This document shows, one piece after another, positions 1 to 64,000 of a stretch of DNA of 64,000 nucleotides. Source of the stretch: Nitrosopumilus sp. (GTDB taxonomy: Archaea > Thermoproteota > Nitrososphaeria > Nitrososphaerales > Nitrosopumilaceae); assembly GCA_965214775.1 (NCBI GenBank), contig OZ243974.1:2432001-2496000 (forward strand), in the 5' to 3' direction. Below the pieces are notes generated by a model. That model did no database searches. It was given only the letters and a program-made list of their open reading frames with translations, and was not told the DNA's origin. The stretch's first letter is position 1. Every line of letters begins with the position of its first letter. A program made the translations under genes and the position numbers.

Positions 1-1340
1 TGCAAGCAATAACTTGATCTCTTGAAAAAAGATACCTGATCATGTTGATTCTTGCTCTTTATCCATTTGTGTATTTCCTGCCTCACGCTTTTGTTGAAAA
101 ATGACAGTAGATAGTCTTTGGGAGTATTGTTATTCATTAGGAAGTTTTTCACTGCATAAAGATATGTATCCCAGATGGGATTTTTGCCAGAATTGTCAAT
201 CAGGACTTCGATGCATAGTGGCGGAATGTCCTTCATGTCAGAAAACATTTTTTCCATTCTATCTGTTGTCAAATTTTCATCAATCATCACTTCTTGTTTT
301 GCTTGGTTGATTCGTATACAAATCACCTTTAGTTGTGCATTCTCTGTAAGGCCTGAATTTCCCTTCAAAGTTATGTAATTTTGATATAGTTGAACTAGTA
401 TTCCTTTTCCGGTATCAGTAAATTCACGTTTATGTTCACTGTCGGTGGTGATATTAGTAAAAGTCCAATCCAACCTACTGATGGTAAATGTTTGTTTTGG
501 ATCTGTGTATATTTTGTCTAGGCTACTGTCCCCAACACCAATGTTTTTGTAGAACTCCTCTTTTTGTTTACAGTTTATAGTAAATGCTCTGTCGTCATAT
601 GAAAGGAACTTGGCAGTTTTTGTTGCACTTGATGCATGTCTGAATGCCTTCATTCCCAGATAATCGGTAAATGGGTCTTGTTCAGGATCCCCTTTGCTTT
701 CATCTGCTCTTTTAAACTTGATTATGTGATCATCTGGTAAAACATAGATTCTAAACGGTATTTTGCTAGGTTTTGTAATACTATGTTCTTGTTTTTTTGC
801 AAACTCCATAAATTTTTCAACTATGCCGTCATATGCGCTTACATTCAAAATTCCTTCGTCATCAATAATTCCAGAATCAACATATTCAGAAAATAACGTG
901 CTAGAATTTACCCAATAATTTTTTTTATCGATTCTTAGCTTAGGCTTCCCGTCAGCTTCCTTGATGACCTCTCCAGCAGATACATCTAAAATGTGTTTTA
1001 TATAATCTGGTTTTTTGCCAATTGTGATTTCAAGTTTTGTCTCTGATGCCTTGTTTGTCTTTATAATACCGTAAATTTCAAGGTATGGATTTGGCGCTGC
1101 AGCACCAACCCTGTGATCTGGAAGCTTGCTTATGACGTCATCAGAAGTATTCAGAGGCATTTTAAGCCAGTTTTGCAACTCTTTTGTCCCTTTAGTTGTT
1201 TCTGAACCCCACTCCTCAAGCGTTTTTTCGTCAACTGTAGCTGTGTTGTCTTTGTAGAATATCATCTTAACTGGAAGTTGTTTTTTTGGTGCAGATCCTT
1301 TGCTGTCTCTGTTTCCATAAAATAATTCATACGCTAGCAA
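1..1340 (-). CDS. Probable CRISPR type I-B large subunit Cas8b (Csh1-like), 3' end outside window
   Basis: Long minus-strand frame absent from the ORF track because no stop is reached; start is TTG at 1340 or ATG at 1373. AKFLSYDDRAFTINCKQKEEFYKNIG resembles the Cas8b FKFYTxDKxGF...KNF motif; YLYAVKNFL...KDYLLSFF resembles the Cas8b C-terminal helices. AT-rich relative to core genes. Confidence 0.5.
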   Translation of the reverse strand, partial: MLAYELFYGNRDSKGSAPKKQLPVKMIFYKDNTATVDEKTLEEWGSETTKGTKELQNWLKMPLNTSDDVISKLPDHRVGAAAPNPYLEIYGIIKTNKASETKLEITIGKKPDYIKHILDVSAGEVIKEADGKPKLRIDKKNYWVNSSTLFSEYVDSGIIDDEGILNVSAYDGIVEKFMEFAKKQEHSITKPSKIPFRIYVLPDDHIIKFKRADESKGDPEQDPFTDYLGMKAFRHASSATKTAKFLSYDDRAFTINCKQKEEFYKNIGVGDSSLDKIYTDPKQTFTISRLDWTFTNITTDSEHKREFTDTGKGILVQLYQNYITLKGNSGLTENAQLKVICIRINQAKQEVMIDENLTTDRMEKMFSDMKDIPPLCIEVLIDNSGKNPIWDTYLYAVKNFLMNNNTPKDYLLSFFNKSVRQEIHKWIKSKNQHDQVSFFKRSSYCL

Positions 1341-1428
1341 TAACAGTAAACAACACGCTATTTTTTTAAACATTTGCATTCGTTCAAATTGCTTACTGAG
1401 ACATACACTCATGCATGCATAAAGTCAT

Positions 1429-1510
1429 TAGATTTTATGCGTGGTCGGTTCAGATCTAGGATTATCATGAACAAATTTATCTCATTTAGGTCGATTACAC
1501 ATAAAGTCTG
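1429..1510. mobile_element. MITE family A (~82 bp, TIR TAGACTTTATGCGTAATCG-like)
   Basis: Closely similar to 61578-61659, with terminal inverted repeats; partial ends at 47689-47706, ~14546-14565 and ~29645-29662. Confidence 0.75.
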
Positions 1511-1537
1511 CTATGTAAGTCAATCACACAAAACAAG

Positions 1538-1614
1538 TGGCGCCGCCCATCAGACTTGAACTGACGACCGTCCGATTAACAGTCGGATGCTCTACCACGC
1601 TGAGCTAGGGCGGC
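1538..1614 (-). tRNA. tRNA-Asn(GTT)
   Basis: Reverse complement GCCGCCCTAGCTCAG...TCCGA CTGTTAA TCGGA...GTTCAAGTC...GGGCGGCGCCA; full cloverleaf with encoded CCA. Confidence 0.97.
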
Positions 1615-1687
1615 ACTGTCTTTGTAGCTTGGCAAAAGTGATTTAATCCTTGCTACTGCGCAATCTGGGCCAAGTGAAAGGAAAAGG

Positions 1688-1975
1688 TCAGTTGAACCTT
1701 GCGAAAAACTCCTTTATCTCCTTTGAACGGCCCTCGACAATCCCGGTGATCCCCCTGTGCTCGTCGGGGGTCGGCTTCCTCCTGTACACTGCCTGAAAGA
1801 TGCCAAGGGCAGAGCCCACCATCTCCCCGACAAAAAACCCGCACAGAAAATCCCCGTTGTTCTCGCATTTCCATGACTGCCTGACCTTGGGGGAAACTCC
1901 TGCGGATTTGTACAGCTCCAAGGTATCCTCAACAAGCTGCGTGATCTCCTTTGAGAATTTGGGATCCAGGGCCAT
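1688..1975 (-). CDS. Conserved hypothetical protein (thaumarchaeal)
   Basis: 95-aa ORF directly downstream of rpl6 on the same strand, protein-like composition. Confidence 0.7.
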   Translation of the reverse strand: MALDPKFSKEITQLVEDTLELYKSAGVSPKVRQSWKCENNGDFLCGFFVGEMVGSALGIFQAVYRRKPTPDEHRGITGIVEGRSKEIKEFFARFN

Positions 1976-1986
1976 CAGAAAGTCTG

Positions 1987-2550
1987 CTACTCCTCTTCTA
2001 TTCCCTTTTTCTTTTCATATGCATAGATGCCATCAAGAAAAACCCTGTGATCCTTGTTTTTTACCTTTGTCTTCAGCTCGATGTTTGCTGCAGTCTGCGT
2101 GATGTCTGTCCAGACCTCGCCTGTCAACAGGACGTCTTCTCCCTTTGGAACCACCCTTGTATTTCCCACGACTGATGCAGTCCTGGGGGCCCTCTCTCCC
2201 TGAAAGTTTTCAATCAAAATTTTTTTTCCTTCCACTTTTACTGTAATTGGAAAGTGCGCAAAGACCACCTTCATCCTGATGGTATATCCGCTGACAAGCC
2301 CCTCGCAGATGTTTCTTACAAGTGACCTTGCCGCATGCAGTATGGCATAGTCCCTCTTTTTCTGTCCGATGGTCCTCAAAACGATCTTGCCCCCGCTGAT
2401 CTCCGGGGTGACCGGGATGCTTTTGAAGCTTTGGTGCGTCTTTCCAAGGGGCCCCTCAAAAGTCAGCATGTGTTTCTTTTGCGTGACGGTAACTTCCTTG
2501 GGAATGTCCACCGCATCCTGGAACTTTTCAGCTTCCTGCTCAGTAGACAT
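1987..2550 (-). CDS. rpl6: 50S ribosomal protein L6 (uL6)
   Basis: VVFAHFPITV, IENFQGER, KNKDHRVFLDGIY motifs; operon context. Confidence 0.97.
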   Translation of the reverse strand: MSTEQEAEKFQDAVDIPKEVTVTQKKHMLTFEGPLGKTHQSFKSIPVTPEISGGKIVLRTIGQKKRDYAILHAARSLVRNICEGLVSGYTIRMKVVFAHFPITVKVEGKKILIENFQGERAPRTASVVGNTRVVPKGEDVLLTGEVWTDITQTAANIELKTKVKNKDHRVFLDGIYAYEKKKGIEEE

Positions 2551-2932
2551 ATCCTATCAGAAACCCCCCGATTCCCTTCTGCGCCGCATCATGGTGGGAC
2601 ATTACCCCCTGGTTTGTAGTCACCAGCAGCATGCCCCTGTTGTATGCCGGCAGGTACTGCTGCTCCCAGCTGTTAAACTCGTCGGTCTTTACCTTGAATC
2701 TTGGCGAGATTGCGCCGCATTTTGTAATCTTTGCCAGCAGCCTTATCTTGAACTTTCCCCCTCTCTTGTCGTCAATGTGCTCAAACTCCCCGATGTATCC
2801 GTCCTTTTGCAGGGTTTTGAGAACCTCGATTCCCAGCTTTGATGTCGGAAGGACCGTACACTGGTCCTTTCTTCTTGTCTCGTTGTTGTAAAGCGTGACA
2901 AATAGATTTGCTAAAACGTTGCTTGCCGGCAT
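2540..2932 (-). CDS. rps8: 30S ribosomal protein S8 (uS8)
   Basis: GYIGEFEHIDDKRGG, CGAISPRF, TTNQGVMSH motifs. Confidence 0.97.
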   Translation of the reverse strand: MPASNVLANLFVTLYNNETRRKDQCTVLPTSKLGIEVLKTLQKDGYIGEFEHIDDKRGGKFKIRLLAKITKCGAISPRFKVKTDEFNSWEQQYLPAYNRGMLLVTTNQGVMSHHDAAQKGIGGFLIGYVY

Positions 2933-2936
2933 GATC

Positions 2937-3116
2937 TCACCTGTTCTTCCTGAATCCTAGGGATGCTGCTACCTCCCTAAAGCACCTTCTGCAGATCATC
3001 AGGTCGTATTTTTGGATGACGGCAGTATAGTCCCCGCATCTCTTGCACCATCTTGATCCCCTGCCAAAGTCGTGCTTTTTTCTGCCGGTAAACTCGTAGG
3101 ATCTGTCTTTTGCCAT
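2937..3116 (-). CDS. rps14: 30S ribosomal protein S14 (uS14, Zn-ribbon)
   Basis: Not in ORF track (59 aa): MAKDRSYEFTGRKKHDFGRGSRWCKRCG...ICRRCFREVAASLGFRKNR. Confidence 0.95.
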   Translation of the reverse strand: MAKDRSYEFTGRKKHDFGRGSRWCKRCGDYTAVIQKYDLMICRRCFREVAASLGFRKNR

Positions 3117-3649
3117 TATGCTACTGTCACTCCGAACTCTTTTACCATGTAATCCTTTGCCTCCTGGCTTGTAATGATGTGGGACTTGCCGACGCTTGCC
3201 TTGTGCTTGCTTCTTGTCCTTATGCCGTAGCCTGGCCTTGCCAGTGCAACGGAGACTCCCAAACCCAAAATTCCGATCTGCGGATCGTATTTTACGCCGG
3301 GAATGTCAATGTGCTCCCCGATTCCAAACGAATAGTTGCCAAAATCATCAAACGATCTCCCGTTGACCGCGTTTCCCTTTGCCTCTAGCAGCCGCCTCAG
3401 CAGTGCCTTTGCATCCTCTCCCCTGACTGTCACTGATGCCCCGATTGGCTCTCCCTTTCTTACGCCCCAGTCTCTCTGGGTTGCCTTTGCGTCCCTGGCA
3501 CACGATCTCTTGCCGGATATCTGATCGAGTGCCTTTTTTGCTATATCTATTGCATCACCGGATCTTCCTACGCCCATGTTCAGGACGACTTTCTCGAGCC
3601 TGATTCTCTTCATGGGGGACTGGGCTGTTTTTTGGGACATCGTCATCAC
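3116..3649 (-). CDS. rpl5: 50S ribosomal protein L5 (uL5)
   Basis: LEKVVLNMGVG, GNYSFGIGEHID, YDPQIGILG motifs. Confidence 0.97.
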   Translation of the reverse strand: MMTMSQKTAQSPMKRIRLEKVVLNMGVGRSGDAIDIAKKALDQISGKRSCARDAKATQRDWGVRKGEPIGASVTVRGEDAKALLRRLLEAKGNAVNGRSFDDFGNYSFGIGEHIDIPGVKYDPQIGILGLGVSVALARPGYGIRTRSKHKASVGKSHIITSQEAKDYMVKEFGVTVA

Positions 3650-4362
3650 TTTATCCGTATTGCTGGCTCCTCTTTTCCGATTGGCATTATGATGTCTGCT
3701 GGAATCTCGATCTTTCTTTGACCTAGCGCAACGACGACCCTCTTTGGCAGGATGAACGTGCCCTTTTCAACGCTTTGGATTTTGCCGATCTGCCCTGCGT
3801 TGATTCCGCGTATCACCAGGCACTGGCAGCCTGCCTCCAGCTTGATTACCTTGATGATTTCCTGGCTTGGGACAGTGATCAGGCATGCATCACCGATGCT
3901 TGCCTGGACGTCTGACATTACCGAACGTCCGTCATGGAACCCGATCTGCATCCTTCCGTTTTTGGTCGTTGTCTTTTTTGTAACGATGACCAGCTTTTTG
4001 GATTTCTCTGATTCGTCAATCTTGATTGGTTGTAGCAGCTTTCCCTCTGTTGGAACCATGCGGTAAATGTCCGAGACATTTTCCAGCTCGACTATGTCCA
4101 TCAGTCCGATTGCATGGTGGAGCGACTTTCTTACAACGCCGTCAATCTTTACCTTTCCGGAATAGATTGACGTCTTTGCCTCCCTGAGGCTTGAGACGAT
4201 CTTTAGCATGTCCCTGAGAAAGACCGCAGTTGGAACCGAATAATGTTTCTTGTGTGCGCCCGGCCTTGTGGTGATTACGAATCTTTTGTCTTTTCTTGTA
4301 ATGCCCCAGAACTGGGGTGCCATTTGGCGTTTGAGTTTTTTACTTCCGGATATGCTTACCAA
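3646..4362 (-). CDS. rps4e: 30S ribosomal protein S4e (eS4)
   Basis: KKLKRQMAP, RPGAH, KIDGVVR...IGLMD, FHDGRS motifs. Confidence 0.96.
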   Translation of the reverse strand: MVSISGSKKLKRQMAPQFWGITRKDKRFVITTRPGAHKKHYSVPTAVFLRDMLKIVSSLREAKTSIYSGKVKIDGVVRKSLHHAIGLMDIVELENVSDIYRMVPTEGKLLQPIKIDESEKSKKLVIVTKKTTTKNGRMQIGFHDGRSVMSDVQASIGDACLITVPSQEIIKVIKLEAGCQCLVIRGINAGQIGKIQSVEKGTFILPKRVVVALGQRKIEIPADIIMPIGKEEPAIRIK

Positions 4363-5624
4363 TTGTTGTTTTCATCTCCCTTTTTTTCGGATTTTTCCTC
4401 CGTTTTTGTTTCTTTGGGTGCTTCCTCTTCTTCCTCTCTTTCTTCTGTCGCTTCTCTTTCTTCTGTCGCTTCTCTTTCTTCTGTCGCTTCTCTTTCTTCT
4501 GTCGCTTCTCTTTCTTCTGTCGCTTCCTCTTCTTCCTCTCTTTCTTCTGTCGCTTCCTCTTCTTCCTCTCTTTCTTCTGTCGCTTCCTCTTCTTCCTCTC
4601 TTTCTTCTGTCGCTTCCTCTTCTTCCTCTCTTTCTTCTGTCGCTTCCTCTTCTTCCTCTCTTTCTTCTGTCGCTTCCTCTTCTTCCTCTCTTTCTTCTGT
4701 CGCTTCCTCTTCTTCCTCTCTTTCTTCTGTCGCTTCCTCTTCTTCCTCTCTTTCTTCTGTCGCTTCCTCTTCTTCCTCTCTTTCTTCTGTCGCTTCTCTT
4801 TCTTTGGCCCTTGCCTCAAGCGTTTTCCCTTCTTTTGCTGCTTCTGCTTCTGCTTTTCTTGCCGCATCTGTCGCCTCATTTAGTTCTTGTATTGCCGCAT
4901 CTACTTCCTCTTCTGCATCTTCCAATGCCTCTTTTGCCGCATCTACTTCCTCTTTTGCATATCTTACCTCCTCCATTGCCTTTTCTGCCGCATCCATTTT
5001 TTCATCCCATGTCTCCTCAGGTGCCGCCTCCAATGCCTCTACTGCCTCTTCTGCCACTTTCAATGCCTCGCTTCTTGCCTCTACTGCCTCTTCTGCCACT
5101 TTCAATGCCTCTCTTTTGTCTTCCAATGCCTCTTTTGCCGCCTCTGTTGCTTCTGCCGCATCCTCCATTGCCTCTTCTGCCACTTCCAACGCATCCCTTT
5201 TTTCTCCTTTCTCTTCAGTCATTGCATCCATTGCAGCGTATTTCTCCTTGGGCGCAGTCCTGGGCATGCTGTCTGGGCTCTTGCCTTCTAATTTTGCCAT
5301 TCTCCACTTGTCATCGGTGTTCAATGACTTTACAACCAGGTTTGAGGTGTGGATATAAACGTCATATTTTTCCCCCCTTGTCTGTTCCTTTTTGATTCCT
5401 TCGATTGCCACGCTGTTTTTCTGGGTTGACACCTGTCCGACCTTGCCGCTTACCCCTGCAAACTCCCCCCTGACAATCGTAACGCTGTCTCCCTTGACGA
5501 CCCTCACGCTTCGTTTTCCGTATCTGTTTTGCAGTTCTTTTGAGAGTGCGCTTCCAAGTTGCTTGCTTTTGGATTGGTATGTTGCGCGATAAATCATCTT
5601 GTTACGCATCTTAGTCGGCTTCAT
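4356..5624 (-). CDS. rpl24: 50S ribosomal protein L24 (uL24/L26e) with ~310-aa acidic repetitive C-terminal extension
   Basis: N-terminal ~115 aa: SALSKELQNRYGKRSVRVVKGDSVTIVRG (KOW), IHTSNL; start taken at MKPTKMRNK. Tail is Glu/Ala rich and the stop overlaps the rps4e start. Confidence 0.93.
   Translation of the reverse strand: MKPTKMRNKMIYRATYQSKSKQLGSALSKELQNRYGKRSVRVVKGDSVTIVRGEFAGVSGKVGQVSTQKNSVAIEGIKKEQTRGEKYDVYIHTSNLVVKSLNTDDKWRMAKLEGKSPDSMPRTAPKEKYAAMDAMTEEKGEKRDALEVAEEAMEDAAEATEAAKEALEDKREALKVAEEAVEARSEALKVAEEAVEALEAAPEETWDEKMDAAEKAMEEVRYAKEEVDAAKEALEDAEEEVDAAIQELNEATDAARKAEAEAAKEGKTLEARAKEREATEEREEEEEATEEREEEEEATEEREEEEEATEEREEEEEATEEREEEEEATEEREEEEEATEEREEEEEATEEREEEEEATEEREEEEEATEEREATEEREATEEREATEEREATEEREEEEEAPKETKTEEKSEKKGDENNNW
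4420..4800. repeat. Perfect coding tandem repeats in rpl24: nine 30-bp units (EEREEEEEAT) and four 18-bp units (EEREAT)
   Basis: ttcttctgtcgcttcctcttcttcctctct repeated with no synonymous variation. Confidence 0.95.
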
Positions 5625-5632
5625 CTTTCCTT

Positions 5633-6055
5633 TTACACCACCATTGATGCCAGGTTGGCTACCCTTGGCCATTTTTCTGAGGCTTCTGCTGCCACCGGTC
5701 CCTTGATGTCCGTCCCCTTTGTCTCTCCCTCCGGGGTGATCAACACTGCGGCGTTGTCCTCAAAACAGACTCTGACTCCGTTTAGCCTTCTGACTGCGTA
5801 TTTCTGTCTGATGATGACTGCGCCGTGCACCTGCTTTCTTAGCTCTGCGGGCCCCTTTTTTACGACAACATTGCAAAAGTCGCCAACGGCTGCCGCCGGC
5901 AGCCTTGAAACCCTCGTTTTGTGTCTTGGAACATTGATTACCTCTAGAATTTTTGCGCCTGAATTGTCTGCACAAACAATCTCGGCACCTACCGGGATTG
6001 ATCTTGTGACGTACGGGCGGAACTCCTCTACGCCCTTTCCTGCCTGTTTTGCCAT
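5633..6055 (-). CDS. rpl14: 50S ribosomal protein L14 (uL14)
   Basis: CADNSGAK, AAAVGD, FEDNAAV, KGPVA motifs. Confidence 0.97.
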   Translation of the reverse strand: MAKQAGKGVEEFRPYVTRSIPVGAEIVCADNSGAKILEVINVPRHKTRVSRLPAAAVGDFCNVVVKKGPAELRKQVHGAVIIRQKYAVRRLNGVRVCFEDNAAVLITPEGETKGTDIKGPVAAEASEKWPRVANLASMVV

Positions 6056-6379
6056 CTATGATCTGACCTCCACGACAACGTATGAGACTGATTTTGATAT
6101 CGGCCTGCATTCTGCAGCAAGTACGGTGTCGCCCAGATCCACGTCAATGCATGAGGGCACATGGGCATGAATGCTGCTCTTTCCCCTTGCATATCTCTTG
6201 AATTTGTTATAGTAGACTGGCGCATCCTTTTGCAGCGTTATGGTCTGCTTTGCCTTGTTGCCTGTGACTTTTCCCTCAAAGAGCCTTCCTCTGATGGCCA
6301 GGTTGCCACAAAACGGACAGTTCTTCTCGTCGCATTTTCTTTCTGGCTCTTTTACCTCAAGGCCGATGTTTCTGGTCAT
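6056..6379 (-). CDS. rps17: 30S ribosomal protein S17 (uS17)
   Basis: CDEKNCPFCG, IHAHVPSC, ECRPISK motifs. Confidence 0.96.
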   Translation of the reverse strand: MTRNIGLEVKEPERKCDEKNCPFCGNLAIRGRLFEGKVTGNKAKQTITLQKDAPVYYNKFKRYARGKSSIHAHVPSCIDVDLGDTVLAAECRPISKSVSYVVVEVRS

Positions 6380-6750
6380 GGACTTTCTCCTCCACTGCTT
6401 TTTCTTCTTCCTGCGCCTCTTCCTATTCTGTCAAACGGCCTTTTTTGGATGGTTGAGCCGTCAATGATTACAGGAGGGCAGTCTCCGATTGAGATCTCCC
6501 AGACGCTGTCTGCCTTTGCAGCCAGTTTGACTCCTTTTTTCGTATCTAATGCAAACATGGATTTTGTTTCGTTGATTATGGTCCCATTTAATCCTATTAT
6601 TTGCGGGTTGGATGACTCTACAATCCTGGCGTCTGACCCGATGAACTCCTGTGAAGTAGCGTTTTTTGGTGTTGTTGCTGCTGTTGTTGCTGCTGTTGTT
6701 GCTGGTGTTGTTGCTGTTGCTGCTGTTACTGTTGTTGTTTCCATCGTCAT
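6376..6750 (-). CDS. rnp1: RNase P protein component 1 (Rpp29/Pop4) with Thr/Ala-rich N-terminal extension
   Basis: EFIG...SSNPQIIGLNGTIINETKSM, IDGSTIQKRP; canonical position between rpl29 and rps17. Confidence 0.85.
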   Translation of the reverse strand: MTMETTTVTAATATTPATTAATTAATTPKNATSQEFIGSDARIVESSNPQIIGLNGTIINETKSMFALDTKKGVKLAAKADSVWEISIGDCPPVIIDGSTIQKRPFDRIGRGAGRRKSSGGESP

Positions 6751-6980
6751 CCTCTTCTTCCTTCCTCTTCTTCCTTCTCTTCTCTCTTCATCTCGTTTAG
6801 CCTGGTCAGCATTCTTGCAATGTCGTGTCTGAGCGGTTTTAGTTTTCCGCTTTCCTTTCTTAATGTGCCTTTGGCAGCATCAATGCGTAGTTTTGTCAGC
6901 TCGCTGCGCGCCTCTTGTATTCTGCCCTCAAGATCCTTTCTGTTCAGGTTGTTTATTGTTTTCATGCTTGTCCTGGTCAT
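6747..6980 (-). CDS. rpl29: 50S ribosomal protein L29 (uL29)
   Basis: [10 protein letters not shown] motif; operon position. Confidence 0.93.
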
Positions 6981-7738
6981 TTCATCTTGGCCTCCTCTTC
7001 CTCTAGCGTCTCTAGTTCCTTCATCTTTTCCTCCTCTATTGCTATCTGCTCGGACTCTGTCCTTGCCTTCTTTTCGGCTTCTGTCTCGTCTCTCATCTTT
7101 CCGGTCTCTGCATCCTTGACTTGTTTTGCCTTTCTTGCCGGTGGTTTTTCTGCCCTTAACTCAAACTCTGGAACGAACTTTTCCTTCCTTGCAATTCTGA
7201 TTCTTATTCCGATCAGTCCCATTGGCGTGTTTACGTGCGCAATGTCCTCATCAACGATCACTTCTGCGTGGTGGCCTGCCCTTGGCAGGACTCCGGAGGT
7301 GTGCTTTTCAAACGCCGAGCGGTCGCCCCTTAACTTCCCTGAAATTGTAATCTGAACGCCCATGGCCCCTGCCTCCATGATCTGCTTTAGAGTCCACATG
7401 GTCGCCCTTCTAAATGCGATTCCCCTCTCCAGGTGCGATGCCATTCTGTTGCACATTACGCTTGGCGAGAGTTCGGGCTTGTCAATCTCAACTACCAAGA
7501 CCTGCGGGTTCTTTAACCCAAAGTCTGTCGACAGTTTTTCTGTAATCTCCCTGATTCCGGAACCCTTTCTTCCGATGACGATTCCCGGCCTGGTCACATG
7601 CAGTGCCACCTTGGTGCCTGTTGGCGTCTTTGAGATTTCTGCATGGGAGAATCCTGCCTCCTTGATTGCCTCCCGGAGATAGTCCTTGAGCAGCATCATG
7701 TTGTAGTTGTCCTTGATTACGTTTTTGACTGACGACAT
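6977..7738 (-). CDS. rps3: 30S ribosomal protein S3 (uS3)
   Basis: [12 protein letters not shown] motif, [19 protein letters not shown]. Confidence 0.97.
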
Positions 7739-7741
7739 GTC

Positions 7742-8209
7742 CTAAATCTCCTGGGCCACCAGTTCCACGTGTGTCAGCACGTTGTTCTTTGGGGTTGCCC
7801 TTCCCATTGCCCTTGGGATGAATCTTTTTACGGTCACTCCCTTGTGAACAGTCGCGTTTATGATCTTCAACCTGTCAAGGTCCATTCCCTTGTATTCTGC
7901 ATTTGATTCCAGATTGTTCAAAACCTTGATGAACTCCTGGGCCGCCTTTTGCGGATAGCGTCCTGACATCATTCCGGGATCAGACTTGTGTCCCACCTGG
8001 TTTTTGAACCTTCTAAAGGCAATTGCCCTGTCCTTGTGGACTACGGCTCGCAGGTAGTCCCTTGCCTTTTCAATGGACAGTCCCTTGATTGCAACTGCCA
8101 CTTCCCTTGCGTGCTTGTGGGAGATGCCTTTTTCCCTTAACGAAGAGCGCACATGGCGCGTCGAGTCATATTTTTGGAAAGCATAGCCGAATCTGCCCAA
8201 GACAATCAC
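7742..8209 (-). CDS. rpl22: 50S ribosomal protein L22 (uL22)
   Basis: ISHKHAREV, GRYPQKAA, PRAMGRA motifs. Confidence 0.96.
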   Translation of the reverse strand: MIVLGRFGYAFQKYDSTRHVRSSLREKGISHKHAREVAVAIKGLSIEKARDYLRAVVHKDRAIAFRRFKNQVGHKSDPGMMSGRYPQKAAQEFIKVLNNLESNAEYKGMDLDRLKIINATVHKGVTVKRFIPRAMGRATPKNNVLTHVELVAQEI

Positions 8210-8601
8210 TTCAATGGAACGTAGAGGCTTGATCTTGATGCACCTACGCCTGGAGCACCGTGTGAGACCCTCTTGTTTGTTATGACATATTCCCCGAGGT
8301 AGTGCCCGATCATCTCTGTCCGGATCACAACTGGAACAAACTCCTTTCCCGAGAAAACATTTACCGTAACGTCTACCATGTAAGGCAGGACAATCAAGTC
8401 TCTGACATGCGTCTTGATTGGATTTTTTAACTTGCCTGCTTTTGCAGCCTTTATCTCTTCGATCAGCTTTCTCTTGCCGTCTGTAATCCCCCTTGTAAGG
8501 GACCTTCTCTGCCTTGCATTAAACAGCTGGAACAGCTTTTCTAATGACATGCCCTCCAATTCCTCCCTTGGAATGCCCCTGTATGCAAATTCCTTAACCG
8601 T
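8206..8601 (-). CDS. rps19: 30S ribosomal protein S19 (uS19); apparent start codon ACG
   Basis: ARQRRSLTRG, KTHVRD, EMIGHYLGE, ASRSSLYVPLK; the conserved N-terminus VKEFAYRG follows ACG at 8601. Confidence 0.93.
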   Translation of the reverse strand, partial: TVKEFAYRGIPREELEGMSLEKLFQLFNARQRRSLTRGITDGKRKLIEEIKAAKAGKLKNPIKTHVRDLIVLPYMVDVTVNVFSGKEFVPVVIRTEMIGHYLGEYVITNKRVSHGAPGVGASRSSLYVPLK

Positions 8602-8691
8602 TATGGCTCATCTCCGTATCTTTCTGCATTTCTGCATTTCTGCCTTCCTTTATGTATGCCTGCATGTGTTCTTGGAGTTTCAGTGTCCATA

Positions 8692-8958
8692 TTATAGCAT
8701 TCCTATCTTTGTTGCAAGGTCCCTTGCCTTTTCGGTGTTTGTAAATTTGACAAATGCCTTTTTGCCGTAAATGGTTCTGGCAGTGTTGACGTCTGTGATC
8801 TTCTCGTTGTAAAGTACGCCGATGGCCTCGGCGATCTCCGGCTTGCTTGCAGATCTGTCCACGATAAAACAGATCTTGCTTTCGTTTTCAACCATTGCAA
8901 ACGTCCTTTCTGTAATGTGCGGCTTTATGATGATTTTGGTTGCTTTATCCACGTTCAT
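8692..8958 (-). CDS. rpl23: 50S ribosomal protein L23 (uL23)
   Basis: PHITER, FIVD...K.EI, GKKAFVK motifs. Confidence 0.95.
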   Translation of the reverse strand: MNVDKATKIIIKPHITERTFAMVENESKICFIVDRSASKPEIAEAIGVLYNEKITDVNTARTIYGKKAFVKFTNTEKARDLATKIGML

Positions 8959-9794
8959 TGCGCCGTCCTCACCATTACCTCCAGGTGTGTTGATTTGATC
9001 TTTCCGATTTCCTTGATTGCGGATTTTGAATATACCGTCAGCCTGATGGGATCCGAGCCGGGCGACAGGTCCAGGACGCTGAGATCCTTTGCAGCAGTTG
9101 CCTCCACTCCCGGCAGGGCCCCGACTGCCCTTGAAATGTTTGCGGCGTCTTTTACTACAAACAGTACGCTCTTTCCCACCTTTTTGCTTCTTCCTCTCAG
9201 TCTGGACTGGCCGGAGCGGGCCTTTCTTGCATAAAGCCTTTTGACGTCCTGGGACAGCTTTAACGAATCCAGTATCCTGAGAATTACATTTGTCCTGGAG
9301 ACTGATTCAATGTCATCAGAAACGACAATCGGAAACGATTCGATTCCCTCCACCCTGTGCCCCCTTGACTTGACTAGCTCCTTTGATGCAGTAGCCGCAA
9401 TTGCCGAGCACAGCGCCAGCTTTTTTTCCTTTTTGTTGAGTTTTTTGTAAATGACTTTTTCTACGATTGGCGGATGTGCCTGCCTTCCGCCCCTGGTGGA
9501 TGCAACTTCGGCACCCTGGCCCTGCCTTCCGCCACCGCCTCCCTGGGCCCTTGCCACGCGGGAGACGCCCCGCCCTGTCGGGGGGTCGTGGGAGTCTGCA
9601 ACAACATCCATTCCCGCCGTCGGATGCCTTCCCTGCCGCTGGAATCTGTGCGAGTTTAGATTGGTGTAAGCTTTGCAGATCAGCTCTTTTCTGTAGGGGG
9701 TTGAAAATACCAGCGGAAGCTCGATCTCTTCTTGCCTTGTTCCGTCCGTGGATGAGACCACCGCTGTTGTTGTCGTTGTTGTCGTTGTTTCCAC
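8955..9794 (-). CDS. rpl4: 50S ribosomal protein L4 (uL4) with N-terminal poly-Thr
   Basis: GRGVSRVAR, RGGRQAHPP, SAIAAT, RGHR motifs. Confidence 0.96.
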   Translation of the reverse strand: METTTTTTTTAVVSSTDGTRQEEIELPLVFSTPYRKELICKAYTNLNSHRFQRQGRHPTAGMDVVADSHDPPTGRGVSRVARAQGGGGGRQGQGAEVASTRGGRQAHPPIVEKVIYKKLNKKEKKLALCSAIAATASKELVKSRGHRVEGIESFPIVVSDDIESVSRTNVILRILDSLKLSQDVKRLYARKARSGQSRLRGRSKKVGKSVLFVVKDAANISRAVGALPGVEATAAKDLSVLDLSPGSDPIRLTVYSKSAIKEIGKIKSTHLEVMVRTAQ

Positions 9795-10789
9795 TATGCG
9801 ACTACCTCCAGGATGTTTGGTTTTACGACTTTGGATGGGGCGTTTCTGATCTGGCTTCTTAGCTTGATCAGCCTTTTATACGTTCCAGGAACCGAGCCTT
9901 TTAAAATTATAAAATCTCCCCTGACAAAGCCAAAGTGCTTGTAGCCGCCCTTTGGATTAATCTCAATCTGCCCGTCCTTGGCGTTTCCCATGACCATAAT
10001 CCGCTTGTCATACTCTGTTCTTTGGTGGAACCCCATCTGTCCTGCTCTGGGAACCGTATACATGACGTATTGCGGCGATATTGGACCAAGCGAGCCGAGT
10101 TCCCTTACGGTCTTTCTTGACTTGTGCTGCTTTTTCTTTGCGCCATACCTCTGGATGACGCCCTGCCATCCCTTTCCCTTTGTAATTGCAGCAACGTCAA
10201 CGCTTGCGCCGGTCTCAAAAGTTTGATCAATCCTGATCTCTTTGCCAAGAAGTTCCTTGACATGGTTGAACTGTCTTACAACGTCGCCGCCGCTTACTGA
10301 TGCCTCAAAGACGTATGGCTTTTTCTGCTCCAGCCCTGCAGCCCTAGGCGAGACTGCAAGAATTGCAAAGATCTCCTTGATTTTTCCAAGTTTTTTCTCT
10401 GCAATGTCCAGTGCCCCTTCGTCGCTTTTCAATGTGATCTCCTTGGCAATGTATCTTGGAATGCCTTCAGAAGCATAAACGTCAAACTCTGCATGCAGAC
10501 CGTCATGATCCTTTGAATACCCCCTGATCCCCAGAACCAGGACAGGCGGAGTGGCCAGAACGGTTCCAAGGCTTACCATCTGTTTTCCCGCATTTGGCGT
10601 CTTGCTTCTGTCATCAATGCTGACAACCTGGACACATCCGGCTTTGAATCCGCAATGGGCCAAAATTTTCGGCTCTTCTGAATCTGATTTTGGCCATGCA
10701 CGGATTCTTGCCTCCATGCTTTTGGCACGCCCTCTAGGCAGGTATGCAAGGCTTCCTCTGCGCGGCTGACTGTGTCTTCTGGCACCCAT
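9794..10789 (-). CDS. rpl3: 50S ribosomal protein L3 (uL3)
   Basis: PRRGSLAYLPR, TKGKGWQG, RAGQMGFHQRTE, KGSVPG motifs. Confidence 0.97.
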   Translation of the reverse strand: MGARRHSQPRRGSLAYLPRGRAKSMEARIRAWPKSDSEEPKILAHCGFKAGCVQVVSIDDRSKTPNAGKQMVSLGTVLATPPVLVLGIRGYSKDHDGLHAEFDVYASEGIPRYIAKEITLKSDEGALDIAEKKLGKIKEIFAILAVSPRAAGLEQKKPYVFEASVSGGDVVRQFNHVKELLGKEIRIDQTFETGASVDVAAITKGKGWQGVIQRYGAKKKQHKSRKTVRELGSLGPISPQYVMYTVPRAGQMGFHQRTEYDKRIMVMGNAKDGQIEINPKGGYKHFGFVRGDFIILKGSVPGTYKRLIKLRSQIRNAPSKVVKPNILEVVA

Positions 10790-10887
10790 TGTTAAGACGC
10801 GTCATCGAAAACCCTCTATTAAACCATGTGTAACTTGGTTAACCTGGAATATTTTTGTGGTTAACTGCCTGCCTGTGTCCGAAATTT

Positions 10888-11007
10888 TTACGGCCAAAAC
10901 AATTTTGATGATGATGCAATGATGTTGTAAATGGTGTACGCCCCGATTGCTATTCCTGCTGCACCCACCCCGATTGCAAGCAACAAGAAATTCTTTCTTT
11001 CTGCCAT
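10888..11007 (-). CDS. Small single-pass membrane protein (39 aa)
   Basis: MAERKNFLLLAIGVGAAGIAIGAYTIYNIIASSSKLFWP; starts 10 nt after the SPOUT gene stop. Confidence 0.5.
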   Translation of the reverse strand: MAERKNFLLLAIGVGAAGIAIGAYTIYNIIASSSKLFWP

Positions 11008-11016
11008 TGTATGTGA

Positions 11017-11832
11017 TCACCGCACTCTCTGGGAGTTTATTACTGCCAGCGTTCCTAAAAGCGCCTCTTCTAGCCGGACAGTCTCTGTTGCCTGATCCGG
11101 AAAAAAATTCAGCGACTTTGCGTTCTGGAGGTTTTTCATCCTTCCTCCGAGTATCTCGTGGACCCCTTTCTCCGGGGAGCCGAACACCAGAAGTGTCTCC
11201 TCCTTGGACTTTACGTACTTTGAGAGCTGTTCTCTTGTGGCAGTCCTTCCCTTTCTGGATGTAATGATGGTGCCTCCCTTCTTCCACTCGTTGATTAATG
11301 AAAACAGGCTTGCCCTCTCCTTTACAGAATATCCCCAGTACTTTGGAATCTCTGACTTGCGGATCTCTTTGAGAGCCAGTCCCGGATGGCCCTCCTTGAA
11401 CTGAACCGTGACTCTTTTGCCCATGGGTGTTTTTCCAAAGAACGGAACCAGCCTGTCTATTCCGACATCTACGAATTTCTTGCCTTTTGCGCCAACTATG
11501 ATCCCCTCTCTGATGTCCCCCCGTTTGATCTTTTCTGGATTTGCAGGCGTTGTATGGCTTGCAATTCTCAATGGCTGCAAAACCCCTGCAAATTTCAAGT
11601 CGTTTATTTTTGGGAACAGCCTTTTCCGCAAAAACTGCGGGGTCTCCAGATACCTTAGAATCGTTACCATCAGATTGCCATCCTGCCTGTTTTGTCCCTC
11701 CTGGTACACGTAGATGGTGTCTACTTTGAAGATTGCACATGCGCGCGCCAGCACCGAGACCTTTCTGGTTTTGTCGATTTTCAGGGACTCGTCTGAGAGT
11801 GCCGACTCTGGGATTGCAACTGAGAGTTTCAA
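11017..11832 (-). CDS. SPOUT-family RNA methyltransferase (COG2106 / C9orf114-like)
   Basis: ARACAIFKVD, YLETPQFLRK, YWGY, VFGSP, NFFPDQATETVRLEEA. Confidence 0.9.
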   Translation of the reverse strand: MKLSVAIPESALSDESLKIDKTRKVSVLARACAIFKVDTIYVYQEGQNRQDGNLMVTILRYLETPQFLRKRLFPKINDLKFAGVLQPLRIASHTTPANPEKIKRGDIREGIIVGAKGKKFVDVGIDRLVPFFGKTPMGKRVTVQFKEGHPGLALKEIRKSEIPKYWGYSVKERASLFSLINEWKKGGTIITSRKGRTATREQLSKYVKSKEETLLVFGSPEKGVHEILGGRMKNLQNAKSLNFFPDQATETVRLEEALLGTLAVINSQRVR

Positions 11833-11867
11833 TGTTGTATGGTATTGCAGGCAGTTAATATCTTTAG

Positions 11868-12605
11868 TCAGTTTTGGCCGTGCGGGTACTTTTCTTTGGC
11901 AGTCTTTGCATAGTTTGCAACCTGCTTGTCTGAGACTATCTCGTAGAGCCCCGTGTCGGTCTTGACCTGGGCCATTCTGATTTGGCTTGAGCTTTCCTTG
12001 TCCTCGCTTGCAAGGTAAATCCCCGCGGCTGCCAGTGCCGCTGCATCATCCAGCGAGAGGTCCTTGCCGTAATTTTTTTCCAAAAAGTCCGTGACCTGAT
12101 CTGAGCGGGAGCCGATTGCAATTGCATCATACGAAATGTAGGTTCCGCTGGGATCAGTCAGGAACAGCTGCGGCCTCTTCTCGACGACCCCTCCCAAAAT
12201 CAGGGCAACCCCGTAGGGCCTAAGACCTGCGTACTGCGTGTACTGCTGGGACTGGTCTGCAAGGTGTTTTGCAATCGTTTCGACTTCGACTGCCTCATCG
12301 TAAATCATTTTGTTGCTTTGTGAGAAAAATCGCGCATTGTCAACCTGGCTTCTGGCATCCGGAATGTATCCGGCAGCCGCAACACCAACATGATCATCAA
12401 TCTGGAAAATCTTTTGGGCCACATCTGAAACCTGCAGTTTTCTGGTCTTTTCTTCTACTGCAATGACGATGCCGTCCTTGCATTTTATTCCTATGGCAAT
12501 GGTTCCTCTTTTTACCGTTTCAATGGCATATTCCACCTGGTAGAGTCTGCCGTCTGGCGAGAAGACCGTAATTGCTCTGTCGTAGCCTTGCTGTGCAGGA
12601 AGCAT
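11868..12605 (-). CDS. psmA: Proteasome alpha subunit
   Basis: GYDRAITVFSPDGRLYQVEYA signature; RPYGVALI, TDPSG. Confidence 0.97.
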   Translation of the reverse strand: MLPAQQGYDRAITVFSPDGRLYQVEYAIETVKRGTIAIGIKCKDGIVIAVEEKTRKLQVSDVAQKIFQIDDHVGVAAAGYIPDARSQVDNARFFSQSNKMIYDEAVEVETIAKHLADQSQQYTQYAGLRPYGVALILGGVVEKRPQLFLTDPSGTYISYDAIAIGSRSDQVTDFLEKNYGKDLSLDDAAALAAAGIYLASEDKESSSQIRMAQVKTDTGLYEIVSDKQVANYAKTAKEKYPHGQN

Positions 12606-12746
12606 TTGATTCAAATGTTTTGGAGTTTAATTTAAAGTCTGCCCATGACCTGCCCGGGTTGGCATTTCTGGGATGGGCCTGAAAAATAGCCGCTTTTTTG
12701 CCGTTTTCCTTGATCCCTTAAGTAATATTTTGACGTAGTCAATGAA

Positions 12747-13139
12747 ATGAATTTTGAAAACCTCCTGACGAGAATCATGAATTCGGACGTAAATATCAGG
12801 CATAGTATCGTTACGGATGCCGACGGAAACATACTTGCAACAAACCACCGCAAAGGCGTGACAAACTATCTGTCGCCAGAGGAGACTGCAGCATCACTGC
12901 AAAGGGCTGCAAGCTCCTGGAAGGGAAGAAAGGCGTTGGGGCCAAAAATCGGAAGCGGGCTGTATGCAGTAGCTGCCTTTGAAAAGATTACCAGGATGAC
13001 ATTTCCTTTGGGAAACGATCATCTGATCTTTGTAAGCATGGGCTCTGATACGGTTCGAATGGACATGCACGAAGGCGGTCAGAAGCAGATCATCGAGCAC
13101 GTGCTAAACATTTTGAGTCGTGATCCCACCAGAGAATGA
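12747..13139 (+). CDS. Thaumarchaeal small protein, roadblock/DUF6659-like
   Basis: IRH..V.D..G.IL...RKG..NYLS.EE pattern recalled for this family. Confidence 0.55.
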   Translation: MNFENLLTRIMNSDVNIRHSIVTDADGNILATNHRKGVTNYLSPEETAASLQRAASSWKGRKALGPKIGSGLYAVAAFEKITRMTFPLGNDHLIFVSMGSDTVRMDMHEGGQKQIIEHVLNILSRDPTRE

Positions 13140-13221
13140 TCTGAACGGTGATTATTCCCGCCCTCTCTTTTGTTTTTCAAATGAAAGCTTAATGTTGAGC
13201 AACAACGTTGTTTTTTCTGGC

Positions 13222-13683
13222 ATGGAGTTTGAGATTGGGTTTTCAGGACATCAAAACATCCGCTCCAACCACAAGAAAACAATCGAGATTACAAGGGCAT
13301 CCCATCTTAGCACTCGTGGTGACTGCATTGTCGGCATTAATGCGACATCCGGCTGCGCTGATTTGCCCCAGGAACTAAAAGAAAAATTAAAGGATCCCGA
13401 CTCAAAAGTCACCTTCTCAATCAGTGTGGGAGGCGAGGAGTTTGCCGTTGTCGGCAGGGGGCATCCTGATTTGATACTGACACACAAAGACGACATTGTA
13501 ATTAGAAAAAGTGATTTTATCTGTCCTAGAACCATGGCAATCAGGTGCGACAAGGCATCTGACTTGGTCCCTAGAGGGATGGTCTCCTTGCTGCAAAACC
13601 CCCTGGCAAAGGGGTTTTTCACCATCAGGATTGAAGAGGACAAAGGAAAAGAGGACAAAAAAGAAGAATTGCAATCATTATAG
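13222..13683 (+). CDS. DUF371 protein
   Basis: GHQNIRSNHKKTIEIT...RGDCIVG, VIRKSDFICPRT motifs. Confidence 0.88.
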   Translation: MEFEIGFSGHQNIRSNHKKTIEITRASHLSTRGDCIVGINATSGCADLPQELKEKLKDPDSKVTFSISVGGEEFAVVGRGHPDLILTHKDDIVIRKSDFICPRTMAIRCDKASDLVPRGMVSLLQNPLAKGFFTIRIEEDKGKEDKKEELQSL

Positions 13684-14189
13684 TACCAGTGGCAATAATG
13701 AGACAATTTTATACTCTGTTTTTTTATGTGCGGTGTGGGAAGAAAGGCCAATTTTTTGATTCTAGTTCCTTTGGCAGCTTTTGCTGCTGCAATCATTGGG
13801 TTTGGAATGTACAACACAATTTGTAAAAACTCCAACATTCCGATAAATTGCTAAAAAAGAGAGATGATACAGCAACGGGCAGAGGCCTTTGAGTCAAAAC
13901 ATGGTCAGATCGCCCGTAAAAGACCTCGATTATTTGTGAGTGTTGCTACAGTCTTCCCAAAAGTGCCCGTCTCACGGCGGTGCAGACGGCGGCATGCAGA
14001 TCTGCAGGCATCCTCATCTGAATTGTTTCTAGTTTGGGATAATTTGATGTGGTACTTCTGGGAAGACTGCTATGGCAGATAATTTTTCCTCCGACACTGT
14101 CTTCAATTGGTTTGATTAAGGTCTTGCAAGTATATGATCATTCTCATTTAAGACGCCAGTAAATATCGGATCCTTGGCTATGTCACTAG

Positions 14190-14342
14190 TCATACATTAG
14201 AACTCACATCATATCTGAGATATATCGCTTTTTCTTTTTCATCAAGTTCTTCTAGGATTTCTTTGAGTTGATCAAAATCGTTTGTTTGTTCAACGCCCTC
14301 AACAATAGTCTGTTTGATAAAGTCCTCCAATGATTGAGACAT
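14190..14342 (-). CDS. Small acidic protein, possible antitoxin upstream of a decayed PIN-toxin gene
   Basis: 50-aa ORF MSQSLEDFIKQTIVEG...; downstream sequence is homologous to 60165-60260. Confidence 0.35.
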   Translation of the reverse strand: MSQSLEDFIKQTIVEGVEQTNDFDQLKEILEELDEKEKAIYLRYDVSSNV

Positions 14343-14789
14343 GTTGGTTTTACGCCAAACTACTAGTTAAATAATTTTAGATATGCCCAGTAGTTGAAAA
14401 TGCATACTCCATATGCTGCCTGTGTGATGATGTCTCCATCCATTCACGGCTCTGCACGCATTGGATTCGGCATGCCAGAACCACGTAAGACAGATGCTCT
14501 GGCAAACAAAAGTACATTTTCAACTACTGATGCTGCATGAATCTCGTGCGTAATCGGTGCAGATCAAGAAAAACCAGGCAGTTTTTACGTCATCTTTGCA
14601 ACAAAGTGAAATGTAAGCGGGATTGCTGCGTTGCCTTGCTGTTTAGACGTCGTGCCTTTTGTCCGGTTTCTGTTTTTACTCAATTTTTTGGCACGTTTCC
14701 TGGCTGATAAAAAACATGCAGTAAAAACAATGCATTGGTAAAATCTAATTTATCATGGCTTTCTTAAACCATGACCTTCTCTTCATTTT

Positions 14790-15131
14790 ATGGCAAACCT
14801 GACCGTTGAACTGCCTGTTTCAAAGAAACCGACTGATGCGGAGCTAAAAAAATTAAAGGACTATTTTAAAGAGATGCCTGTAGGCGAGGTTCTTGCCGGG
14901 CTGAAATTTGCCAAAAATCGATGGTCTGCAAAAGATGCCGGAACGCTAAAGGTCGGAAGAAAAAGCATAATCCAAAAAGAGGTCCATTCTGTAACTGCCG
15001 AGCAGGCCCAATGGAGGCTAAAAAACTGGAAGATGATGATTGCCAACTATCGAAGACGCGGTTACAGCTATCCTACAATTTCTCGAATTAAAAAAATCTT
15101 GGTTCAAAAAAGCAAAAAAAAGTCTAGGTGA
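14790..15131 (+). CDS. Conserved basic hypothetical protein
   Basis: 113-aa Lys/Arg-rich ORF with an AT-rich promoter-like region upstream. Confidence 0.65.
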   Translation: MANLTVELPVSKKPTDAELKKLKDYFKEMPVGEVLAGLKFAKNRWSAKDAGTLKVGRKSIIQKEVHSVTAEQAQWRLKNWKMMIANYRRRGYSYPTISRIKKILVQKSKKKSR

Positions 15132-15480
15132 TCCGAAGATTCCATTTTTTGGACCATCTTCTGATGAGAAATACCGCAATGGCATATGTGATTGCAGTAT
15201 GAACAATGAGGCCATAAATCGTCAGTTCCGGACTGCTTCCCAAGACCGCATAGCCCCAATCAAACCCGGTCTCCTCTGAGAACACTTTTTGGTCATACTC
15301 TGAGGCTTCATCAAACGGGTTGACAGCTGACTGTACGCCTGTTGAGACTGCGTTAAAAACAATGATAATCAAAAGATACCATCGCAGTCTTTTTACTCTG
15401 TATGAAGCTATGATGTCCATTATCGGAATAAAACAAAACACTGTTTGCCATGTCAGGCTGACAGGACCTTTGGCAGGCAT
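15124..15480 (-). CDS. Hypothetical membrane protein
   Basis: About three hydrophobic segments; ends IRRWSKKWN. Confidence 0.6.
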   Translation of the reverse strand: MPAKGPVSLTWQTVFCFIPIMDIIASYRVKRLRWYLLIIIVFNAVSTGVQSAVNPFDEASEYDQKVFSEETGFDWGYAVLGSSPELTIYGLIVHTAITYAIAVFLIRRWSKKWNLRIT

Positions 15481-15805
15481 GAGGATGTTGATTTATGGCT
15501 CTTATTTAGCGTTGTCAAGAGGTAGCGGCCAGGACAAATGCGAATCAAAAGGATCGTCTCTGTCATACTGTTGGATCATATTCAAGGTGCCGTGTTTCTT
15601 GCCATGCTTTGTTCCTGCCAGGTTTTCCAGCACGTTCTGCTTTGGCTGAATGTATGAAAAAAAAATAAAACGGCTGCCATTAAAACCCCTATTCTCTTGT
15701 TTCGGGAACAAGCCGTCTCAAGGCTTTGTCAATGTGCAACGGGCATCAAATGAATTGCTGATCATAAATCATGTGGCGCCAAGAGTCAAAGACACATGCA
15801 AATTA

Positions 15806-16846
15806 TCTATCATACGAAAATTAGTTCCGCCTAAGATCAGGCGTACTTTGAAGGATTATTTTAGGCTGTACCGATCAAAAAACGTGAGGAAAAAATTGGA
15901 GGAAAAGTCGCTCCGGTACATAGAAAAGCAGAGGAAAAAGGGCGTGCCTGCAAAGCAGATAGCCCGGGAGCTGGGCATCAGCGACAGGTATGTCAGGAAG
16001 ATATGGGCCAGATTCCGCAGCTCCGGCACAGTCCTGCCACGGAGCGGGGCAGGAAGGCCCTGCATGGACACGGATCCCGTGGATGTGGAGGCGGTCCTTG
16101 ACGCATATGCGCGGATGCCGTCGGGTGTGGAGAGGCTGGCATTGCGCATGAGGGCCGCAGGCAGGCAGATAAGCTACCATGCAGTATACAGGATCATGAA
16201 GGTCGAGGGAATAACGGACGGCTCGCCTGCCAGACCCAGACAGCTCAAGTGGCTGCGCTATGAGCGCAAGTACTCCAATGCAATGTGGCACGTGGACTGG
16301 CACGAAATGAAGGATTCACGCCTAGAAAAACTCAATCTGGTGGCATATCTTGACGATTCCTCGCGGTGCATAACCGGATTTGGCGTCTTTGAGCGCGCGA
16401 CCTCGGAGAACGCAGTCCTGGTGCTGCGCAAGGCCATCAAAGAGTTCGGGACGCCGGCCCAGGTACTCTCGGACAACGGCAGCTGCTTTACGTCAGCCAG
16501 GCGCGGTACCCCAAGGGGCAGCTGGACGCCCACGCTGTTTGAGAACGAGCTGCTAGAGCACAGCATCGTCCTGCTCAACTCGCGTCCGCATCACCCCCAG
16601 ACCAACGGCAAGTTGGAGAGGTGGTTCAGAACGCTTGAGAAGGAGCTGACGCACTTTGAGAAGGTAGACGAGTTCATCGAGTTCTACAACGAGCACAGGA
16701 CGCACTGGTCGCTTGACATCAAGCGTGCAGAGACTCCCAGAATGGCGTTCCGGAGCCGGGAGGCCACAGAAGCGATCAGGAAAAGCGACCCCAAATGGAT
16801 GGAGAAGGATACTAATGAGGGGCGGAACTAATTTTCATATGAAACA
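15806..16846 (+). mobile_element. IS481-family element, copy 1 (1041 bp)
   Basis: 26-bp TIRs TCTATCATACGAAAATTAGTTCCGCC / TGTTTCATATGAAAATTAGTTCCGCC; 14-bp TSD acacatgcaaatta (15792-15805, 16847-16860). Confidence 0.92.
15884..16831 (+). CDS. IS481-family transposase
   Basis: N-terminal HTH (IARELGIS), WHVD, LSDNG, PQTNGKLER rve/DDE motifs. Confidence 0.92.
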   Translation: MRKKLEEKSLRYIEKQRKKGVPAKQIARELGISDRYVRKIWARFRSSGTVLPRSGAGRPCMDTDPVDVEAVLDAYARMPSGVERLALRMRAAGRQISYHAVYRIMKVEGITDGSPARPRQLKWLRYERKYSNAMWHVDWHEMKDSRLEKLNLVAYLDDSSRCITGFGVFERATSENAVLVLRKAIKEFGTPAQVLSDNGSCFTSARRGTPRGSWTPTLFENELLEHSIVLLNSRPHHPQTNGKLERWFRTLEKELTHFEKVDEFIEFYNEHRTHWSLDIKRAETPRMAFRSREATEAIRKSDPKWMEKDTNEGRN

Positions 16847-16895
16847 ACACATGCAAATTACAAAAGATTTATAGCTTTGAGGATGACTGAAAAAT

Positions 16896-18341
16896 GTGGC
16901 AAAGATCAACGGCTATGTCTTAAATGACATCATCAAGGCAGATGGCAAGGATCTTTCAAAATATGTTGCCCCCGACAGCGTGGCATTGACAGTCACGTCC
17001 CCGCCTTATAGAAACGCAATAAACTATTCTCAGCACGTAAAAAACACGAAAAACAAAAAAAATGTCCGTTTTCGTGGGGATGTGGGCCTGAGCACGTCAG
17101 AATATTTGGATGAGATGGAAAAAATTTTCTCAGAGGTATACAAGGTAACAATTTCCGGGGGGTTTTGCTGTATCATAATTGGAGACGAAGTAGACAACGG
17201 CCGGCTGATCCCGTTGCCAAGCTATCTTATTTCCAGGTTGGTAGGTAAAGGCAGCTCCGGGGAAGGGTGGAGACTGCGGGATGTCATAATTTGGAACAAG
17301 GTTACTGCCGGAAGAAACGGTGCAGGAAACAGGTTTGGCATATTCATTCAGCATCCGTTGCCAGGCTATTATCGGAGCAACATAATGCACGAATACATCA
17401 TAATCTTGGAGAAGGGGCCGCAAAGAAGAGAAATTGACAGATCTAGGACAAAAAGACTTCCGCTAAATCGGGCAATGAAGCGGCAGGTCTCCCTTTCCAT
17501 ATGGGATCTTCCGGCAGATAAAGCCGTACTGGAGGAATCAAAGAAATCAGTCTGGGATATCACGCCTGTTCCGCCAAGAGTGATAGATCATCCCGCCGTA
17601 TTTCCAGAACAGATTCCATGGAGGTTGATCAACCTGTATTCCAGGGAGGGTGATGTGATACTAGACCCGATGAACGGAAGCGGCCAGACTACAAAAGTGG
17701 CTCGCAGTCTGAAGCGAAACTATGTCGGAATTGATAAAAGGCTTTCATATGTGAATCTGGCAAAAAAGCGGCTGGAGGAACCGTTCATGCTGTCTAATTT
17801 CATGACTCCGGTATACCTTCCAATAAGATGGTCTGACAGCGAGGAATCAGGCAAAAAAGAGGACGCGCACTTGGATATCTCTGATGTTCCCAAGGGATTC
17901 GGGCATGTCTTCTCAAAGCAATCATCAAATGAGGTGTTGGGAGTCCCTGGAAACTACCTATACTACAAAGACAAGGAGAACAGTTGGATATGTTATATCA
18001 TGGCAAAAAGCAGCATCCCTACAAGAATCAACATCGGAAGTCTTTCAGATCCTAAATCACCACTGCGCACAGTACTAGATGTGTTGCCCGAACAAGCATT
18101 TCACAAGGCACATCTAAACGAAATTCTGCCTGCCAGATTGGTCAAAAACAGGCAGCCCATCAAGGCCGTAATTGATGTTTTAGAACACGAAGGATTTTTG
18201 AAAAGTACTGGCAGAAAGAAGAGGGGGTCAGGGGAGATGTATGTGGTAGCCGTTCCAAAAAAACAAAACAACAACAGTAGAAGACAAATGGTTTCGGGGG
18301 TAGCTGCATCAAAAAAGAAAAATAAAAAGAAAGACCAGTAG
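16896..18341 (+). CDS. N4/N6 DNA methyltransferase (beta class) with ~190-aa C-terminal extension
   Basis: TSPPY (motif IV) precedes HPAVFP and LDPMNGSGQT (motif I). Confidence 0.9.
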   Translation: MAKINGYVLNDIIKADGKDLSKYVAPDSVALTVTSPPYRNAINYSQHVKNTKNKKNVRFRGDVGLSTSEYLDEMEKIFSEVYKVTISGGFCCIIIGDEVDNGRLIPLPSYLISRLVGKGSSGEGWRLRDVIIWNKVTAGRNGAGNRFGIFIQHPLPGYYRSNIMHEYIIILEKGPQRREIDRSRTKRLPLNRAMKRQVSLSIWDLPADKAVLEESKKSVWDITPVPPRVIDHPAVFPEQIPWRLINLYSREGDVILDPMNGSGQTTKVARSLKRNYVGIDKRLSYVNLAKKRLEEPFMLSNFMTPVYLPIRWSDSEESGKKEDAHLDISDVPKGFGHVFSKQSSNEVLGVPGNYLYYKDKENSWICYIMAKSSIPTRINIGSLSDPKSPLRTVLDVLPEQAFHKAHLNEILPARLVKNRQPIKAVIDVLEHEGFLKSTGRKKRGSGEMYVVAVPKKQNNNSRRQMVSGVAASKKKNKKKDQ

Positions 18342-18638
18342 TTGAAAATGTACCCCGCAAATCCGTCTAGCCGGGATCGTGCAGCCGCCGCCCAACCCCG
18401 ATCCTGTCTGCATCTGGTACACAGAGGCAGCACGAATACAGTACCACAACATACATGAATCAGCTGTGTCATGACGCGGGCCTTTGGATCGGCCGAGTCC
18501 CTCCTGTCAGCCATATGTTGCATACTGCAGACGACACGTAAAACAAAAGCATCCGCATGACAGGATTCCTGCTGACGGTCCGTGGCCTGACGCTCTTGGC
18601 ACAGCGGTACCCCGTCTTGATGCCCCACCTGTTCTGAT

Positions 18639-18798
18639 GTACAACATCTAGTTTGTTGCATAACTTCCTTTTTCATCAAAAAACTCCTGATTTCGATCAC
18701 AAATAGAGTCGAAATCAACCGTGGTTTTTATCTGGATTTATCATTTAGGACGAATTCAAGTAAAAAAATCGAGTTATGCAACAAACTAGATGCTGTAC
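18639..18798. mobile_element. MITE-like element with 27-bp inverted repeats
   Basis: gtacaacatctagtttgttgcataact ... agttatgcaacaaactagatgctgtac (1 mismatch), no ORF. Confidence 0.6.
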
Positions 18799-19238
18799 CT
18801 TTTTTTATGTGTTAACTATGGCAAGACATCTGTAAATGCCGTAGAACTGTTTTTCGCTGAAATTGCTCCTCCGTGTTGCTTACAGTGTTTTTACAGCCAG
18901 CCAATCACAACCCCTTTACTATTTTTTGTTGCGTATAATGACATGGCTCAAAGGTTTTTTGTAACAGGCAGGACTCTGGAAGTTTGGGCATGAATTTTCT
19001 TACTAGCAAATGCCGATCAAAATAGAATTTGTGCATAAAATCACCATCAGAGACGGCTTCCGGAACCCGATCAGTTACTTTCCAAGCCACTCATATATGC
19101 AAGGTATTATGAAAGCAGAACTCTGTCTCCTCCCACTGTGGATTATATGTCTCCTGAATAATTTTTATGTGTTATTATATATACAAAGAGACAAATTTGT
19201 CAAAATCATAAATATGCTGCACACATTACTATTGCTAT

Positions 19239-19928
19239 ATGAATATGCAAGAACACACACAAGTACTTGAAAAGGCAAAAGATGCAATCAGATTTGCACA
19301 AGAGCTGCCTCCCAGTCCAGTCTATGATCTGAAGAATCTGGGAAACACCGTCAGCGTCTCAGCTAGGACCGTAAAAAGAAGACTGATCCGTCTAGAAGAG
19401 TTGGGACTGGCAGATTATAATCGCGGAAAGTTTACAATAAAAAGAGAGGTGATTTCTCAGCCATACACCGTCTTGCAAAACATCATCCCCTCGCTTATGT
19501 CACTCAAAAAAGCCAGAAGGTTTGGACGGCATTACAAACCAACTGATGTCAGCTTTATGAAAAAACATCTGCCAAAAGGCTCAATCATAACACTTGATCA
19601 CAAGGCCCATGAGCTAACAAAGTTTCAGACCCCGCTTAACTTGTATGTCTATGTTGATAATGTGGAAAAGATCTCCAAGTTTTTGAAGAGTCACAGGTTT
19701 CGTGAAGGAAAAAGGGGAAGTGTTGTACTTCTTCCAAAGATTGGCTCTTTTGAAAATCACGTTGAGAGGATCTTTCTTGATTGTGTGGCAAACGGTGGCC
19801 GAAGCTTTCTGGATGCTGCTGCCATCGTGCTAACACACAAGGACATGATAAAAACCAGGGTTCGGTTTGCAGCAGATACAATGCTAAAGGTGCAGGAGGA
19901 CTTGCAAGCAGATGAAACCACTCATTAG
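19239..19928 (+). CDS. wHTH-containing protein, putative AbiEi-like antitoxin/regulator
   Basis: SVSARTVKRRLIRLEELGL wHTH; ERIFLDC in the C-terminal part; overlaps a downstream nucleotidyltransferase gene. Confidence 0.6.
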   Translation: MNMQEHTQVLEKAKDAIRFAQELPPSPVYDLKNLGNTVSVSARTVKRRLIRLEELGLADYNRGKFTIKREVISQPYTVLQNIIPSLMSLKKARRFGRHYKPTDVSFMKKHLPKGSIITLDHKAHELTKFQTPLNLYVYVDNVEKISKFLKSHRFREGKRGSVVLLPKIGSFENHVERIFLDCVANGGRSFLDAAAIVLTHKDMIKTRVRFAADTMLKVQEDLQADETTH

Positions 19929-20422
19929 AGAAGCCGTATCCATTTCTCAGGACTTTGGAACCGCCACATTTATCGGGGCAATTGCAGTAATGCTGCATAC
20001 TGACGAACAACGGCAGTCCCAGTATCTGGACTTTGTTGTTGCCGAGCAAATAACAACTGACGAGTTTTTGGCCAAGGGATACAAAATTGATCAGCAGAGA
20101 CAAAAAAATCACACCGAGAGGATACAAGATTGACGTGTATCATGAGCGGAACCTAAATGGCATTCCACTTGGTTACATCGTAAAGACAGCAGCGACAATT
20201 GTAGTAGACATGAAGAAGGGAACCACAGTCAATGCCATCTCCTTGGAGGGATTGATTGTTGCAAAGTTTAGGGCAGGACGTGACCAAGATATTGAGGATC
20301 TGCAGAGGCTGGCAGTTCGTTGCGGGCCAAAAATCGACTGGAGCAAGGTCAAAGAACTTGCAAAATCCGATACGGAGTACTCTGGAATAGAGCAGGCAAT
20401 CCGTCTTTACATTACTCGGTGA
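19912..20422 (+). pseudogene. Nucleotidyltransferase (AbiEii/DUF6036-like), frameshifted
   Basis: FIGAIAV...LDF in ORF 19912-20133, continuing LEGLIVAKFRAGRDQDIEDL in another frame; shift near the A-run at ~20100. Confidence 0.65.
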
Positions 20423-20508
20423 CGTGCCTGAAACTGACTCTGGTTTACCCACATCTGGTTCAGACCATTCAAAAGATAACTAGTAAAGAAATATTGTAAA
20501 ACTGTGGA

Positions 20509-21489
20509 TTGATCTGTGAATGCCCGGATCACCAGAACCGAAAGGCAGACTGCAAGCACATCAAGGTCATACTGGAGCTTGTCAGAAGGAACGTGTTCGG
20601 ACACGAGGGGTTCGGGATGATGGAAAGGTCGAAACTCGGGCTGTGCAAGTTCTGCAATTCGGGCAATATCGTAAAGGCAGGTATGAAAAAGAACAAAGCC
20701 AAAACTATGCAGATGTTCAAATGTCAAGACTGCAAGAAGCGATTTACTGCAAACTTTGGATTCGAGAAAAAGCAGTATGACGACAGGATCATTACCGGAG
20801 CCCTGCAGATGTACTATACCAGAATGTCTGTCGGGGACATCGCGGATCACTATGAGATGATGGGAACCGACGTGTCATTTAAGGCCACATACAATTGCAT
20901 TGACGAATATTTCAGACTTGCGGCCGGATACCTCAGCGGCATAGTCCCAAGGGTCGGCTCATGGTTCCGGGCTGATGAGGTGTGGGTCAAAATAAACGGC
21001 AGGCAGTGCTGCCTTTTTGCCTCGATGGATGACGATACCCGGTACTGGCTGGCCTCGGATCTGGCAACAACCAAGTTCCAACACAATGCCGATTCCCTCT
21101 TGGACATGACCAAGAGGCAGGCAGGAAAGAATCCTAGGAATTTCATCACAGACGGGCTTCCAGCCTATGCCAAGTCCTCAAGGAAGGTATTTGGAAAGGG
21201 CACAAACCACGTAAAGCACATTCACCTGGCAGGCAAGCGTGACCGTGACAATAACAACAAGATGGAGAGGCTCAACGGCGAGATTAGAGACCGTGAGAAG
21301 GTGTTCAGGGGCCTCAAAAAGACAGACACTGCAATTCTTGACGGAATGAGGGTCTATTACAATTTCACAAAAAAGCACGGCGCACTGAGCGGCCAGACCC
21401 CGGCAGAATCGGCCCTGATAAACGTGGACGGTACAAACAAGTGGAAGACGATCATTCAAAATGCCTCACTAAGCAAGAGCTATGTTTAG
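20509..21489 (+). mobile_element. IS6-family transposase with SWIM/Zn-ribbon N-terminus (5' truncated)
   Basis: CECPD...CKHI, CKFC/CQDC, ADEVWVK, ITDGL, NNKMERLN; GGTTCTGT-type end near 21553. Confidence 0.85.
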
Positions 21490-21827
21490 GCACAAATTCC
21501 AATCTGGAGAAGATCGTGATTTCATGCCTATATCACCAAGAGTACACAGAACCCTAGGAATCTAGGAAGTATTTGCTTGCCAGCATAAATAGGATCTGAA
21601 GTTGTACACTTTTTCTATGTTGTTCATTATTCGTGAACTGTCTGCAGAATCCTATTTCCGCGTTATGTAAGGAACAGCCTAAAATCATCCCGCATGTGCA
21701 TATCAGAACATATGCCAGACCAAACCATGATCAAAAAAATTAAACTGCAGACTTCCCATCGGTTTTAAACAAGGCATCTCCGGCTCAAAGACGCACAGGC
21801 ATGCCTTTTCAGATCCCCCCGCAAGTT

Positions 21828-22502
21828 CTAAATGAAAACGTCTGATCTTTTCTCAGCAATCTGCCGTTTCAGATTGTCTGGAACATCGGGAATCGTAGAC
21901 TTTGTCTTGCCTGCAATTACGTTGTGCGCCTCTTCCAGTATTGCAAGCGTGTCTGCATTGGTCTCTGTTCTGATGTCAAAGGAGTTGGGGGCTTCTGCTC
22001 CTACCGATGATCCTGACATCACGTCTCCTAGCACCTGTGAGAGGTCCTGCATTGACGCGTTTGCCTCAGGCATAATCCCGCTTAATGACGGAGTCAGCCC
22101 TTTGATGATTGACATGCACGGGCTAAGCGTCACTACTACGTCTCCAAGCTCCGAGACCGTGTCTAGCCTCAGCTTGATCTGTTCCATGGACAGCCTTGCC
22201 CCGCTGATCATGTTCTTCATTTTTCTTACCTGGGCCAATTCGCCGGCATAGGCTTGGGCATAGCCGTTTTTGTTGTTTCTTTGGGCATTTACTATTTTTT
22301 CAAAAATCACGTCATGTTTTTTGCGCAGTTTTTCATCAATTCCTTCCAGTTTTGATATCTGAAACTGTAGTTTTTTTTGCGCAAAATCAATCCTGTTTTT
22401 CAGGGGCTCGTCAGGCTTTACCCTGTCCATGACTTTCTGGGAGATGCTTTTTCCCCCGCCTGTGCCTGTCCAAGAACTGCTCAACATGCCTGAATTACCC
22501 AT
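21828..22502 (-). CDS. cdvB: ESCRT-III / Snf7-family cell division protein (CdvB-like)
   Basis: AQAYAGELAQVRKM, MEQIKLRLDTVSELGDVVVTLSP motifs; paralog identity uncertain. Confidence 0.85.
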   Translation of the reverse strand: MGNSGMLSSSWTGTGGGKSISQKVMDRVKPDEPLKNRIDFAQKKLQFQISKLEGIDEKLRKKHDVIFEKIVNAQRNNKNGYAQAYAGELAQVRKMKNMISGARLSMEQIKLRLDTVSELGDVVVTLSPCMSIIKGLTPSLSGIMPEANASMQDLSQVLGDVMSGSSVGAEAPNSFDIRTETNADTLAILEEAHNVIAGKTKSTIPDVPDNLKRQIAEKRSDVFI

Positions 22503-22699
22503 TCTGGTTCCAAATCTTTCTTTTAAAGAGATTTGTAACTGCGGCAAGTGTCACCGGAGTGACATGTGACTGCAGTTACATATCATCATCATCATCATCA
22601 TGTAAGAGTTTACCCCTCCTCCGCATAATTTAGATTGAACACAAGGCCAATTTTTGATCACCATCTGGATCCATATGCGTCTAGACCACACCTGTATTC

Positions 22700-23161
22700 A
22701 TGCCTGATTTAGAGACCAAGATATTGCGCGACGAGCTGGCCCGCACCATAGCCGAATTAGGCAGGAAGGATAGGATCATCGCAGACAAGGATCTTACAAT
22801 AGTCGGGCTTACCGAACAGCTGGCCGAGGTCACGGCAGGAAAGACGATGCTGACAGCAGGAAAGACGATGCTGACAGCAGGAAACCAGCAGTTCAAACAG
22901 CACATCAAATACTACGAAAACCCGCACACCCCCTCATCGCAGAACTCGATTCCGACCAGGCAGAAAAAGACTGCTGCTGCAAAGGCATCAGGCAACGTAC
23001 CGGCATCTGCAAAGGCAAAGCCGGGCCGCAGGCAAGGACACAAGGGAGTATCACACAAGAAGATGCCGACTGAATTTGTAAAGGATGAACCCGTATTTCT
23101 GAAGCGTTTCACTGCCGCTTATCGCTATGCCATTTATTATAAGCAGGACGCGGTCCTGTGA
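22700..23161 (+). pseudogene. Truncated IS66 transposase (5' part)
   Basis: Coiled coil plus YYENPHTPSS...KPGRRQGHKG, homologous to 57621-58550. Confidence 0.85.
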
Positions 23162-23238
23162 TTTTATGTCCAATGGTATGGTAGTGTAAAATTCATTTTT
23201 AATGCCGGAAATGAATGCGTTCTTGCCAAAGCCGGTGA

Positions 23239-23977
23239 TCATGCCTGCTTCTCATCCGGCATGCCCCCGAGAAACCTCTCCATCTCCCTGCGCATCGACC
23301 CGGGTGATGCCTTGTTGATTCTCAGGTGACCTGCCCACCGGCGTCCGGGGTACAGTGTATCCCACCTGCTGCGCAAGCCGTGCCTGCGGCCTACCCCAGG
23401 ATCGTGGTTCCCAAAGCCGTCCAGGCACATGTTCCATACCGGCCTGTAGTGATCTAGCATGAATCTCTCCGACTGGGTGATCCATACCGGTACGACTGCC
23501 ATGTGCCTACATGTAAAGTCGGCAACATCAAGGCCACCTGAGAGTTGATTCGAAATTAACAAACTCTGATTATTTGTCAACGAATTTGTATAGAACGGCT
23601 CAAAACACCAACAAAATACAAACTATCTGTGCAATTACATGAAAAATTCACATTGTTTCTAATTTCGGATCATCTCTCTGCGGCCTCTATGGACTTGCGG
23701 TGTTCTGACAGCCTTCTCTGCAGCGTCCCTGCCGCATCCTGCCTTGTAGGACCGGCTCCCTTGCGCGTGCCCTGCGGGCCGCCTTGCCGGTGTATATCGG
23801 CCTGCCGCCCAGCTTCCCGTACTCTGAGTCCCCGCCGGAATAGTACAGTGCGTATATTCCGGATCCGTAGACCTTTCTGATGCCTCCAAGCGGAACCTTT
23901 GGTCTCCTCTCAAAGTTGTATACGAGTCCTGCCATGAGGTTCTCGTACGTGAGCGGATCGTATTCCCGTGATCTCAC
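23239..23977 (-). pseudogene. Eco29kI-family GIY-YIG restriction endonuclease, disrupted
   Basis: GIYALYYSG...PIYTGKA and YRPVWN..LDGFGNHDPG.GR...SRWDTLYPGR.WA; split by a MITE and a frameshift. Confidence 0.85.
23541..23677. mobile_element. MITE family B (derivative of the IS5-like element at 39061)
   Basis: TIR AGAGTTGATTCGAAATTA / TAATTTCGGATCATCTCT, TSD CTG. Confidence 0.85.
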
Positions 23978-25296
23978 GTCTTTCTCATCTCCACTACCGA
24001 CTCGTACAGCCTCCCGCTGCCTGCTGTCGCCCTGACCGAGGAGCCCACTATGCTGCTTCCCGTCCTGACATGGCGCGGCGTGTGGATTCCTACCGTCTCC
24101 ATTCCGGCATCCTCTGATATTGACGCTAGGAACCTATCCGTTGGGACGTCGACCCCCTGCAGTATGCTGTTGCCTATGACTATGATCGCCGTGCCGCCCC
24201 TCCTGAGACACCGTCTGGCCGCCCTGGCAAACCTCAGGCAGTCGTTAAGGTACAGCGCGGCATAGTTTGCCCATCCACGGCCCCCGTATGCGCCGCGATC
24301 CGGGTGTTTAGACCTTATTCTTTCAAGCGTGTCTAGTATGTCCGGATCGCTGATGGACGCGTCTAGGTTCACCACGTCCATGTACCTAGCATTCTGCCAA
24401 TAGGTCCCAAAGTTCATCGCATCCGTCCGCTTTATCTCTGATGTCGAGGCGCACAGCCCCAGCCAGTACATGTGCGGCCTGGTATTTCGGACATAGTGGT
24501 AGTTGTTGAGGTACGGCGGGGATGTGACGATGAGATCCACGCTGCCGTCTCCTATGGCCCCGCCCCCCTCCAGAAACGACTCTTCTGAGACGGTTCCGGG
24601 CCCGCGCCGGCTGCGGCCGCCTGCACGCGATGCTGCATACCAGTCCATGTCATCTGCCATGAGATTTACCTTGGATGCCACGGCGCCTGCAACGTCAAAG
24701 TCGGCCACCTCCGGGCGCCCGGCTGCCGCCCTGCGCCCCAGGCTGGGCTCGTATGAATAGTTTGAAAACCCCACCATCAGGGAGGCAAAGGCCAACCTAA
24801 ACGCGTCGGCCACCTGTTGTTGCCCCTGCTGCATTCCTATAAAGTCCATCACCTGCAGCGCCTTTCTTTCCACCGGCGGGCTATAAAACGGCGACTTTGT
24901 CCTGAATCCCTCCGGCGGCCGCGACGCGGGCTCGCCTGCCGAGCCCATAAAGCGTACAAATTCTGCGGCCGTCCTGCGCAGCAGATCAGTATCCGTCATG
25001 TATGATTTGAGCTTGACTGCAGAGACTAGTCGCGCGTACGGGTTGATCTCAAATCCTGCCGTCTGGCATCCTGCAAGGTCGGCCTCCACCAGCGTCGTGC
25101 CCACCCCTGCAAAGGGGTCAAGTACGGTATCGGCATCCCCTGCAAACCTGGAGATTGCATCTGCTGCAAAGTGCTTGGAGAATCCTGCCACCCATCCGGT
25201 CCAGCGATGCACCGGCTCGTCCCTGTTGGCGGCAAAGGCGGGATCGCAGAATCCTGCAGTACCGTGCACCTGTCCTGCCGCAAGCCTGGCCCCCAT
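23974..25296 (-). CDS. DNA methyltransferase (alpha class, probably m4C), partner of the Eco29kI-like endonuclease
   Basis: LDPFAGVGTT (motif I) precedes VTSPPY (motif IV); overlaps the endonuclease start. Confidence 0.88.
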   Translation of the reverse strand: MGARLAAGQVHGTAGFCDPAFAANRDEPVHRWTGWVAGFSKHFAADAISRFAGDADTVLDPFAGVGTTLVEADLAGCQTAGFEINPYARLVSAVKLKSYMTDTDLLRRTAAEFVRFMGSAGEPASRPPEGFRTKSPFYSPPVERKALQVMDFIGMQQGQQQVADAFRLAFASLMVGFSNYSYEPSLGRRAAAGRPEVADFDVAGAVASKVNLMADDMDWYAASRAGGRSRRGPGTVSEESFLEGGGAIGDGSVDLIVTSPPYLNNYHYVRNTRPHMYWLGLCASTSEIKRTDAMNFGTYWQNARYMDVVNLDASISDPDILDTLERIRSKHPDRGAYGGRGWANYAALYLNDCLRFARAARRCLRRGGTAIIVIGNSILQGVDVPTDRFLASISEDAGMETVGIHTPRHVRTGSSIVGSSVRATAGSGRLYESVVEMRKT

Positions 25297-25340
25297 GCCA
25301 TGTACTGGCGCGCTGTGCTTAAAATCCTTTCAGTGGAATG

Positions 25341-26539
25341 GGGGTTGTCCAAAAAATTTCCAAGAGGCTGCAATAATCTGCCAGTCTGCCCCCGTATGTA
25401 TGTAAATTCAGATGCAGAACGGGACATTTTCGGCCGGCCATGCGCAAAAGGCAACGTAAATATCCATGCGGGCCATACCTTACGGTAGTGCTGCGGTTCA
25501 ACAACAGTACGGAATTATGATAAAAAATTATACCGTAAGGTTGTAGCACAACACGCGAGCGAACAGCTCGACTGTAATGGTTCCGTCCAGCTTTGAGCGC
25601 AGGACGGATCCAGTCCTTTCCTTCATTGCCGAGAACAGGGCCTCTACCTGGCTCCTCATGTGATAGGCGCGCCAGAACTCGTCTGGCCTGTCACGCAGCC
25701 ACTGCAGCATCTTGGCCCGGGCACTGAACCCGCGGGGCTTTTCGTTTCCCTTTGCCGGCTTTATGGCAGGTCCGCGGCCGCTTTTTGCAATCAGCTCGCA
25801 GTTTTTGTACGAATCGTATGCCGAATCCAGCGCCACTATGCCGTATCCTCCCTTTGGAATGCGGGAAAACATGCGGGCAAACTCCGGCGAGTCGGACGAT
25901 GTGCCAGGCGTGGCCTCAAATGACAGTATCCTGCCTCCTACTGCGCCTACTATGTGCAGCTTTGCAAAGTCGTGTCCTGTCATCTCCCCGTACTTGGCAT
26001 GATGCCAGCTCTTGTACTTGCGGAGGCCAAACCCCGTCGAGTCGCCGTGCAGGTCCGCTATGCGCTCGCCGTCTGACATGGCCAGCACGACCTCGTCCAT
26101 AAAGTCCTTGCCCATTTCCCAGAGCATCTTCACCCTGTTGTGCAGGGTGGACTTGGAGAGTGTGTGGTCTAGGCCGCACCTCCTGAGATCGTCCGGATTT
26201 GTCTCCAGATGCGTGGCCATGATCCTGTAGGACAGGTGGTTCTCGATCCTGAGGATCGCAATGCGTATGGCAGACCATGCAAGTTTGGCATCGATTCCCG
26301 TCTTGGCTGCCATCTTCTTGGCCACCCTGCGCACGATCTTTCCCAGGTTCTTCCTTGCCCTCTTCTTGCGTGGGCTCTCCTGCCTGCGCTTTTGCTCGTA
26401 GAGTCGGTAGTATTCTGTGTTCTTTCTGTTGTTACTCATTGAAATAGCTAGGATCGGCTGATCAAAATTGTTTTCGGCGTATTACGCCCATGATCTATAA
26501 GCTTAGCGGTCATTTTGAGGAAATTTTTTGGACAACCCC
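25341..26539 (-). mobile_element. IS5-family element (transposase 25528-26439)
   Basis: TIR GGGGTTGTCCAAAAAATTTC, 9-bp TSD agtggaatg; DSTG, KLH, LDSAYD, YHMRSQVE motifs. Confidence 0.9.
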
Positions 26540-26750
26540 AGTGGAATGACTGCAATGTAGCCCGTTGTTTCATGCAATGTGTGACTGCGGCATCCAATGC
26601 CTTGTTGATTGGGATTCAAGGATGGAATTCAGTGTGTGATGCCGTGCCCCCGGCACTGCCTGGCGGGGATCCTGCGAGCCGTTCCCCGCTTAAATGTAAA
26701 GGCGCATCATGTCTGCATTGTACCTTGGAAGGCTTGCCGCAATGGCTCGC

Positions 26751-26841
26751 GTAAGAGTTTACCCCTCAGGCGACACTGCTGGCCGGGGCCTTCATGGTCA
26801 CTCCTGTCACGTCGTATCTTGAGAGAGGGGTAAACTCTTAC
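26751..26841. mobile_element. 91-bp IS66-derived MITE
   Basis: Both ends GTAAGAGTTTACCCCTC; left part matches the IS66 end at 40704. Confidence 0.85.
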
Positions 26842-26852
26842 CATCATCATCA

Positions 26853-27989
26853 TCATCCAAACGTATATGTGAATATCTGAAAGCCCTTTCCTGCAACGCT
26901 GATCTCCAGTTCGTGTGTGGAGCTTTTGTCGCTGCTAATTATGTTGTAGAGGTTTGGCTCAGAGACCAAAAGCATGCTTGATGGTGATGGTAGATCCGAA
27001 CCCGCGTATCTGGCCGGAACCGGTTCCCCGTCAAGCAGAACCGTCAAGCTTGCATCCCCGCTAGTCACGATGTTTACCTCTTTTGCGTTATACAGCAGCC
27101 TGATTGACCCTGTTTCTGAAATCAGTTCCATGCTCTCGCCGTGATTCTTCCATTCTCCCACAGGATAAAAGTTATGCAGGCTGATTTTGTCAGGTTCAGA
27201 GTATGACACGGTTTTTCCCGGCCGGAACCCCTCCTCGCTTCCCAACTGGTTTCTATTTTGTGCAAACTTGTAGCCAAAGTACAACTCTGGGGTTCTAAAC
27301 AGCGAGTGCTCAAACTCCTCGATGCTGACTAGCGATGATGCAGACGATGATGCGTCCTGAATCCCCATCGCGTCTGCCCTTTCTTTTAGCAGCTGCTGAA
27401 TCACCTTCTCGGTTTCTTGATATGCCCCCTCCCCGATGTGATCATATCTTATATATCCCTCATGATCTGCAATGTACTTTCTTGGCCAGTACCTGTTTTC
27501 AAATGCCTTCCAAGTTTCCATGTCGTTGTCCATGACTACGGGATATCTGATTCCGTGCTTGTCAATTGACATTTGAACATTGTCCGGATCCTTTTCGAAC
27601 TCAAATTCCGGAGAATGTATCCCGACGATCAACAAACCTTGATCAGAGTACTTGTCATCCCATGCCGTAATGTATGGCAAGGTCCTTATGCAGTTGATGC
27701 AGCTGTATGTCCAAATGTCATACAGCACGACTTTGCCCTTGATCTCTTCTTCTAGTTGTTCAGGCGTGGTGTTCAGATGATGTGCGATTCCGACAATGTC
27801 TGGCGCCGTCTTGAACCAGGACTTGTCAATTTTGCTGACAGCCTCCCCGCCTGTCGTTATGACGCCTGGCCGGACTGTCTTGCCGTCATCATCCAATGTC
27901 GAAAAAACAGCGCCCATTATTCCTACTGCCGCTGCAATTGCAATCCCCAAAACCAATGCCGTCTTAAACTCGCTTTTCATAGATATCAT
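26853..27989 (-). CDS. Membrane-anchored thioredoxin-like redoxin (DipZ C-terminal-like)
   Basis: N-terminal TM, WTYSCINC, GIHSPEF, NRYWP, TPELY motifs. Confidence 0.9.
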   Translation of the reverse strand: MISMKSEFKTALVLGIAIAAAVGIMGAVFSTLDDDGKTVRPGVITTGGEAVSKIDKSWFKTAPDIVGIAHHLNTTPEQLEEEIKGKVVLYDIWTYSCINCIRTLPYITAWDDKYSDQGLLIVGIHSPEFEFEKDPDNVQMSIDKHGIRYPVVMDNDMETWKAFENRYWPRKYIADHEGYIRYDHIGEGAYQETEKVIQQLLKERADAMGIQDASSSASSLVSIEEFEHSLFRTPELYFGYKFAQNRNQLGSEEGFRPGKTVSYSEPDKISLHNFYPVGEWKNHGESMELISETGSIRLLYNAKEVNIVTSGDASLTVLLDGEPVPARYAGSDLPSPSSMLLVSEPNLYNIISSDKSSTHELEISVAGKGFQIFTYTFG

Positions 27990-28720
27990 CCTAATAGCAG
28001 TAATTCGTTGAGAAGAGGAAAGTTTGCAATGTATGCCAGCTGGTTTGTAAATACCAGGACTCCCAAGACCACGATGAATCCTCCCAGAATCACGTTATAG
28101 TATTTCAGATGCCTGCTCATTGAGCGAATAAGCCTGTTTGCCCTTGAATAAAATATCCCCATGACAATGAATGGAATCCCAAGCCCCAACGAATAAACCA
28201 GCAGCAGGTTGAATGCGACTGACGGCGTGGTCGCAGCCAAAGTCAGAATGGTTCCAAGTATGGGCCCCACACACGGGGTCCATCCTGCAGCAAATGCCAA
28301 TCCGAAGACAAACGACATCGGATAGCTGGCCTTTGATCTCCTTGGGGAGAATTTTTTCTCAATGTTCAGCCTGCCAATCCTTGTTGACAGGAGCAGGAAT
28401 GCCCCAAACCCGACAATGATGACTCCCCCTACCTGGTTGAATCCCTCGATGAACTCTCCTGATGATGTCGATAAAACGCTGTTAATGATAACGCCAAAAG
28501 TGGAAAACACCACGGAAAACCCCAGAACAAAAAATACCGAGTTTAAGATTATGCTAGAACGGTTGATTGAAACTGTTTTTGAGCCGTCCCGCTGGTTTAG
28601 TTCTGACAGGGTAGTCCCTGAAATGTATGCCAGAAATGCCGGGATCATGGGAAGTATGCACGGAGCTGCAAATGATCCAAGTCCTGCAAGCGCCGCTATG
28701 CCCAGTGTTATTTCTGACAC
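27986..28720 (-). CDS. ccdA: Cytochrome c biogenesis / thiol-disulfide transporter CcdA
   Basis: SFAAPCILP and GWTPCVGPILG motifs; six TM segments. Confidence 0.92.
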   Translation of the reverse strand: MSEITLGIAALAGLGSFAAPCILPMIPAFLAYISGTTLSELNQRDGSKTVSINRSSIILNSVFFVLGFSVVFSTFGVIINSVLSTSSGEFIEGFNQVGGVIIVGFGAFLLLSTRIGRLNIEKKFSPRRSKASYPMSFVFGLAFAAGWTPCVGPILGTILTLAATTPSVAFNLLLVYSLGLGIPFIVMGIFYSRANRLIRSMSRHLKYYNVILGGFIVVLGVLVFTNQLAYIANFPLLNELLLLG

Positions 28721-28833
28721 ACATTAAAACCGTGTTTTTTGCTTTAAAGCATTATTCCATATCTTTCCCCAATCACAGCAGCCAAGTAAAGTACCACAGA
28801 TCTGACATTATGGTGAGGGTTTGGGCTCCCCAG

Positions 28834-28970
28834 AGAGATGATCCGAAATTAGAAACCATGTAACTTTTTCAAATAATTTCACAAATGATCTGTATTTTGT
28901 TGATGTTTTGAGCCGTTCTATGCAGATTCATTCACAAATAATCAGAGTTTGCCAATTTCAAATCAACTCT
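28834..28970. mobile_element. MITE family B, second copy (inverted)
   Basis: Reverse-complement homolog of 23541-23677. Confidence 0.8.
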
Positions 28971-29100
28971 GCAGACAGATCAAGGGTACGGCAGGATCCT
29001 CACACGTGTGCCGGCTCCGTGCAGCGTCTAACATAATTGATCAAGGCCGCAGTTATTTTCAGGCGATTAACTTACATTTGGGATCTGTCCTAGTAGCGAT

Positions 29101-29448
29101 ATGGCAGAGTCCAATGTCGCGCTGATACTACAGGTGAGAAGAATGAACGAACAGCCCAAGAGGGAGACGAGGAAGCGCAGGATGGAGATCAAGCAGGGCA
29201 AGAAAAGGCTCAAAGAGGATCAAGGCGTGATGAAGCAGATTAGACGGCAGTCAGGGCCCGATCTCCAAGTGCTACTCGCACCAGTGGACGACGACGGGGC
29301 CGCGGCCAGGCGCACGATAAACATGATAAAGGAGTACAAGGTGATAACTGACCCGTACGACGGGACGGCCGAGGAATTTGACCGGGAGCTTGAGGTGATG
29401 TGCGGACTTGTCAACTTTAGACTGCTATCGGATGAGGGACAGCAATAG
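29101..29448 (+). CDS. Hypothetical protein (N-terminal coiled coil)
   Basis: 115-aa ORF; N-terminus similar to the truncated ORF at ~38798-38953. Confidence 0.45.
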   Translation: MAESNVALILQVRRMNEQPKRETRKRRMEIKQGKKRLKEDQGVMKQIRRQSGPDLQVLLAPVDDDGAAARRTINMIKEYKVITDPYDGTAEEFDRELEVMCGLVNFRLLSDEGQQ

Positions 29449-30110
29449 CCCAAGCACGGGTTCTGATACCGCGGTACGGAGCGCATTGCAGCGCTACACG
29501 GTGCCGCACGACATTGTAGTTTTTGCCAGATGGATTGATCCGTATCTGCACTGTACGCAGATTCTGCTGCCTTTGTGCACGTCATATGATGCCGTCAGCC
29601 TTGCACGCATGGCATGCCCGCCGTCGGAATGTTTTGATCCGGCCGATTACGCATAAGGTCTACTGCTGCCTAGCATCCGTTTTACAGATTCACTGGTTTG
29701 CACTTGGCAGTGCCAACGTCAAAAAATGGAATATGATTTTGAGTATGTGGTCACGTCCCCCTACCATCTAGGCACGAAAATTACAATCATGCACGCTAAT
29801 CCGTGCCTAGCTGATGGGGGTAGGTGACCTCGTACGATTTTGACACGTCGTGCCTGTTTTGACAAAAGACATTTGATTTTCAACTGCAGCACGCACTACG
29901 ACACGCCTGTGGCATGCTGCCGGCTACAAGTTCGTAAATGCCCAAATCCATCAGCATCTAGGTGAAACGTGCCAAAAAATCGGGTAAAAACAGACTGGAC
30001 AGGAGGGACAACGTCTCAATAACAACAACAATGTAAAACAGCAGCCGGTTTACATTTCACTTGTCTGCCCAAGGCAATCAATTTTTAATGGGGTTCTGCG
30101 TGTTCTGTTT

Positions 30111-30215
30111 GTGAACAAGCGCTTTCTAATCGTAGGCATAGTCTTGGGAATCATTGTGTCAATTGCCGTAATCATAGGCTCCCCTGCCCTGGGCGGCTTT
30201 GACGCTATGCGATAA
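30111..30215 (+). CDS. Small membrane peptide (34 aa)
   Basis: GTG start, NKRFLIVGIVLGIIVSIAVIIGSPALGGFDAMR; TATA-like ttttaat upstream. Confidence 0.45.
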   Translation: MNKRFLIVGIVLGIIVSIAVIIGSPALGGFDAMR

Positions 30216-30245
30216 TGGCAGCAACAGCCCTTGGCATCATCATCA

Positions 30246-31409
30246 TCATCGCATGAATTTTCTGTAAGCCCCGTCAAAAATACCTAGCGCGTCATCGATG
30301 TGCCTGTCGGCAAGCCACGAAGTAACCGATATTCTCAGCCTTGCCTGGTTTTTTGCGACAGTGGGATATCTGATCGGCTGGACAAACAGGCCTTTGTCAA
30401 ACAGGTACCTTCCAAAATTTACGGCAGTTTTTTCATCTCCTACAATTATCGGAATGATGTGTGATTGAGATCCGGTTTCAAACCCCATCTCTGCCAGCCC
30501 TTTTGAGAGCCGGCTTGTGTTTTTTTCCAGTTTCTTTCTTTGCTTTTCAGTGTTCTGCGTGACGCGCCTTAGGGCATGCTCTACGAGAAACGATGGCAGT
30601 GCCGACGTATAGATAAACGACTTTGATTTGTTGATGCATAAATCAATGATGTTGTTTCTGGCAGCGATATACCCTCCAAAAGATCCCAGTCCTTTGCTCA
30701 GGCTGCTCACATACAGATCAATCTTCCCTGAAACCTCAAAGCGGCTGGGAGTCCCTTTTCCGTCCTTTCCCACGACAAAGTCCCCGTGAGCATCGTCTAC
30801 TATTGTAACTGCACCGTGTTTTTCTGAAATGTTTGCAATATGTTTTAGTGGTGAAAAGTCCCCGTCCATGCTAAAAATCCCCTCAGTCACGACAAACCTG
30901 TTTTTTCTGGTTCCCTCTTTTTTTAGCTTCTCCTCCAAATCCGAAACATCGTTGTGCCTGTATACGGTAATTTTTGCACCAGACAGCCTGCATGCCTCAA
31001 TTATGCTTGCATGGTTTAGCTCGTCACTGAAGATGGCATCCCCCTTTTTTGCCACAGTCGAAATGGCGCCAAGGTTTGCCATGTATCCTGTCGGATAAAC
31101 CAGGCTGTTTTGCAGGGATTTGTGTTTGGCAAGGATTTCTTCGAGTTTTTTGTATGACTCGTCGTTTCCCGACACCAGTCTGGAACTTGATTGGAGCTGC
31201 CTGTCTGAAACCATCCTTGTGGGCCGAATTCCCAGGTAGTCATTTGAGCATAAATTCAGTAGTTTTTTGCCATCATCAAATGTAATGAATGCGCCCTGGA
31301 CATCCCCGTATCTTAGATTTCGATGCAGGCTGTCTCTTTTGATCTCTTTTAACTCTGAATCAATAAAATCCAGTTTGTTGTTGTTATGCTTTGAGGCCAA
31401 TCCTCTCAA
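30246..31409 (-). CDS. bioF: 8-amino-7-oxononanoate synthase
   Basis: NLCSNDYLG, SSRLVSG, GYMAN, DELNHASII, VDDAHG, SLSKGLG, IRYPTV. Confidence 0.93.
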   Translation of the reverse strand: MRGLASKHNNNKLDFIDSELKEIKRDSLHRNLRYGDVQGAFITFDDGKKLLNLCSNDYLGIRPTRMVSDRQLQSSSRLVSGNDESYKKLEEILAKHKSLQNSLVYPTGYMANLGAISTVAKKGDAIFSDELNHASIIEACRLSGAKITVYRHNDVSDLEEKLKKEGTRKNRFVVTEGIFSMDGDFSPLKHIANISEKHGAVTIVDDAHGDFVVGKDGKGTPSRFEVSGKIDLYVSSLSKGLGSFGGYIAARNNIIDLCINKSKSFIYTSALPSFLVEHALRRVTQNTEKQRKKLEKNTSRLSKGLAEMGFETGSQSHIIPIIVGDEKTAVNFGRYLFDKGLFVQPIRYPTVAKNQARLRISVTSWLADRHIDDALGIFDGAYRKFMR

Positions 31410-32358
31410 TCATCTGGCGGTCTTTTCTTGCCCCGTTTCCGCCCATTGTCAGGTACCCTTCAGTAATGATTCCGTTTGCCCCGCTTTGCAGCAGTTCCTC
31501 TCCTGCATCGTCCAGTCTTGCCTCCCTTCCCCCTGAAATCTTGATTACCGATTCAGGAAGCAGGAATCGAACCACGCAAAACATCCTGAGAATCTCGGAG
31601 TTTGGCAGCTCTGCCTGAAGCTCCAGCGGGGTTCCAGGCATCGGCACCAATATGTTGATCGTCACCTCTTCGGGATGCAGCCTTCCAAGTTCTAATGCTA
31701 ATTCTAATCGCTGTTCTCTTGTCTCGCCCAGTCCGAGAATTCCGCCGGTGCACAGCTCCAGTCCCGCGTCCCTTGCCGTTGCCAGGGTCTCCAGCCTGTC
31801 CTTGTATGTGTGAGTCGTGCAGATTTCGGGAAACTTTGATTCTGCGGTTTCCAAGTTGTGGTTGTACCTTTTAACCTTGAGCTCTTTGAGTTTTTTTGCC
31901 TGATCTGGCGTCAGAAAGCCCAAGCTGCACTCGACACTGATTCCCACCTTGCCGTTGATCTCCGAGATGATCCTGCAGACCATTTCAAAGTCTTTTGGTG
32001 ACGGCTCCCTCCATGCAGCTACCAGGCAGTACGACTGGGCGCCCTCATCCTTTGCCTTTTGCGCCTTTTTTACGACTTGCTCGGGCTGCGGCAGCTGGTA
32101 TGTCTCAATACCCGTATCAAAAAACGCAGACTGTCCGCAAAACGTACAGTCCTCGCTGCATGCGTTTTTCTTGATGTTGTTTAGCTGCTCGACGTCTACT
32201 ATGTTCCCGTTAAAACCCCGGGTTATCTCATTGGCACATGCTGCCAGATCCCTGAGATCGTCTTCATTGGTGTTTAGCAGCCTTTCGGCTTCATCGGCAT
32301 TGATCCCGATTCCGGAGAAAACCTTTTCCTGACATTCCCTGATAAACCCCAAACTCAA
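31384..32358 (-). CDS. bioB: Biotin synthase (radical SAM)
   Basis: CSEDCTFCGQS, YNHNLET, CTGGILGLGE motifs. Confidence 0.96.
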   Translation of the reverse strand: MSLGFIRECQEKVFSGIGINADEAERLLNTNEDDLRDLAACANEITRGFNGNIVDVEQLNNIKKNACSEDCTFCGQSAFFDTGIETYQLPQPEQVVKKAQKAKDEGAQSYCLVAAWREPSPKDFEMVCRIISEINGKVGISVECSLGFLTPDQAKKLKELKVKRYNHNLETAESKFPEICTTHTYKDRLETLATARDAGLELCTGGILGLGETREQRLELALELGRLHPEEVTINILVPMPGTPLELQAELPNSEILRMFCVVRFLLPESVIKISGGREARLDDAGEELLQSGANGIITEGYLTMGGNGARKDRQMIERIGLKA

Positions 32359-32438
32359 TGAATTGTTTCAAAGCGATCCATTAATAAAATAATTGGAAGG
32401 GCCGTCGCAAAACCGTTGGCATGACATGGGGCCGTCGC

Positions 32439-33761
32439 TCAGACTGCCTGATTTTTTGCAGATTTTATGGTGTTGATGGCCCTCTGAATCAGGGAGTCTA
32501 GTTCCTGCTCTGTTATGGATAACGGGGGTACCAGCATGACTATGTTGCCTAGGGTTCTCAGGTAGATTCCGTTCTTCCTGCCTTCCTCAAAGAAGATTCT
32601 GTTTATTGATCTTTTGGGAGAAATCGGGATCTTTTTCTTTTGGTCCTGCACCAGTTCGATTCCCATAAGCATGCCCTTGTGCCTGACGTCTCCCACATAA
32701 TCAATCCCGGAGATCTCCTCAAAGTATTTCTCAAAGACCCGTGATGTCTTTTGGACTTTTTTTATCAGGTTGTATTTCTTGTACATCTTCAGGTTCTCGT
32801 TTGCAGCTGCTGCAGCAAGGGGGTTTCCGGTGTATGTGTGCCCGTGAAAGAGGTGCCTCTGCTCGCCGAATTCCCCCAGAAAAGAGTCATAGATTTTTTT
32901 GCTTGACAGGGTTGCTGCCATTGTAAGGTATCCGCCTGTCAGCATCTTGCCGTATGCCACGATGTCTGGCGTGCTTTTTTGCTCCTCGTATTGGAACATG
33001 GAGCCCAGCCTTCCAAAACCTGTCGCAACCTCGTCTAAAACAAGCAGCACGCCGTATTTCTTGCACAGCCGGCCTATTTTTTCCTGAAAGCCCTCTGGAT
33101 ATATGACGACTCCTCCTGCAACCTGTGCGCCGCTCTCCATCACAAATGCAGCAACGTTGCCTTTTTTTGCAAACCTTTTTTCGATTTTCTCCAGGCAACT
33201 GCCTTGGTGCTCTTCTATTGACACGCCCTTGGGCAACCTGTATCTGTTGGGGGCTGGAAACCGGATGGTTGGAAATAACTGCCTTTTGAATTTGCCAAAA
33301 AATTCCGGAACGTACCCCACCGACATTGCCCCAAACGTGTCCCCGTGATATCCGTTTTCCAGTGCTGCGATCCCCGTTTTCCCCTTCTCTCCTGCATTCT
33401 TCCAGTACTGTAATGCAAGCTTGACTGCAATCTCCATTGCAGATGAGCCGTTGTCTGAAAAAAATACCCTGTGCATTCCAGGAGAAATCCGAACAAGCGA
33501 TTTTGCCAGCTTTTCTGCAGGCTCGTTTGTCAGGTTGAACATCGACGTATGTTGGGACATCCTGCTCTGATTTATGATTGCCCTGACTAGCTGTGCATTG
33601 GAATGGCCCCACACGTTGCACCACATCGATGCAACTGCATCAATCATTTTGTTGCCCCTGGAATCTGTCAGCCACACCCCTTTTGCCTTGGAAATCCTGC
33701 TAAATTCCTGCCATTCCTTCATCTGGGTGTTGGGGTGCCATACACAACTGGAGTCTTTCAA
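32439..33761 (-). CDS. bioA: Adenosylmethionine-8-amino-7-oxononanoate aminotransferase
   Basis: VWHPNTQM, SDNGSSAME, GYHGDT, DEVATGFGR, GKMLTGG, HGHTYTGNP. Confidence 0.95.
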   Translation of the reverse strand: MKDSSCVWHPNTQMKEWQEFSRISKAKGVWLTDSRGNKMIDAVASMWCNVWGHSNAQLVRAIINQSRMSQHTSMFNLTNEPAEKLAKSLVRISPGMHRVFFSDNGSSAMEIAVKLALQYWKNAGEKGKTGIAALENGYHGDTFGAMSVGYVPEFFGKFKRQLFPTIRFPAPNRYRLPKGVSIEEHQGSCLEKIEKRFAKKGNVAAFVMESGAQVAGGVVIYPEGFQEKIGRLCKKYGVLLVLDEVATGFGRLGSMFQYEEQKSTPDIVAYGKMLTGGYLTMAATLSSKKIYDSFLGEFGEQRHLFHGHTYTGNPLAAAAANENLKMYKKYNLIKKVQKTSRVFEKYFEEISGIDYVGDVRHKGMLMGIELVQDQKKKIPISPKRSINRIFFEEGRKNGIYLRTLGNIVMLVPPLSITEQELDSLIQRAINTIKSAKNQAV

Positions 33762-33835
33762 CTAGCTTGGTGAATCCGACTCTTCTTAAAAATTCAACGA
33801 TAAAGTTAAACAAGCATGACTCCTCAGAGAGTCTG

Positions 33836-34525
33836 TTGAAATCCCTTTTTGTAACCGGCACTGACACTGATGTGGGAAAGACGTATGTTGCAGCAGGTCT
33901 GGCAGTTGCCCTGCGCAAATCCGGCATCGATGTGGGCGTCATGAAGCCCTTTGCGGCAGGAACCGCCCAGAAAAAAGGCTTCAAATCCGAAGACGCCGAG
34001 GTTTTGGCACGCGCCTCTCAAACAAGTGATCCCGAACCCCTTGTAAACCCGCAGTTTTTCCCGGTTCCAGCCTCCCCATACACGGCATGGAAGAACCTGA
34101 AGACAAGGCCCAAAGTCGGCTCAGTTTTGTCAGCATATGAAAAACTTTCAAAACTGCATTCCATGCTGCTGGTGGAGGGCATGGGCGGCATCATGACTCC
34201 GATTCTAAAGAATTATTTTGTCGCCGACCTGATCAAGGACATGAACATTCCCGCGATTCTTGTTGCCGGGACCAGGGTCGGAACCATAAATCATGCGGTA
34301 ATGACTGCCCAAATGTGCCAAAAATACAAGATACCCGCCAAAGGCATCATCATAAACGACTTTGATTCAGGCGGATACAAGGCAAAAGAGCTTGCACGCG
34401 ACCTCAAGAGCCTTACAGGCATGCCTGTTTTGGGCTCCATTCCGTTTATCAGGGACATGGGCGACTCTTCCCTGTACAGGATCTTTAGGAAAAACCTAGA
34501 CATGGGACCGATTTTAAGGCAGTGA
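33836..34525 (+). CDS. bioD: Dethiobiotin synthase
   Basis: FVTGTDTDVGKT, MKP, VEGMGG, GTINH motifs; divergent from bioA. Confidence 0.95.
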   Translation: MKSLFVTGTDTDVGKTYVAAGLAVALRKSGIDVGVMKPFAAGTAQKKGFKSEDAEVLARASQTSDPEPLVNPQFFPVPASPYTAWKNLKTRPKVGSVLSAYEKLSKLHSMLLVEGMGGIMTPILKNYFVADLIKDMNIPAILVAGTRVGTINHAVMTAQMCQKYKIPAKGIIINDFDSGGYKAKELARDLKSLTGMPVLGSIPFIRDMGDSSLYRIFRKNLDMGPILRQ

Positions 34526-34529
34526 TCAA

Positions 34530-35807
34530 ATGGCATTCAAAGACTATCTTCTCCGAAATCTCTGGCTTCAAGTCGTTCTCTCCCTGATTGTGGGGCTTGG
34601 CGTCGGACTGGCCCTTGGGGATGAGGTCGGCATTGATCTGGATGACAACACGCTAGATGCGATGACGTCATACCTCAAAATTCCTGCCAACATATTTCTG
34701 AGTGTGATCATGATGATCATAGTCCCGTTAATCTTTGCATCCATCGTGGTTGCAATAACCAATTTGGGCGCAAAGGAAAAGTTAAAGACGCTTGGATTGG
34801 GAATCGGCGTTTATTTTGTCCTCACTACAACTGTTGCAATACTGATTTCAGTATCTCTTGCATCAGTAATAGCTCCTGGAAGCATTCTGGATCTTACTGC
34901 GCTCCAAGAAACGCACGACCTTTCTGAGGCTGATCTGAAGGTTACAGAGGGCTTTTCACTGGATGATATTCCAAATGCAGTCTCTGAGATTATTCCAAGA
35001 AATCCGATTGCCTCCTATCTTGAGGGGCAGATGCTCAGCATCCTGATAATGGCCGTAATTGTGGGCCTGTCGATGACTGCGCTGCCAAAGGAGTCTGTCA
35101 AGCCGTTGCTGGATCTGCTAGAATCCGTTCAAAAGATTACGCTGTACATCCTGCTTATGGCCATGAAGATCGTGCCCTTTGCCGTTTTTGGTCTGATAGT
35201 CGGAATGGTGGCCAAAGTGGGCGTAGAGACCATGGGCGGGCTGGGAGTCTACATGGGTACGGTGATTCTGGGTCTGGGTGCAATGCTGGGAGTCTACATG
35301 CTGATTCTGAGGCTGGTGGCAAAAAGATCGGTCTCCTCGACATTTTCAAAATTCCGCAATCCGCAGACCCTGGCATTCTCTACGGCAAGCTCCATGGCAA
35401 CCATGCCCGTGACGCTCAAGACTGCCGAGGAGGATCTCAAAGTAGACAGGCGCATATCAAAATTTGTAATTCCAATCGGGACGACTGTAAACATGGACGG
35501 CACTGCCTTGTACCAGGTAATCGCGGTATTCTTTCTGGCACAGCTCTTTGCAATTGAGCTGAGTCTTGTCTCTGTTCTGGTGATTATCATTACGTCTCTT
35601 CTGGCATCCATTGGGACCCCTGCCGTGCCCGGGGCCGGCGTGATCGTGCTGTCTACGATTCTAATTACAGTTGGAATTCCCCCCGTCGGCATCCTGTTGC
35701 TGATTTCTGTGGACAGGATCTTGGATATGATAAGAACAATGGTAAATGTTACGGGGGATCTTACGGCAACATGCGTGTTTGACAAGTTTGCCGGAGAGAA
35801 AAGCTGA
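34530..35807 (+). CDS. Dicarboxylate/amino acid:cation symporter (DAACS, GltP-like)
   Basis: AFSTASSMATMP, GTTVNMDGT, GTPAVPG, DRILDMIRT motifs. Confidence 0.93.
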   Translation: MAFKDYLLRNLWLQVVLSLIVGLGVGLALGDEVGIDLDDNTLDAMTSYLKIPANIFLSVIMMIIVPLIFASIVVAITNLGAKEKLKTLGLGIGVYFVLTTTVAILISVSLASVIAPGSILDLTALQETHDLSEADLKVTEGFSLDDIPNAVSEIIPRNPIASYLEGQMLSILIMAVIVGLSMTALPKESVKPLLDLLESVQKITLYILLMAMKIVPFAVFGLIVGMVAKVGVETMGGLGVYMGTVILGLGAMLGVYMLILRLVAKRSVSSTFSKFRNPQTLAFSTASSMATMPVTLKTAEEDLKVDRRISKFVIPIGTTVNMDGTALYQVIAVFFLAQLFAIELSLVSVLVIIITSLLASIGTPAVPGAGVIVLSTILITVGIPPVGILLLISVDRILDMIRTMVNVTGDLTATCVFDKFAGEKS

Positions 35808-35818
35808 TGGCTTTGTTT

Positions 35819-36373
35819 TTAGATTTTCAAAATTTTGAATTTGCCGCCTCCTGTGACGCTGATGAACTGAGAAATCTCGAAAATTATTCTTGAAAAGGTG
35901 TTATTCTGTTTTTCAAGCACGAATGATCTTCTGTCTGTCTCCATTCTTTCTGACAGTACCAGCCAGACGTTTGTTTTTTCAGGCTGGATCTTATCCAATA
36001 CGGCAAGTTTTCTGCCGATGACCTCTTGGTTTGACGACTTTGGTATGCAGACTATTAATGATTTTTTTGCGTCTTTTTCCAGTGTTCTGATGTCTGGAAT
36101 TACGATGTCTATCTCGTGTCCCTGGTACCTTGTCTTTCTCTGACTGGAAATCAACGAATTTGTAAGCAGATAATGCAGCAATCCTGTTGCAAGCACTCCC
36201 ACTGCCTCGTCCTTTTCCCCCATGGCAAGAATTTCATCATAACAGTTCTCAGTTACGTCTTTGATCACGGCATCAAATCTCTTTTCAGAGACCAGTTGCG
36301 GGATTGTCTCTGATTTTTTTATGTATTCAAACAGGTGATCCCCGACGGAATCTGCCACATCTCTGTCCATCAT
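35819..36373 (-). CDS. Conserved hypothetical protein
   Basis: 184-aa ORF overlapping the HMG-CoA synthase stop; EIDIVIP suggests a nuclease-like fold (weak). Confidence 0.6.
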   Translation of the reverse strand: MMDRDVADSVGDHLFEYIKKSETIPQLVSEKRFDAVIKDVTENCYDEILAMGEKDEAVGVLATGLLHYLLTNSLISSQRKTRYQGHEIDIVIPDIRTLEKDAKKSLIVCIPKSSNQEVIGRKLAVLDKIQPEKTNVWLVLSERMETDRRSFVLEKQNNTFSRIIFEISQFISVTGGGKFKILKI

Positions 36374-37764
36374 TCATTAAAGACATAGCGTCTTTCGCCT
36401 CTGGACTCTGCGTCTGTTTTGACGTGTACCAGTGTAAATTCCTTTGCTGGCTGCAGCATTGATTCGTTTGGAGACAGTTTGTTTTCGTGTAATTTCTCAT
36501 ATTCTTCCCATGTGAGTTTCCGTCTTTTGCCAATCTCCGCTTCCAGATTCATGTTCCTTACAATGTCCCTGTATTTTGGCCGGATAATTCCGCTAAATAC
36601 CATTGCACTGCTTCCGCTGCCATATGATCCGAACCCTACTCTTTTTCCCTCCAAATCGATTCCTTTTTGGAATTCAAACTCCAAACTGCTTCTGAATCCA
36701 AGGTAAAGCGATGCGGTGTACAGGTTTCCAATCATGCTTGATGCGACAAGCGAGCTGGCCATCTTTGACTCATACACTTCTTGATATTCCGGTGTCTTGG
36801 TAAACAGCTTTGTAAATTCATGATCCTGTGCCATGAACTCTTCGTCTCCTAGTACCGATTCTATGGTCCCCCTAGGATCTTTTGGTACCGGCTCTTCCAT
36901 TCCTATCTCTTGCAGAACCCTCTTCCATCTTGGAAGCTGCCTCCACTCATGCCTTACCAAGTATGCCAGTGCCTTCTTTCCCATGTTGCTGTATGGCAGG
37001 TGCATGTTGATATAGTCCATGTGATCAAGAATTGTCTCTCCTGGCTCTATCTTGATTAGTCCTGTGGAGATTACTTGTCTCTTGTATGCCTCCAGCGCTT
37101 TTCTGACTTGAATCATGTATAGCAAATTGGAGTACTGGCCATGTACAATCGGCGTTTCTTTTCCAAACGGCCTGTAAAAGTCATACTCGTCTTTAATTGA
37201 CGTGGATGTCACTTTGGGATCAAATGCCAGCAACCGGGGGTCGTCATTTAAAAGCATCACCACTGCCCCTGCCCCCTGCGTCATCTCGCCACTGGAGCCC
37301 AGGTCATATTTTGCAATGTCTGAGACTACGACAAGGGCGTACTTGCCCTCGGCCTCTCCTGCCCTGATCCAGTTGGTGTTGTCGTATAATGCGTAAGAGC
37401 CGCTGACACAGGCAAACTTTGTCTCGATTCCGCCGCAGTGCTCAAAGGCGCCCTGACCGTATACCTGCTCCAGCATTCCGACAACATACGAGTTCATAGC
37501 TTTTGACTCGTCAAACGACGATTCTGTTGAAACGTACAGTCTTCCGATATCTTCTGGCGACAGCTTGTTTTTCTGCATAATCTTCAGGCATGCATTTGCA
37601 GCAAGGATTGCCGGGTCCTGATTTGCATCAACTATTGCCATTTGGGAGACGCCAAGGCCCTTTTGCAATTTTACCGGATCCAATCCCCTTGCCGCTGCAA
37701 AATCCGTAGCATCTACATATAATCTGGGAATGTCTATTGCAATATCGTCGATTCCGGCTGCCAT
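36370..37764 (-). CDS. Hydroxymethylglutaryl-CoA synthase
   Basis: STES, KFACVSG, SDIAKY, TQGAGA, DFYRP, HLPY, GNLYTAS, SYGSG motifs. Confidence 0.93.
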   Translation of the reverse strand: MAAGIDDIAIDIPRLYVDATDFAAARGLDPVKLQKGLGVSQMAIVDANQDPAILAANACLKIMQKNKLSPEDIGRLYVSTESSFDESKAMNSYVVGMLEQVYGQGAFEHCGGIETKFACVSGSYALYDNTNWIRAGEAEGKYALVVVSDIAKYDLGSSGEMTQGAGAVVMLLNDDPRLLAFDPKVTSTSIKDEYDFYRPFGKETPIVHGQYSNLLYMIQVRKALEAYKRQVISTGLIKIEPGETILDHMDYINMHLPYSNMGKKALAYLVRHEWRQLPRWKRVLQEIGMEEPVPKDPRGTIESVLGDEEFMAQDHEFTKLFTKTPEYQEVYESKMASSLVASSMIGNLYTASLYLGFRSSLEFEFQKGIDLEGKRVGFGSYGSGSSAMVFSGIIRPKYRDIVRNMNLEAEIGKRRKLTWEEYEKLHENKLSPNESMLQPAKEFTLVHVKTDAESRGERRYVFNE

Positions 37765-37866
37765 AAGCCTGCTTCCGGGGTTTTGCTAATAAGGATTGTG
37801 TGTCAATTTCTGTCAGATCCGGGGGAAATTTTTATGATTTTTTGTGCTGTTTTCGGCAAATGATCG

Positions 37867-38580
37867 CTAATTTTTTGATTTTTTGAGTTCACTTTCAAAA
37901 GTTTTTACAAATACCTCGTATGGCTGTGCGCCCACCAGTCTTGTAATGCTGCCGTCAGGGCCAATTACAAAGAATGCAGGCGTGCCTCCTAATTCCAGAC
38001 TCTTGGCATCCTTGTTGCTTGCAAGAATGGTCTGTGAATGAGTGCCTCTTGCCATGCATTCGGACCATTGTTCGACGTCCAATCCTGTCTCTTGGGCAAA
38101 TCTGAGTTGGTTTTCTGATGATGCCCATCCGTTATTTTCTCCGGTCCAGTTTGAGTACAAGGCGTCGTGATATTCCCAAAACAGCCCCTGATCACTTGCA
38201 CAGTGGGCTCCGTGGGAGGAAGTAACCGAATCGGGGCCAATTATGTTGTAATCCTTGAAGATCATCTTGACTTTTCCAGTGTCTACGTAATTTCTAATGA
38301 TTGATTCCTCTGTTGAATGGAAAAAGACGTTACAAAAATGACATTGATAATCTCCAAATTCAACTAGTGTGACTGGCGCATCTGATTTTCCGAGAACAGG
38401 CGAGCCGTTATCCAAAAATGTCATCATGGTGATTTTTGGCAGTCCTGGCTCTTTGATGGATGCAGAAGGTTCCATTTGAAGTTCCTCTTCGTTTGAAATA
38501 TGATCAAGTCCTAGAAAAACTGCAACCAACACAACAGCGGAAATTCCTGCACCGATGGCAACTGATGGCCCGTGAATCAA
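37867..38580 (-). CDS. DsbA-family oxidoreductase
   Basis: EFGDYQCHFC (CxxC), GTPAF; N-terminal TM. Confidence 0.9.
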   Translation of the reverse strand: MIHGPSVAIGAGISAVVLVAVFLGLDHISNEEELQMEPSASIKEPGLPKITMMTFLDNGSPVLGKSDAPVTLVEFGDYQCHFCNVFFHSTEESIIRNYVDTGKVKMIFKDYNIIGPDSVTSSHGAHCASDQGLFWEYHDALYSNWTGENNGWASSENQLRFAQETGLDVEQWSECMARGTHSQTILASNKDAKSLELGGTPAFFVIGPDGSITRLVGAQPYEVFVKTFESELKKSKN

Positions 38581-39060
38581 TGGTTTTCATGTTGCTTTCA
38601 GACATTTAGTCCTTTACAGGAGCAGCTCTGACTCTTAGACTTTATTCGTAATCGCCCGGATCGAAATATCATGTTTACAAGCTGATCATGCATCAGGCTG
38701 GCAGGCAGCGCCTCGCATTGTCCAAAATATTTGATCAAAACTGCAACTATTTTCAGTCGGTTGATTTAGATCCGGGATCCATCCTCGAACAGGAGTGATG
38801 GCAAAATCCGAGACCGTGCTCATACGGCAACTGAGGAAAGAGAATGAGCAGTACAGGCAAAGGCACAGGCAGGAGAAGATTCAGTACAAGAGGGAGGCCA
38901 GGCAGCAAGGGAGGGAGAGTGCACAGTACAAGCAAATGTACGAGCAGGTCTAGGACAAGATAGGGCAGTTAAACCAGAGGCTGGACTTTGAGCGCGGGTT
39001 CTGGCCTGTAACATGGAATGACAAAAGGCGTACCGCAGAGAACGCCGTGTTCATGCACAG

Positions 39061-40227
39061 AGAGTTGATTCGAAATTAGCAAATTTTGATCAAACAGACA
39101 CATAATGTACACCAACCCGATCCAAATACCAGTAAAATGTACAATTCATGAAGTTATTTGATAAATTGTCAAAAAAACCCCCGGACATTCAAGAAGATGT
39201 TTGCCGGCATGACTGCCCCCGAATTTGATTTGTTGTATGCAAAGGTGGCAAAAAAAAAACACCCAAAGATGGACAGAAAGAGGCTGATTTCTGCCAAAAA
39301 AGGCCGCAATCGTGACATCGGTGCAGGACGCCCGACTGCCCTCAGCCTAAAGGAGAGTCTTCTGCTGTCCCTGTTCTACTACAGGACGTACGTCACGCAG
39401 GACGTGGCATCTGCCATGTTCGGAATAGGACAGGCATCAGTCTCGCGCTCGATAGACAGGATTGCGCTGGTTCTCAAAAAGTGTCTGCTCATCCCCGAAA
39501 AGATCTATTCGGGCACCAAGAAAATCTCTTCAGCAGAGGAACTAATGGACGTATTACCGGAACTTGTCTGCCTGACAGATGCCTCAGAACAAAAGATATG
39601 CAGGCCCAAGAGAAAGGACATGGAGAAATCGCACTATTCAGGCAAGGCAGGCACGCACACAGTCAAGGTCCGGTATATCACCAACATCCACGGACTTGGT
39701 ACACAAGACACGCCCCACTCTCCGGGACGCGTAAACGACATCACGATATACCAGATGAGGCATCCCACGTTCCGGTACGACCAAAGAAAGGAGAAAGAGA
39801 AAGAGAAAAAGTGTCCCGGCGGCAGCGGGGATGGTGATGCGCCGCAGCAACAACAAAAGAGCACAAAGCTGCGGCACTACATGGATCGTGGATACCAGGG
39901 AGCACAGTCAGTGGATGCAGACACTGAAGTCATACTCCCTATCAAGAAAAAACCGGGCGGCAAGCTCACCGATGTGCAAAAAGAGTACAATATCACGCAC
40001 TCAAAGATACGCGTGTACGTGGAGAACGCCATACGCAGGGTCAAAACATACAGGATCATGGGCGACCGGTACCGAAACCCACTCAAAAAGTACGATCTTG
40101 CCAACAGTATCATGTGCGGACTGGTCAACGATAGGGCGCCGGCCAGAATCGCTGCTGCGGCCTAATGAGTGGCGGCAGCAGAACGGCTGCAGACGGGGCG
40201 CTCAATTTCTAATTTCGGATCACCTCT
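39061..40227 (+). mobile_element. IS5-family (ISL2-like) element, transposase 39158-40165
   Basis: TIR AGAGTTGATTCGAAATTAG / CTAATTTCGGATCACCTCT, TSD CAG; DASE, YSGK, DRGYQG, RVYVENAI motifs. Confidence 0.9.
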
Positions 40228-40295
40228 CAGGGCACCAGTTGAAGTTTCATAGAACGGAATGTGTTTTTCAGGATCGCACCGTTTTTTGCAGTGCG

Positions 40296-40481
40296 TTACT
40301 TTTCCCCGGCAGTCACAACTATGCTCCTGTTCTTTATTAGAAACTTTAGGCCGTTCGGATCACCCAAGATCTCAAGTATGGGTTTTGGCACGCGACAGGT
40401 CATGCTCTGTGAGCCGTCACGGTTGTTGTTTGCGCTCAAGCTCACATGAAACTCCTTGGCATCTTTCTTCCAGCGCGTCAC
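40296..40481 (-). CDS. Small AbrB/MazE-like DNA-binding protein
   Basis: GTG start; TRWKKDAKEFHVSL...CRVPKPILEILG.P..LKFLI swapped-hairpin pattern; TATA box at ~40503-40512. Confidence 0.65.
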   Translation of the reverse strand: MTRWKKDAKEFHVSLSANNNRDGSQSMTCRVPKPILEILGDPNGLKFLIKNRSIVVTAGEK

Positions 40482-40568
40482 GCATCTATGATGGCACGGC
40501 GTTTTTATAAATCTTAACATGACGGTTAATGACAAGCAATAAATGACCATCATGTTAATGATACGTGT

Positions 40569-40654
40569 GGCAGGATTGCTTAGCAAGGTTAAAGCGACAG
40601 ATTCAGGATCTGTATCTCTCGCCGAGATCGTGGGTTCAAGTCCCACTCCTGCCG
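40569..40654 (+). tRNA. Atypical class II tRNA, anticodon CAG (nominally Leu), discriminator G
   Basis: GGCAGGA/TCCTGCC acceptor, GCTT/AAGC D-stem, ACAGA-TTCAGGA-TCTGT anticodon arm, ATCTC/GAGAT variable arm, GTGGG-TTCAAGT-CCCAC T-arm. Confidence 0.85.
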
Positions 40655-40703
40655 CTATTCTTGGTTGTCTTGGTTCAATATTAACTGTTAGTGGGGGATT
40701 CAC

Positions 40704-41241
40704 GTAAGAGTTTACCCCTCAGGCGACGTTTCCAGTCAGGGTCTTGGCGACCATCTCACTCACGTTGCAACCTTGGGCGCGCCAGTTCATCGTGCATGTC
40801 ATCAGTACGGTGAACATCTCCATGCCCTCCATGGTACGGAGTCTCTGGAATATCTTGCGCGCAATTACGGACGGCCTCAGTATGCGCTCGGCTAGATTGT
40901 TGGTGGGCTCCATGCCCGGATACAGCACGAACGTGTACAGGTATTCTGAGGCATTCTCAAGCTTTGTGGCAAATTTTTTGCAACCTGCCTCCCTGAATGC
41001 TACGGCCAGCGCGCGTGTCTCGACTACCAGCATGTCGTGTTGTTGCTGCCTGACACCGTTCTTCTTCTCCTCCGGTGGTGGTGGCCCCAGCCCCTTGGCA
41101 AAAAGAAATTTTTTCTTGAGGGCATCATACAGTTCGTGGGCCTGCCGGGAAGTCTTGCCGGCGTCCTTGGCCTCCCGGAGTATGTGTGCCCAGCACCACT
41201 GCCTGATCTTGAATACGACATATACGCCGTACCCATCAACT
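40704..41241 (-). pseudogene. IS66 transposase 3' half plus TIR
   Basis: VDGY, QWCWAHILRE, TNNLAERILRP motifs; TIR GTAAGAGTTTACCCC at 40704. Confidence 0.88.
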
Positions 41242-41315
41242 GTGTCAGGTTTATCACTCCCAGGCAGCAGAACCCCCCTTAAATCAGAGCCGTTCATTGC
41301 AGGGGGGGAAGGACA

Positions 41316-42758
41316 GTGAGTGACACCGCAAAAAAGGCGTGGGGACGGCACCGGAGGCTGCTTGAGGATCCCGACGTGAGGCGGTGGTGCGACAACATCG
41401 CAAGGGGAAGCGTGGTGACGGCCGAGGTCAGGCTGGGCAGGCTCGGCATCTACTGTGAGAGGACCGGCACCACTCCCAGGGCCTTTGCGCAGGCCGGAGT
41501 CGACGACGTGAAGAAAGTGGAGGACATGCTGATGGATCACGTCTCGTTTCTGGAGGGCAGGGGATACGCGCCCTCGTACATAGCAGACATCCTCACGGCG
41601 CTGCGCTCCTGGCTGTCGTTCAACTACGTCAGGCTTGCCCGGAGGATAAGGATCAAGAATGCGGACATTCCGGTGACGCTGGAGGACGAAGTGATTCCGA
41701 CCAGGGAGAGGATCCAGGACGTGCTGGACTCGGCGCCGGCAAGGGAGCGCGTGTCGATATCGCTGATGGCCTTCTCAGGGGTGCGACCGCAGGTGCTGGG
41801 CAACCACCACGGCGAGGACGGCCTCAAGGTGAGGGACATCCCGGATCTGGAGACAGACGGCAACGACGTCTCCTTTGCCCGGACGCCTGCAAGGATAACC
41901 GTAAGGCCGCAGCTGAGCAAGGCGGGACACCAGTACTTTACGTTCCTGCCAGAGGCCGGGTGCAGGTACATGCAGGGATACCTCAGGGAGAGGATCGCGG
42001 GGGGCGAGAAGATCGGACAGGACTCGCCCATAATCACGTTCGTGAGGGGGTACCGCGCAAAGTCAGGCGGCAAGACGTGTCACGTGAGGACGGTCACGGT
42101 GGCCAAGGGGATCAAGGGCGCCTTTGGCATAATCATGAGGGAGCGGCCCTACGTCCTGAGGTCGTACTTTGACACGCAGCTGCTGCTTGCAGAGAGCAGG
42201 GGCGCGATGACGCACGCGTACCGCCAGTTCTTCATGGGCCACAGGGGCGACATCGAGGCAAGGTATACCACCAACAAGCACAGGCTTGCCGACGAGCTCG
42301 TATCGGACATGAGGGAGGCCTACGGGCGCAGCCAGGGGTTCCTCGTACCGGGCGCCGAGGGGGAGGAGGCGGCGGCATCAAAGGACAGAAGGGAGCTGCT
42401 GCTTGAGATGTGGAGGGAGCAGGCGCAGCTGTACGGAATCGACCCCGTGAAGATAAGGATAGAAAGGCAGGGGGCGTCATCATCATCGCAGGGCAAAAGA
42501 GCCGGGCAGGCAGCTGCCGCAGATGATCAGATAGGCGCCATCAAGGCGGCCATTCAAAGGATAATCAGGGGGGAGGGCGGGGCACAGCCACTGGCAGGCG
42601 GCAAAAAGCCATACGAGGGCAGGCTGGTCGACGGCGAGAAGGATCTCGTGGCGTGCATCGAGGACGGATGGGAGGTCATAAGGGAGCTGAACGGCGGCAA
42701 GGTCCTTCTAAGACGCAGCACCGCAGGCGGGAGGGCGCCCCGTCACCCCGGCCAGTGA
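41316..42758 (+). CDS. Tyrosine recombinase / site-specific integrase
   Basis: SGVRP (R), LSK (K), RPYVLR (Y-x-x-R in place of H-x-x-R), MGH (H), ARY (Y); GC-rich. Confidence 0.9.
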   Translation: MSDTAKKAWGRHRRLLEDPDVRRWCDNIARGSVVTAEVRLGRLGIYCERTGTTPRAFAQAGVDDVKKVEDMLMDHVSFLEGRGYAPSYIADILTALRSWLSFNYVRLARRIRIKNADIPVTLEDEVIPTRERIQDVLDSAPARERVSISLMAFSGVRPQVLGNHHGEDGLKVRDIPDLETDGNDVSFARTPARITVRPQLSKAGHQYFTFLPEAGCRYMQGYLRERIAGGEKIGQDSPIITFVRGYRAKSGGKTCHVRTVTVAKGIKGAFGIIMRERPYVLRSYFDTQLLLAESRGAMTHAYRQFFMGHRGDIEARYTTNKHRLADELVSDMREAYGRSQGFLVPGAEGEEAAASKDRRELLLEMWREQAQLYGIDPVKIRIERQGASSSSQGKRAGQAAAADDQIGAIKAAIQRIIRGEGGAQPLAGGKKPYEGRLVDGEKDLVACIEDGWEVIRELNGGKVLLRRSTAGGRAPRHPGQ

Positions 42759-42952
42759 CCCGGCCGGCCCTCCATTTTCTGGCACGCCATCCCGGACGTT
42801 GCGGAGGGCGGCGCGTTGATCAGCTCAGGCCGCCTCCATGATGCCTGCATCTGCCCCGTCCGAGATCTCCACGTGCAGACAGCAGTGGGGATTCCTCCTG
42901 AAATGCCAGACCGGACCGGATGACCACGATGCAACGCCATCCTCCCGGAAGC

Positions 42953-43021
42953 TGGCAACGGTTGCCAACTAGCGGGAACCTTTCTTCTCTGTAGTTGGCA
43001 ACGGTTGCCAACTAGCGGGAA
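42953..43021. repeat. 43-bp-period palindromic direct repeat (2 copies)
   Basis: tggcaacggttgccaactagcgggaa at 42953 and 42996. Confidence 0.9.
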
Positions 43022-43149
43022 TCAGCAGATCCGACTGTACCTGAAGACGCGGCAGAACGCCACGTTTTGACGATCATCTGATCCGTAGCGAACAGGCACA
43101 AAGATCCATGAGGAGCCAAGCAGGGAGGAGAAAAAGGCGCATGTGTAAC

Positions 43150-43430
43150 CGCCATTTGATCTCCGGCCTTGAGAGGATCAAAGCCGTGGTCGTCAAAGGT
43201 ATTGCCATGCTTGCCTGCACCACGACTCGGGATGCTCCGCCCGCATCACCCGTCCTGAGATCTTTTCCCGCAGGCCTTGCCCCCACAGGCTTTCATTGTC
43301 GTGCCGTTTGACTCGTCGTCCACCGGAAGAAGCTCCATGCCCCAAGCCACAGCCTGTCTGCAAGTCTCTTTGGGACGCCGGACACGGCTGCCCCGCTGCC
43401 GTGCCCACAGATGACCCCGGGCCATGCCTT
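43150..43430 (-). pseudogene. Degenerate AbrB-family gene (module A)
   Basis: One frame reads GHGSGAAVSGVPKRLADRLWLG (AbrB xxVPKxLAxxLG motif); frameshifted; homologous to 44440-44730. Confidence 0.5.
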
Positions 43431-43560
43431 TCGTACGGATTCCGTGCGTCCAGAGCCTGGACAAACTCAGGGCGTGTCTTTGCAAGCTTTGCAAAAAAAC
43501 CTTGCAATCTTTGCAAAGACGTTCGTGGCAGGCTGACTCGCATTACCCTGTGGTTTCCCA

Positions 43561-43900
43561 AAAAACGAGACCAGAGCGCCCGGGCCCTCAACGAGGCCCC
43601 TGACCCCACACAGCCTTCCGGGGAGTCAGAGTCGTCCCGGTCCCTTATCTTCACCTGAGTGAAAAATTCCCTCAGGCCCCACACTGTCATTCCGGATCGA
43701 GGGCCGAGGCATTCTCGCGGGCTGAAATCACTACGATTAATCACAGATGACTGATCTCAAGACTTCACAATGATGTCATGTCTGGGGAAGGGGTCGAAAC
43801 TGTCAGAAAACATGGCAGGAACCAAAGCATGAGAAACAGAGTTGTAAACAGCTGCCGGGAGCACGTAAGGTACAACATGACAAAGTGGAAAGAGATGTAG
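43561..43900. repeat. Conserved non-coding module, copy A
   Basis: GGGCCC hairpin - tgacccc..cagccttcc - GGGA/GTCCC hairpin - cacctgagtgaaaaattccctca, then a conserved AT-rich block; see copies B-D. Confidence 0.85.
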
Positions 43901-44315
43901 CGCGCACATCAAAAAATGGATCATGGTTTTGCCGCATCGTGCCTATTTCGATAAAAAACATCCCGTTTTCGACTGTGCGCACCATGACCGGCCATCCTTC
44001 GGGCATTCTGCCTTACCGCATAATCCTGCCTGAAATTTGAAACTTGGCAAAAAAATCACCAAGATGATCAGCGGATCCCCGGCCAAGAGGGCCAGGGATC
44101 ATCGATGATGGGAGGTTGCCCCCGGGCGGCACTGCCTGCCGGGATCTTGGTGATCATGTCCACATATCGCATCCCGGGGATGGGGCAAGCTCTTGCCTTG
44201 GCGATCCCCCGATGATATCTGCGTTTATCCTGCGAGTTCCCCTCGGGCAGGCAGCAGTGAGTATTTTCCTAAAGCGCCAAAGGCCGAGCCGGATGACCGC
44301 AATGCAACACCGCAA

Positions 44316-44425
44316 TCTTCCCTGTAGTGGACTACAGTAGCCCACTAGCGGGAACTTTTCTTCCCTGTAGTGGACTACAGTAGCCCACTAGCGGGAACTT
44401 TTCTTCCCTGCTACTGGCAACCGTT
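44316..44425. repeat. 43-bp-period palindromic direct repeat (2 copies plus a partial)
   Basis: tcttccctgtagtggactacagtagcccactagcgggaac at 44316 and 44359, partial at 44402. Confidence 0.9.
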
Positions 44426-44439
44426 GCATGTGTAATCAT

Positions 44440-44730
44440 CATTTGATCTCCGGCCTTGAGAGCGGATCAAAGCCGGGATCATCAAAGGAATTGTCGTGTC
44501 TGGGCCTGTCCCGCGCCTTTGAGGGCGCGCCGTCCACACCGCCCGTCTTGAGATCCTTTTTTGCAAGCCTTGCCTTCATCGGCTTTGCCATTGTCGTGCC
44601 GTCTGACTCGCCCGTCAGGAGAAACCCCTCCCCCCCTCTATGCTCCAAGCCACAGCTTGTATGCAAGTCTCTTTGGGACGCTGGACACGACTGCCCCACT
44701 GCTGTGCCCGCAGATGACTCTGGGCCATGT
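44440..44730 (-). pseudogene. Degenerate AbrB-family gene (module B)
   Basis: VSSVPKRLAYKLWLG in one frame; KARLAKKDLK...RPEIK tail resembles the intact 45426-45734 protein. Confidence 0.5.
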
Positions 44731-44822
44731 TTTTTGTACAAGTTACATGCATTCAGAGCTTGAAACAAACTCAGGGCACGTTTTTGCAAGCTTTGCAAAA
44801 AAACCTTGCAAGCTTTGCAAAG

Positions 44823-44940
44823 GTAACAGGTTAGCCCCTGCCTAGAGTTGGAGTTGCATCCCTTGCCGGCCAGGCATGAAAATCACAACTGCAGGCAGAT
44901 TCATGCCTGATTGCTGCTTAGGCAGGGGCTAACCTGTTAC
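44823..44940. mobile_element. MITE (118 bp), 22-bp TIR, 8-bp TSD
   Basis: TIR GTAACAGGTTAGCCCCTGCCTA; TSD TTGCAAAG; the paralogous site in copy A (~43511) is empty. Confidence 0.92.
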
Positions 44941-44990
44941 TTGCAAAGACATTCGTGGCAGGCTGACTCGCATTACCCCGTGATTTTCCA

Positions 44991-45330
44991 AAAAACAAGA
45001 CCAGGATGCCCGGGGCCCTCAACGAGGCCCCTGACCCCACACAGCCTTCCGGGGAGTCAGAGTCGTCCCGGTCCCTTATCTTCACCTGAATGAAGAACTT
45101 CCTCAGACCCCACACTGTCATTCCGGATCGAGGGCCGAGATATCCTCGCTGGCTGAAATCATTACGATTAATCACAGAGGACTAATCTCAAGATTTCATA
45201 ATTATGTCATGTCTGGGGAAGGGGCCGAAACTGTCAGAAAACATGGCAGGAACCAAAACATGAAAAACAGAGTTGTAAACAGCCATTGGGAGCACGTAAT
45301 ATACAACATGACAAAGTGGAAAAAGATAGG
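44991..45330. repeat. Conserved non-coding module, copy B
   Basis: Close homolog of 43561-43900. Confidence 0.88.
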
Positions 45331-45425
45331 GCTTGACAGGTGTCACATATGGTCCAAAAGCCCCCAGATACACCAGATTCACGCCTCCCTTGTGGATGAG
45401 GAGAAAAGAGACGTAAGGCTGATGT

Positions 45426-45734
45426 CTATTTGATCCTGAATTTTTCCAAGGCACTCGTCCTAGGGGCGGCCTCTCCGGCGGGGGAGCCTTCGTTCTTTTG
45501 TCTGCATTCCCTCATTGCCTCATCAAAGACCCGCTCATATCGGTCAATGTCTGTGAGGTCCTTTTTTGACAGGCTCTTTCCACCCGGTGTCAGCACGATT
45601 TTGCCGCCAAGGTCGTGGAACCGTATGTGTTCGCCTGATCTCAAACCTAGGCTTTGTACCATCACGGACGGAACGACCACAAAAAATGAACAATTGTCCT
45701 TGATGCGGAGCCTTCGCTCATGTATTTTTTCCAT
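45426..45734 (-). CDS. AbrB/MazE/SpoVT-family DNA-binding protein (module C)
   Basis: RRLRIKDNCSFFVVVPSVMVQSLGLRSGEHIRF...KIVLTP. Confidence 0.75.
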   Translation of the reverse strand: MEKIHERRLRIKDNCSFFVVVPSVMVQSLGLRSGEHIRFHDLGGKIVLTPGGKSLSKKDLTDIDRYERVFDEAMRECRQKNEGSPAGEAAPRTSALEKFRIK

Positions 45735-45914
45735 GCCGTCAGCAAATGTTGGATATTCATTTAAGACTCGGTGCCAAAGGCGCCAAAAAATGGCGCCAAA
45801 GGTGCGTTTGGTACCTGCCCGACAGGGGCCAAAGGCGCCAAAAAATGACGCCAAAGGCCCTAATCTCCGAGGGCCAGTAACGGAATTTCAACTCGCATTA
45901 ATACACAAAACACG

Positions 45915-46300
45915 AAAAACGAAACCAGAACACAAGGGCCCCCGAAGGGCCCCCTGACCCCCCACAGCCTTCCGGGACGCCGAACCGTCCCAGTCCCTTA
46001 TCTTTACCTGAGTGAAAAATTCCCTCATATCCCATTGAATCAGGCAATCGTCTTTGGATAGACAGGATGAAATCATGCCCGCCAACCGGGAATCATTACA
46101 GTTAACCCCGGATGATTGATTTCAAAATTAGTGTCATGTCCGGAGGAATATCAAGAACCATGGCAGGAATCAAGAACATGAAAAACAGAGTTTATCAATT
46201 CTGAGGATATTGGCTATTTCCCTTTCTATCCTGTCATGATACATCATGTGTCTCGGAATCTTTTGAATCTTTTGCACGCCAAAAATCTGTAATTTTTAAT
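45915..46300. repeat. Conserved non-coding module, copy C
   Basis: gggcccccgaagggccc, gggacg-ccgaac-cgtccc, tacctgagtgaaaaattccctca, then AT-rich block shared with copy D. Confidence 0.85.
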
Positions 46301-46560
46301 CACTCATTGGCTGTCATAGGAATCATCCGGGGAGATCATCTTCCCAAGGACAGGACGGGGGCCTTGTCGCCTGTGGTTGCAGGATGCCCTAAAAGCAGAG
46401 TCCGCAGCTCCGGATAAAGCCGTCCCGGGCATGTCAGATACAACATGGCAAAGCGGAAAAACTTGGCTTTGAGCAGTGTCACGTGTGGTCAAGGAACCCA
46501 AAGGTTCACGAGATCCTCGCCGGCCTTGACGAAAAAGAGGGACGGATGTCAGGACTGGTG

Positions 46561-46827
46561 TCATTTGATGTGGAGTTTTTTGAGCTTTTCTGCAGACAGA
46601 TCCGTCTCCCTCATCATGTCGTCCAGAACCCTGTCGTACTTGGTCCTGCCCTTCTCCGGGACATCTGCTGTATGCGCGGGGATCAGCTCCAGCCTGTCCG
46701 GGTGCGCCCCGAACTCGACGAGCTGGCCCTCGGCAATGCCGAGATCGTCTGCCAGCGCCTTTGGAACCGTAACGATGAGGCTGTCGCCCTGCCTGCGCAC
46801 CTTTCTGTAGTGTTTTCTTTCAGACAC
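46561..46827 (-). CDS. AbrB/MazE/SpoVT-family DNA-binding protein (module D)
   Basis: RKVRRQGDSLIVTVPKALADDLGIAEGQLVEF...LELIP, canonical AbrB signature; GTG start. Confidence 0.85.
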   Translation of the reverse strand: MSERKHYRKVRRQGDSLIVTVPKALADDLGIAEGQLVEFGAHPDRLELIPAHTADVPEKGRTKYDRVLDDMMRETDLSAEKLKKLHIK

Positions 46828-46879
46828 ATACTGTAACCGTGTTCTTTGATTTAAGGGCCAGAGTTTTTTTGCAAAATGT

Positions 46880-47222
46880 ACATAATGTAGCTTTTCACTA
46901 TTTTCAGGCTTCAAAAAGCTACATTTTCACTACTTCCGGTTCAACATAATGTAGCTTTTCACTATTTTCAGGCTTCAAAAAGCTACATTTTCACTACTTT
47001 TCAAATCACTATTTTCACTACTTTCACTACTTTTCAAATCACTATTTTCACTACTTTCACTACTTTTCAAATCACTATTTTCACTACTTTCACTACTTTT
47101 CAAATCACTATTTTCACTACTTTCACTACTTTTCAAATCCATACTTTCACTATTTTTTGCACTCACAAATCCATACTTTCACTATTTTTTGCACTCACAA
47201 ATCCATACTTTCACTATTTTTT
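46880..47222. repeat. Compound tandem repeat built on TTTCACTA
   Basis: ~64-bp duplication, then 33-bp units (about 4), then ~32-bp units (about 3). Confidence 0.9.
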
Positions 47223-47279
47223 GCCCCATGATTTCAACTCCCACACACCAGACCTCTCGCATTATACCACCACACACGA

Positions 47280-47660
47280 GAAACGAGACCGGCCCGCCCG
47301 GGCCCCTACGGGGGCCCTTGACCCCCGACAACCTTCTGGGACGTCAGAGCCGTCCCAGCCCCTTGAGTCCTACCTGAATGAAGAACTTCCTCAGACTCCA
47401 TACCATAGCTAAGCCGACGAGATAAAACCAACCATCCACGGGCTATCATTAACCACAGATAACCAATTTTAAAATCATAATATCATGTACGGAGGAATGT
47501 CAAGAATCATGACAGGAGTCAAATGACCATGAAAACACGGAGTTTACAAAATCTGAGGGTATTGGCTATTTCCCTTTCTATCCTGTCACGATGTACTACA
47601 CGTCTCGGAATCTTTTGAACTTTTTGCCCCTCAAGATTCATGATATTTTTAATCATTCTT
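47280..47660. repeat. Conserved non-coding module, copy D
   Basis: gggcccc-tacg-ggggccc, gggacg-tcagagc-cgtccc, tacctgaatgaagaacttcctca, AT-rich block. Confidence 0.85.
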
Positions 47661-47706
47661 TGGTTATCATCAGATCATTTGAGAATATTAGACTTTATGC
47701 GTAATC

Positions 47707-48900
47707 GGGGTTGTCCAAAAAATTTCCGCAAAACGACCGACAAGCTTATAGATCATGAGCGCACGGCGCCGAAAATGATTTTGATCTGCCGATCCTGGAT
47801 ATCCCAATGAGCAACAACAGGAAGGACACGGACTATAACCGCCTTTACGAGCAAAAGCGCAGGCAGGAGAGCTCCCGCAAGAAGAGGACAAGGAGGAACC
47901 TGGGAAAGATCGTACGCAGGGTGGCCAAGAAGATGGCCGCCGAAACGGGAATCGATGCCGGCCTTGCGTGGTCTGCCATACGCATTGCGATCCTCAGAAT
48001 CGAGAATCGCCTGTCCTACAGGAGGATGGTCACGCACCTGGAGTCAAACCCGGACGATCTCAGGAGATGCGGCCTGAGTCGTACGCTCTCCAAGTCGACG
48101 CTGCACAACAGGATGACCATGCTCTGGAGAATGGGCAAGGACTTTATGGACGAGGTCGTACTGGCCATGTCCGAAGGCGAGCGCATAGCGGACCTGCACG
48201 GCGACTCGACGGGATTCGGCCTCCGCAAGTACAAGAGCTGGAGCCACGCAAAACATGGGGAGGTGACCGGACACGACTTTGCAAAACTGCACGCAATTGC
48301 TGCAATCGGGGGCAAGATACTGTCATTTGAGGCCACGCCGGGCACGTCGGGGGACTCGCCGGAGTTTGCCCGCATGATGAGCCGCATCCCCAAGGGCGGA
48401 TACGGAATCGTGGCGCTGGATTCGGCATACGACTCGTACAAAAACTGCGAGCTGATTGCAAAGAGCGGCCGCGGACCTGTCATAAAGCCGGCAAAGGGGC
48501 ATGAAAAGCCACGCGGGTTTGGCGCCCGGGCCAGGATGCTGCAGTGGCTGCGTGACAGGCCAGACGAGTTCTGGCAGGCCTATCACAAGAGGAGCCAGGC
48601 AGAGTCCCTGTTCTCGGTAATGAAGGAAAGGGCTGGATCCGTCCTGCGTGCAAAGCTGGACGGAACCATCACTGTAGAGCTGTTCGCTCGCGTGTTGTGC
48701 TACAACCTTACGGTGTAAATCATCACAAATCCCGTACTGTTGGACCGCAACACTACCGTAAGGTATGGCCTGCATGGATATTTGCGTTGCTGTATGCGCC
48801 GTTCTGGCCGTCCGGGGCCGCCAAGTGCTCTATATTGCCGTCTGAGACTGCCTATATCGGGGGCAAATTGGCAGCCTGCGGAAAAAAATTGGACAACCCC
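47707..48900 (+). mobile_element. IS5-family element (transposase 47807-48718), diverged isoform of 25341-26539
   Basis: TIR GGGGTTGTCCAA; 303-aa transposase homologous to the first copy; no matching TSD. Confidence 0.9.
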
Positions 48901-48908
48901 ACACGCGG

Positions 48909-49949
48909 TGTTTCATATGAAAATTAGTTCCGCCCCTCATTAGTATCCTTCTCCATCCATTTGGGGTCGCTTTTCCTGATCGCTTCTGTGGCCTCCCGGC
49001 TCCGGAACGCCATTCTGGGAGTCTCTGCACGCTTGATGTCAAGCGACCAGTGCGTCCTGTGCTCGTTGTAGAACTCGATGAACTCGTCTACCTTCTCAAA
49101 GTGCGTCAGCTCCTTCTCAAGCGTTCTGAACCACCTCTCCAACTTGCCGTTGGTCTGGGGGTGATGCGGACGCGAGTTGAGCAGGACGATGCTGTGCTCT
49201 AGCAGCTCGTTCTCAAACAGCGTGGGCGTCCAGCTGCCCCTTGGGGTACCGCGCCTGGCTGACGTAAAGCAGCTGCCGTTGTCCGAGAGTACCTGGGCCG
49301 GCGTCCCGAACTCTTTGATGGCCTTGCGCAGCACCAGGACTGCGTTCTCCGAGGTCGCGCGCTCAAAGACGCCAAATCCGGTTATGCACCGCGAGGAATC
49401 GTCAAGATATGCCACCAGATTGAGTTTTTCTAGGCGTGAATCCTTCATTTCGTGCCAGTCCACGTGCCACATTGCATTGGAGTACTTGCGCTCATAGCGC
49501 AGCCACTTGAGCTGTCTGGGTCTGGCAGGCGAGCCGTCCGTTATTCCCTCGACCTTCATGATCCTGTATACTGCATGGTAGCTTATCTGCCTGCCTGCGG
49601 CCCTCATGCGCAATGCCAGCCTCTCCACACCCGACGGCATCCGCGCATATGCGTCAAGGACCGCCTCCACATCCACGGGATCCGTGTCCATGCAGGGCCT
49701 TCCTGCCCCGCTCCGTGGCAGGACTGTGCCGGAGCTGCGGAATCTGGCCCATATCTTCCTGACATACCTGTCGCTGATGCCCAGCTCCCGGGCTATCTGC
49801 TTTGCAGGCACGCCCTTTTTCCTCTGCTTTTCTATGTACCGGAGCGACTTTTCCTCCAATTTTTTCCTCACGTTTTTTGATCGGTACAGCCTAAAATAAT
49901 CCTTCAAAGTACGCCTGATCTTAGGCGGAACTAATTTTCGTATGATAGA
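48909..49949 (-). mobile_element. IS481-family element, copy 2 (transposase 48924-49871)
   Basis: Same length and translation as 15806-16846; 15-bp TSD caaccccacacgcgg. Confidence 0.93.
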
Positions 49950-50000
49950 CAACCCCACACGCGGCGGTAGCCTTTTTAGAAACATGTCCGTAGTCCTGCC

Positions 50001-51413
50001 ATGATCAGGCGCCTTGCCGTAACAGGACTTTTCCTCGTTCTGGCAGCAGCTGCCGCTGCCACCGCGCACGCAGAGGTGCCACCGCCCCCGCTAAAGCAGC
50101 TTGCAGCCGGCGTCTCTCCCGACGGGGTCCTGTGCAGGGAGGGGCTCGTGCTGGTCGTGCGCGACACCGGCGGCGCAGTATGCGTGAGGGATAACACTGC
50201 AGAAAGGATGGGGTGGACCGTAACTATACCAGATGCCGGCACCGCCGAGTCCACGCACCTGCTGCTGCAGGCCGGCGGCCTGGTGCCAGTCGAGATTTCG
50301 GACTATTCTGGGATCGTGTCAGCAAACAACGACTTTGCAGTCGACTTTTACTCACACGTAGCCAGGCAGGAGGGCAAAAACATCGTATTCTCACCGTGGA
50401 GCATCTCCAGCGCCTTTGCACTCGCACACGAGGGGGCGGGGGGCGACACGAGGGACGAGCTCACAGATGCGTTCGGGTTTCCGGAGGAAAAACGCCTGCA
50501 GTTTGGCTCGGCAATGGTGGATCTGAACAGGCCCGACACAGAGTACCGGCTGTCGGTTGCAAACGCACTGTGGCTTGCAGAATGGCTCGAGCCGCTAGAG
50601 GAGTACGTGCAGACCGCAAGGATATACTACGACAGCGGCGTGGAGATGGTGGACTTTGGGTCCGGTGACGCGGTCAAGACGATTAACGGGTGGGTGTCAG
50701 ATAACACCGGCGGCAGGATAAAAGAGGTCATGGCGCCCGGCTCCGTCGGCGCCGCAACGCCGCTGGTCATAACGAATACAGTATACTTCAAGGGCGACTG
50801 GGTGAACACGTTTGGCGGAGGCAGTACCATCGAGGACTACCCGTTCTGGGCGACCCCCGACAAAAAGGTAACGGTTCCGATGATGTACACAAAGGATGTT
50901 GGCTACAGGCACGCAAACGTGGGCACGCACCAGATCCTTGAGATGCCGTACGTGGGCGACCGCATCTCCATGCTAGTACTGCTGCCAAACGAAAAGGGCG
51001 GGATAGGCGAGCTGGAGGGGATGCTGAGCGCCGAGAGCCTCGAGGAGTGGAAGGGAGATCTTGTAGATAAAATACTGCAGGTCTATTTTCCAAGATTCAG
51101 CCTTGACATCTCGTACAATCTAAGAGAGGACCTGTCCGCGATGGGCGTGACCTCGATCTTTGGCGAGGGGGCCGACCTTTCTGGCATCGCCGGGGACGAG
51201 CGGCTGCACGTGTCAGACGCAGTCCACAAGGCGTTCATAAACGTAAACGAAAAGGGGACGGAGGCCGGGGCCACAACTATAATAGCATCTAGTTCGTCAG
51301 GGCCTCCGACGTTTACAGCAGACCACCCGTTTGTCTTTGTCATACAGGACATGGAGACGGGCAACATACTGTTCATCGGAAGGCTGTCCGACCCGTCCCA
51401 GAGCGGCAGGTGA
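50001..51413 (+). CDS. Secreted serpin with N-terminal thaumarchaeal PPLKQ-type domain
   Basis: Signal peptide; NIVFSPWSI, INGWV...T.GRI, NTVYFKGDW, EKGTEAGA hinge, FTADHPF, LFIGR. Confidence 0.93.
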   Translation: MIRRLAVTGLFLVLAAAAAATAHAEVPPPPLKQLAAGVSPDGVLCREGLVLVVRDTGGAVCVRDNTAERMGWTVTIPDAGTAESTHLLLQAGGLVPVEISDYSGIVSANNDFAVDFYSHVARQEGKNIVFSPWSISSAFALAHEGAGGDTRDELTDAFGFPEEKRLQFGSAMVDLNRPDTEYRLSVANALWLAEWLEPLEEYVQTARIYYDSGVEMVDFGSGDAVKTINGWVSDNTGGRIKEVMAPGSVGAATPLVITNTVYFKGDWVNTFGGGSTIEDYPFWATPDKKVTVPMMYTKDVGYRHANVGTHQILEMPYVGDRISMLVLLPNEKGGIGELEGMLSAESLEEWKGDLVDKILQVYFPRFSLDISYNLREDLSAMGVTSIFGEGADLSGIAGDERLHVSDAVHKAFINVNEKGTEAGATTIIASSSSGPPTFTADHPFVFVIQDMETGNILFIGRLSDPSQSGR

Positions 51414-51805
51414 GCCGGCACATGGTACGCCACATGTGGGCGTGCCGGCACACGCTGTCCTGCACGGCCGCTGCAGACTATGGATGCACAGCTATCCCGG
51501 CAGGCAACGGCTCGCCCTGGCCGCCTTGATCTACGTCATGTGTGTGGTGCCCAGCTTGGACAATCACTTATCCGTGCGATCCCGACCTCACCGCTGCCCA
51601 GCATGCTGTCCGAACACCATCCTCCGGTGCATCCGTGAGTCATATCTGGGAAGACTGCACCTGTGAGAGGTCAAGGTCGTTGCAACATGCAGGCACGAAT
51701 CTTGTTGCAAGATGATTTGGGCATGGCTGAAAACCGGGGTGGCCCAGCCGATTACCTGCGCCCCATGCAAACGTCTTTTATAAAACACCATGATAATCTT
51801 AAGGC

Positions 51806-54800
51806 ATGAACCAAGCAGTCGCATGTCTTGCCATCCTGCTGCCAGTCTTGCTCTCCGTTCCGGCTTTGTCATTCTCAGAGTCAGGTGAGGTACAAGACAA
51901 CCTGTACAAGTTCGATGACGGCTTTTATGAAAAGATCCAGCACATGCAGAACATGACATCGCATGGAAGGGCAGACAGTTCGGACAACGCAACACTGGCT
52001 GCACATTCCGTAATAATAGTCACAGATGACGGATACGAAGACGGATTGGAGCAAACGCTAAGGGAGATGGGCTCGCGGGACATATTCAAGTCAAAGAGCC
52101 TGGACTTTCTCATCGCCGACGTCCCGGTGAACAGGATAGCGGAGCTGGCAGGCTATGATCACGTCTACAAGCTTGGAGACGGACATGGGGAAATGACATC
52201 GTCGGCATCACCGTCAAGACTACCGCCGGCACTGACACTGGCGCAGGCCAAGGCCGTAGTTGGCGCCACCAACGTAGGCTCCGACGTGTATCCGTATACT
52301 GGCAGGGAGATCACCGTTGGACTGATTGGTACGGGCACGGATTTTACACACCCTGATCTGCAAAACAAGAATGCTGCCTCGCTCCTATGCACCCAACTCC
52401 AATGCATTAATGCTTCACTGCTGGCCGGTACCAACCGTGCCACTTCGACTTCCGCAGTCATAGCATCCAACAGCACCAACCCCGCAATGGCGGGGATGGC
52501 ACCAGACTCCATGATACACGACGCTCGCTTAGCTGGCGTGACTCACGTGGGTGAGAGTTCCGTGGCAAAAAATACCTTTGCCAGGGCACTTGATGAGATG
52601 ATGACCAGCGATATCACTGTGGCACTTTCAATACTGGCAAATACTGAAAGTTATGGATGCAACGACTATTCTGCCCTCACCATTGTCACCGACAGGGCGG
52701 TACACGAGGGCTTGAGCTTTTCCATGGCCATCGGAAACAAACCAGATAACACGGCGGCGTTTCCCCCGCCACACATACAGAAGCTGGCATGCGGCTTTAA
52801 CTACATCAGCGCAGGTGCAGTCGACAAGGACAGAATCCTGTGGAGTGACAGCGTTCCCGGACCTGCCCAGTTCAACACCCCTGGCGGCGACTCACCCAGA
52901 ATAAAGCCCGAGATAACCGCAATCGGCGTAGATCTTGACCTTGCACGGGCCGCAGATCGCAGAAATATGATAAACCGTGACTATGAAATAGACAGCGGCA
53001 CGAGCTTTGCCACCGCCTTTGTGGCAGGCGCCAGTGCCCTGATCCTAGAAAAGCAGCCGGACTACCGGCATCTGGAGATAAAGTCCGCACTGCTGCTCGG
53101 CGCAGACTGGCAGGCAGACACGCCGGCGACGGCAGCAGACTATGATAACCGGAGGGCCGGGATATACGATACCATGAACCGGTACGGCTTTGGCATACTC
53201 AACGCAACGAGATCACTTGACTATGCCAACGACAACCAGTACCCGAACGTCCTGTACGACCAAAGCTCAGGCGACTTTGATGCAAACTCGTACAGGATCT
53301 ACGCAGGCGCAGGCGAGCAGGTAAAGGTGCTGCTGTCCTGGCTGGTGCATCCGAGAGGCACGGTACTGTCGCCCACCCTTCCAATCGGCAGCCCCCACAT
53401 CCAGCTTCCAAGCCAGTACCACAACTATGACCTGGCGGTGACGTTTCCCAACGGCGTGACAAGGACGAGCGACTCTGACGTCCAGAACAACGAGTTCGTC
53501 GTGTTTGACGCGCCGGAGACCGGATTCTACACCATCACCGTGAGCTCCGACGGGACGCTGACGACTGCCATCGGCGAGCCGTACACCCTGGCAAGCACGC
53601 ACGGGATAGACAAGTTCCCATACGACCTCGTCGTCCCGGTCACGGAGTTCGCAGACGACTTTGAGTCGGACCTCTCAAAGTGGGACCTGTCCGGCGACTC
53701 TGACTGGGAGATCGGGGACCCCGACGAGGACGTGCCCGGCGAGAACAGCCGGACAAACCAGGCGCTCATATCGAGCAACTGCGACACTGACTGCATCGCC
53801 ACGACATCCTCGACGTTTGACACGCAGGACGCGCTGACCGTCTCCTTTGACAGGTTCGTTGACTCCAGCGTCGATGCCGGGGAGGGCCTGTTTGTAGAGT
53901 ACTCTGCAGATGGAACCAACTGGATCAATCTTGCAAGCTATACCCACAACAACCGCGAGGACAGCGGCTCGTGGAGCAGCGAGTCCCTGTCCCTGGACAT
54001 CACGGAGGACACCGCAAAGATCAGGTTCGTGGCAAAGTCCAGCTCCTCAAGCGAGCACGTCGAGATAGACAATGTTGCAGTCATGGAAAGTGACGGAGGC
54101 GGACCCTCGGACACGACTGACCCCGTAATCACCGCGCCCGCCGACGTCACGGCCGAGGCCACCGGCGTGCTGACTGCCGTATCCATAGGGCAGGCCACTG
54201 CCATCGACAATCTGGATCCCGACCCGGCGATAACAAACGACGCACCAGAGTCGTTTCCCATAGGCGACACCACAGTCACGTGGACTGCCACGGATGACTT
54301 TGGCAACACGGCCACTGCCACCCAGACTGTTACGATACAGGACACCACGCCGCCCTGGATCACGGCGCCTGCCGACCGTACCGCAGAGGCCACCGGCGTG
54401 CTGACCGTGACATCCATAGGGCAGGCCACTGCCATCGACATTGCCGATCCCGACCCCACAATAACAAACGACGCACCCGCGTCGTTCTCGCTAGGCGACA
54501 CGGTAATCACATGGACTGCCACAGATGATTCGGGCAATGCGGCCACTGCCACCCAGACTGTTACGGTTCAAGATACCACGCCGCCGAGCATCACGGCGCC
54601 TGCTGACCATACAGCAGAGGCCACCGGCGTGCTGACCACAATATCAATAGGGCAGGCCACTGCCACCGACAATCTGGATCCCGATCCTGTCATCACGCAC
54701 GACGCACCAGAGTCATTCCCGCTCGGCGACACCATAGTGACATGGACTGCCACAGATGACTTTGGCAACATGGCGACTGTCACCCAGACTGTTACGATAC

Positions 54801-57292
54801 AGGACACGACACTGCCGAGCATAACCGCACCGCTAGATGTCACAACCGAGGCTTCCGGCGTGCTGACTGTAACATCCATAGGGCAGGCTACGGCCACCGA
54901 CAACTTGGATCCCGACCCGGCAATCACAAACGACGCACCGGAATCGTTTCCCCTAGGTAGCACGACAGTCACGTGGACTGCCACGGATGATTCGGGCAAC
55001 GCGGCCACTGACACCCAGACTGTTACGATACAGGACACGACACTGCCGAGCATAACCGCACCGCCAGATGTCACAACCGAGGCTTCCGGCGTGCTGAGTA
55101 TAATATCAATAGGTCAGGCCACGGCCACCGACACTGCCGATCCCGACCCGGCAATCACAAACGACGCACCGGAATCGTTCCCGCTCGGCGACACCATAGT
55201 GACATGGACTGCCACGGATTCCTCCGATAATGCCGCCACGGCCACACAGACCGTGACGATACAGGACACCACGCCGCCGAGCATCACAGCACCCGCCGAT
55301 CATACGGCCGAGGCTGCCGGCATCATGACAATCCTGAATGCCGGCGACTATGGGACTCCCACCGTGTCTGACATTGCCGATCCCAGCCCCACAATCACAA
55401 ACGACGCACCGGAATCGTTCCCGCTCGGCAACACCACGGTAACGTGGACTGCCGCCGATTCCTCTGGCAACGAGGCGACTGCCGCCCAGACCGTTACGAT
55501 ACAGGATACGACGCCGCCTGCCATCTCCGGCCTGCGCAATATATCCGTGGATGATCCGGCGGGCCGGGGAATGGAAGTCAGCTACGATGCGCCTACAGCT
55601 ACAGACCTCGTAGATGGGGCCGTGGCAGTATCATGCACGCACGAGTCAGGATCGACGTTTGCGCCCGGATTCACCGAGGTGTCATGTATGGCGACAGACG
55701 GCTCTGCAAACTCGCTGCGGGACTGGTTTATCATACACGTGGACGCATCTGACGCCATCCTGGACGTCTCGCAGACCGTGAGCACGGGCCGGTCCACGTG
55801 GAGCGTCACGGGCCCGGACAGGATATTCGCGGGGCAGACCTTCGAGTATACCGTAACCCTCGAGGACGGGGCGAGGCCCAGGGAGGAGGCCCTTGCCGTG
55901 TACAGCGCTGCGCCGGATACGCGGTACCTCGGATGGCATGATCCCGATGCAGACTGCCAGACTATATTGTGCGCGGGGTTTCCCGAACAAAAGCACAACA
56001 CGTACAAGATAGCCAGTGACGAGGACTCGCCGTATACTGCCATGCACAACAAGATGAAAAAGTCCAGATCCAGCCACACCATACTGTTGCAGCCGGCAGC
56101 CGACGCGCCGGCGGGGGCGCAGGCCACAGTCGGCATGCTGGACGCCAGCTACAACCCGGTGGGAGGCATACCGGTAACGGTGATGCCGCCGTCCACGAGG
56201 ACGGTAACGGACGGGGACACCACCTGGAGGATCACGGGCCCCGACAGGATATTTCCGGGACAGACATTCGAGTATACCGTGACCCTTGATGGCACAAGGC
56301 ACCAGCACGACGCCCTTGCCATATACAGCGACTCGCTTACGGTGGACGACTTTGGGGGACTCGCGGATGACTCTGCATGCGGCACGACCGTATGCACTGA
56401 CTTTCCCGGGCAGCGGCGCCGCACGATGGAACTTGACAACCACGCAGGCTCCTCATACGACGTGAGGTATCACACGATCAACGCGCCCGGCTCCCAGTAT
56501 ACGATACTGCTGAGGATCGCCGACGACGCAGACGCGGGAGGCACGTTCAGGGTAGGCCTAGTGGACGGGGACGGAAGTCCGATGGGCGGCATACGGGTCA
56601 CGATCGCCGATCCCGTGACCGTAACGGCCCCCTATGAGGAGCTCGTGGCAGGCCTGTCCTTTGAGGGCAGCTTGGCAGATATCACAGGGGACAACAACGG
56701 CACGGCTGCAGGGGGTATCTCATACGTGGAGGGCAGGATAGGCAGGGGGCTGCAGCTTGACGGCTCTACGAACGTCACCCTCGCGGGGGAGGCCGACTTT
56801 GACTTTGGGCGGACCGACCCGTTCAGCATTGCGTTCTGGCTCAGGCAGGATGCGCCCGTCAACGGCAGCACCATGATAATGTCCAAGGCAGAGTCGTTCG
56901 GCCATACCGGCTCGTACGTGTGGGTATGGGGAGGGGCGCCCAACAGGGTCCTGCTTTCGATACACGACAACTCCACGTTCATAAACGTGCATACACCGCA
57001 ACACATGAACATGTCAGACGGCGCCTGGCACCATATCGCATTCACGTACGACGGCTCGGGCGCAAAGGAGGGACTGAACGCGTATATCGACGGCGAGCAC
57101 CGGGACTATGACCACTTCCGCAGGGGCCAGGGGCTGGCAGGCGACACGACAAACGACCATGCGTTTACGGTGAGGACCACCAGCTGGGGGGACCCCGACA
57201 GGATCGACTCGGTGCTTGACGAGCTGCGCGTGTACGGCGCCGAGCTGTCGGCCCGGCAGGTGCGGCTGCTGCATGCGGCGGGCCTCGGCTAG
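51806..57292 (+). CDS. Giant secreted S8 subtilase-like protein with HYR/Ig-like repeats and C-terminal LamG domain
   Basis: Signal peptide; HPDL, AIGN, IKPEITA, SGTSFA; seven ~78-aa DTTPP.ITAP...TVTWTATD..GN repeats; DGAWHHIAFTY...LDELRVY (LamG). Confidence 0.88.
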   Translation: MNQAVACLAILLPVLLSVPALSFSESGEVQDNLYKFDDGFYEKIQHMQNMTSHGRADSSDNATLAAHSVIIVTDDGYEDGLEQTLREMGSRDIFKSKSLDFLIADVPVNRIAELAGYDHVYKLGDGHGEMTSSASPSRLPPALTLAQAKAVVGATNVGSDVYPYTGREITVGLIGTGTDFTHPDLQNKNAASLLCTQLQCINASLLAGTNRATSTSAVIASNSTNPAMAGMAPDSMIHDARLAGVTHVGESSVAKNTFARALDEMMTSDITVALSILANTESYGCNDYSALTIVTDRAVHEGLSFSMAIGNKPDNTAAFPPPHIQKLACGFNYISAGAVDKDRILWSDSVPGPAQFNTPGGDSPRIKPEITAIGVDLDLARAADRRNMINRDYEIDSGTSFATAFVAGASALILEKQPDYRHLEIKSALLLGADWQADTPATAADYDNRRAGIYDTMNRYGFGILNATRSLDYANDNQYPNVLYDQSSGDFDANSYRIYAGAGEQVKVLLSWLVHPRGTVLSPTLPIGSPHIQLPSQYHNYDLAVTFPNGVTRTSDSDVQNNEFVVFDAPETGFYTITVSSDGTLTTAIGEPYTLASTHGIDKFPYDLVVPVTEFADDFESDLSKWDLSGDSDWEIGDPDEDVPGENSRTNQALISSNCDTDCIATTSSTFDTQDALTVSFDRFVDSSVDAGEGLFVEYSADGTNWINLASYTHNNREDSGSWSSESLSLDITEDTAKIRFVAKSSSSSEHVEIDNVAVMESDGGGPSDTTDPVITAPADVTAEATGVLTAVSIGQATAIDNLDPDPAITNDAPESFPIGDTTVTWTATDDFGNTATATQTVTIQDTTPPWITAPADRTAEATGVLTVTSIGQATAIDIADPDPTITNDAPASFSLGDTVITWTATDDSGNAATATQTVTVQDTTPPSITAPADHTAEATGVLTTISIGQATATDNLDPDPVITHDAPESFPLGDTIVTWTATDDFGNMATVTQTVTIQDTTLPSITAPLDVTTEASGVLTVTSIGQATATDNLDPDPAITNDAPESFPLGSTTVTWTATDDSGNAATDTQTVTIQDTTLPSITAPPDVTTEASGVLSIISIGQATATDTADPDPAITNDAPESFPLGDTIVTWTATDSSDNAATATQTVTIQDTTPPSITAPADHTAEAAGIMTILNAGDYGTPTVSDIADPSPTITNDAPESFPLGNTTVTWTAADSSGNEATAAQTVTIQDTTPPAISGLRNISVDDPAGRGMEVSYDAPTATDLVDGAVAVSCTHESGSTFAPGFTEVSCMATDGSANSLRDWFIIHVDASDAILDVSQTVSTGRSTWSVTGPDRIFAGQTFEYTVTLEDGARPREEALAVYSAAPDTRYLGWHDPDADCQTILCAGFPEQKHNTYKIASDEDSPYTAMHNKMKKSRSSHTILLQPAADAPAGAQATVGMLDASYNPVGGIPVTVMPPSTRTVTDGDTTWRITGPDRIFPGQTFEYTVTLDGTRHQHDALAIYSDSLTVDDFGGLADDSACGTTVCTDFPGQRRRTMELDNHAGSSYDVRYHTINAPGSQYTILLRIADDADAGGTFRVGLVDGDGSPMGGIRVTIADPVTVTAPYEELVAGLSFEGSLADITGDNNGTAAGGISYVEGRIGRGLQLDGSTNVTLAGEADFDFGRTDPFSIAFWLRQDAPVNGSTMIMSKAESFGHTGSYVWVWGGAPNRVLLSIHDNSTFINVHTPQHMNMSDGAWHHIAFTYDGSGAKEGLNAYIDGEHRDYDHFRRGQGLAGDTTNDHAFTVRTTSWGDPDRIDSVLDELRVYGAELSARQVRLLHAAGLG

Positions 57293-57620
57293 CTTGTGCG
57301 ATCACGGCGGGCCCGGCCTGCGGCAAGATCCTGTACTGGCCAGTAAGGATTCTCGAAGTGTTTCATGATCAGACGCCCCTGCAAACGGACGATGACATTG
57401 AAGGATTTGTGACTGCCGGCATGCCCCACAGGCGGCACTGCCTGCCGGGGCCTTTGCTGCCGCGCATTCCGCGCGGTATCTTCCGGAGGGGGCAAGGCTC
57501 TTGTCGCGTATTGGTAGAACGCAATCCAAAACAATTTTAAGCCGACGCATCCGTTGATACGGTGAGCATCTTGATGGGATTCAAACGTGTGGGGGTTTCA
57601 TCGCTTGGGTGTGGTAAACC

Positions 57621-58629
57621 GTAACTGGTTTATCATAATACGGAAAGTTCGTATCCACTACGACCCTGGCCCTGCTGGGTGCGGCCAGCGTGTGGACGCC
57701 GGTCGTGGAGCCGTCCTTGTTCTTGCCCACTATTACCCATATGCGGGCCGTCCTGCCGTTGTATGGCATGGCAGTCTCGTTAATGTGCAGATAATCAGAA
57801 TCCTTGATGGCCTGCTTGATACCCTTTACGCTGGGCTTTATTGCCTTGGTGCAGGCCCTCAGGCACTGCAACACGCCTGCCTCTGAGACATCCATGTCCA
57901 GGATTTCTGAGCACATTGTGGCCGTTGCCTGTATGGAGGCAGGTGCCATGTGCATTGAGGTTATCATCCCCGTAATGTTTGGTCCAAACTCGGTTCCCTG
58001 CACGTTCCAGTCCCTGTCATCCTCGATACACACGTGGCCGCAGTCGGCGCATTCGCGTTTGTATGCGGTGTGCTCTGTCGTGACCGGTTTGGGCTTCTTG
58101 GGGATCTCAGTCACGGTCTTTGAGAACAACTTTTCGGGCTTTTTCATGTTGGTGCTGTTGCACTTGTCGCACTTTTTGGGGCAGTGCTTTACAAACTCGG
58201 TCGGTTTTCTCTTGTGTGATACTCCCTTGTGTCCCGGTTTGCGGCCCGGTTTTGCCTTTGCAGATGCCGGTACGTTGCCTGATGCCTTTGCAGCAGCAGT
58301 CTTTTTCTGTCTGGTAGGAATCGAGTTCTGCGAGGAGGGGGTGTGCGGGTTCTCGTAATATTTGATGTGCTGTTTGAGCTGCTGGTTTTCTGCCGTCAGC
58401 AGCACGACCTGTGTTGCAAGCTCGGCCTTCTCTGGCATCTTTGACTACTACCTGCTGCAGATCGGCGATGGTTTTCTCATTCTTTCGGCACTCGGCTATG
58501 AGACGTGCAATCTCGTCGCGCAGTATCTTGACCTCCGAGCCTGATGACATGCATTTTCCTAGGTACTACTATCTTATAGATCGGGTGGTCAGAAAGAATT
58601 CACCAAATAGGTAAGGGGTAAACTCTTAC
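57621..58629 (-). pseudogene. IS66 transposase 5' half (frameshifted) plus TIR
   Basis: YYENPHTPSS, CDKC/CADC Zn ribbon, HINET (first catalytic D appears mutated), ...YYDKPVT; TIR ends at 58629. Confidence 0.88.
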
Positions 58630-58876
58630 AGATGGGCAGTTCAAATCCTATTTATAATCTCGTGATCGCGATACGCTGTGTTGCGCAGAATATATCCCGT
58701 GTTTGTAGGCCTGCCGGCATTTGGCGCGATCATCATATCTGTTGGAATGGCAATTGACAACGACGAGTACTGGCTGATTGCAGATTACACTACCATCAGC
58801 ATCTTTGTGGCATCTGCCATATTCCTGTTCGTGTTCAGGTCAAAGGCTTACGGGCAACAACTGTCGTCATAATAAC

Positions 58877-60013
58877 GGGGTTGTTTCCTAATTCGGCAAT
58901 CTAGTCTAATTTTTTAGATTCTACACTATATTGATCAGAACGGGCGTGGTTCTCTAATGACGGAACATAAGAGACGCAATGGGTACTGGAAGTATTACCA
59001 TGCTGCCCACACCCAAGAAATGGTGTTTCTCCTATCCAATATAGTTTCCTTGATCGTGGAGAACCCGTGTCCCGTGAAGGTTGGTTCCGGACCGGGTCGG
59101 CCAATAGTCCACAGCCGTGACAAGCTGGCATGCCTGTGCATATTGATGGTGTGTCTGGATATGACATACCGTGACACGCAGTGCATTGCGCACTTTCTAA
59201 GGCTGCCTCGCTGGAACGACGAGCCGGTGCCAGACCACGTCACCCTGTGCAAATTCATGCCAAAGATTCCAAACAAGTGGCTTGAGGAGATGATATCAGA
59301 AACTGCACGCAGATGCCTTGCAGGGTTTGACCTGTCTGCACTCAAGCTTGCGGCCGACAGCACCGGCGTCGTTACTGACAGATACGACAAGAAGAAGAAG
59401 AGAAAGGATCTCAAGCCAAAGAAGGTGACGGGCAAAAAGGCCGATTCTAGGCACGAATCTGGCGCAAAAAAGGCCGAAAGAAAGAGAAAGGCCAAGCCCT
59501 ACAAACAATATCTAAAGTGGCACGTGGCATCCGTGCTGGGCCTGCAGGTAATCCTGGCATGCCGGATTACCTCAGACAGAATGGCAGACACTACCATCCT
59601 AAGATCACTCTTGCAGAGAATTGGAAAGATCGGACTCGGATTCTCTGGCATCTTCAACGCCGACAGGGATACGACTCGGATGAGAACATAAGGATCCTCA
59701 AGGAATCCGGAATGAAACCGAACATCAAGCTGAGAGATAATGCAGTCCGTACCAAAATGAAACACAGGAAGGAAGCCTCCGAGGCGTTTGATCCGGAATC
59801 CTACACGATGCGCGCGATGATAGAGGGAATCTTTGGCGCAGAGGAGGCAGAGAACCACAGGCTGATGTGCAGGTTCAGAAAGGCATCCACCCGCAGAAGG
59901 TTTGGCCTGTGCAAGGCCATAGGATGGAACCTTGAGGTGCTAAACAGACTCAAGTGCGCTGCAAAGCTCGGGATACCGGTGGAGGCAGCATGAGTGAATT
60001 AGGAAACAACCCC
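58877..60013 (+). mobile_element. IS5-family element with frameshifted transposase (58957-59993)
   Basis: TIR GGGGTTGTTTCCTAATTC, 9-bp TSD cataataac; DSTG, KWH, ADR/GYD split by a 1-nt shift, RAMIEG. Confidence 0.88.
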
Positions 60014-60270
60014 CATAATAACCCGTTAAACATTGAAACAATTTCGCTGGCAGAACCTCTTCCTTGCAGACAGATTATGCACGAGATGCCCCCGCGTCAT
60101 CAGGCGTCTCAAATATTCTGGCAGACAAAAGTCTCCGCTTTATCTCCCTTTGTTGTATATCAGCATTCTCAGAAGTACCGCATCAAATTATCCTAGGCTC
60201 GAAACAATTCAGATGAGGATGCCTGCAGATCCGCATGTCGGCTCCTGCACCGCCACGAGTATAGCAACGG

Positions 60271-60711
60271 TCACAAGTAATTGAGGGCATTGACCGGCGA
60301 TCTGTAAATGTACTTGTACATACAAAGGTGGGCAAACGACACCGTCCTGTAATACTTGGATATGGCCTGCCGCAGCTCGCTGATCTTTCTGTACACAATC
60401 CCCCTGAAAACAAAATGCTTGCCCAGGTTCCAGCATTCTTCTACGACATTGAGGTACGGCGATCCCTTCGGGATCATTATCCGTCTGACATCGGGGTGGT
60501 CGGCCAGATATTTTGCGACGTCAGTAGATCTGTGCACGCTCCACCTGTCGCAAAAGACGGCAACCTTGCCAAACTTGGCACGCAGTGCCTCCAAACATTC
60601 TATGAACTCCACCGACGTAAACGATCCCGTAAACGTTCTGAACAGCCTTCTGCCGTCTTCTGCGATGCTTCCAAACACGGCCACCTTCGTGTGGTCTCCA
60701 GAGTATAGCAA
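60271..60711 (-). pseudogene. IS630-family transposase, DDE 3' fragment
   Basis: VFCDRWSVH, PKGSPYLNVVEECW. Confidence 0.8.
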
Positions 60712-60778
60712 CGAGCAGAAATAATTGAGGTTTTTTACGTGTAGTTATGACCTATTTTGACTCAAAGACTTATGCCCG

Positions 60779-61576
60779 TTGCTATACAAGCCATCATACA
60801 CGCTAAATAATGAGGCACCATTCGAAGACCAAATGGCCAGATACCTGATGAAAAAGTGGAAAGTCATACAGGAAGGCGGCTATGAGGGAGCGGTTTTCCT
60901 GTTAGACGAGTTTCATACGATCAAGAATGTAAAACAGAACAACTGGCACATGCTTACCGATTTTACCGGGGCGATAAACGACGTACAAACCAGGGGTTGC
61001 CGATATTCGTTTGTTTTATGCGGACTTCCAATTCTGCCAGAAAACGTCAAGATAGCACGCTCTTATTCGGAGAGGATGTTTGCATCTGTGCCAATAACCA
61101 GTCTAGATACTGCAAGTGCCAGGAAGGTCATCTCAGGGCCACTCATCGATACCGACTGGAAATTCTCTGATGAACTAGTGGACTCGATCGTACGAGACAC
61201 GGACGGATACCCGTATTTTATCCAGTTCTTCTGTAGCGAGATTATAAATCGCATAAACAGGGAAGAGATTGATGTTGGCTACTACGAGCAGGTTTAAAAT
61301 TCAATAAAAGACAGTCTGTGGCTTGATTTTTTTGATTATCGTATGAAAGCGTTAAGCAGTGGACAGAGGCAAATTTTATACTCAATGGCTTCCATACCGA
61401 AGGGAAAAATTACCTTCTCATCTATCTACAACCTGGTGAATATGAGCAAGGGAACATTCTCAAAACATCTAAAACGCCTTGAGGAAAAGGGCCTTATCTA
61501 TCGGCCCGAACGTGGAATATACCAGCTTCTGCTGCCAATGCTACGAGAGTACCTTCTGAGACGAGACCCAAATTAA
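60779..61576 (+). pseudogene. AAA/STAND-like ATPase with C-terminal wHTH; N-terminally truncated, internal stop
   Basis: Walker B LLDEF, TDGYPYFIQ, then same-frame wHTH (KHLKRLEEKGLIY) after TAA at 61295-61297. Confidence 0.75.
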
Positions 61577-61577
61577 A

Positions 61578-61659
61578 TAGACTTTATGCGTAATCGGTTC
61601 AGATCTGGGATTATTATGAACAAATTCATCTCATTCAGGTCGATTACGCATACAGTCTA
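61578..61659. mobile_element. MITE family A, second full copy
   Basis: tagactttatgcgtaatcg...cgattacgcatacagtcta. Confidence 0.85.
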
Positions 61660-62027
61660 ATGTCCAAATTCATAAAAAGTAACTTCGAAGCAACTCTAGT
61701 TCCAAAGTCGGCAAAACGGGGTTCCCGGAGAAAGTCGGCAAAGTCGGCAAAACGGGGTTTCAGATACTTAAACATGATCTCAAAGATTCTTAGACCAGGA
61801 TTGTCGCCTAATTCATCAGAATTTCTGAAAACCATCGAGTTGCCATATGGATCAGGCGTGCAAAAGGGCGGAAATTCAGAAAAACGTGCAGATTGAGCCA
61901 AACAAGTGGAATTGGGCGGCATCCCACCCCTTTGATACCGTGCGCTTGCCATATATCAGAACGTCCATAATCATGGATGTTATAATATATATTAAAATAG
62001 GATAAAAAGTGAATATTATAATACAAA

Positions 62028-62684
62028 TTGAAATCCACCACGCTGTTTCAAAAACTGCAAATAGACAAAAAGGAGCTCGTCACGTCCGCGGAGCTAAAAC
62101 AATACTGCAAAAAGGGGGGCTTTGACTATGATCTGGCGATTAAAAGCCTGGTGAGGGGCAGGCGCCTAGTGAGGGTTTTTCGCGGAATATACTATGTAAG
62201 GGCGCCAGACGAGATTGTTTTGGGAAAAAGCAGGTACAGTCATCTTGAGCTGGTGGCAAGGGGACTGGATCTGAAGAATGTGGAAAACTGGTATTATGGC
62301 CTTTATACTGCGCTCAAGCTCAACAATATGACACACGAGACATTTGTAGTCAGCGACGTCATAAACGACTCGATATTCCGGCAGAACCCCATGAAAATAG
62401 GCGATCACAGGTTCAAATTCACAAAAATTTCAAAAAAACTAACAGGTTTTGGAATAAGAAGGGGAGGGGGAGGAAAAATCAGGTATTCGGATCCGGAGAA
62501 AACAATCCTTGACTTTATCTACCTGTGGCGGCAGAACGGAAGATCAAGCAAAAGAATAGTGTCCGACGTGATTGACTGGAGTCAAAAAATCTCAGAAAAA
62601 AGAATGAAAAAATACTTGAAAAATTACCCGAAAACAACGAAGGAAACAGCATGTGAGGTACTGCATGAGAGAGAATCTGATTGA
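62028..62684 (+). CDS. Type IV TA antitoxin, AbiEi-like
   Basis: RVFRGIYY wHTH, YYGLYTAL, SDPEKTILD motif. Confidence 0.85.
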   Translation: MKSTTLFQKLQIDKKELVTSAELKQYCKKGGFDYDLAIKSLVRGRRLVRVFRGIYYVRAPDEIVLGKSRYSHLELVARGLDLKNVENWYYGLYTALKLNNMTHETFVVSDVINDSIFRQNPMKIGDHRFKFTKISKKLTGFGIRRGGGGKIRYSDPEKTILDFIYLWRQNGRSSKRIVSDVIDWSQKISEKRMKKYLKNYPKTTKETACEVLHERESD

Positions 62685-63597
62685 CGCGGTAGCCGACAGG
62701 CTTGGCGTTCCTCAAAAGGAGCTGCTAGAAAAGGACATGATCCTGCATGAAATTTTGTACAGACTTTGTGATGACGAGTATTTTCTGGAAAACTATGTCT
62801 TCAAGGGCGGAACGTGCCTTGTAAAGTCATACATTGGATACCACAGGTTTTCTGAGGATCTAGACTTTACGTGGAGGGATCAGCCCGCATTTGAGGGAAA
62901 ATCCCGCAAAGAAATTTACAATAGGGCGTCTTCTGAGGCCGGCAAACTGGGTGGGATGCTTGAAAAAATCGCGGATGAGTTCGACTTGGAATTCAAAAAC
63001 GACCAAAAGGACACCGGTTACTTTCAGTTCGGAGGGGGAGGAAAAATGCTCACGGTTTTTGTGTGGTATCGGTCAGAAATTGAGAGCAGGCGCTCCATGA
63101 TTAAAATCCAGGTAAATTTTCTAGAAAAAATCCATTATGGCACTGAGAGGCGAAAATTATCCGGCATGATAAGCGGAGACGAGAGCCTGAAACTTGTCTT
63201 TGGCAACCACCCGTATCTTGAGGAGATACAGTGCTTGGCATACAGACCGGAGGAGATACTGTGTGAGAAAATCCGGGCTATAATGACCAGACGTGGAATA
63301 AAGGCGAGGGATTTTCTTGACATCTTCCTAATCTGTGAGAAGATTGGAATAAGATTACCCGATGTTGCAGAAAATGCGGTTTCCAAGATAAACTACTCTG
63401 CAAAGATGAACAAGAAGCATCGCAACAACTTGGAAGGTAAAGCAGAGTCACTGAAATCCGGCGAATTGTTTGCGTGGGAGGATGAAGAAAACCGCCTACT
63501 GCTTGCAGATATTGACAAGGAAGGATTCATGGCGTTCAAGGGTGAGTTGGAGGCGTTTTTACAGGAATCAATCGTGCCTAATTTGAAAAGAGACTGA
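62665..63597 (+). CDS. Type IV TA toxin, AbiEii nucleotidyltransferase
   Basis: EKD, FKGGT, RFSEDLDF, EKIRA, RDFLD motifs. Confidence 0.92.
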   Translation: MRENLIDAVADRLGVPQKELLEKDMILHEILYRLCDDEYFLENYVFKGGTCLVKSYIGYHRFSEDLDFTWRDQPAFEGKSRKEIYNRASSEAGKLGGMLEKIADEFDLEFKNDQKDTGYFQFGGGGKMLTVFVWYRSEIESRRSMIKIQVNFLEKIHYGTERRKLSGMISGDESLKLVFGNHPYLEEIQCLAYRPEEILCEKIRAIMTRRGIKARDFLDIFLICEKIGIRLPDVAENAVSKINYSAKMNKKHRNNLEGKAESLKSGELFAWEDEENRLLLADIDKEGFMAFKGELEAFLQESIVPNLKRD

Positions 63598-63639
63598 ATG
63601 TCGATTGCGCAGGACATGCGGTTGGCAGACGCCGAGTAC

Positions 63640-64000
63640 AGCGTGGTTATGAGCTCCTATCAATCAGGCATGAATTGGCATGTATGGTTATGATTTTCAC
63701 GCCTGGCCAACAGGGGGACGTGACCACATACACGTTTTGCACCCTGCGGCGCGACAGGCCGTGCCGGCACATCAGTCTTCGGACATGTTCTGTGCCGTAT
63801 TCTATCCCGGTGGCATCCCTTATGTCGTCGCGCACCGTCGTGACATCGATCCGCTGCGTGTAGTGGACAGGTCCATTATGGCGGCAATCCTTTTTCCGTC
63901 CGCCTCGCCTGCATCCGGAACGGAGGATCCCGGAGGCCGTTCATGCCGTCCTCTAAAAACCTCGCCGGCCGGCTGCGCACGGAATTCTCACTGCACCGGA
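63640..64000 (-). pseudogene. IS630-family transposase 5' fragment (winged helix), interrupted by a small insertion
   Basis: IRDATGIEYGTEHVRRLMCRHGLS resembles the IS630 HTH domain. Confidence 0.6.

Follow-up and report, generated by a model that had tools for sequence, protein, structure and literature searches.

A mobile element with a putative tyrosine recombinase and unlike overlaps at its two junctions in an IS66 transposase gene of Nitrosopumilus sp.

The interrupted IS66 gene and its insert

The window was a stretch of 64,000 nucleotides from Nitrosopumilus sp. (contig OZ243974.1, positions 2,432,001 to 2,496,000). An IS66 transposase gene in it is interrupted by 16,379 bp of inserted DNA (41244-57622), termed E1 below, the boundary of which is ambiguous by 2 nt owing to a common GT. 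Coordinates are those of the window unless the genome is named, and strand is given in parentheses.

40704..41241 (minus): host IS66, C-terminal half of the transposase and IS end, with the terminal repeat GTAAGAGTTTACCCC at 40704; blastn 91-98% to about 10 other copies, Pfam DDE_Tnp_IS66 positions 132-283 of 284
41232..41241 (plus): left arm from the target (B arm), CCCATCAACT, 4/10 identical to the P arm of the element; comparison of junction and empty site
41242..41247 (plus): attL overlap GTGTCA, with GT common with the target and GTCA element-borne; intact IS66 copies have GTAACT in 9/10, and the hexamer also stands at the left junctions in a second genome (G041) and in contigs of public runs X4 and X7
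41248..41278 (plus): left end, 10-bp P' arm GGTTTATCAC and 21-bp inner repeat TCCCAGGCAGCAGAACCCCCC; end-register alignment, 22/30 inverted identity to the right end
41316..42758 (plus): integrase, 480 aa, GTG start at 41316; alignment, AF2 model and Foldseek
42759..47706 (strand not assigned): function-unassigned region with internal repeats and a copy of MITE-B at about 43897-43986; repeat comparison
45426-45854 and 46561-46914 (minus): two AbrB/MazE-fold ORFs; Pfam MazE_antitoxin, E 1.8e-08 and 0.0049
47707..48810 (plus): nested IS with a DDE_Tnp_1 transposase (ORF 47807-48718); Pfam E 2.7e-14, genome copies 85-87%, within the 99.94% block common to G041
48909..49947 (minus): nested rve-family IS (Pfam rve), absent from the G041 copy (alignment gap) and from a contig of run X1 (joint 48891 to 49948)
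50001..51413 (plus): cargo serpin with an N-terminal signal-like segment; Pfam Serpin, E 1.9e-106
51806..57292 (plus): cargo S8 subtilase, secreted-type, 1,828 aa, with seven HYR repeats and a C-terminal LamG-like domain; Pfam Peptidase_S8, HYR (7 stretches) and Laminin_G_3
57590..57620 (plus): right end, 21-bp inner repeat and 10-bp P arm GTGGTAAACC; identical in G041, with a homologous remnant at genome position 2,043,872
57621..57626 (plus): attR overlap GTAACT, the native letters of the target; intact IS66 copies
57627..57636 (plus): right arm of the target, GGTTTATCAT, 9/10 identical to the P' arm of the element; arm comparison
57621..58629 (minus): host IS66, N-terminal half of the transposase and IS end; blastn 90-98% to other copies, Pfam zf-IS66 and DDE_Tnp_IS66 positions 21-121

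The Pfam IS66 DDE profile is thus divided over the two halves of the host gene. The serpin and the giant subtilase bear out the cargo proposed in a preliminary description of this DNA. The nested rve-family IS has seven other copies in the genome (99.6-100%) and appears to be a recent insertion into E1. Ten further ORFs of E1 gave no match to Pfam (0/10). A Pfam scan of 20 E1 ORFs, the small ones of which are without assignment, found no conjugation genes, and no excisionase was identified in E1.

The integrase ORF is whole and begins 68 bp inside the left arm, against about 70 bp as first estimated. The gene is not split by integration, as it would be in the SSV type, to which this integrase does not belong; we take pNOB8-type to be the label for elements whose integrase gene stays intact on integration. 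No Pfam family was matched at E<=0.01, PF00589 (Phage_integrase) included, and no relevant NCBIfam model; a PHROG search gave phrog_1 integrase at E 0.098 only, and a PDB profile search gave nothing but spurious rows (TALE-repeat and hemolysin). PF00589 occurs on 24% of the members of a neighbouring Atlas cluster. An AF2 model (pLDDT 74.4) was compared with known structures using Foldseek, which gave 45 matches at E<=0.001. The top matches listed were XerA, IntI, Cre, XerH and lambda Int, with probability 1.00 and E from 2.7e-07 to 1e-04 over about 330-360 columns for the first four; the best structures were XerA (5hxy, E 2.7e-07) and IntI (2a3v, E 4.9e-07). In an alignment of 15 homologs R157, K202, Y279xxR282, H309 and Y317 are invariant, Y279 occupying the His position of the HxxR motif; putative catalytic roles were assigned to these residues from motif position alone. 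Judged by its modelled fold, which is the deciding criterion, the protein is a tyrosine recombinase of a divergent family, and to this extent the fold supports the tyrosine-recombinase element first proposed. The two-domain fold is shared with XerA and IntI, but identity to these is 11-19%, Tyr replaces His in HxxR, and there is a C-terminal extension of about 130 aa. The role of the protein would be mobile-element integration, not dimer resolution (XerA) or cassette capture (IntI).

Junctions and the uninterrupted site

The left junction reads catcaact/gtgtca/ggtttatcac (41234-41257) and the right junction gtggtaaacc/gtaact/ggtttatca (57611-57635); the letters and coordinates in the preliminary description were exact to the base. 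Among intact IS66 copies of the same genome the uninterrupted site is CATCAACT-GTAACT-GGTTTATCA in 9/10, with GTAGCT in the remaining one, and the three copies translated all read ...NFPYYDKPVTVDGYGVYVVFK... at this point. These copies match the reconstructed site, and removal of E1 restores the reading frame, as had been described. The empty site being natively GTAACT, the insert supplied GTGTCA at the left, and the right junction retains the GTAACT of the target. The two hexamers are identical at positions 1, 2 and 5, so that 3/6 overlap bases mismatch; the earlier statement that only the first two bases are shared holds for positions 1 and 2 and overlooks position 5. The target offers arms that are 4/10 and 9/10 identical to those of the element, around an overlap matching at 3/6. 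The genome has 11 occurrences of the motif GT-N4-GGTTTATCA (1.35 expected), of which 10 are IS66 sites or the two junctions.

The terminal repeat-like ends were confirmed: the arms form an inverted repeat of 9/10, extending to 22/30 over 30 bp (binomial P about 4e-8 for a fixed pair with p=0.25). At the right the repeats reach the junction; at the left 4-6 bp separate them from it. Compared with intact IS66 copies, the E1 junctions have no target duplication besides the shared GT, in agreement with the first description. The missing duplication at the outer IS66 ends, given there as a caveat, is not peculiar to the interrupted copy, terminal duplication being absent for 5/5 IS66 copies examined.

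Were no integrase involved, E1 would have to be either a DDE-type transposon that duplicated a 2-bp GT or the product of a false assembly of two IS66 halves. This is in keeping with the GT common to both junctions, with the two nested IS transposases inside E1 and with the multi-copy state of IS66. It is nevertheless exceedingly improbable. The inverted repeats are displaced by 4 bp, and on one side only, which corresponds to a 6-bp internal overlap and not to terminal repeats, and E1 lacks the flush terminal repeats with target duplication of a DDE transposon. Each nested IS has further copies in the genome, and the G041 copy lacks one of the two. The boundaries of E1 are the same to the base in G041 and in contigs from other runs, and a contig of an independent public run (X3) spans 41214-41756, the IS66/element left junction, and this speaks against misassembly of the left side. 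Among the public-run matches listed, no contig bridged the right junction, and neither a circular junction nor an unambiguous empty site was seen in the reads. A joint skipping from 41241 to 57621 was found in the reads at 5-6 times single-copy depth, because other IS66 copies contribute.

Other copies, related elements and the overlap hexamer

A near-identical E1 was located in G041, which is another species (100% over 7,673 nt and 99.94% over 7,667 nt); between G041 and the host genome rpoB DNA is 78.5-81.8% identical and collinear genes 70-72%. There E1 is inserted in MITE-A, with GTGTCA at both junctions. A third E1-type left junction, against a MITE-B-like flank, is present in 928-nt contigs of public runs X4 and X7; it was taken from a contig alignment summary covering the left side, the flank letters not being read. 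GTGTCA thus stands at 3/3 E1-type left junctions (IS66, MITE-B-like flank, MITE-A), and T/GT is found at the exchange point in 3/3 targets. The diversity of targets suggested earlier is borne out by these three. Since near-identical copies were found at unlike sites in two species, and also in public runs from several years, E1 is evidently a real, active mobile element that is still moving.

MITE-A is roughly 125 bp long and contains ...GAATT-GTGTCA-RRTTTGG.... Nine other copies were compared, five with GTGTCA and four with one- to two-base variants. An uninterrupted MITE-A in the host genome (G000) at 1,012,049 is identical at 104/104 positions to the left flank plus overlap of the G041 copy. 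The right-hand MITE half in G041 is identical to this empty-site copy at only 33/45, so the two flanks in G041 may derive from different MITE copies. GTGTCA followed by RRTTT occurs eight times in the genome, seven of them outside the attL of E1 itself and including 1,012,049.

The layout of 10-bp arms and 21-bp inner inverted repeats flanking a 6-bp overlap recurs at other element ends in this genome and another; a search for homologs and end motifs had been proposed in the preliminary description. The relatives, located in tRNA-Ala or rve-family IS genes, have the same overlap at left and right: those of the close relatives E2 and E3 also match their targets, and E3 lies at a tRNA-Ala 3' end. 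The preliminary description had counted integration of homologs at identical tRNA att sites against its reading, and in part this was found. Closely related integrases (79-81% identical) differ in their targets (tRNA gene, IS transposase motif, MITE). Target homology begins directly past the 10-mer arm in 5/6 reconstructable right ends (E1, E2, E3, R1774 and R2043) and is off by one nucleotide in the sixth, R797; on the left side of E2 and of E4 it extends through the 6-mer. These registers place the 6-bp overlap, and with it the exchange, at a fixed position. Left-junction 6-mers of E4-type elements differ by genome (CGCTCC and CCATCC), so a rule that attL always keeps the overlap of the element fails across the wider family. 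The remnant R2043 reads GTGGTAAACC-GTGTCA, its overlap being identical to the native target. R1774 differs from the end of E2 (attP overlap CTCTCC) at 1 of 46 bases; its site has the native overlap CTGCAA in seven identical intact copies, with only CT in common. R1774 is likely a second non-cognate insertion, its attP overlap being taken from the near-identical relative and its left end missing. GT is common to attP and 3/3 E1-type targets, and CT to the R1774 target and the E2-type overlap (few cases, one attP being inferred).

GTGTCA stands at all three left junctions and on both sides in G041, and is native to MITE-A; on this comparison it is best regarded as the fixed attP overlap of E1, with a cognate site, and not as a variable coupling sequence. 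Tn916 and Tn1545 insert without target duplication and can leave differing junction 6-mers. Integration of the Tn916 type, with staggered cuts 6 bp outside the ends, 6-mers carried from the previous site and changing at each hop, and little target specificity, would account for attL and attR hexamers that differ in the window, one foreign to the target, and for three different targets of one element type; GTGTCA could have come along from a MITE-A donor site. We hold this to be improbable. Coupling sequences of Tn916 vary by site, and a variable hexamer should differ between junctions where GTGTCA is constant. On either side of the 6-mer the element arms are palindromic at 9/10, as in a core site with an internal overlap, and E2 and E3 have identical overlaps matching their targets. 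In fold the integrase matches Xer, IntI, Cre and lambda Int, and the 20 ORFs scanned held no conjugation genes. The likeness to Tn916 and CTnDOT drawn at first is accordingly given up for variable coupling sequences, and kept for CTnDOT in the narrower sense of identity at the first two bases.

A classical crossover within the 9-bp direct repeat GGTTTATCA would require attP to be GTGGTAAACC-GTAACT-GGTTTATCAC and the IS66 copy to have held GTGTCA beforehand. GGTTTATCA is indeed present at both junctions, and both possible empty sites (...KPDTVDGY or ...KPVTVDGY) keep the frame. But GTGTCA occurs in 0/10 intact IS66 copies, three substitutions in 6 bp would be needed in a copy otherwise about 97% like its relatives, and both the G041 copy, with GTGTCA beside both arms, and R2043 show the overlap of the element to be GTGTCA and not GTAACT; this course is very improbable.

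The classical trait of integrative elements, attL and attR overlaps identical to each other and to the empty site, is absent from E1 in IS66 and present in E1 of G041, E2 and E3. The identical overlaps of these three mean that the heterology may have arisen by rare accident, with no tolerance designed into the enzyme: a classical homology-dependent integrase in a lambda- or SSV1-like secondary-site event, after which the element was trapped. Native-identical overlaps in four complete or half-reconstructed insertions (E2, E3, E1 of G041 and R2043) favour this, as do SSV1 secondary sites with mismatches, suggested to hinder excision in the part of an archaeal review drawn on here (PMC8371274). 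Against it stand two more junctions of the non-cognate kind, that with the MITE-B-like flank and that of R1774 at a second rve site, where CT alone is shared; E1 lies in IS66 even though unoccupied cognate-type MITE-A sites exist in the genome; and mismatches at 3/6 overlap bases are seldom tolerated by classical enzymes, according to passages of PMC2817482. An accident of this kind we regard as unlikely.

Proposed integration and comparison with known systems

E1 is probably an element moved by its own tyrosine recombinase, with a fixed GTGTCA attP overlap and a cognate site in MITE-A, the IS66 copy being a non-cognate insertion. An insertion at IS66 with 2-3/6 overlap match, together with a copy at a matching site elsewhere, indicates that the integrase accepts imperfect targets. 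Circular E1 would carry attP as GTGGTAAACC-GTGTCA-GGTTTATCAC, that is, two near-palindromic 10-bp arms around the 6-bp overlap, each backed by a conserved 21-bp inner repeat. At the cognate chromosomal site inside MITE-A the overlap is identical and both junctions read GTGTCA; the IS66 site gives 9/10 of one arm and, of the overlap, GT and position 5 alone. Exchange of the first strand pair would take place at the P-arm/overlap boundary, where two identical bases (GT) would permit ligation as in IntDOT, and the remaining overlap could not pair. The second step might be a homology-independent exchange, with the heteroduplex sorted by replication, or the Holliday junction might be resolved by replication or a host resolvase; either route would give attL with the overlap of the element and attR with that of the target, as observed. 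Weak recognition of target arms, with strong binding only at the inner repeats of the element, would explain the loose choice of target. Cleavage positions, exchange order and binding sites in this scheme are all inferred, and it draws on one complete insertion with differing overlaps at both junctions, the copy in the window.

The conjugative transposon CTnDOT of Bacteroides resembles E1 in its tyrosine recombinase (IntDOT), in products with mismatched overlaps and in one target flank that resembles the element end. The overlap of IntDOT is 7 bp, that of E1 6 bp. At the position equivalent to that in IntDOT the E1 target shares GT and that of R1774 probably CT. E1 differs from CTnDOT in that conjugation genes were not found, the host is archaeal and a cognate site with full overlap identity exists; its integrase has no detectable sequence relation to IntDOT. 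IntDOT itself requires just two identical bases, those adjoining the first cleavage, and heterology is allowed over the remaining overlap, according to parts of PMC2034462 and PMC2817482.

Lambda Int and SSV1/SSVK1 with their secondary sites are like E1 in that a site-specific integrase occasionally acts on a divergent site; the divergence in E1 is far larger, and it has at least two non-cognate targets. In PMC8371274, which also refers to Tn916 Int, SSV1 is cited for using a site with two differing nucleotides, and secondary sites are described as being 'with a mismatch'. Krupovic et al. 2019 (PMC6563490) described thaumarchaeal integrated elements that have XerC/D-like tyrosine recombinases and that target tRNA genes, protein-coding genes or intergenic DNA; E3 at tRNA-Ala fits this pattern. 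Those elements were delimited by flanking direct repeats, which E1 in IS66 does not have; according to the discussion of PMC6563490, no bacterial-type composite DNA transposons with passenger genes had by then been detected in archaea.

E1 is probably a variant, not described before, of an already known kind of element. By the textbook rule, tyrosine recombinases require strict identity of the overlap; of the exceptions known, IntDOT and Tn916 are bacterial, as is a further one, NBU1. An archaeal counterpart of heterology-tolerant recombination was found neither in literature searches nor in the portion used of the archaeal review PMC8371274. The junctions, the empty sites and the copy in a second species give attP, a cognate attB and at least one heterologous attB, so that the exchange can be tested in vitro. 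E1 transports a 7-kb protease and inhibitor cargo, and the related integrases on a tRNA gene, an IS motif and a MITE form a compact natural series for shifts in specificity.

A wider reading is offered tentatively, with somewhat less than even confidence: a clade of thaumarchaeal integrases may be IntDOT-like, a two-base match and a loose half-site being sufficient, and so give rise to tyrosine-recombinase transposons. Their preferred landing pads would be other mobile DNA (MITEs, IS transposase genes), which is harmless to enter, multi-copy and found across species, and they would carry cargo such as the serpin-subtilase pair among species of ammonia-oxidising archaea. If true, homology-independent tyrosine recombination would be on record in archaea for the first time, and an integration tool would be ready for use. 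We know of no genetic system for ammonia-oxidising archaea, and the development of an integration vector could plausibly start from an integrase of this kind, with its sites known and imperfect targets tolerated.

The IS66 insertion and its integrase

The assembled G000 genome (one contig of 2,833,656 bp, of which the window is 2,432,001-2,496,000) carried about ten other IS66 copies that were 91–98% identical to the halves flanking E1, the insert in the IS66 transposase gene of the window. Features used here are listed by window position.

Features of the E1 region
40569-40654 (+): tRNA-Leu(CAG), ~50 bp beyond the end of the host IS66 (Rfam 57.8 bits; ARAGORN)
41244-57622: E1 insert, 16,379 bp, GT common to both junctions
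41316-42758: integrase ORF, 480 aa
~43897-43986: one copy of the repeat MITE-B inside E1
48909-49947: nested rve IS
50001-57292: serpin and HYR-repeat subtilase

Re-reading of the window sequence confirmed the junction letters and positions reported in a preliminary description, which had also held that joining the host sides restores an IS66 gene. Alignment with intact copies agreed with this: the uninterrupted site was CATCAACT-GTAACT-GGTTTATCA in 9/10 copies and carried GTAGCT in 1/10. Three intact copies translated across it as ...NFPYYDKPVTVDGYGVYVVFK..., while in the window the N-terminal half ended ...NFPYYDKPV, the C-terminal half began TVDGYGVY..., and the match to the Pfam IS66 DDE profile (284 positions) broke off at 121 in the first half and resumed at 132 in the second. 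Since the intact copies read GTAACT, the insert was delimited as 41244-57622; the right junction is the target's own GTAACT and the GTGTCA of the left junction is foreign to the IS66 target. The E1 arms were 9/10 and the ends 22/30 identical in inverted orientation. The mismatched overlap (the 6-bp crossover region) at the IS66 site is genuine. A DDE transposon or a misassembly fits neither the offsets nor the independent data and is hardly credible. A classical crossover within the 9-bp direct repeat GGTTTATCA is nearly as improbable; this repeat was rejected as an att core because the GTGTCA that it predicts was found in 0/10 intact IS66 copies, and the junctions of the remnant R2043 and of the G041 copy, described below, contradict it also.

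The lack of a target duplication around the host IS66, noted earlier as a caveat, was real at the window copy and was not peculiar to it, a matching 8-bp duplication being absent in 5/5 IS66 copies examined (2,076k, 2,068k, 1,800k, 1,804k and the window copy). Two of these five had an identical right flank, GTTCCACGTTGCC, which suggests that they are located within a further repeated sequence. The IS-rich neighbourhood of E1 may itself adjoin a tRNA-linked island. G+C per kb was 0.44-0.63 in the insert (0.55-0.63 in the end holding the integrase and beyond 48 kb) and ~0.46-0.52 in the flanks; serpin and subtilase paralogs elsewhere in G000 share much of this sequence, so composition alone is no proof of foreign origin. 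Strong, sustained strand skew was seen in window 1-13,000 (reaching -0.66 for AT and -0.36 for GC), where large fast-evolving genes are likely.

The integrase ORF had no match in Pfam or NCBIfam, and only PHROG 'integrase' was returned, at E 0.098. In an alignment of 15 homologs R157, K202, Y279-x-x-R282, H309 and Y317 were invariant, and the AlphaFold model derived from this alignment (pLDDT 74.4) matched archaeal XerA, IntI, Cre, XerH and lambda Int over both domains (probability 1.00; lowest E 2.7e-07). Judged from this model the integrase is a divergent tyrosine recombinase. A C-terminal extension of ~130 residues was absent from paralogs of 40% identity. Atlas neighbours were unnamed archaeal clusters, one of them, titled 'putative site-specific integrase', having PF00589 in 24% of its members. 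A PDB profile search gave only TALE-repeat and hemolysin rows, which were dismissed as spurious; weak TALE-repeat matches summed over residues ~29-64, an N-terminal helix pair (...RLRRLGxFCExxxxTPxxL...), were so treated because every single stretch was insignificant. G000 contained 12 integrase matches, 3 of them 79-81% identical, and no relative above 49-50% identity was found among 40 related genomes searched.

Searching Pfam with 10 small ORFs from 42.8-47.7 kb of E1 returned nothing. The serpin and subtilase had many paralogs (83-93% nt) scattered over G000, at 1,223k, 411k, 2,041k, 2,695k, 1,445k, 1,537k, 1,640k and 257k, from which this protease and inhibitor module was taken to be expanded in G000; at least one copy is carried on a mobile element.

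Related ends in G000

The conserved inner repeat was searched in G000 at <=5 mismatches. Eight of the 11 matches were family ends, and the other three look like chance on their sequence. The ends had a common register, from outside to inside: flank, 6-mer, 10-mer arm and 21-bp inner repeat. The survey of integrase homologs and end motifs suggested at the outset thereby yielded the following overlaps and targets.

Related elements and end remnants in G000
E2, 481,812-516,404: element in an rve-family IS gene, between the ...NGKLE and R... codons; overlap CTCTCC on both sides
E3, 583,973-654,597: element at the tRNA-Ala(GGC) 3' end; overlap CCTTCC on both sides
E4-L, 1,025,929: left-end remnant in a different rve subfamily; its CGCTCC is the native 6-mer of the two closest copies
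R797, 797,464: right-end remnant
R1774, 1,774,257: right-end remnant
R2043: right-end remnant

CTCTCC was native to the target IS subfamily of E2 in 3 copies, and the right flank of E3 was similar to a native tRNA trailer. The search found no left partner for R1774 or R2043, at which <0.4 kb and 2.8 kb of element sequence were left, respectively. E4-L and R797 were considered as a single 228-kb element and rejected, their IS flanks being from different rve-IS subfamilies. Target sequence started directly after the 10-mer arm in 5/6 right ends with a reconstructable target (R797 was one nucleotide short), and on the left side it continued through the 6-mer in E2 and E4-L; these limits define an overlap of 6 bp whose spacing to the inner repeats is constant. 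An E2-type arm and overlap, GCCGTGGAAC-CTCTCC, matched the rve gene of one IS copy at every base, and the family elements therefore pick sites resembling a portion of attP.

In transposase genes of rve-family ISs, the ...HPQTNGKLER(F/L)H... codons, imitated by the arm and overlap of the element, were a repeated landing site of E2-type elements, in 3 IS subfamilies and both genomes (G000 481,812, 516,404, 797,464, 1,025,929 and 1,774,257; G041 loci L053, L055 and L059). Like R797, the right ends at L059 and L053 were one nucleotide short against intact IS copies; the absent nucleotide was G or C in two cases and T in one, and either junctional slippage or subsequent decay may account for this. 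At L055 (contig position 988,250, minus strand) the right-end flank read ...GGCAAGCT-AACC-GGAGCG-arm; its additional AACC is similar to the tip of a left arm, and the junction is possibly nested or tandem. In an E4-type remnant the integrase was truncated at residue 438 and continued into a 553-aa frame. This remnant was 97.8-99.3% identical between species (G041 L037/L058 against G000 L019) at different sites, and its left 6-mers differed between the two genomes (CGCTCC and CCATCC). Two stretches of G000, 577,806-580,999 just outside the E3 right end and 1,214,203-1,220,126 at a second locus, were 77-95% identical to the E1 interior (window ~42.8-47.4 kb); tblastn with the integrase found none beside them, and they may be decayed relatives.

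E1 at other sites

A degenerate 30-mer matching both E1 ends was searched in one genome per species. It gave 2 matches, both on one 3.2-Mb contig of the archaeal genome G041, and 0 in a metagenome collection. The G041 copy measured 15,320 bp; one block of 7,673 nt was 100% and another of 7,667 nt 99.94% identical to E1, and the integrases were 100% identical. The sole part of E1 absent from it was the nested rve IS. Between G000 and G041, two segments of rpoB-region DNA were 81.8% and 78.5% identical, respectively, and collinear genes of the first 13 kb of the window were 70-72% identical; judged by sequence, these are different species.

The G041 copy was inserted within a member of MITE-A, at a position identical to that of R2043. 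Its left junction read ...GGTTTGAATT-GTGTCA-GGTTTATCAC and its right GTGGTAAACC-GTGTCA-GGTTTGGAATCG....

Repeat families serving as targets
MITE-A: ~125 bp, abundant throughout G000, terminal repeats CAGTCTTCACAGA...TCTGGGAAGACTG
MITE-B: ~95 bp, likewise abundant, 84 BLAST hits in G000, terminal repeats GTAGTGCGCACA...TGTGCGCACTAC
Example MITE loci: G000 1,936,111 and 934,506

Both families were treated as MITEs because upstream genes varied between copies and both had their own terminal inverted repeats, and an autonomous IS as their source was rejected on the same grounds. GTGTCA was native to MITE-A in 5/9 other G000 copies, the remaining 4 being one- to two-base variants. An uninterrupted MITE-A at G000 1,012,049, located by motif count, was 104/104 identical to the G041 left flank plus overlap, and its right half was only 33/45 identical to the right flank. 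No uninterrupted copy of the exact MITE was found within G041 at <=2 mismatches, and a scripted collinearity test of the G041 site against G000 returned 0.

The left-junction region of E1 was present in 7 public sequencing runs of 3 studies, contigs throughout, of which 4/7 were examined. In X3 a contig spanned the left junction of IS66 and E1. In X4 and X7, from one study, a 928-nt contig each joined E1 from exactly 41241 (T-GTGTCA-GGTTTATCAC...) to a different flank, whose final 54 nt matched the MITE-B copy at window 43905-43958 with a 3-nt deletion; the MITE-B consensus continues ...GATAAAAAA-TGTCCAGATTT.... As read from a tool summary of the contigs, this junction is a third target, which shares (T)GT and carries the element's GTCA. 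It was absent from G000. The skip joint 41241->57621 stood at ~5-6x single-copy depth in X4 and X7, matching 5-6 identical intact IS66 copies; it reflects those copies and is uninformative on excision. No circle junction was seen among the matches listed, from runs whose contigs drop rare forms. A contig of X1 joined 48891 to 49948 (17 ambiguous bases); this form of E1 lacks the nested rve IS, like the G041 copy.

Overlap use and target choice

From these junctions the predicted attP is GTGGTAAACC-GTGTCA-GGTTTATCAC.

Matches of E1 targets to the predicted attP
MITE-A (cognate, consensus): left arm 3/10, overlap 6/6, right arm 3/10
IS66 site: left arm 4/10, overlap 3/6, right arm 9/10
MITE-B consensus (native 6-mer GTCCAG): left arm 4/10, overlap 2/6, right arm 4/10

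By our own count the MITE-A right arm at the G041 copy, GGTTTGGAAT, matched at 6/10. GT occupied overlap positions 1-2 in all three targets.

The preliminary description had proposed homology-independent transposition of the Tn916/CTnDOT type, a reading that holds in part. Its mobile element is real and its mismatched overlap genuine; the Tn916-style part, with variable coupling sequences, was not borne out, GTGTCA being constant among the E1 left junctions and a cognate MITE site existing, and we consider it improbable. A one-off accident at a secondary site is somewhat less so, yet still unlikely. The overlaps of E2, E3, R2043 and the G041 copy were all identical to their targets, as an accident at IS66 would have it; against it, additional non-cognate junctions exist and unoccupied cognate-type sites are present in G000. 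R1774 looks like a second instance of a mismatched overlap in sequence comparison: its end differed from that of E2 at 1/46 bases, and its site, with native overlap CTGCAA in 7 identical intact copies, shared only CT with the CTCTCC of E2.

A first exchange at the boundary of P arm and overlap would leave attL with the element's overlap and attR with the target's, as in the window. In the second step the other strands could be exchanged independently of homology, giving a heteroduplex that would segregate at replication; alternatively, replication or a host resolvase could resolve the junction. The window product would be compatible with either route and does not distinguish them.

IntDOT requires the two base pairs at the first cleavage to be identical, the remainder of the overlap being heterologous (PMC2034462, PMC2817482), which is exactly the logic proposed for E1. 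The available text of a review of archaeal tyrosine recombinases gives att identities down to 8 bp in Thaumarchaeota, a site differing at two nucleotides used by SSV1 and secondary sites 'with a mismatch'; that text has no mention of MITE or heterology, 'heterolog' occurring once, in 'heterologous expression' (PMC8371274). A survey of thaumarchaeal iMGEs, in its accessible parts, set boundaries by flanking direct repeats, whereas E1 lies in IS66 without them, and reported bacterial-type composite transposons with passenger genes as undetected in archaea (PMC6563490); E1-E3 may already be catalogued there. Literature searches gave nothing relevant on coupling sequences or overlap heterology in archaea, nor on integrases and serpins in this genus.

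The arms of E2 and E3 were poor inverted repeats (5/10 and ~3/10, own count) and the inner repeats were conserved, from which we infer that the inner repeats are high-affinity sites and the core arms are read loosely; such loose reading would account for relaxed target choice. E1 is recently mobile, within and between species, and its behaviour is best read, on the junctions compared, as that of an integrase whose overlap is fixed, whose cognate site lies in a MITE and whose use of targets is relaxed in the manner of IntDOT.
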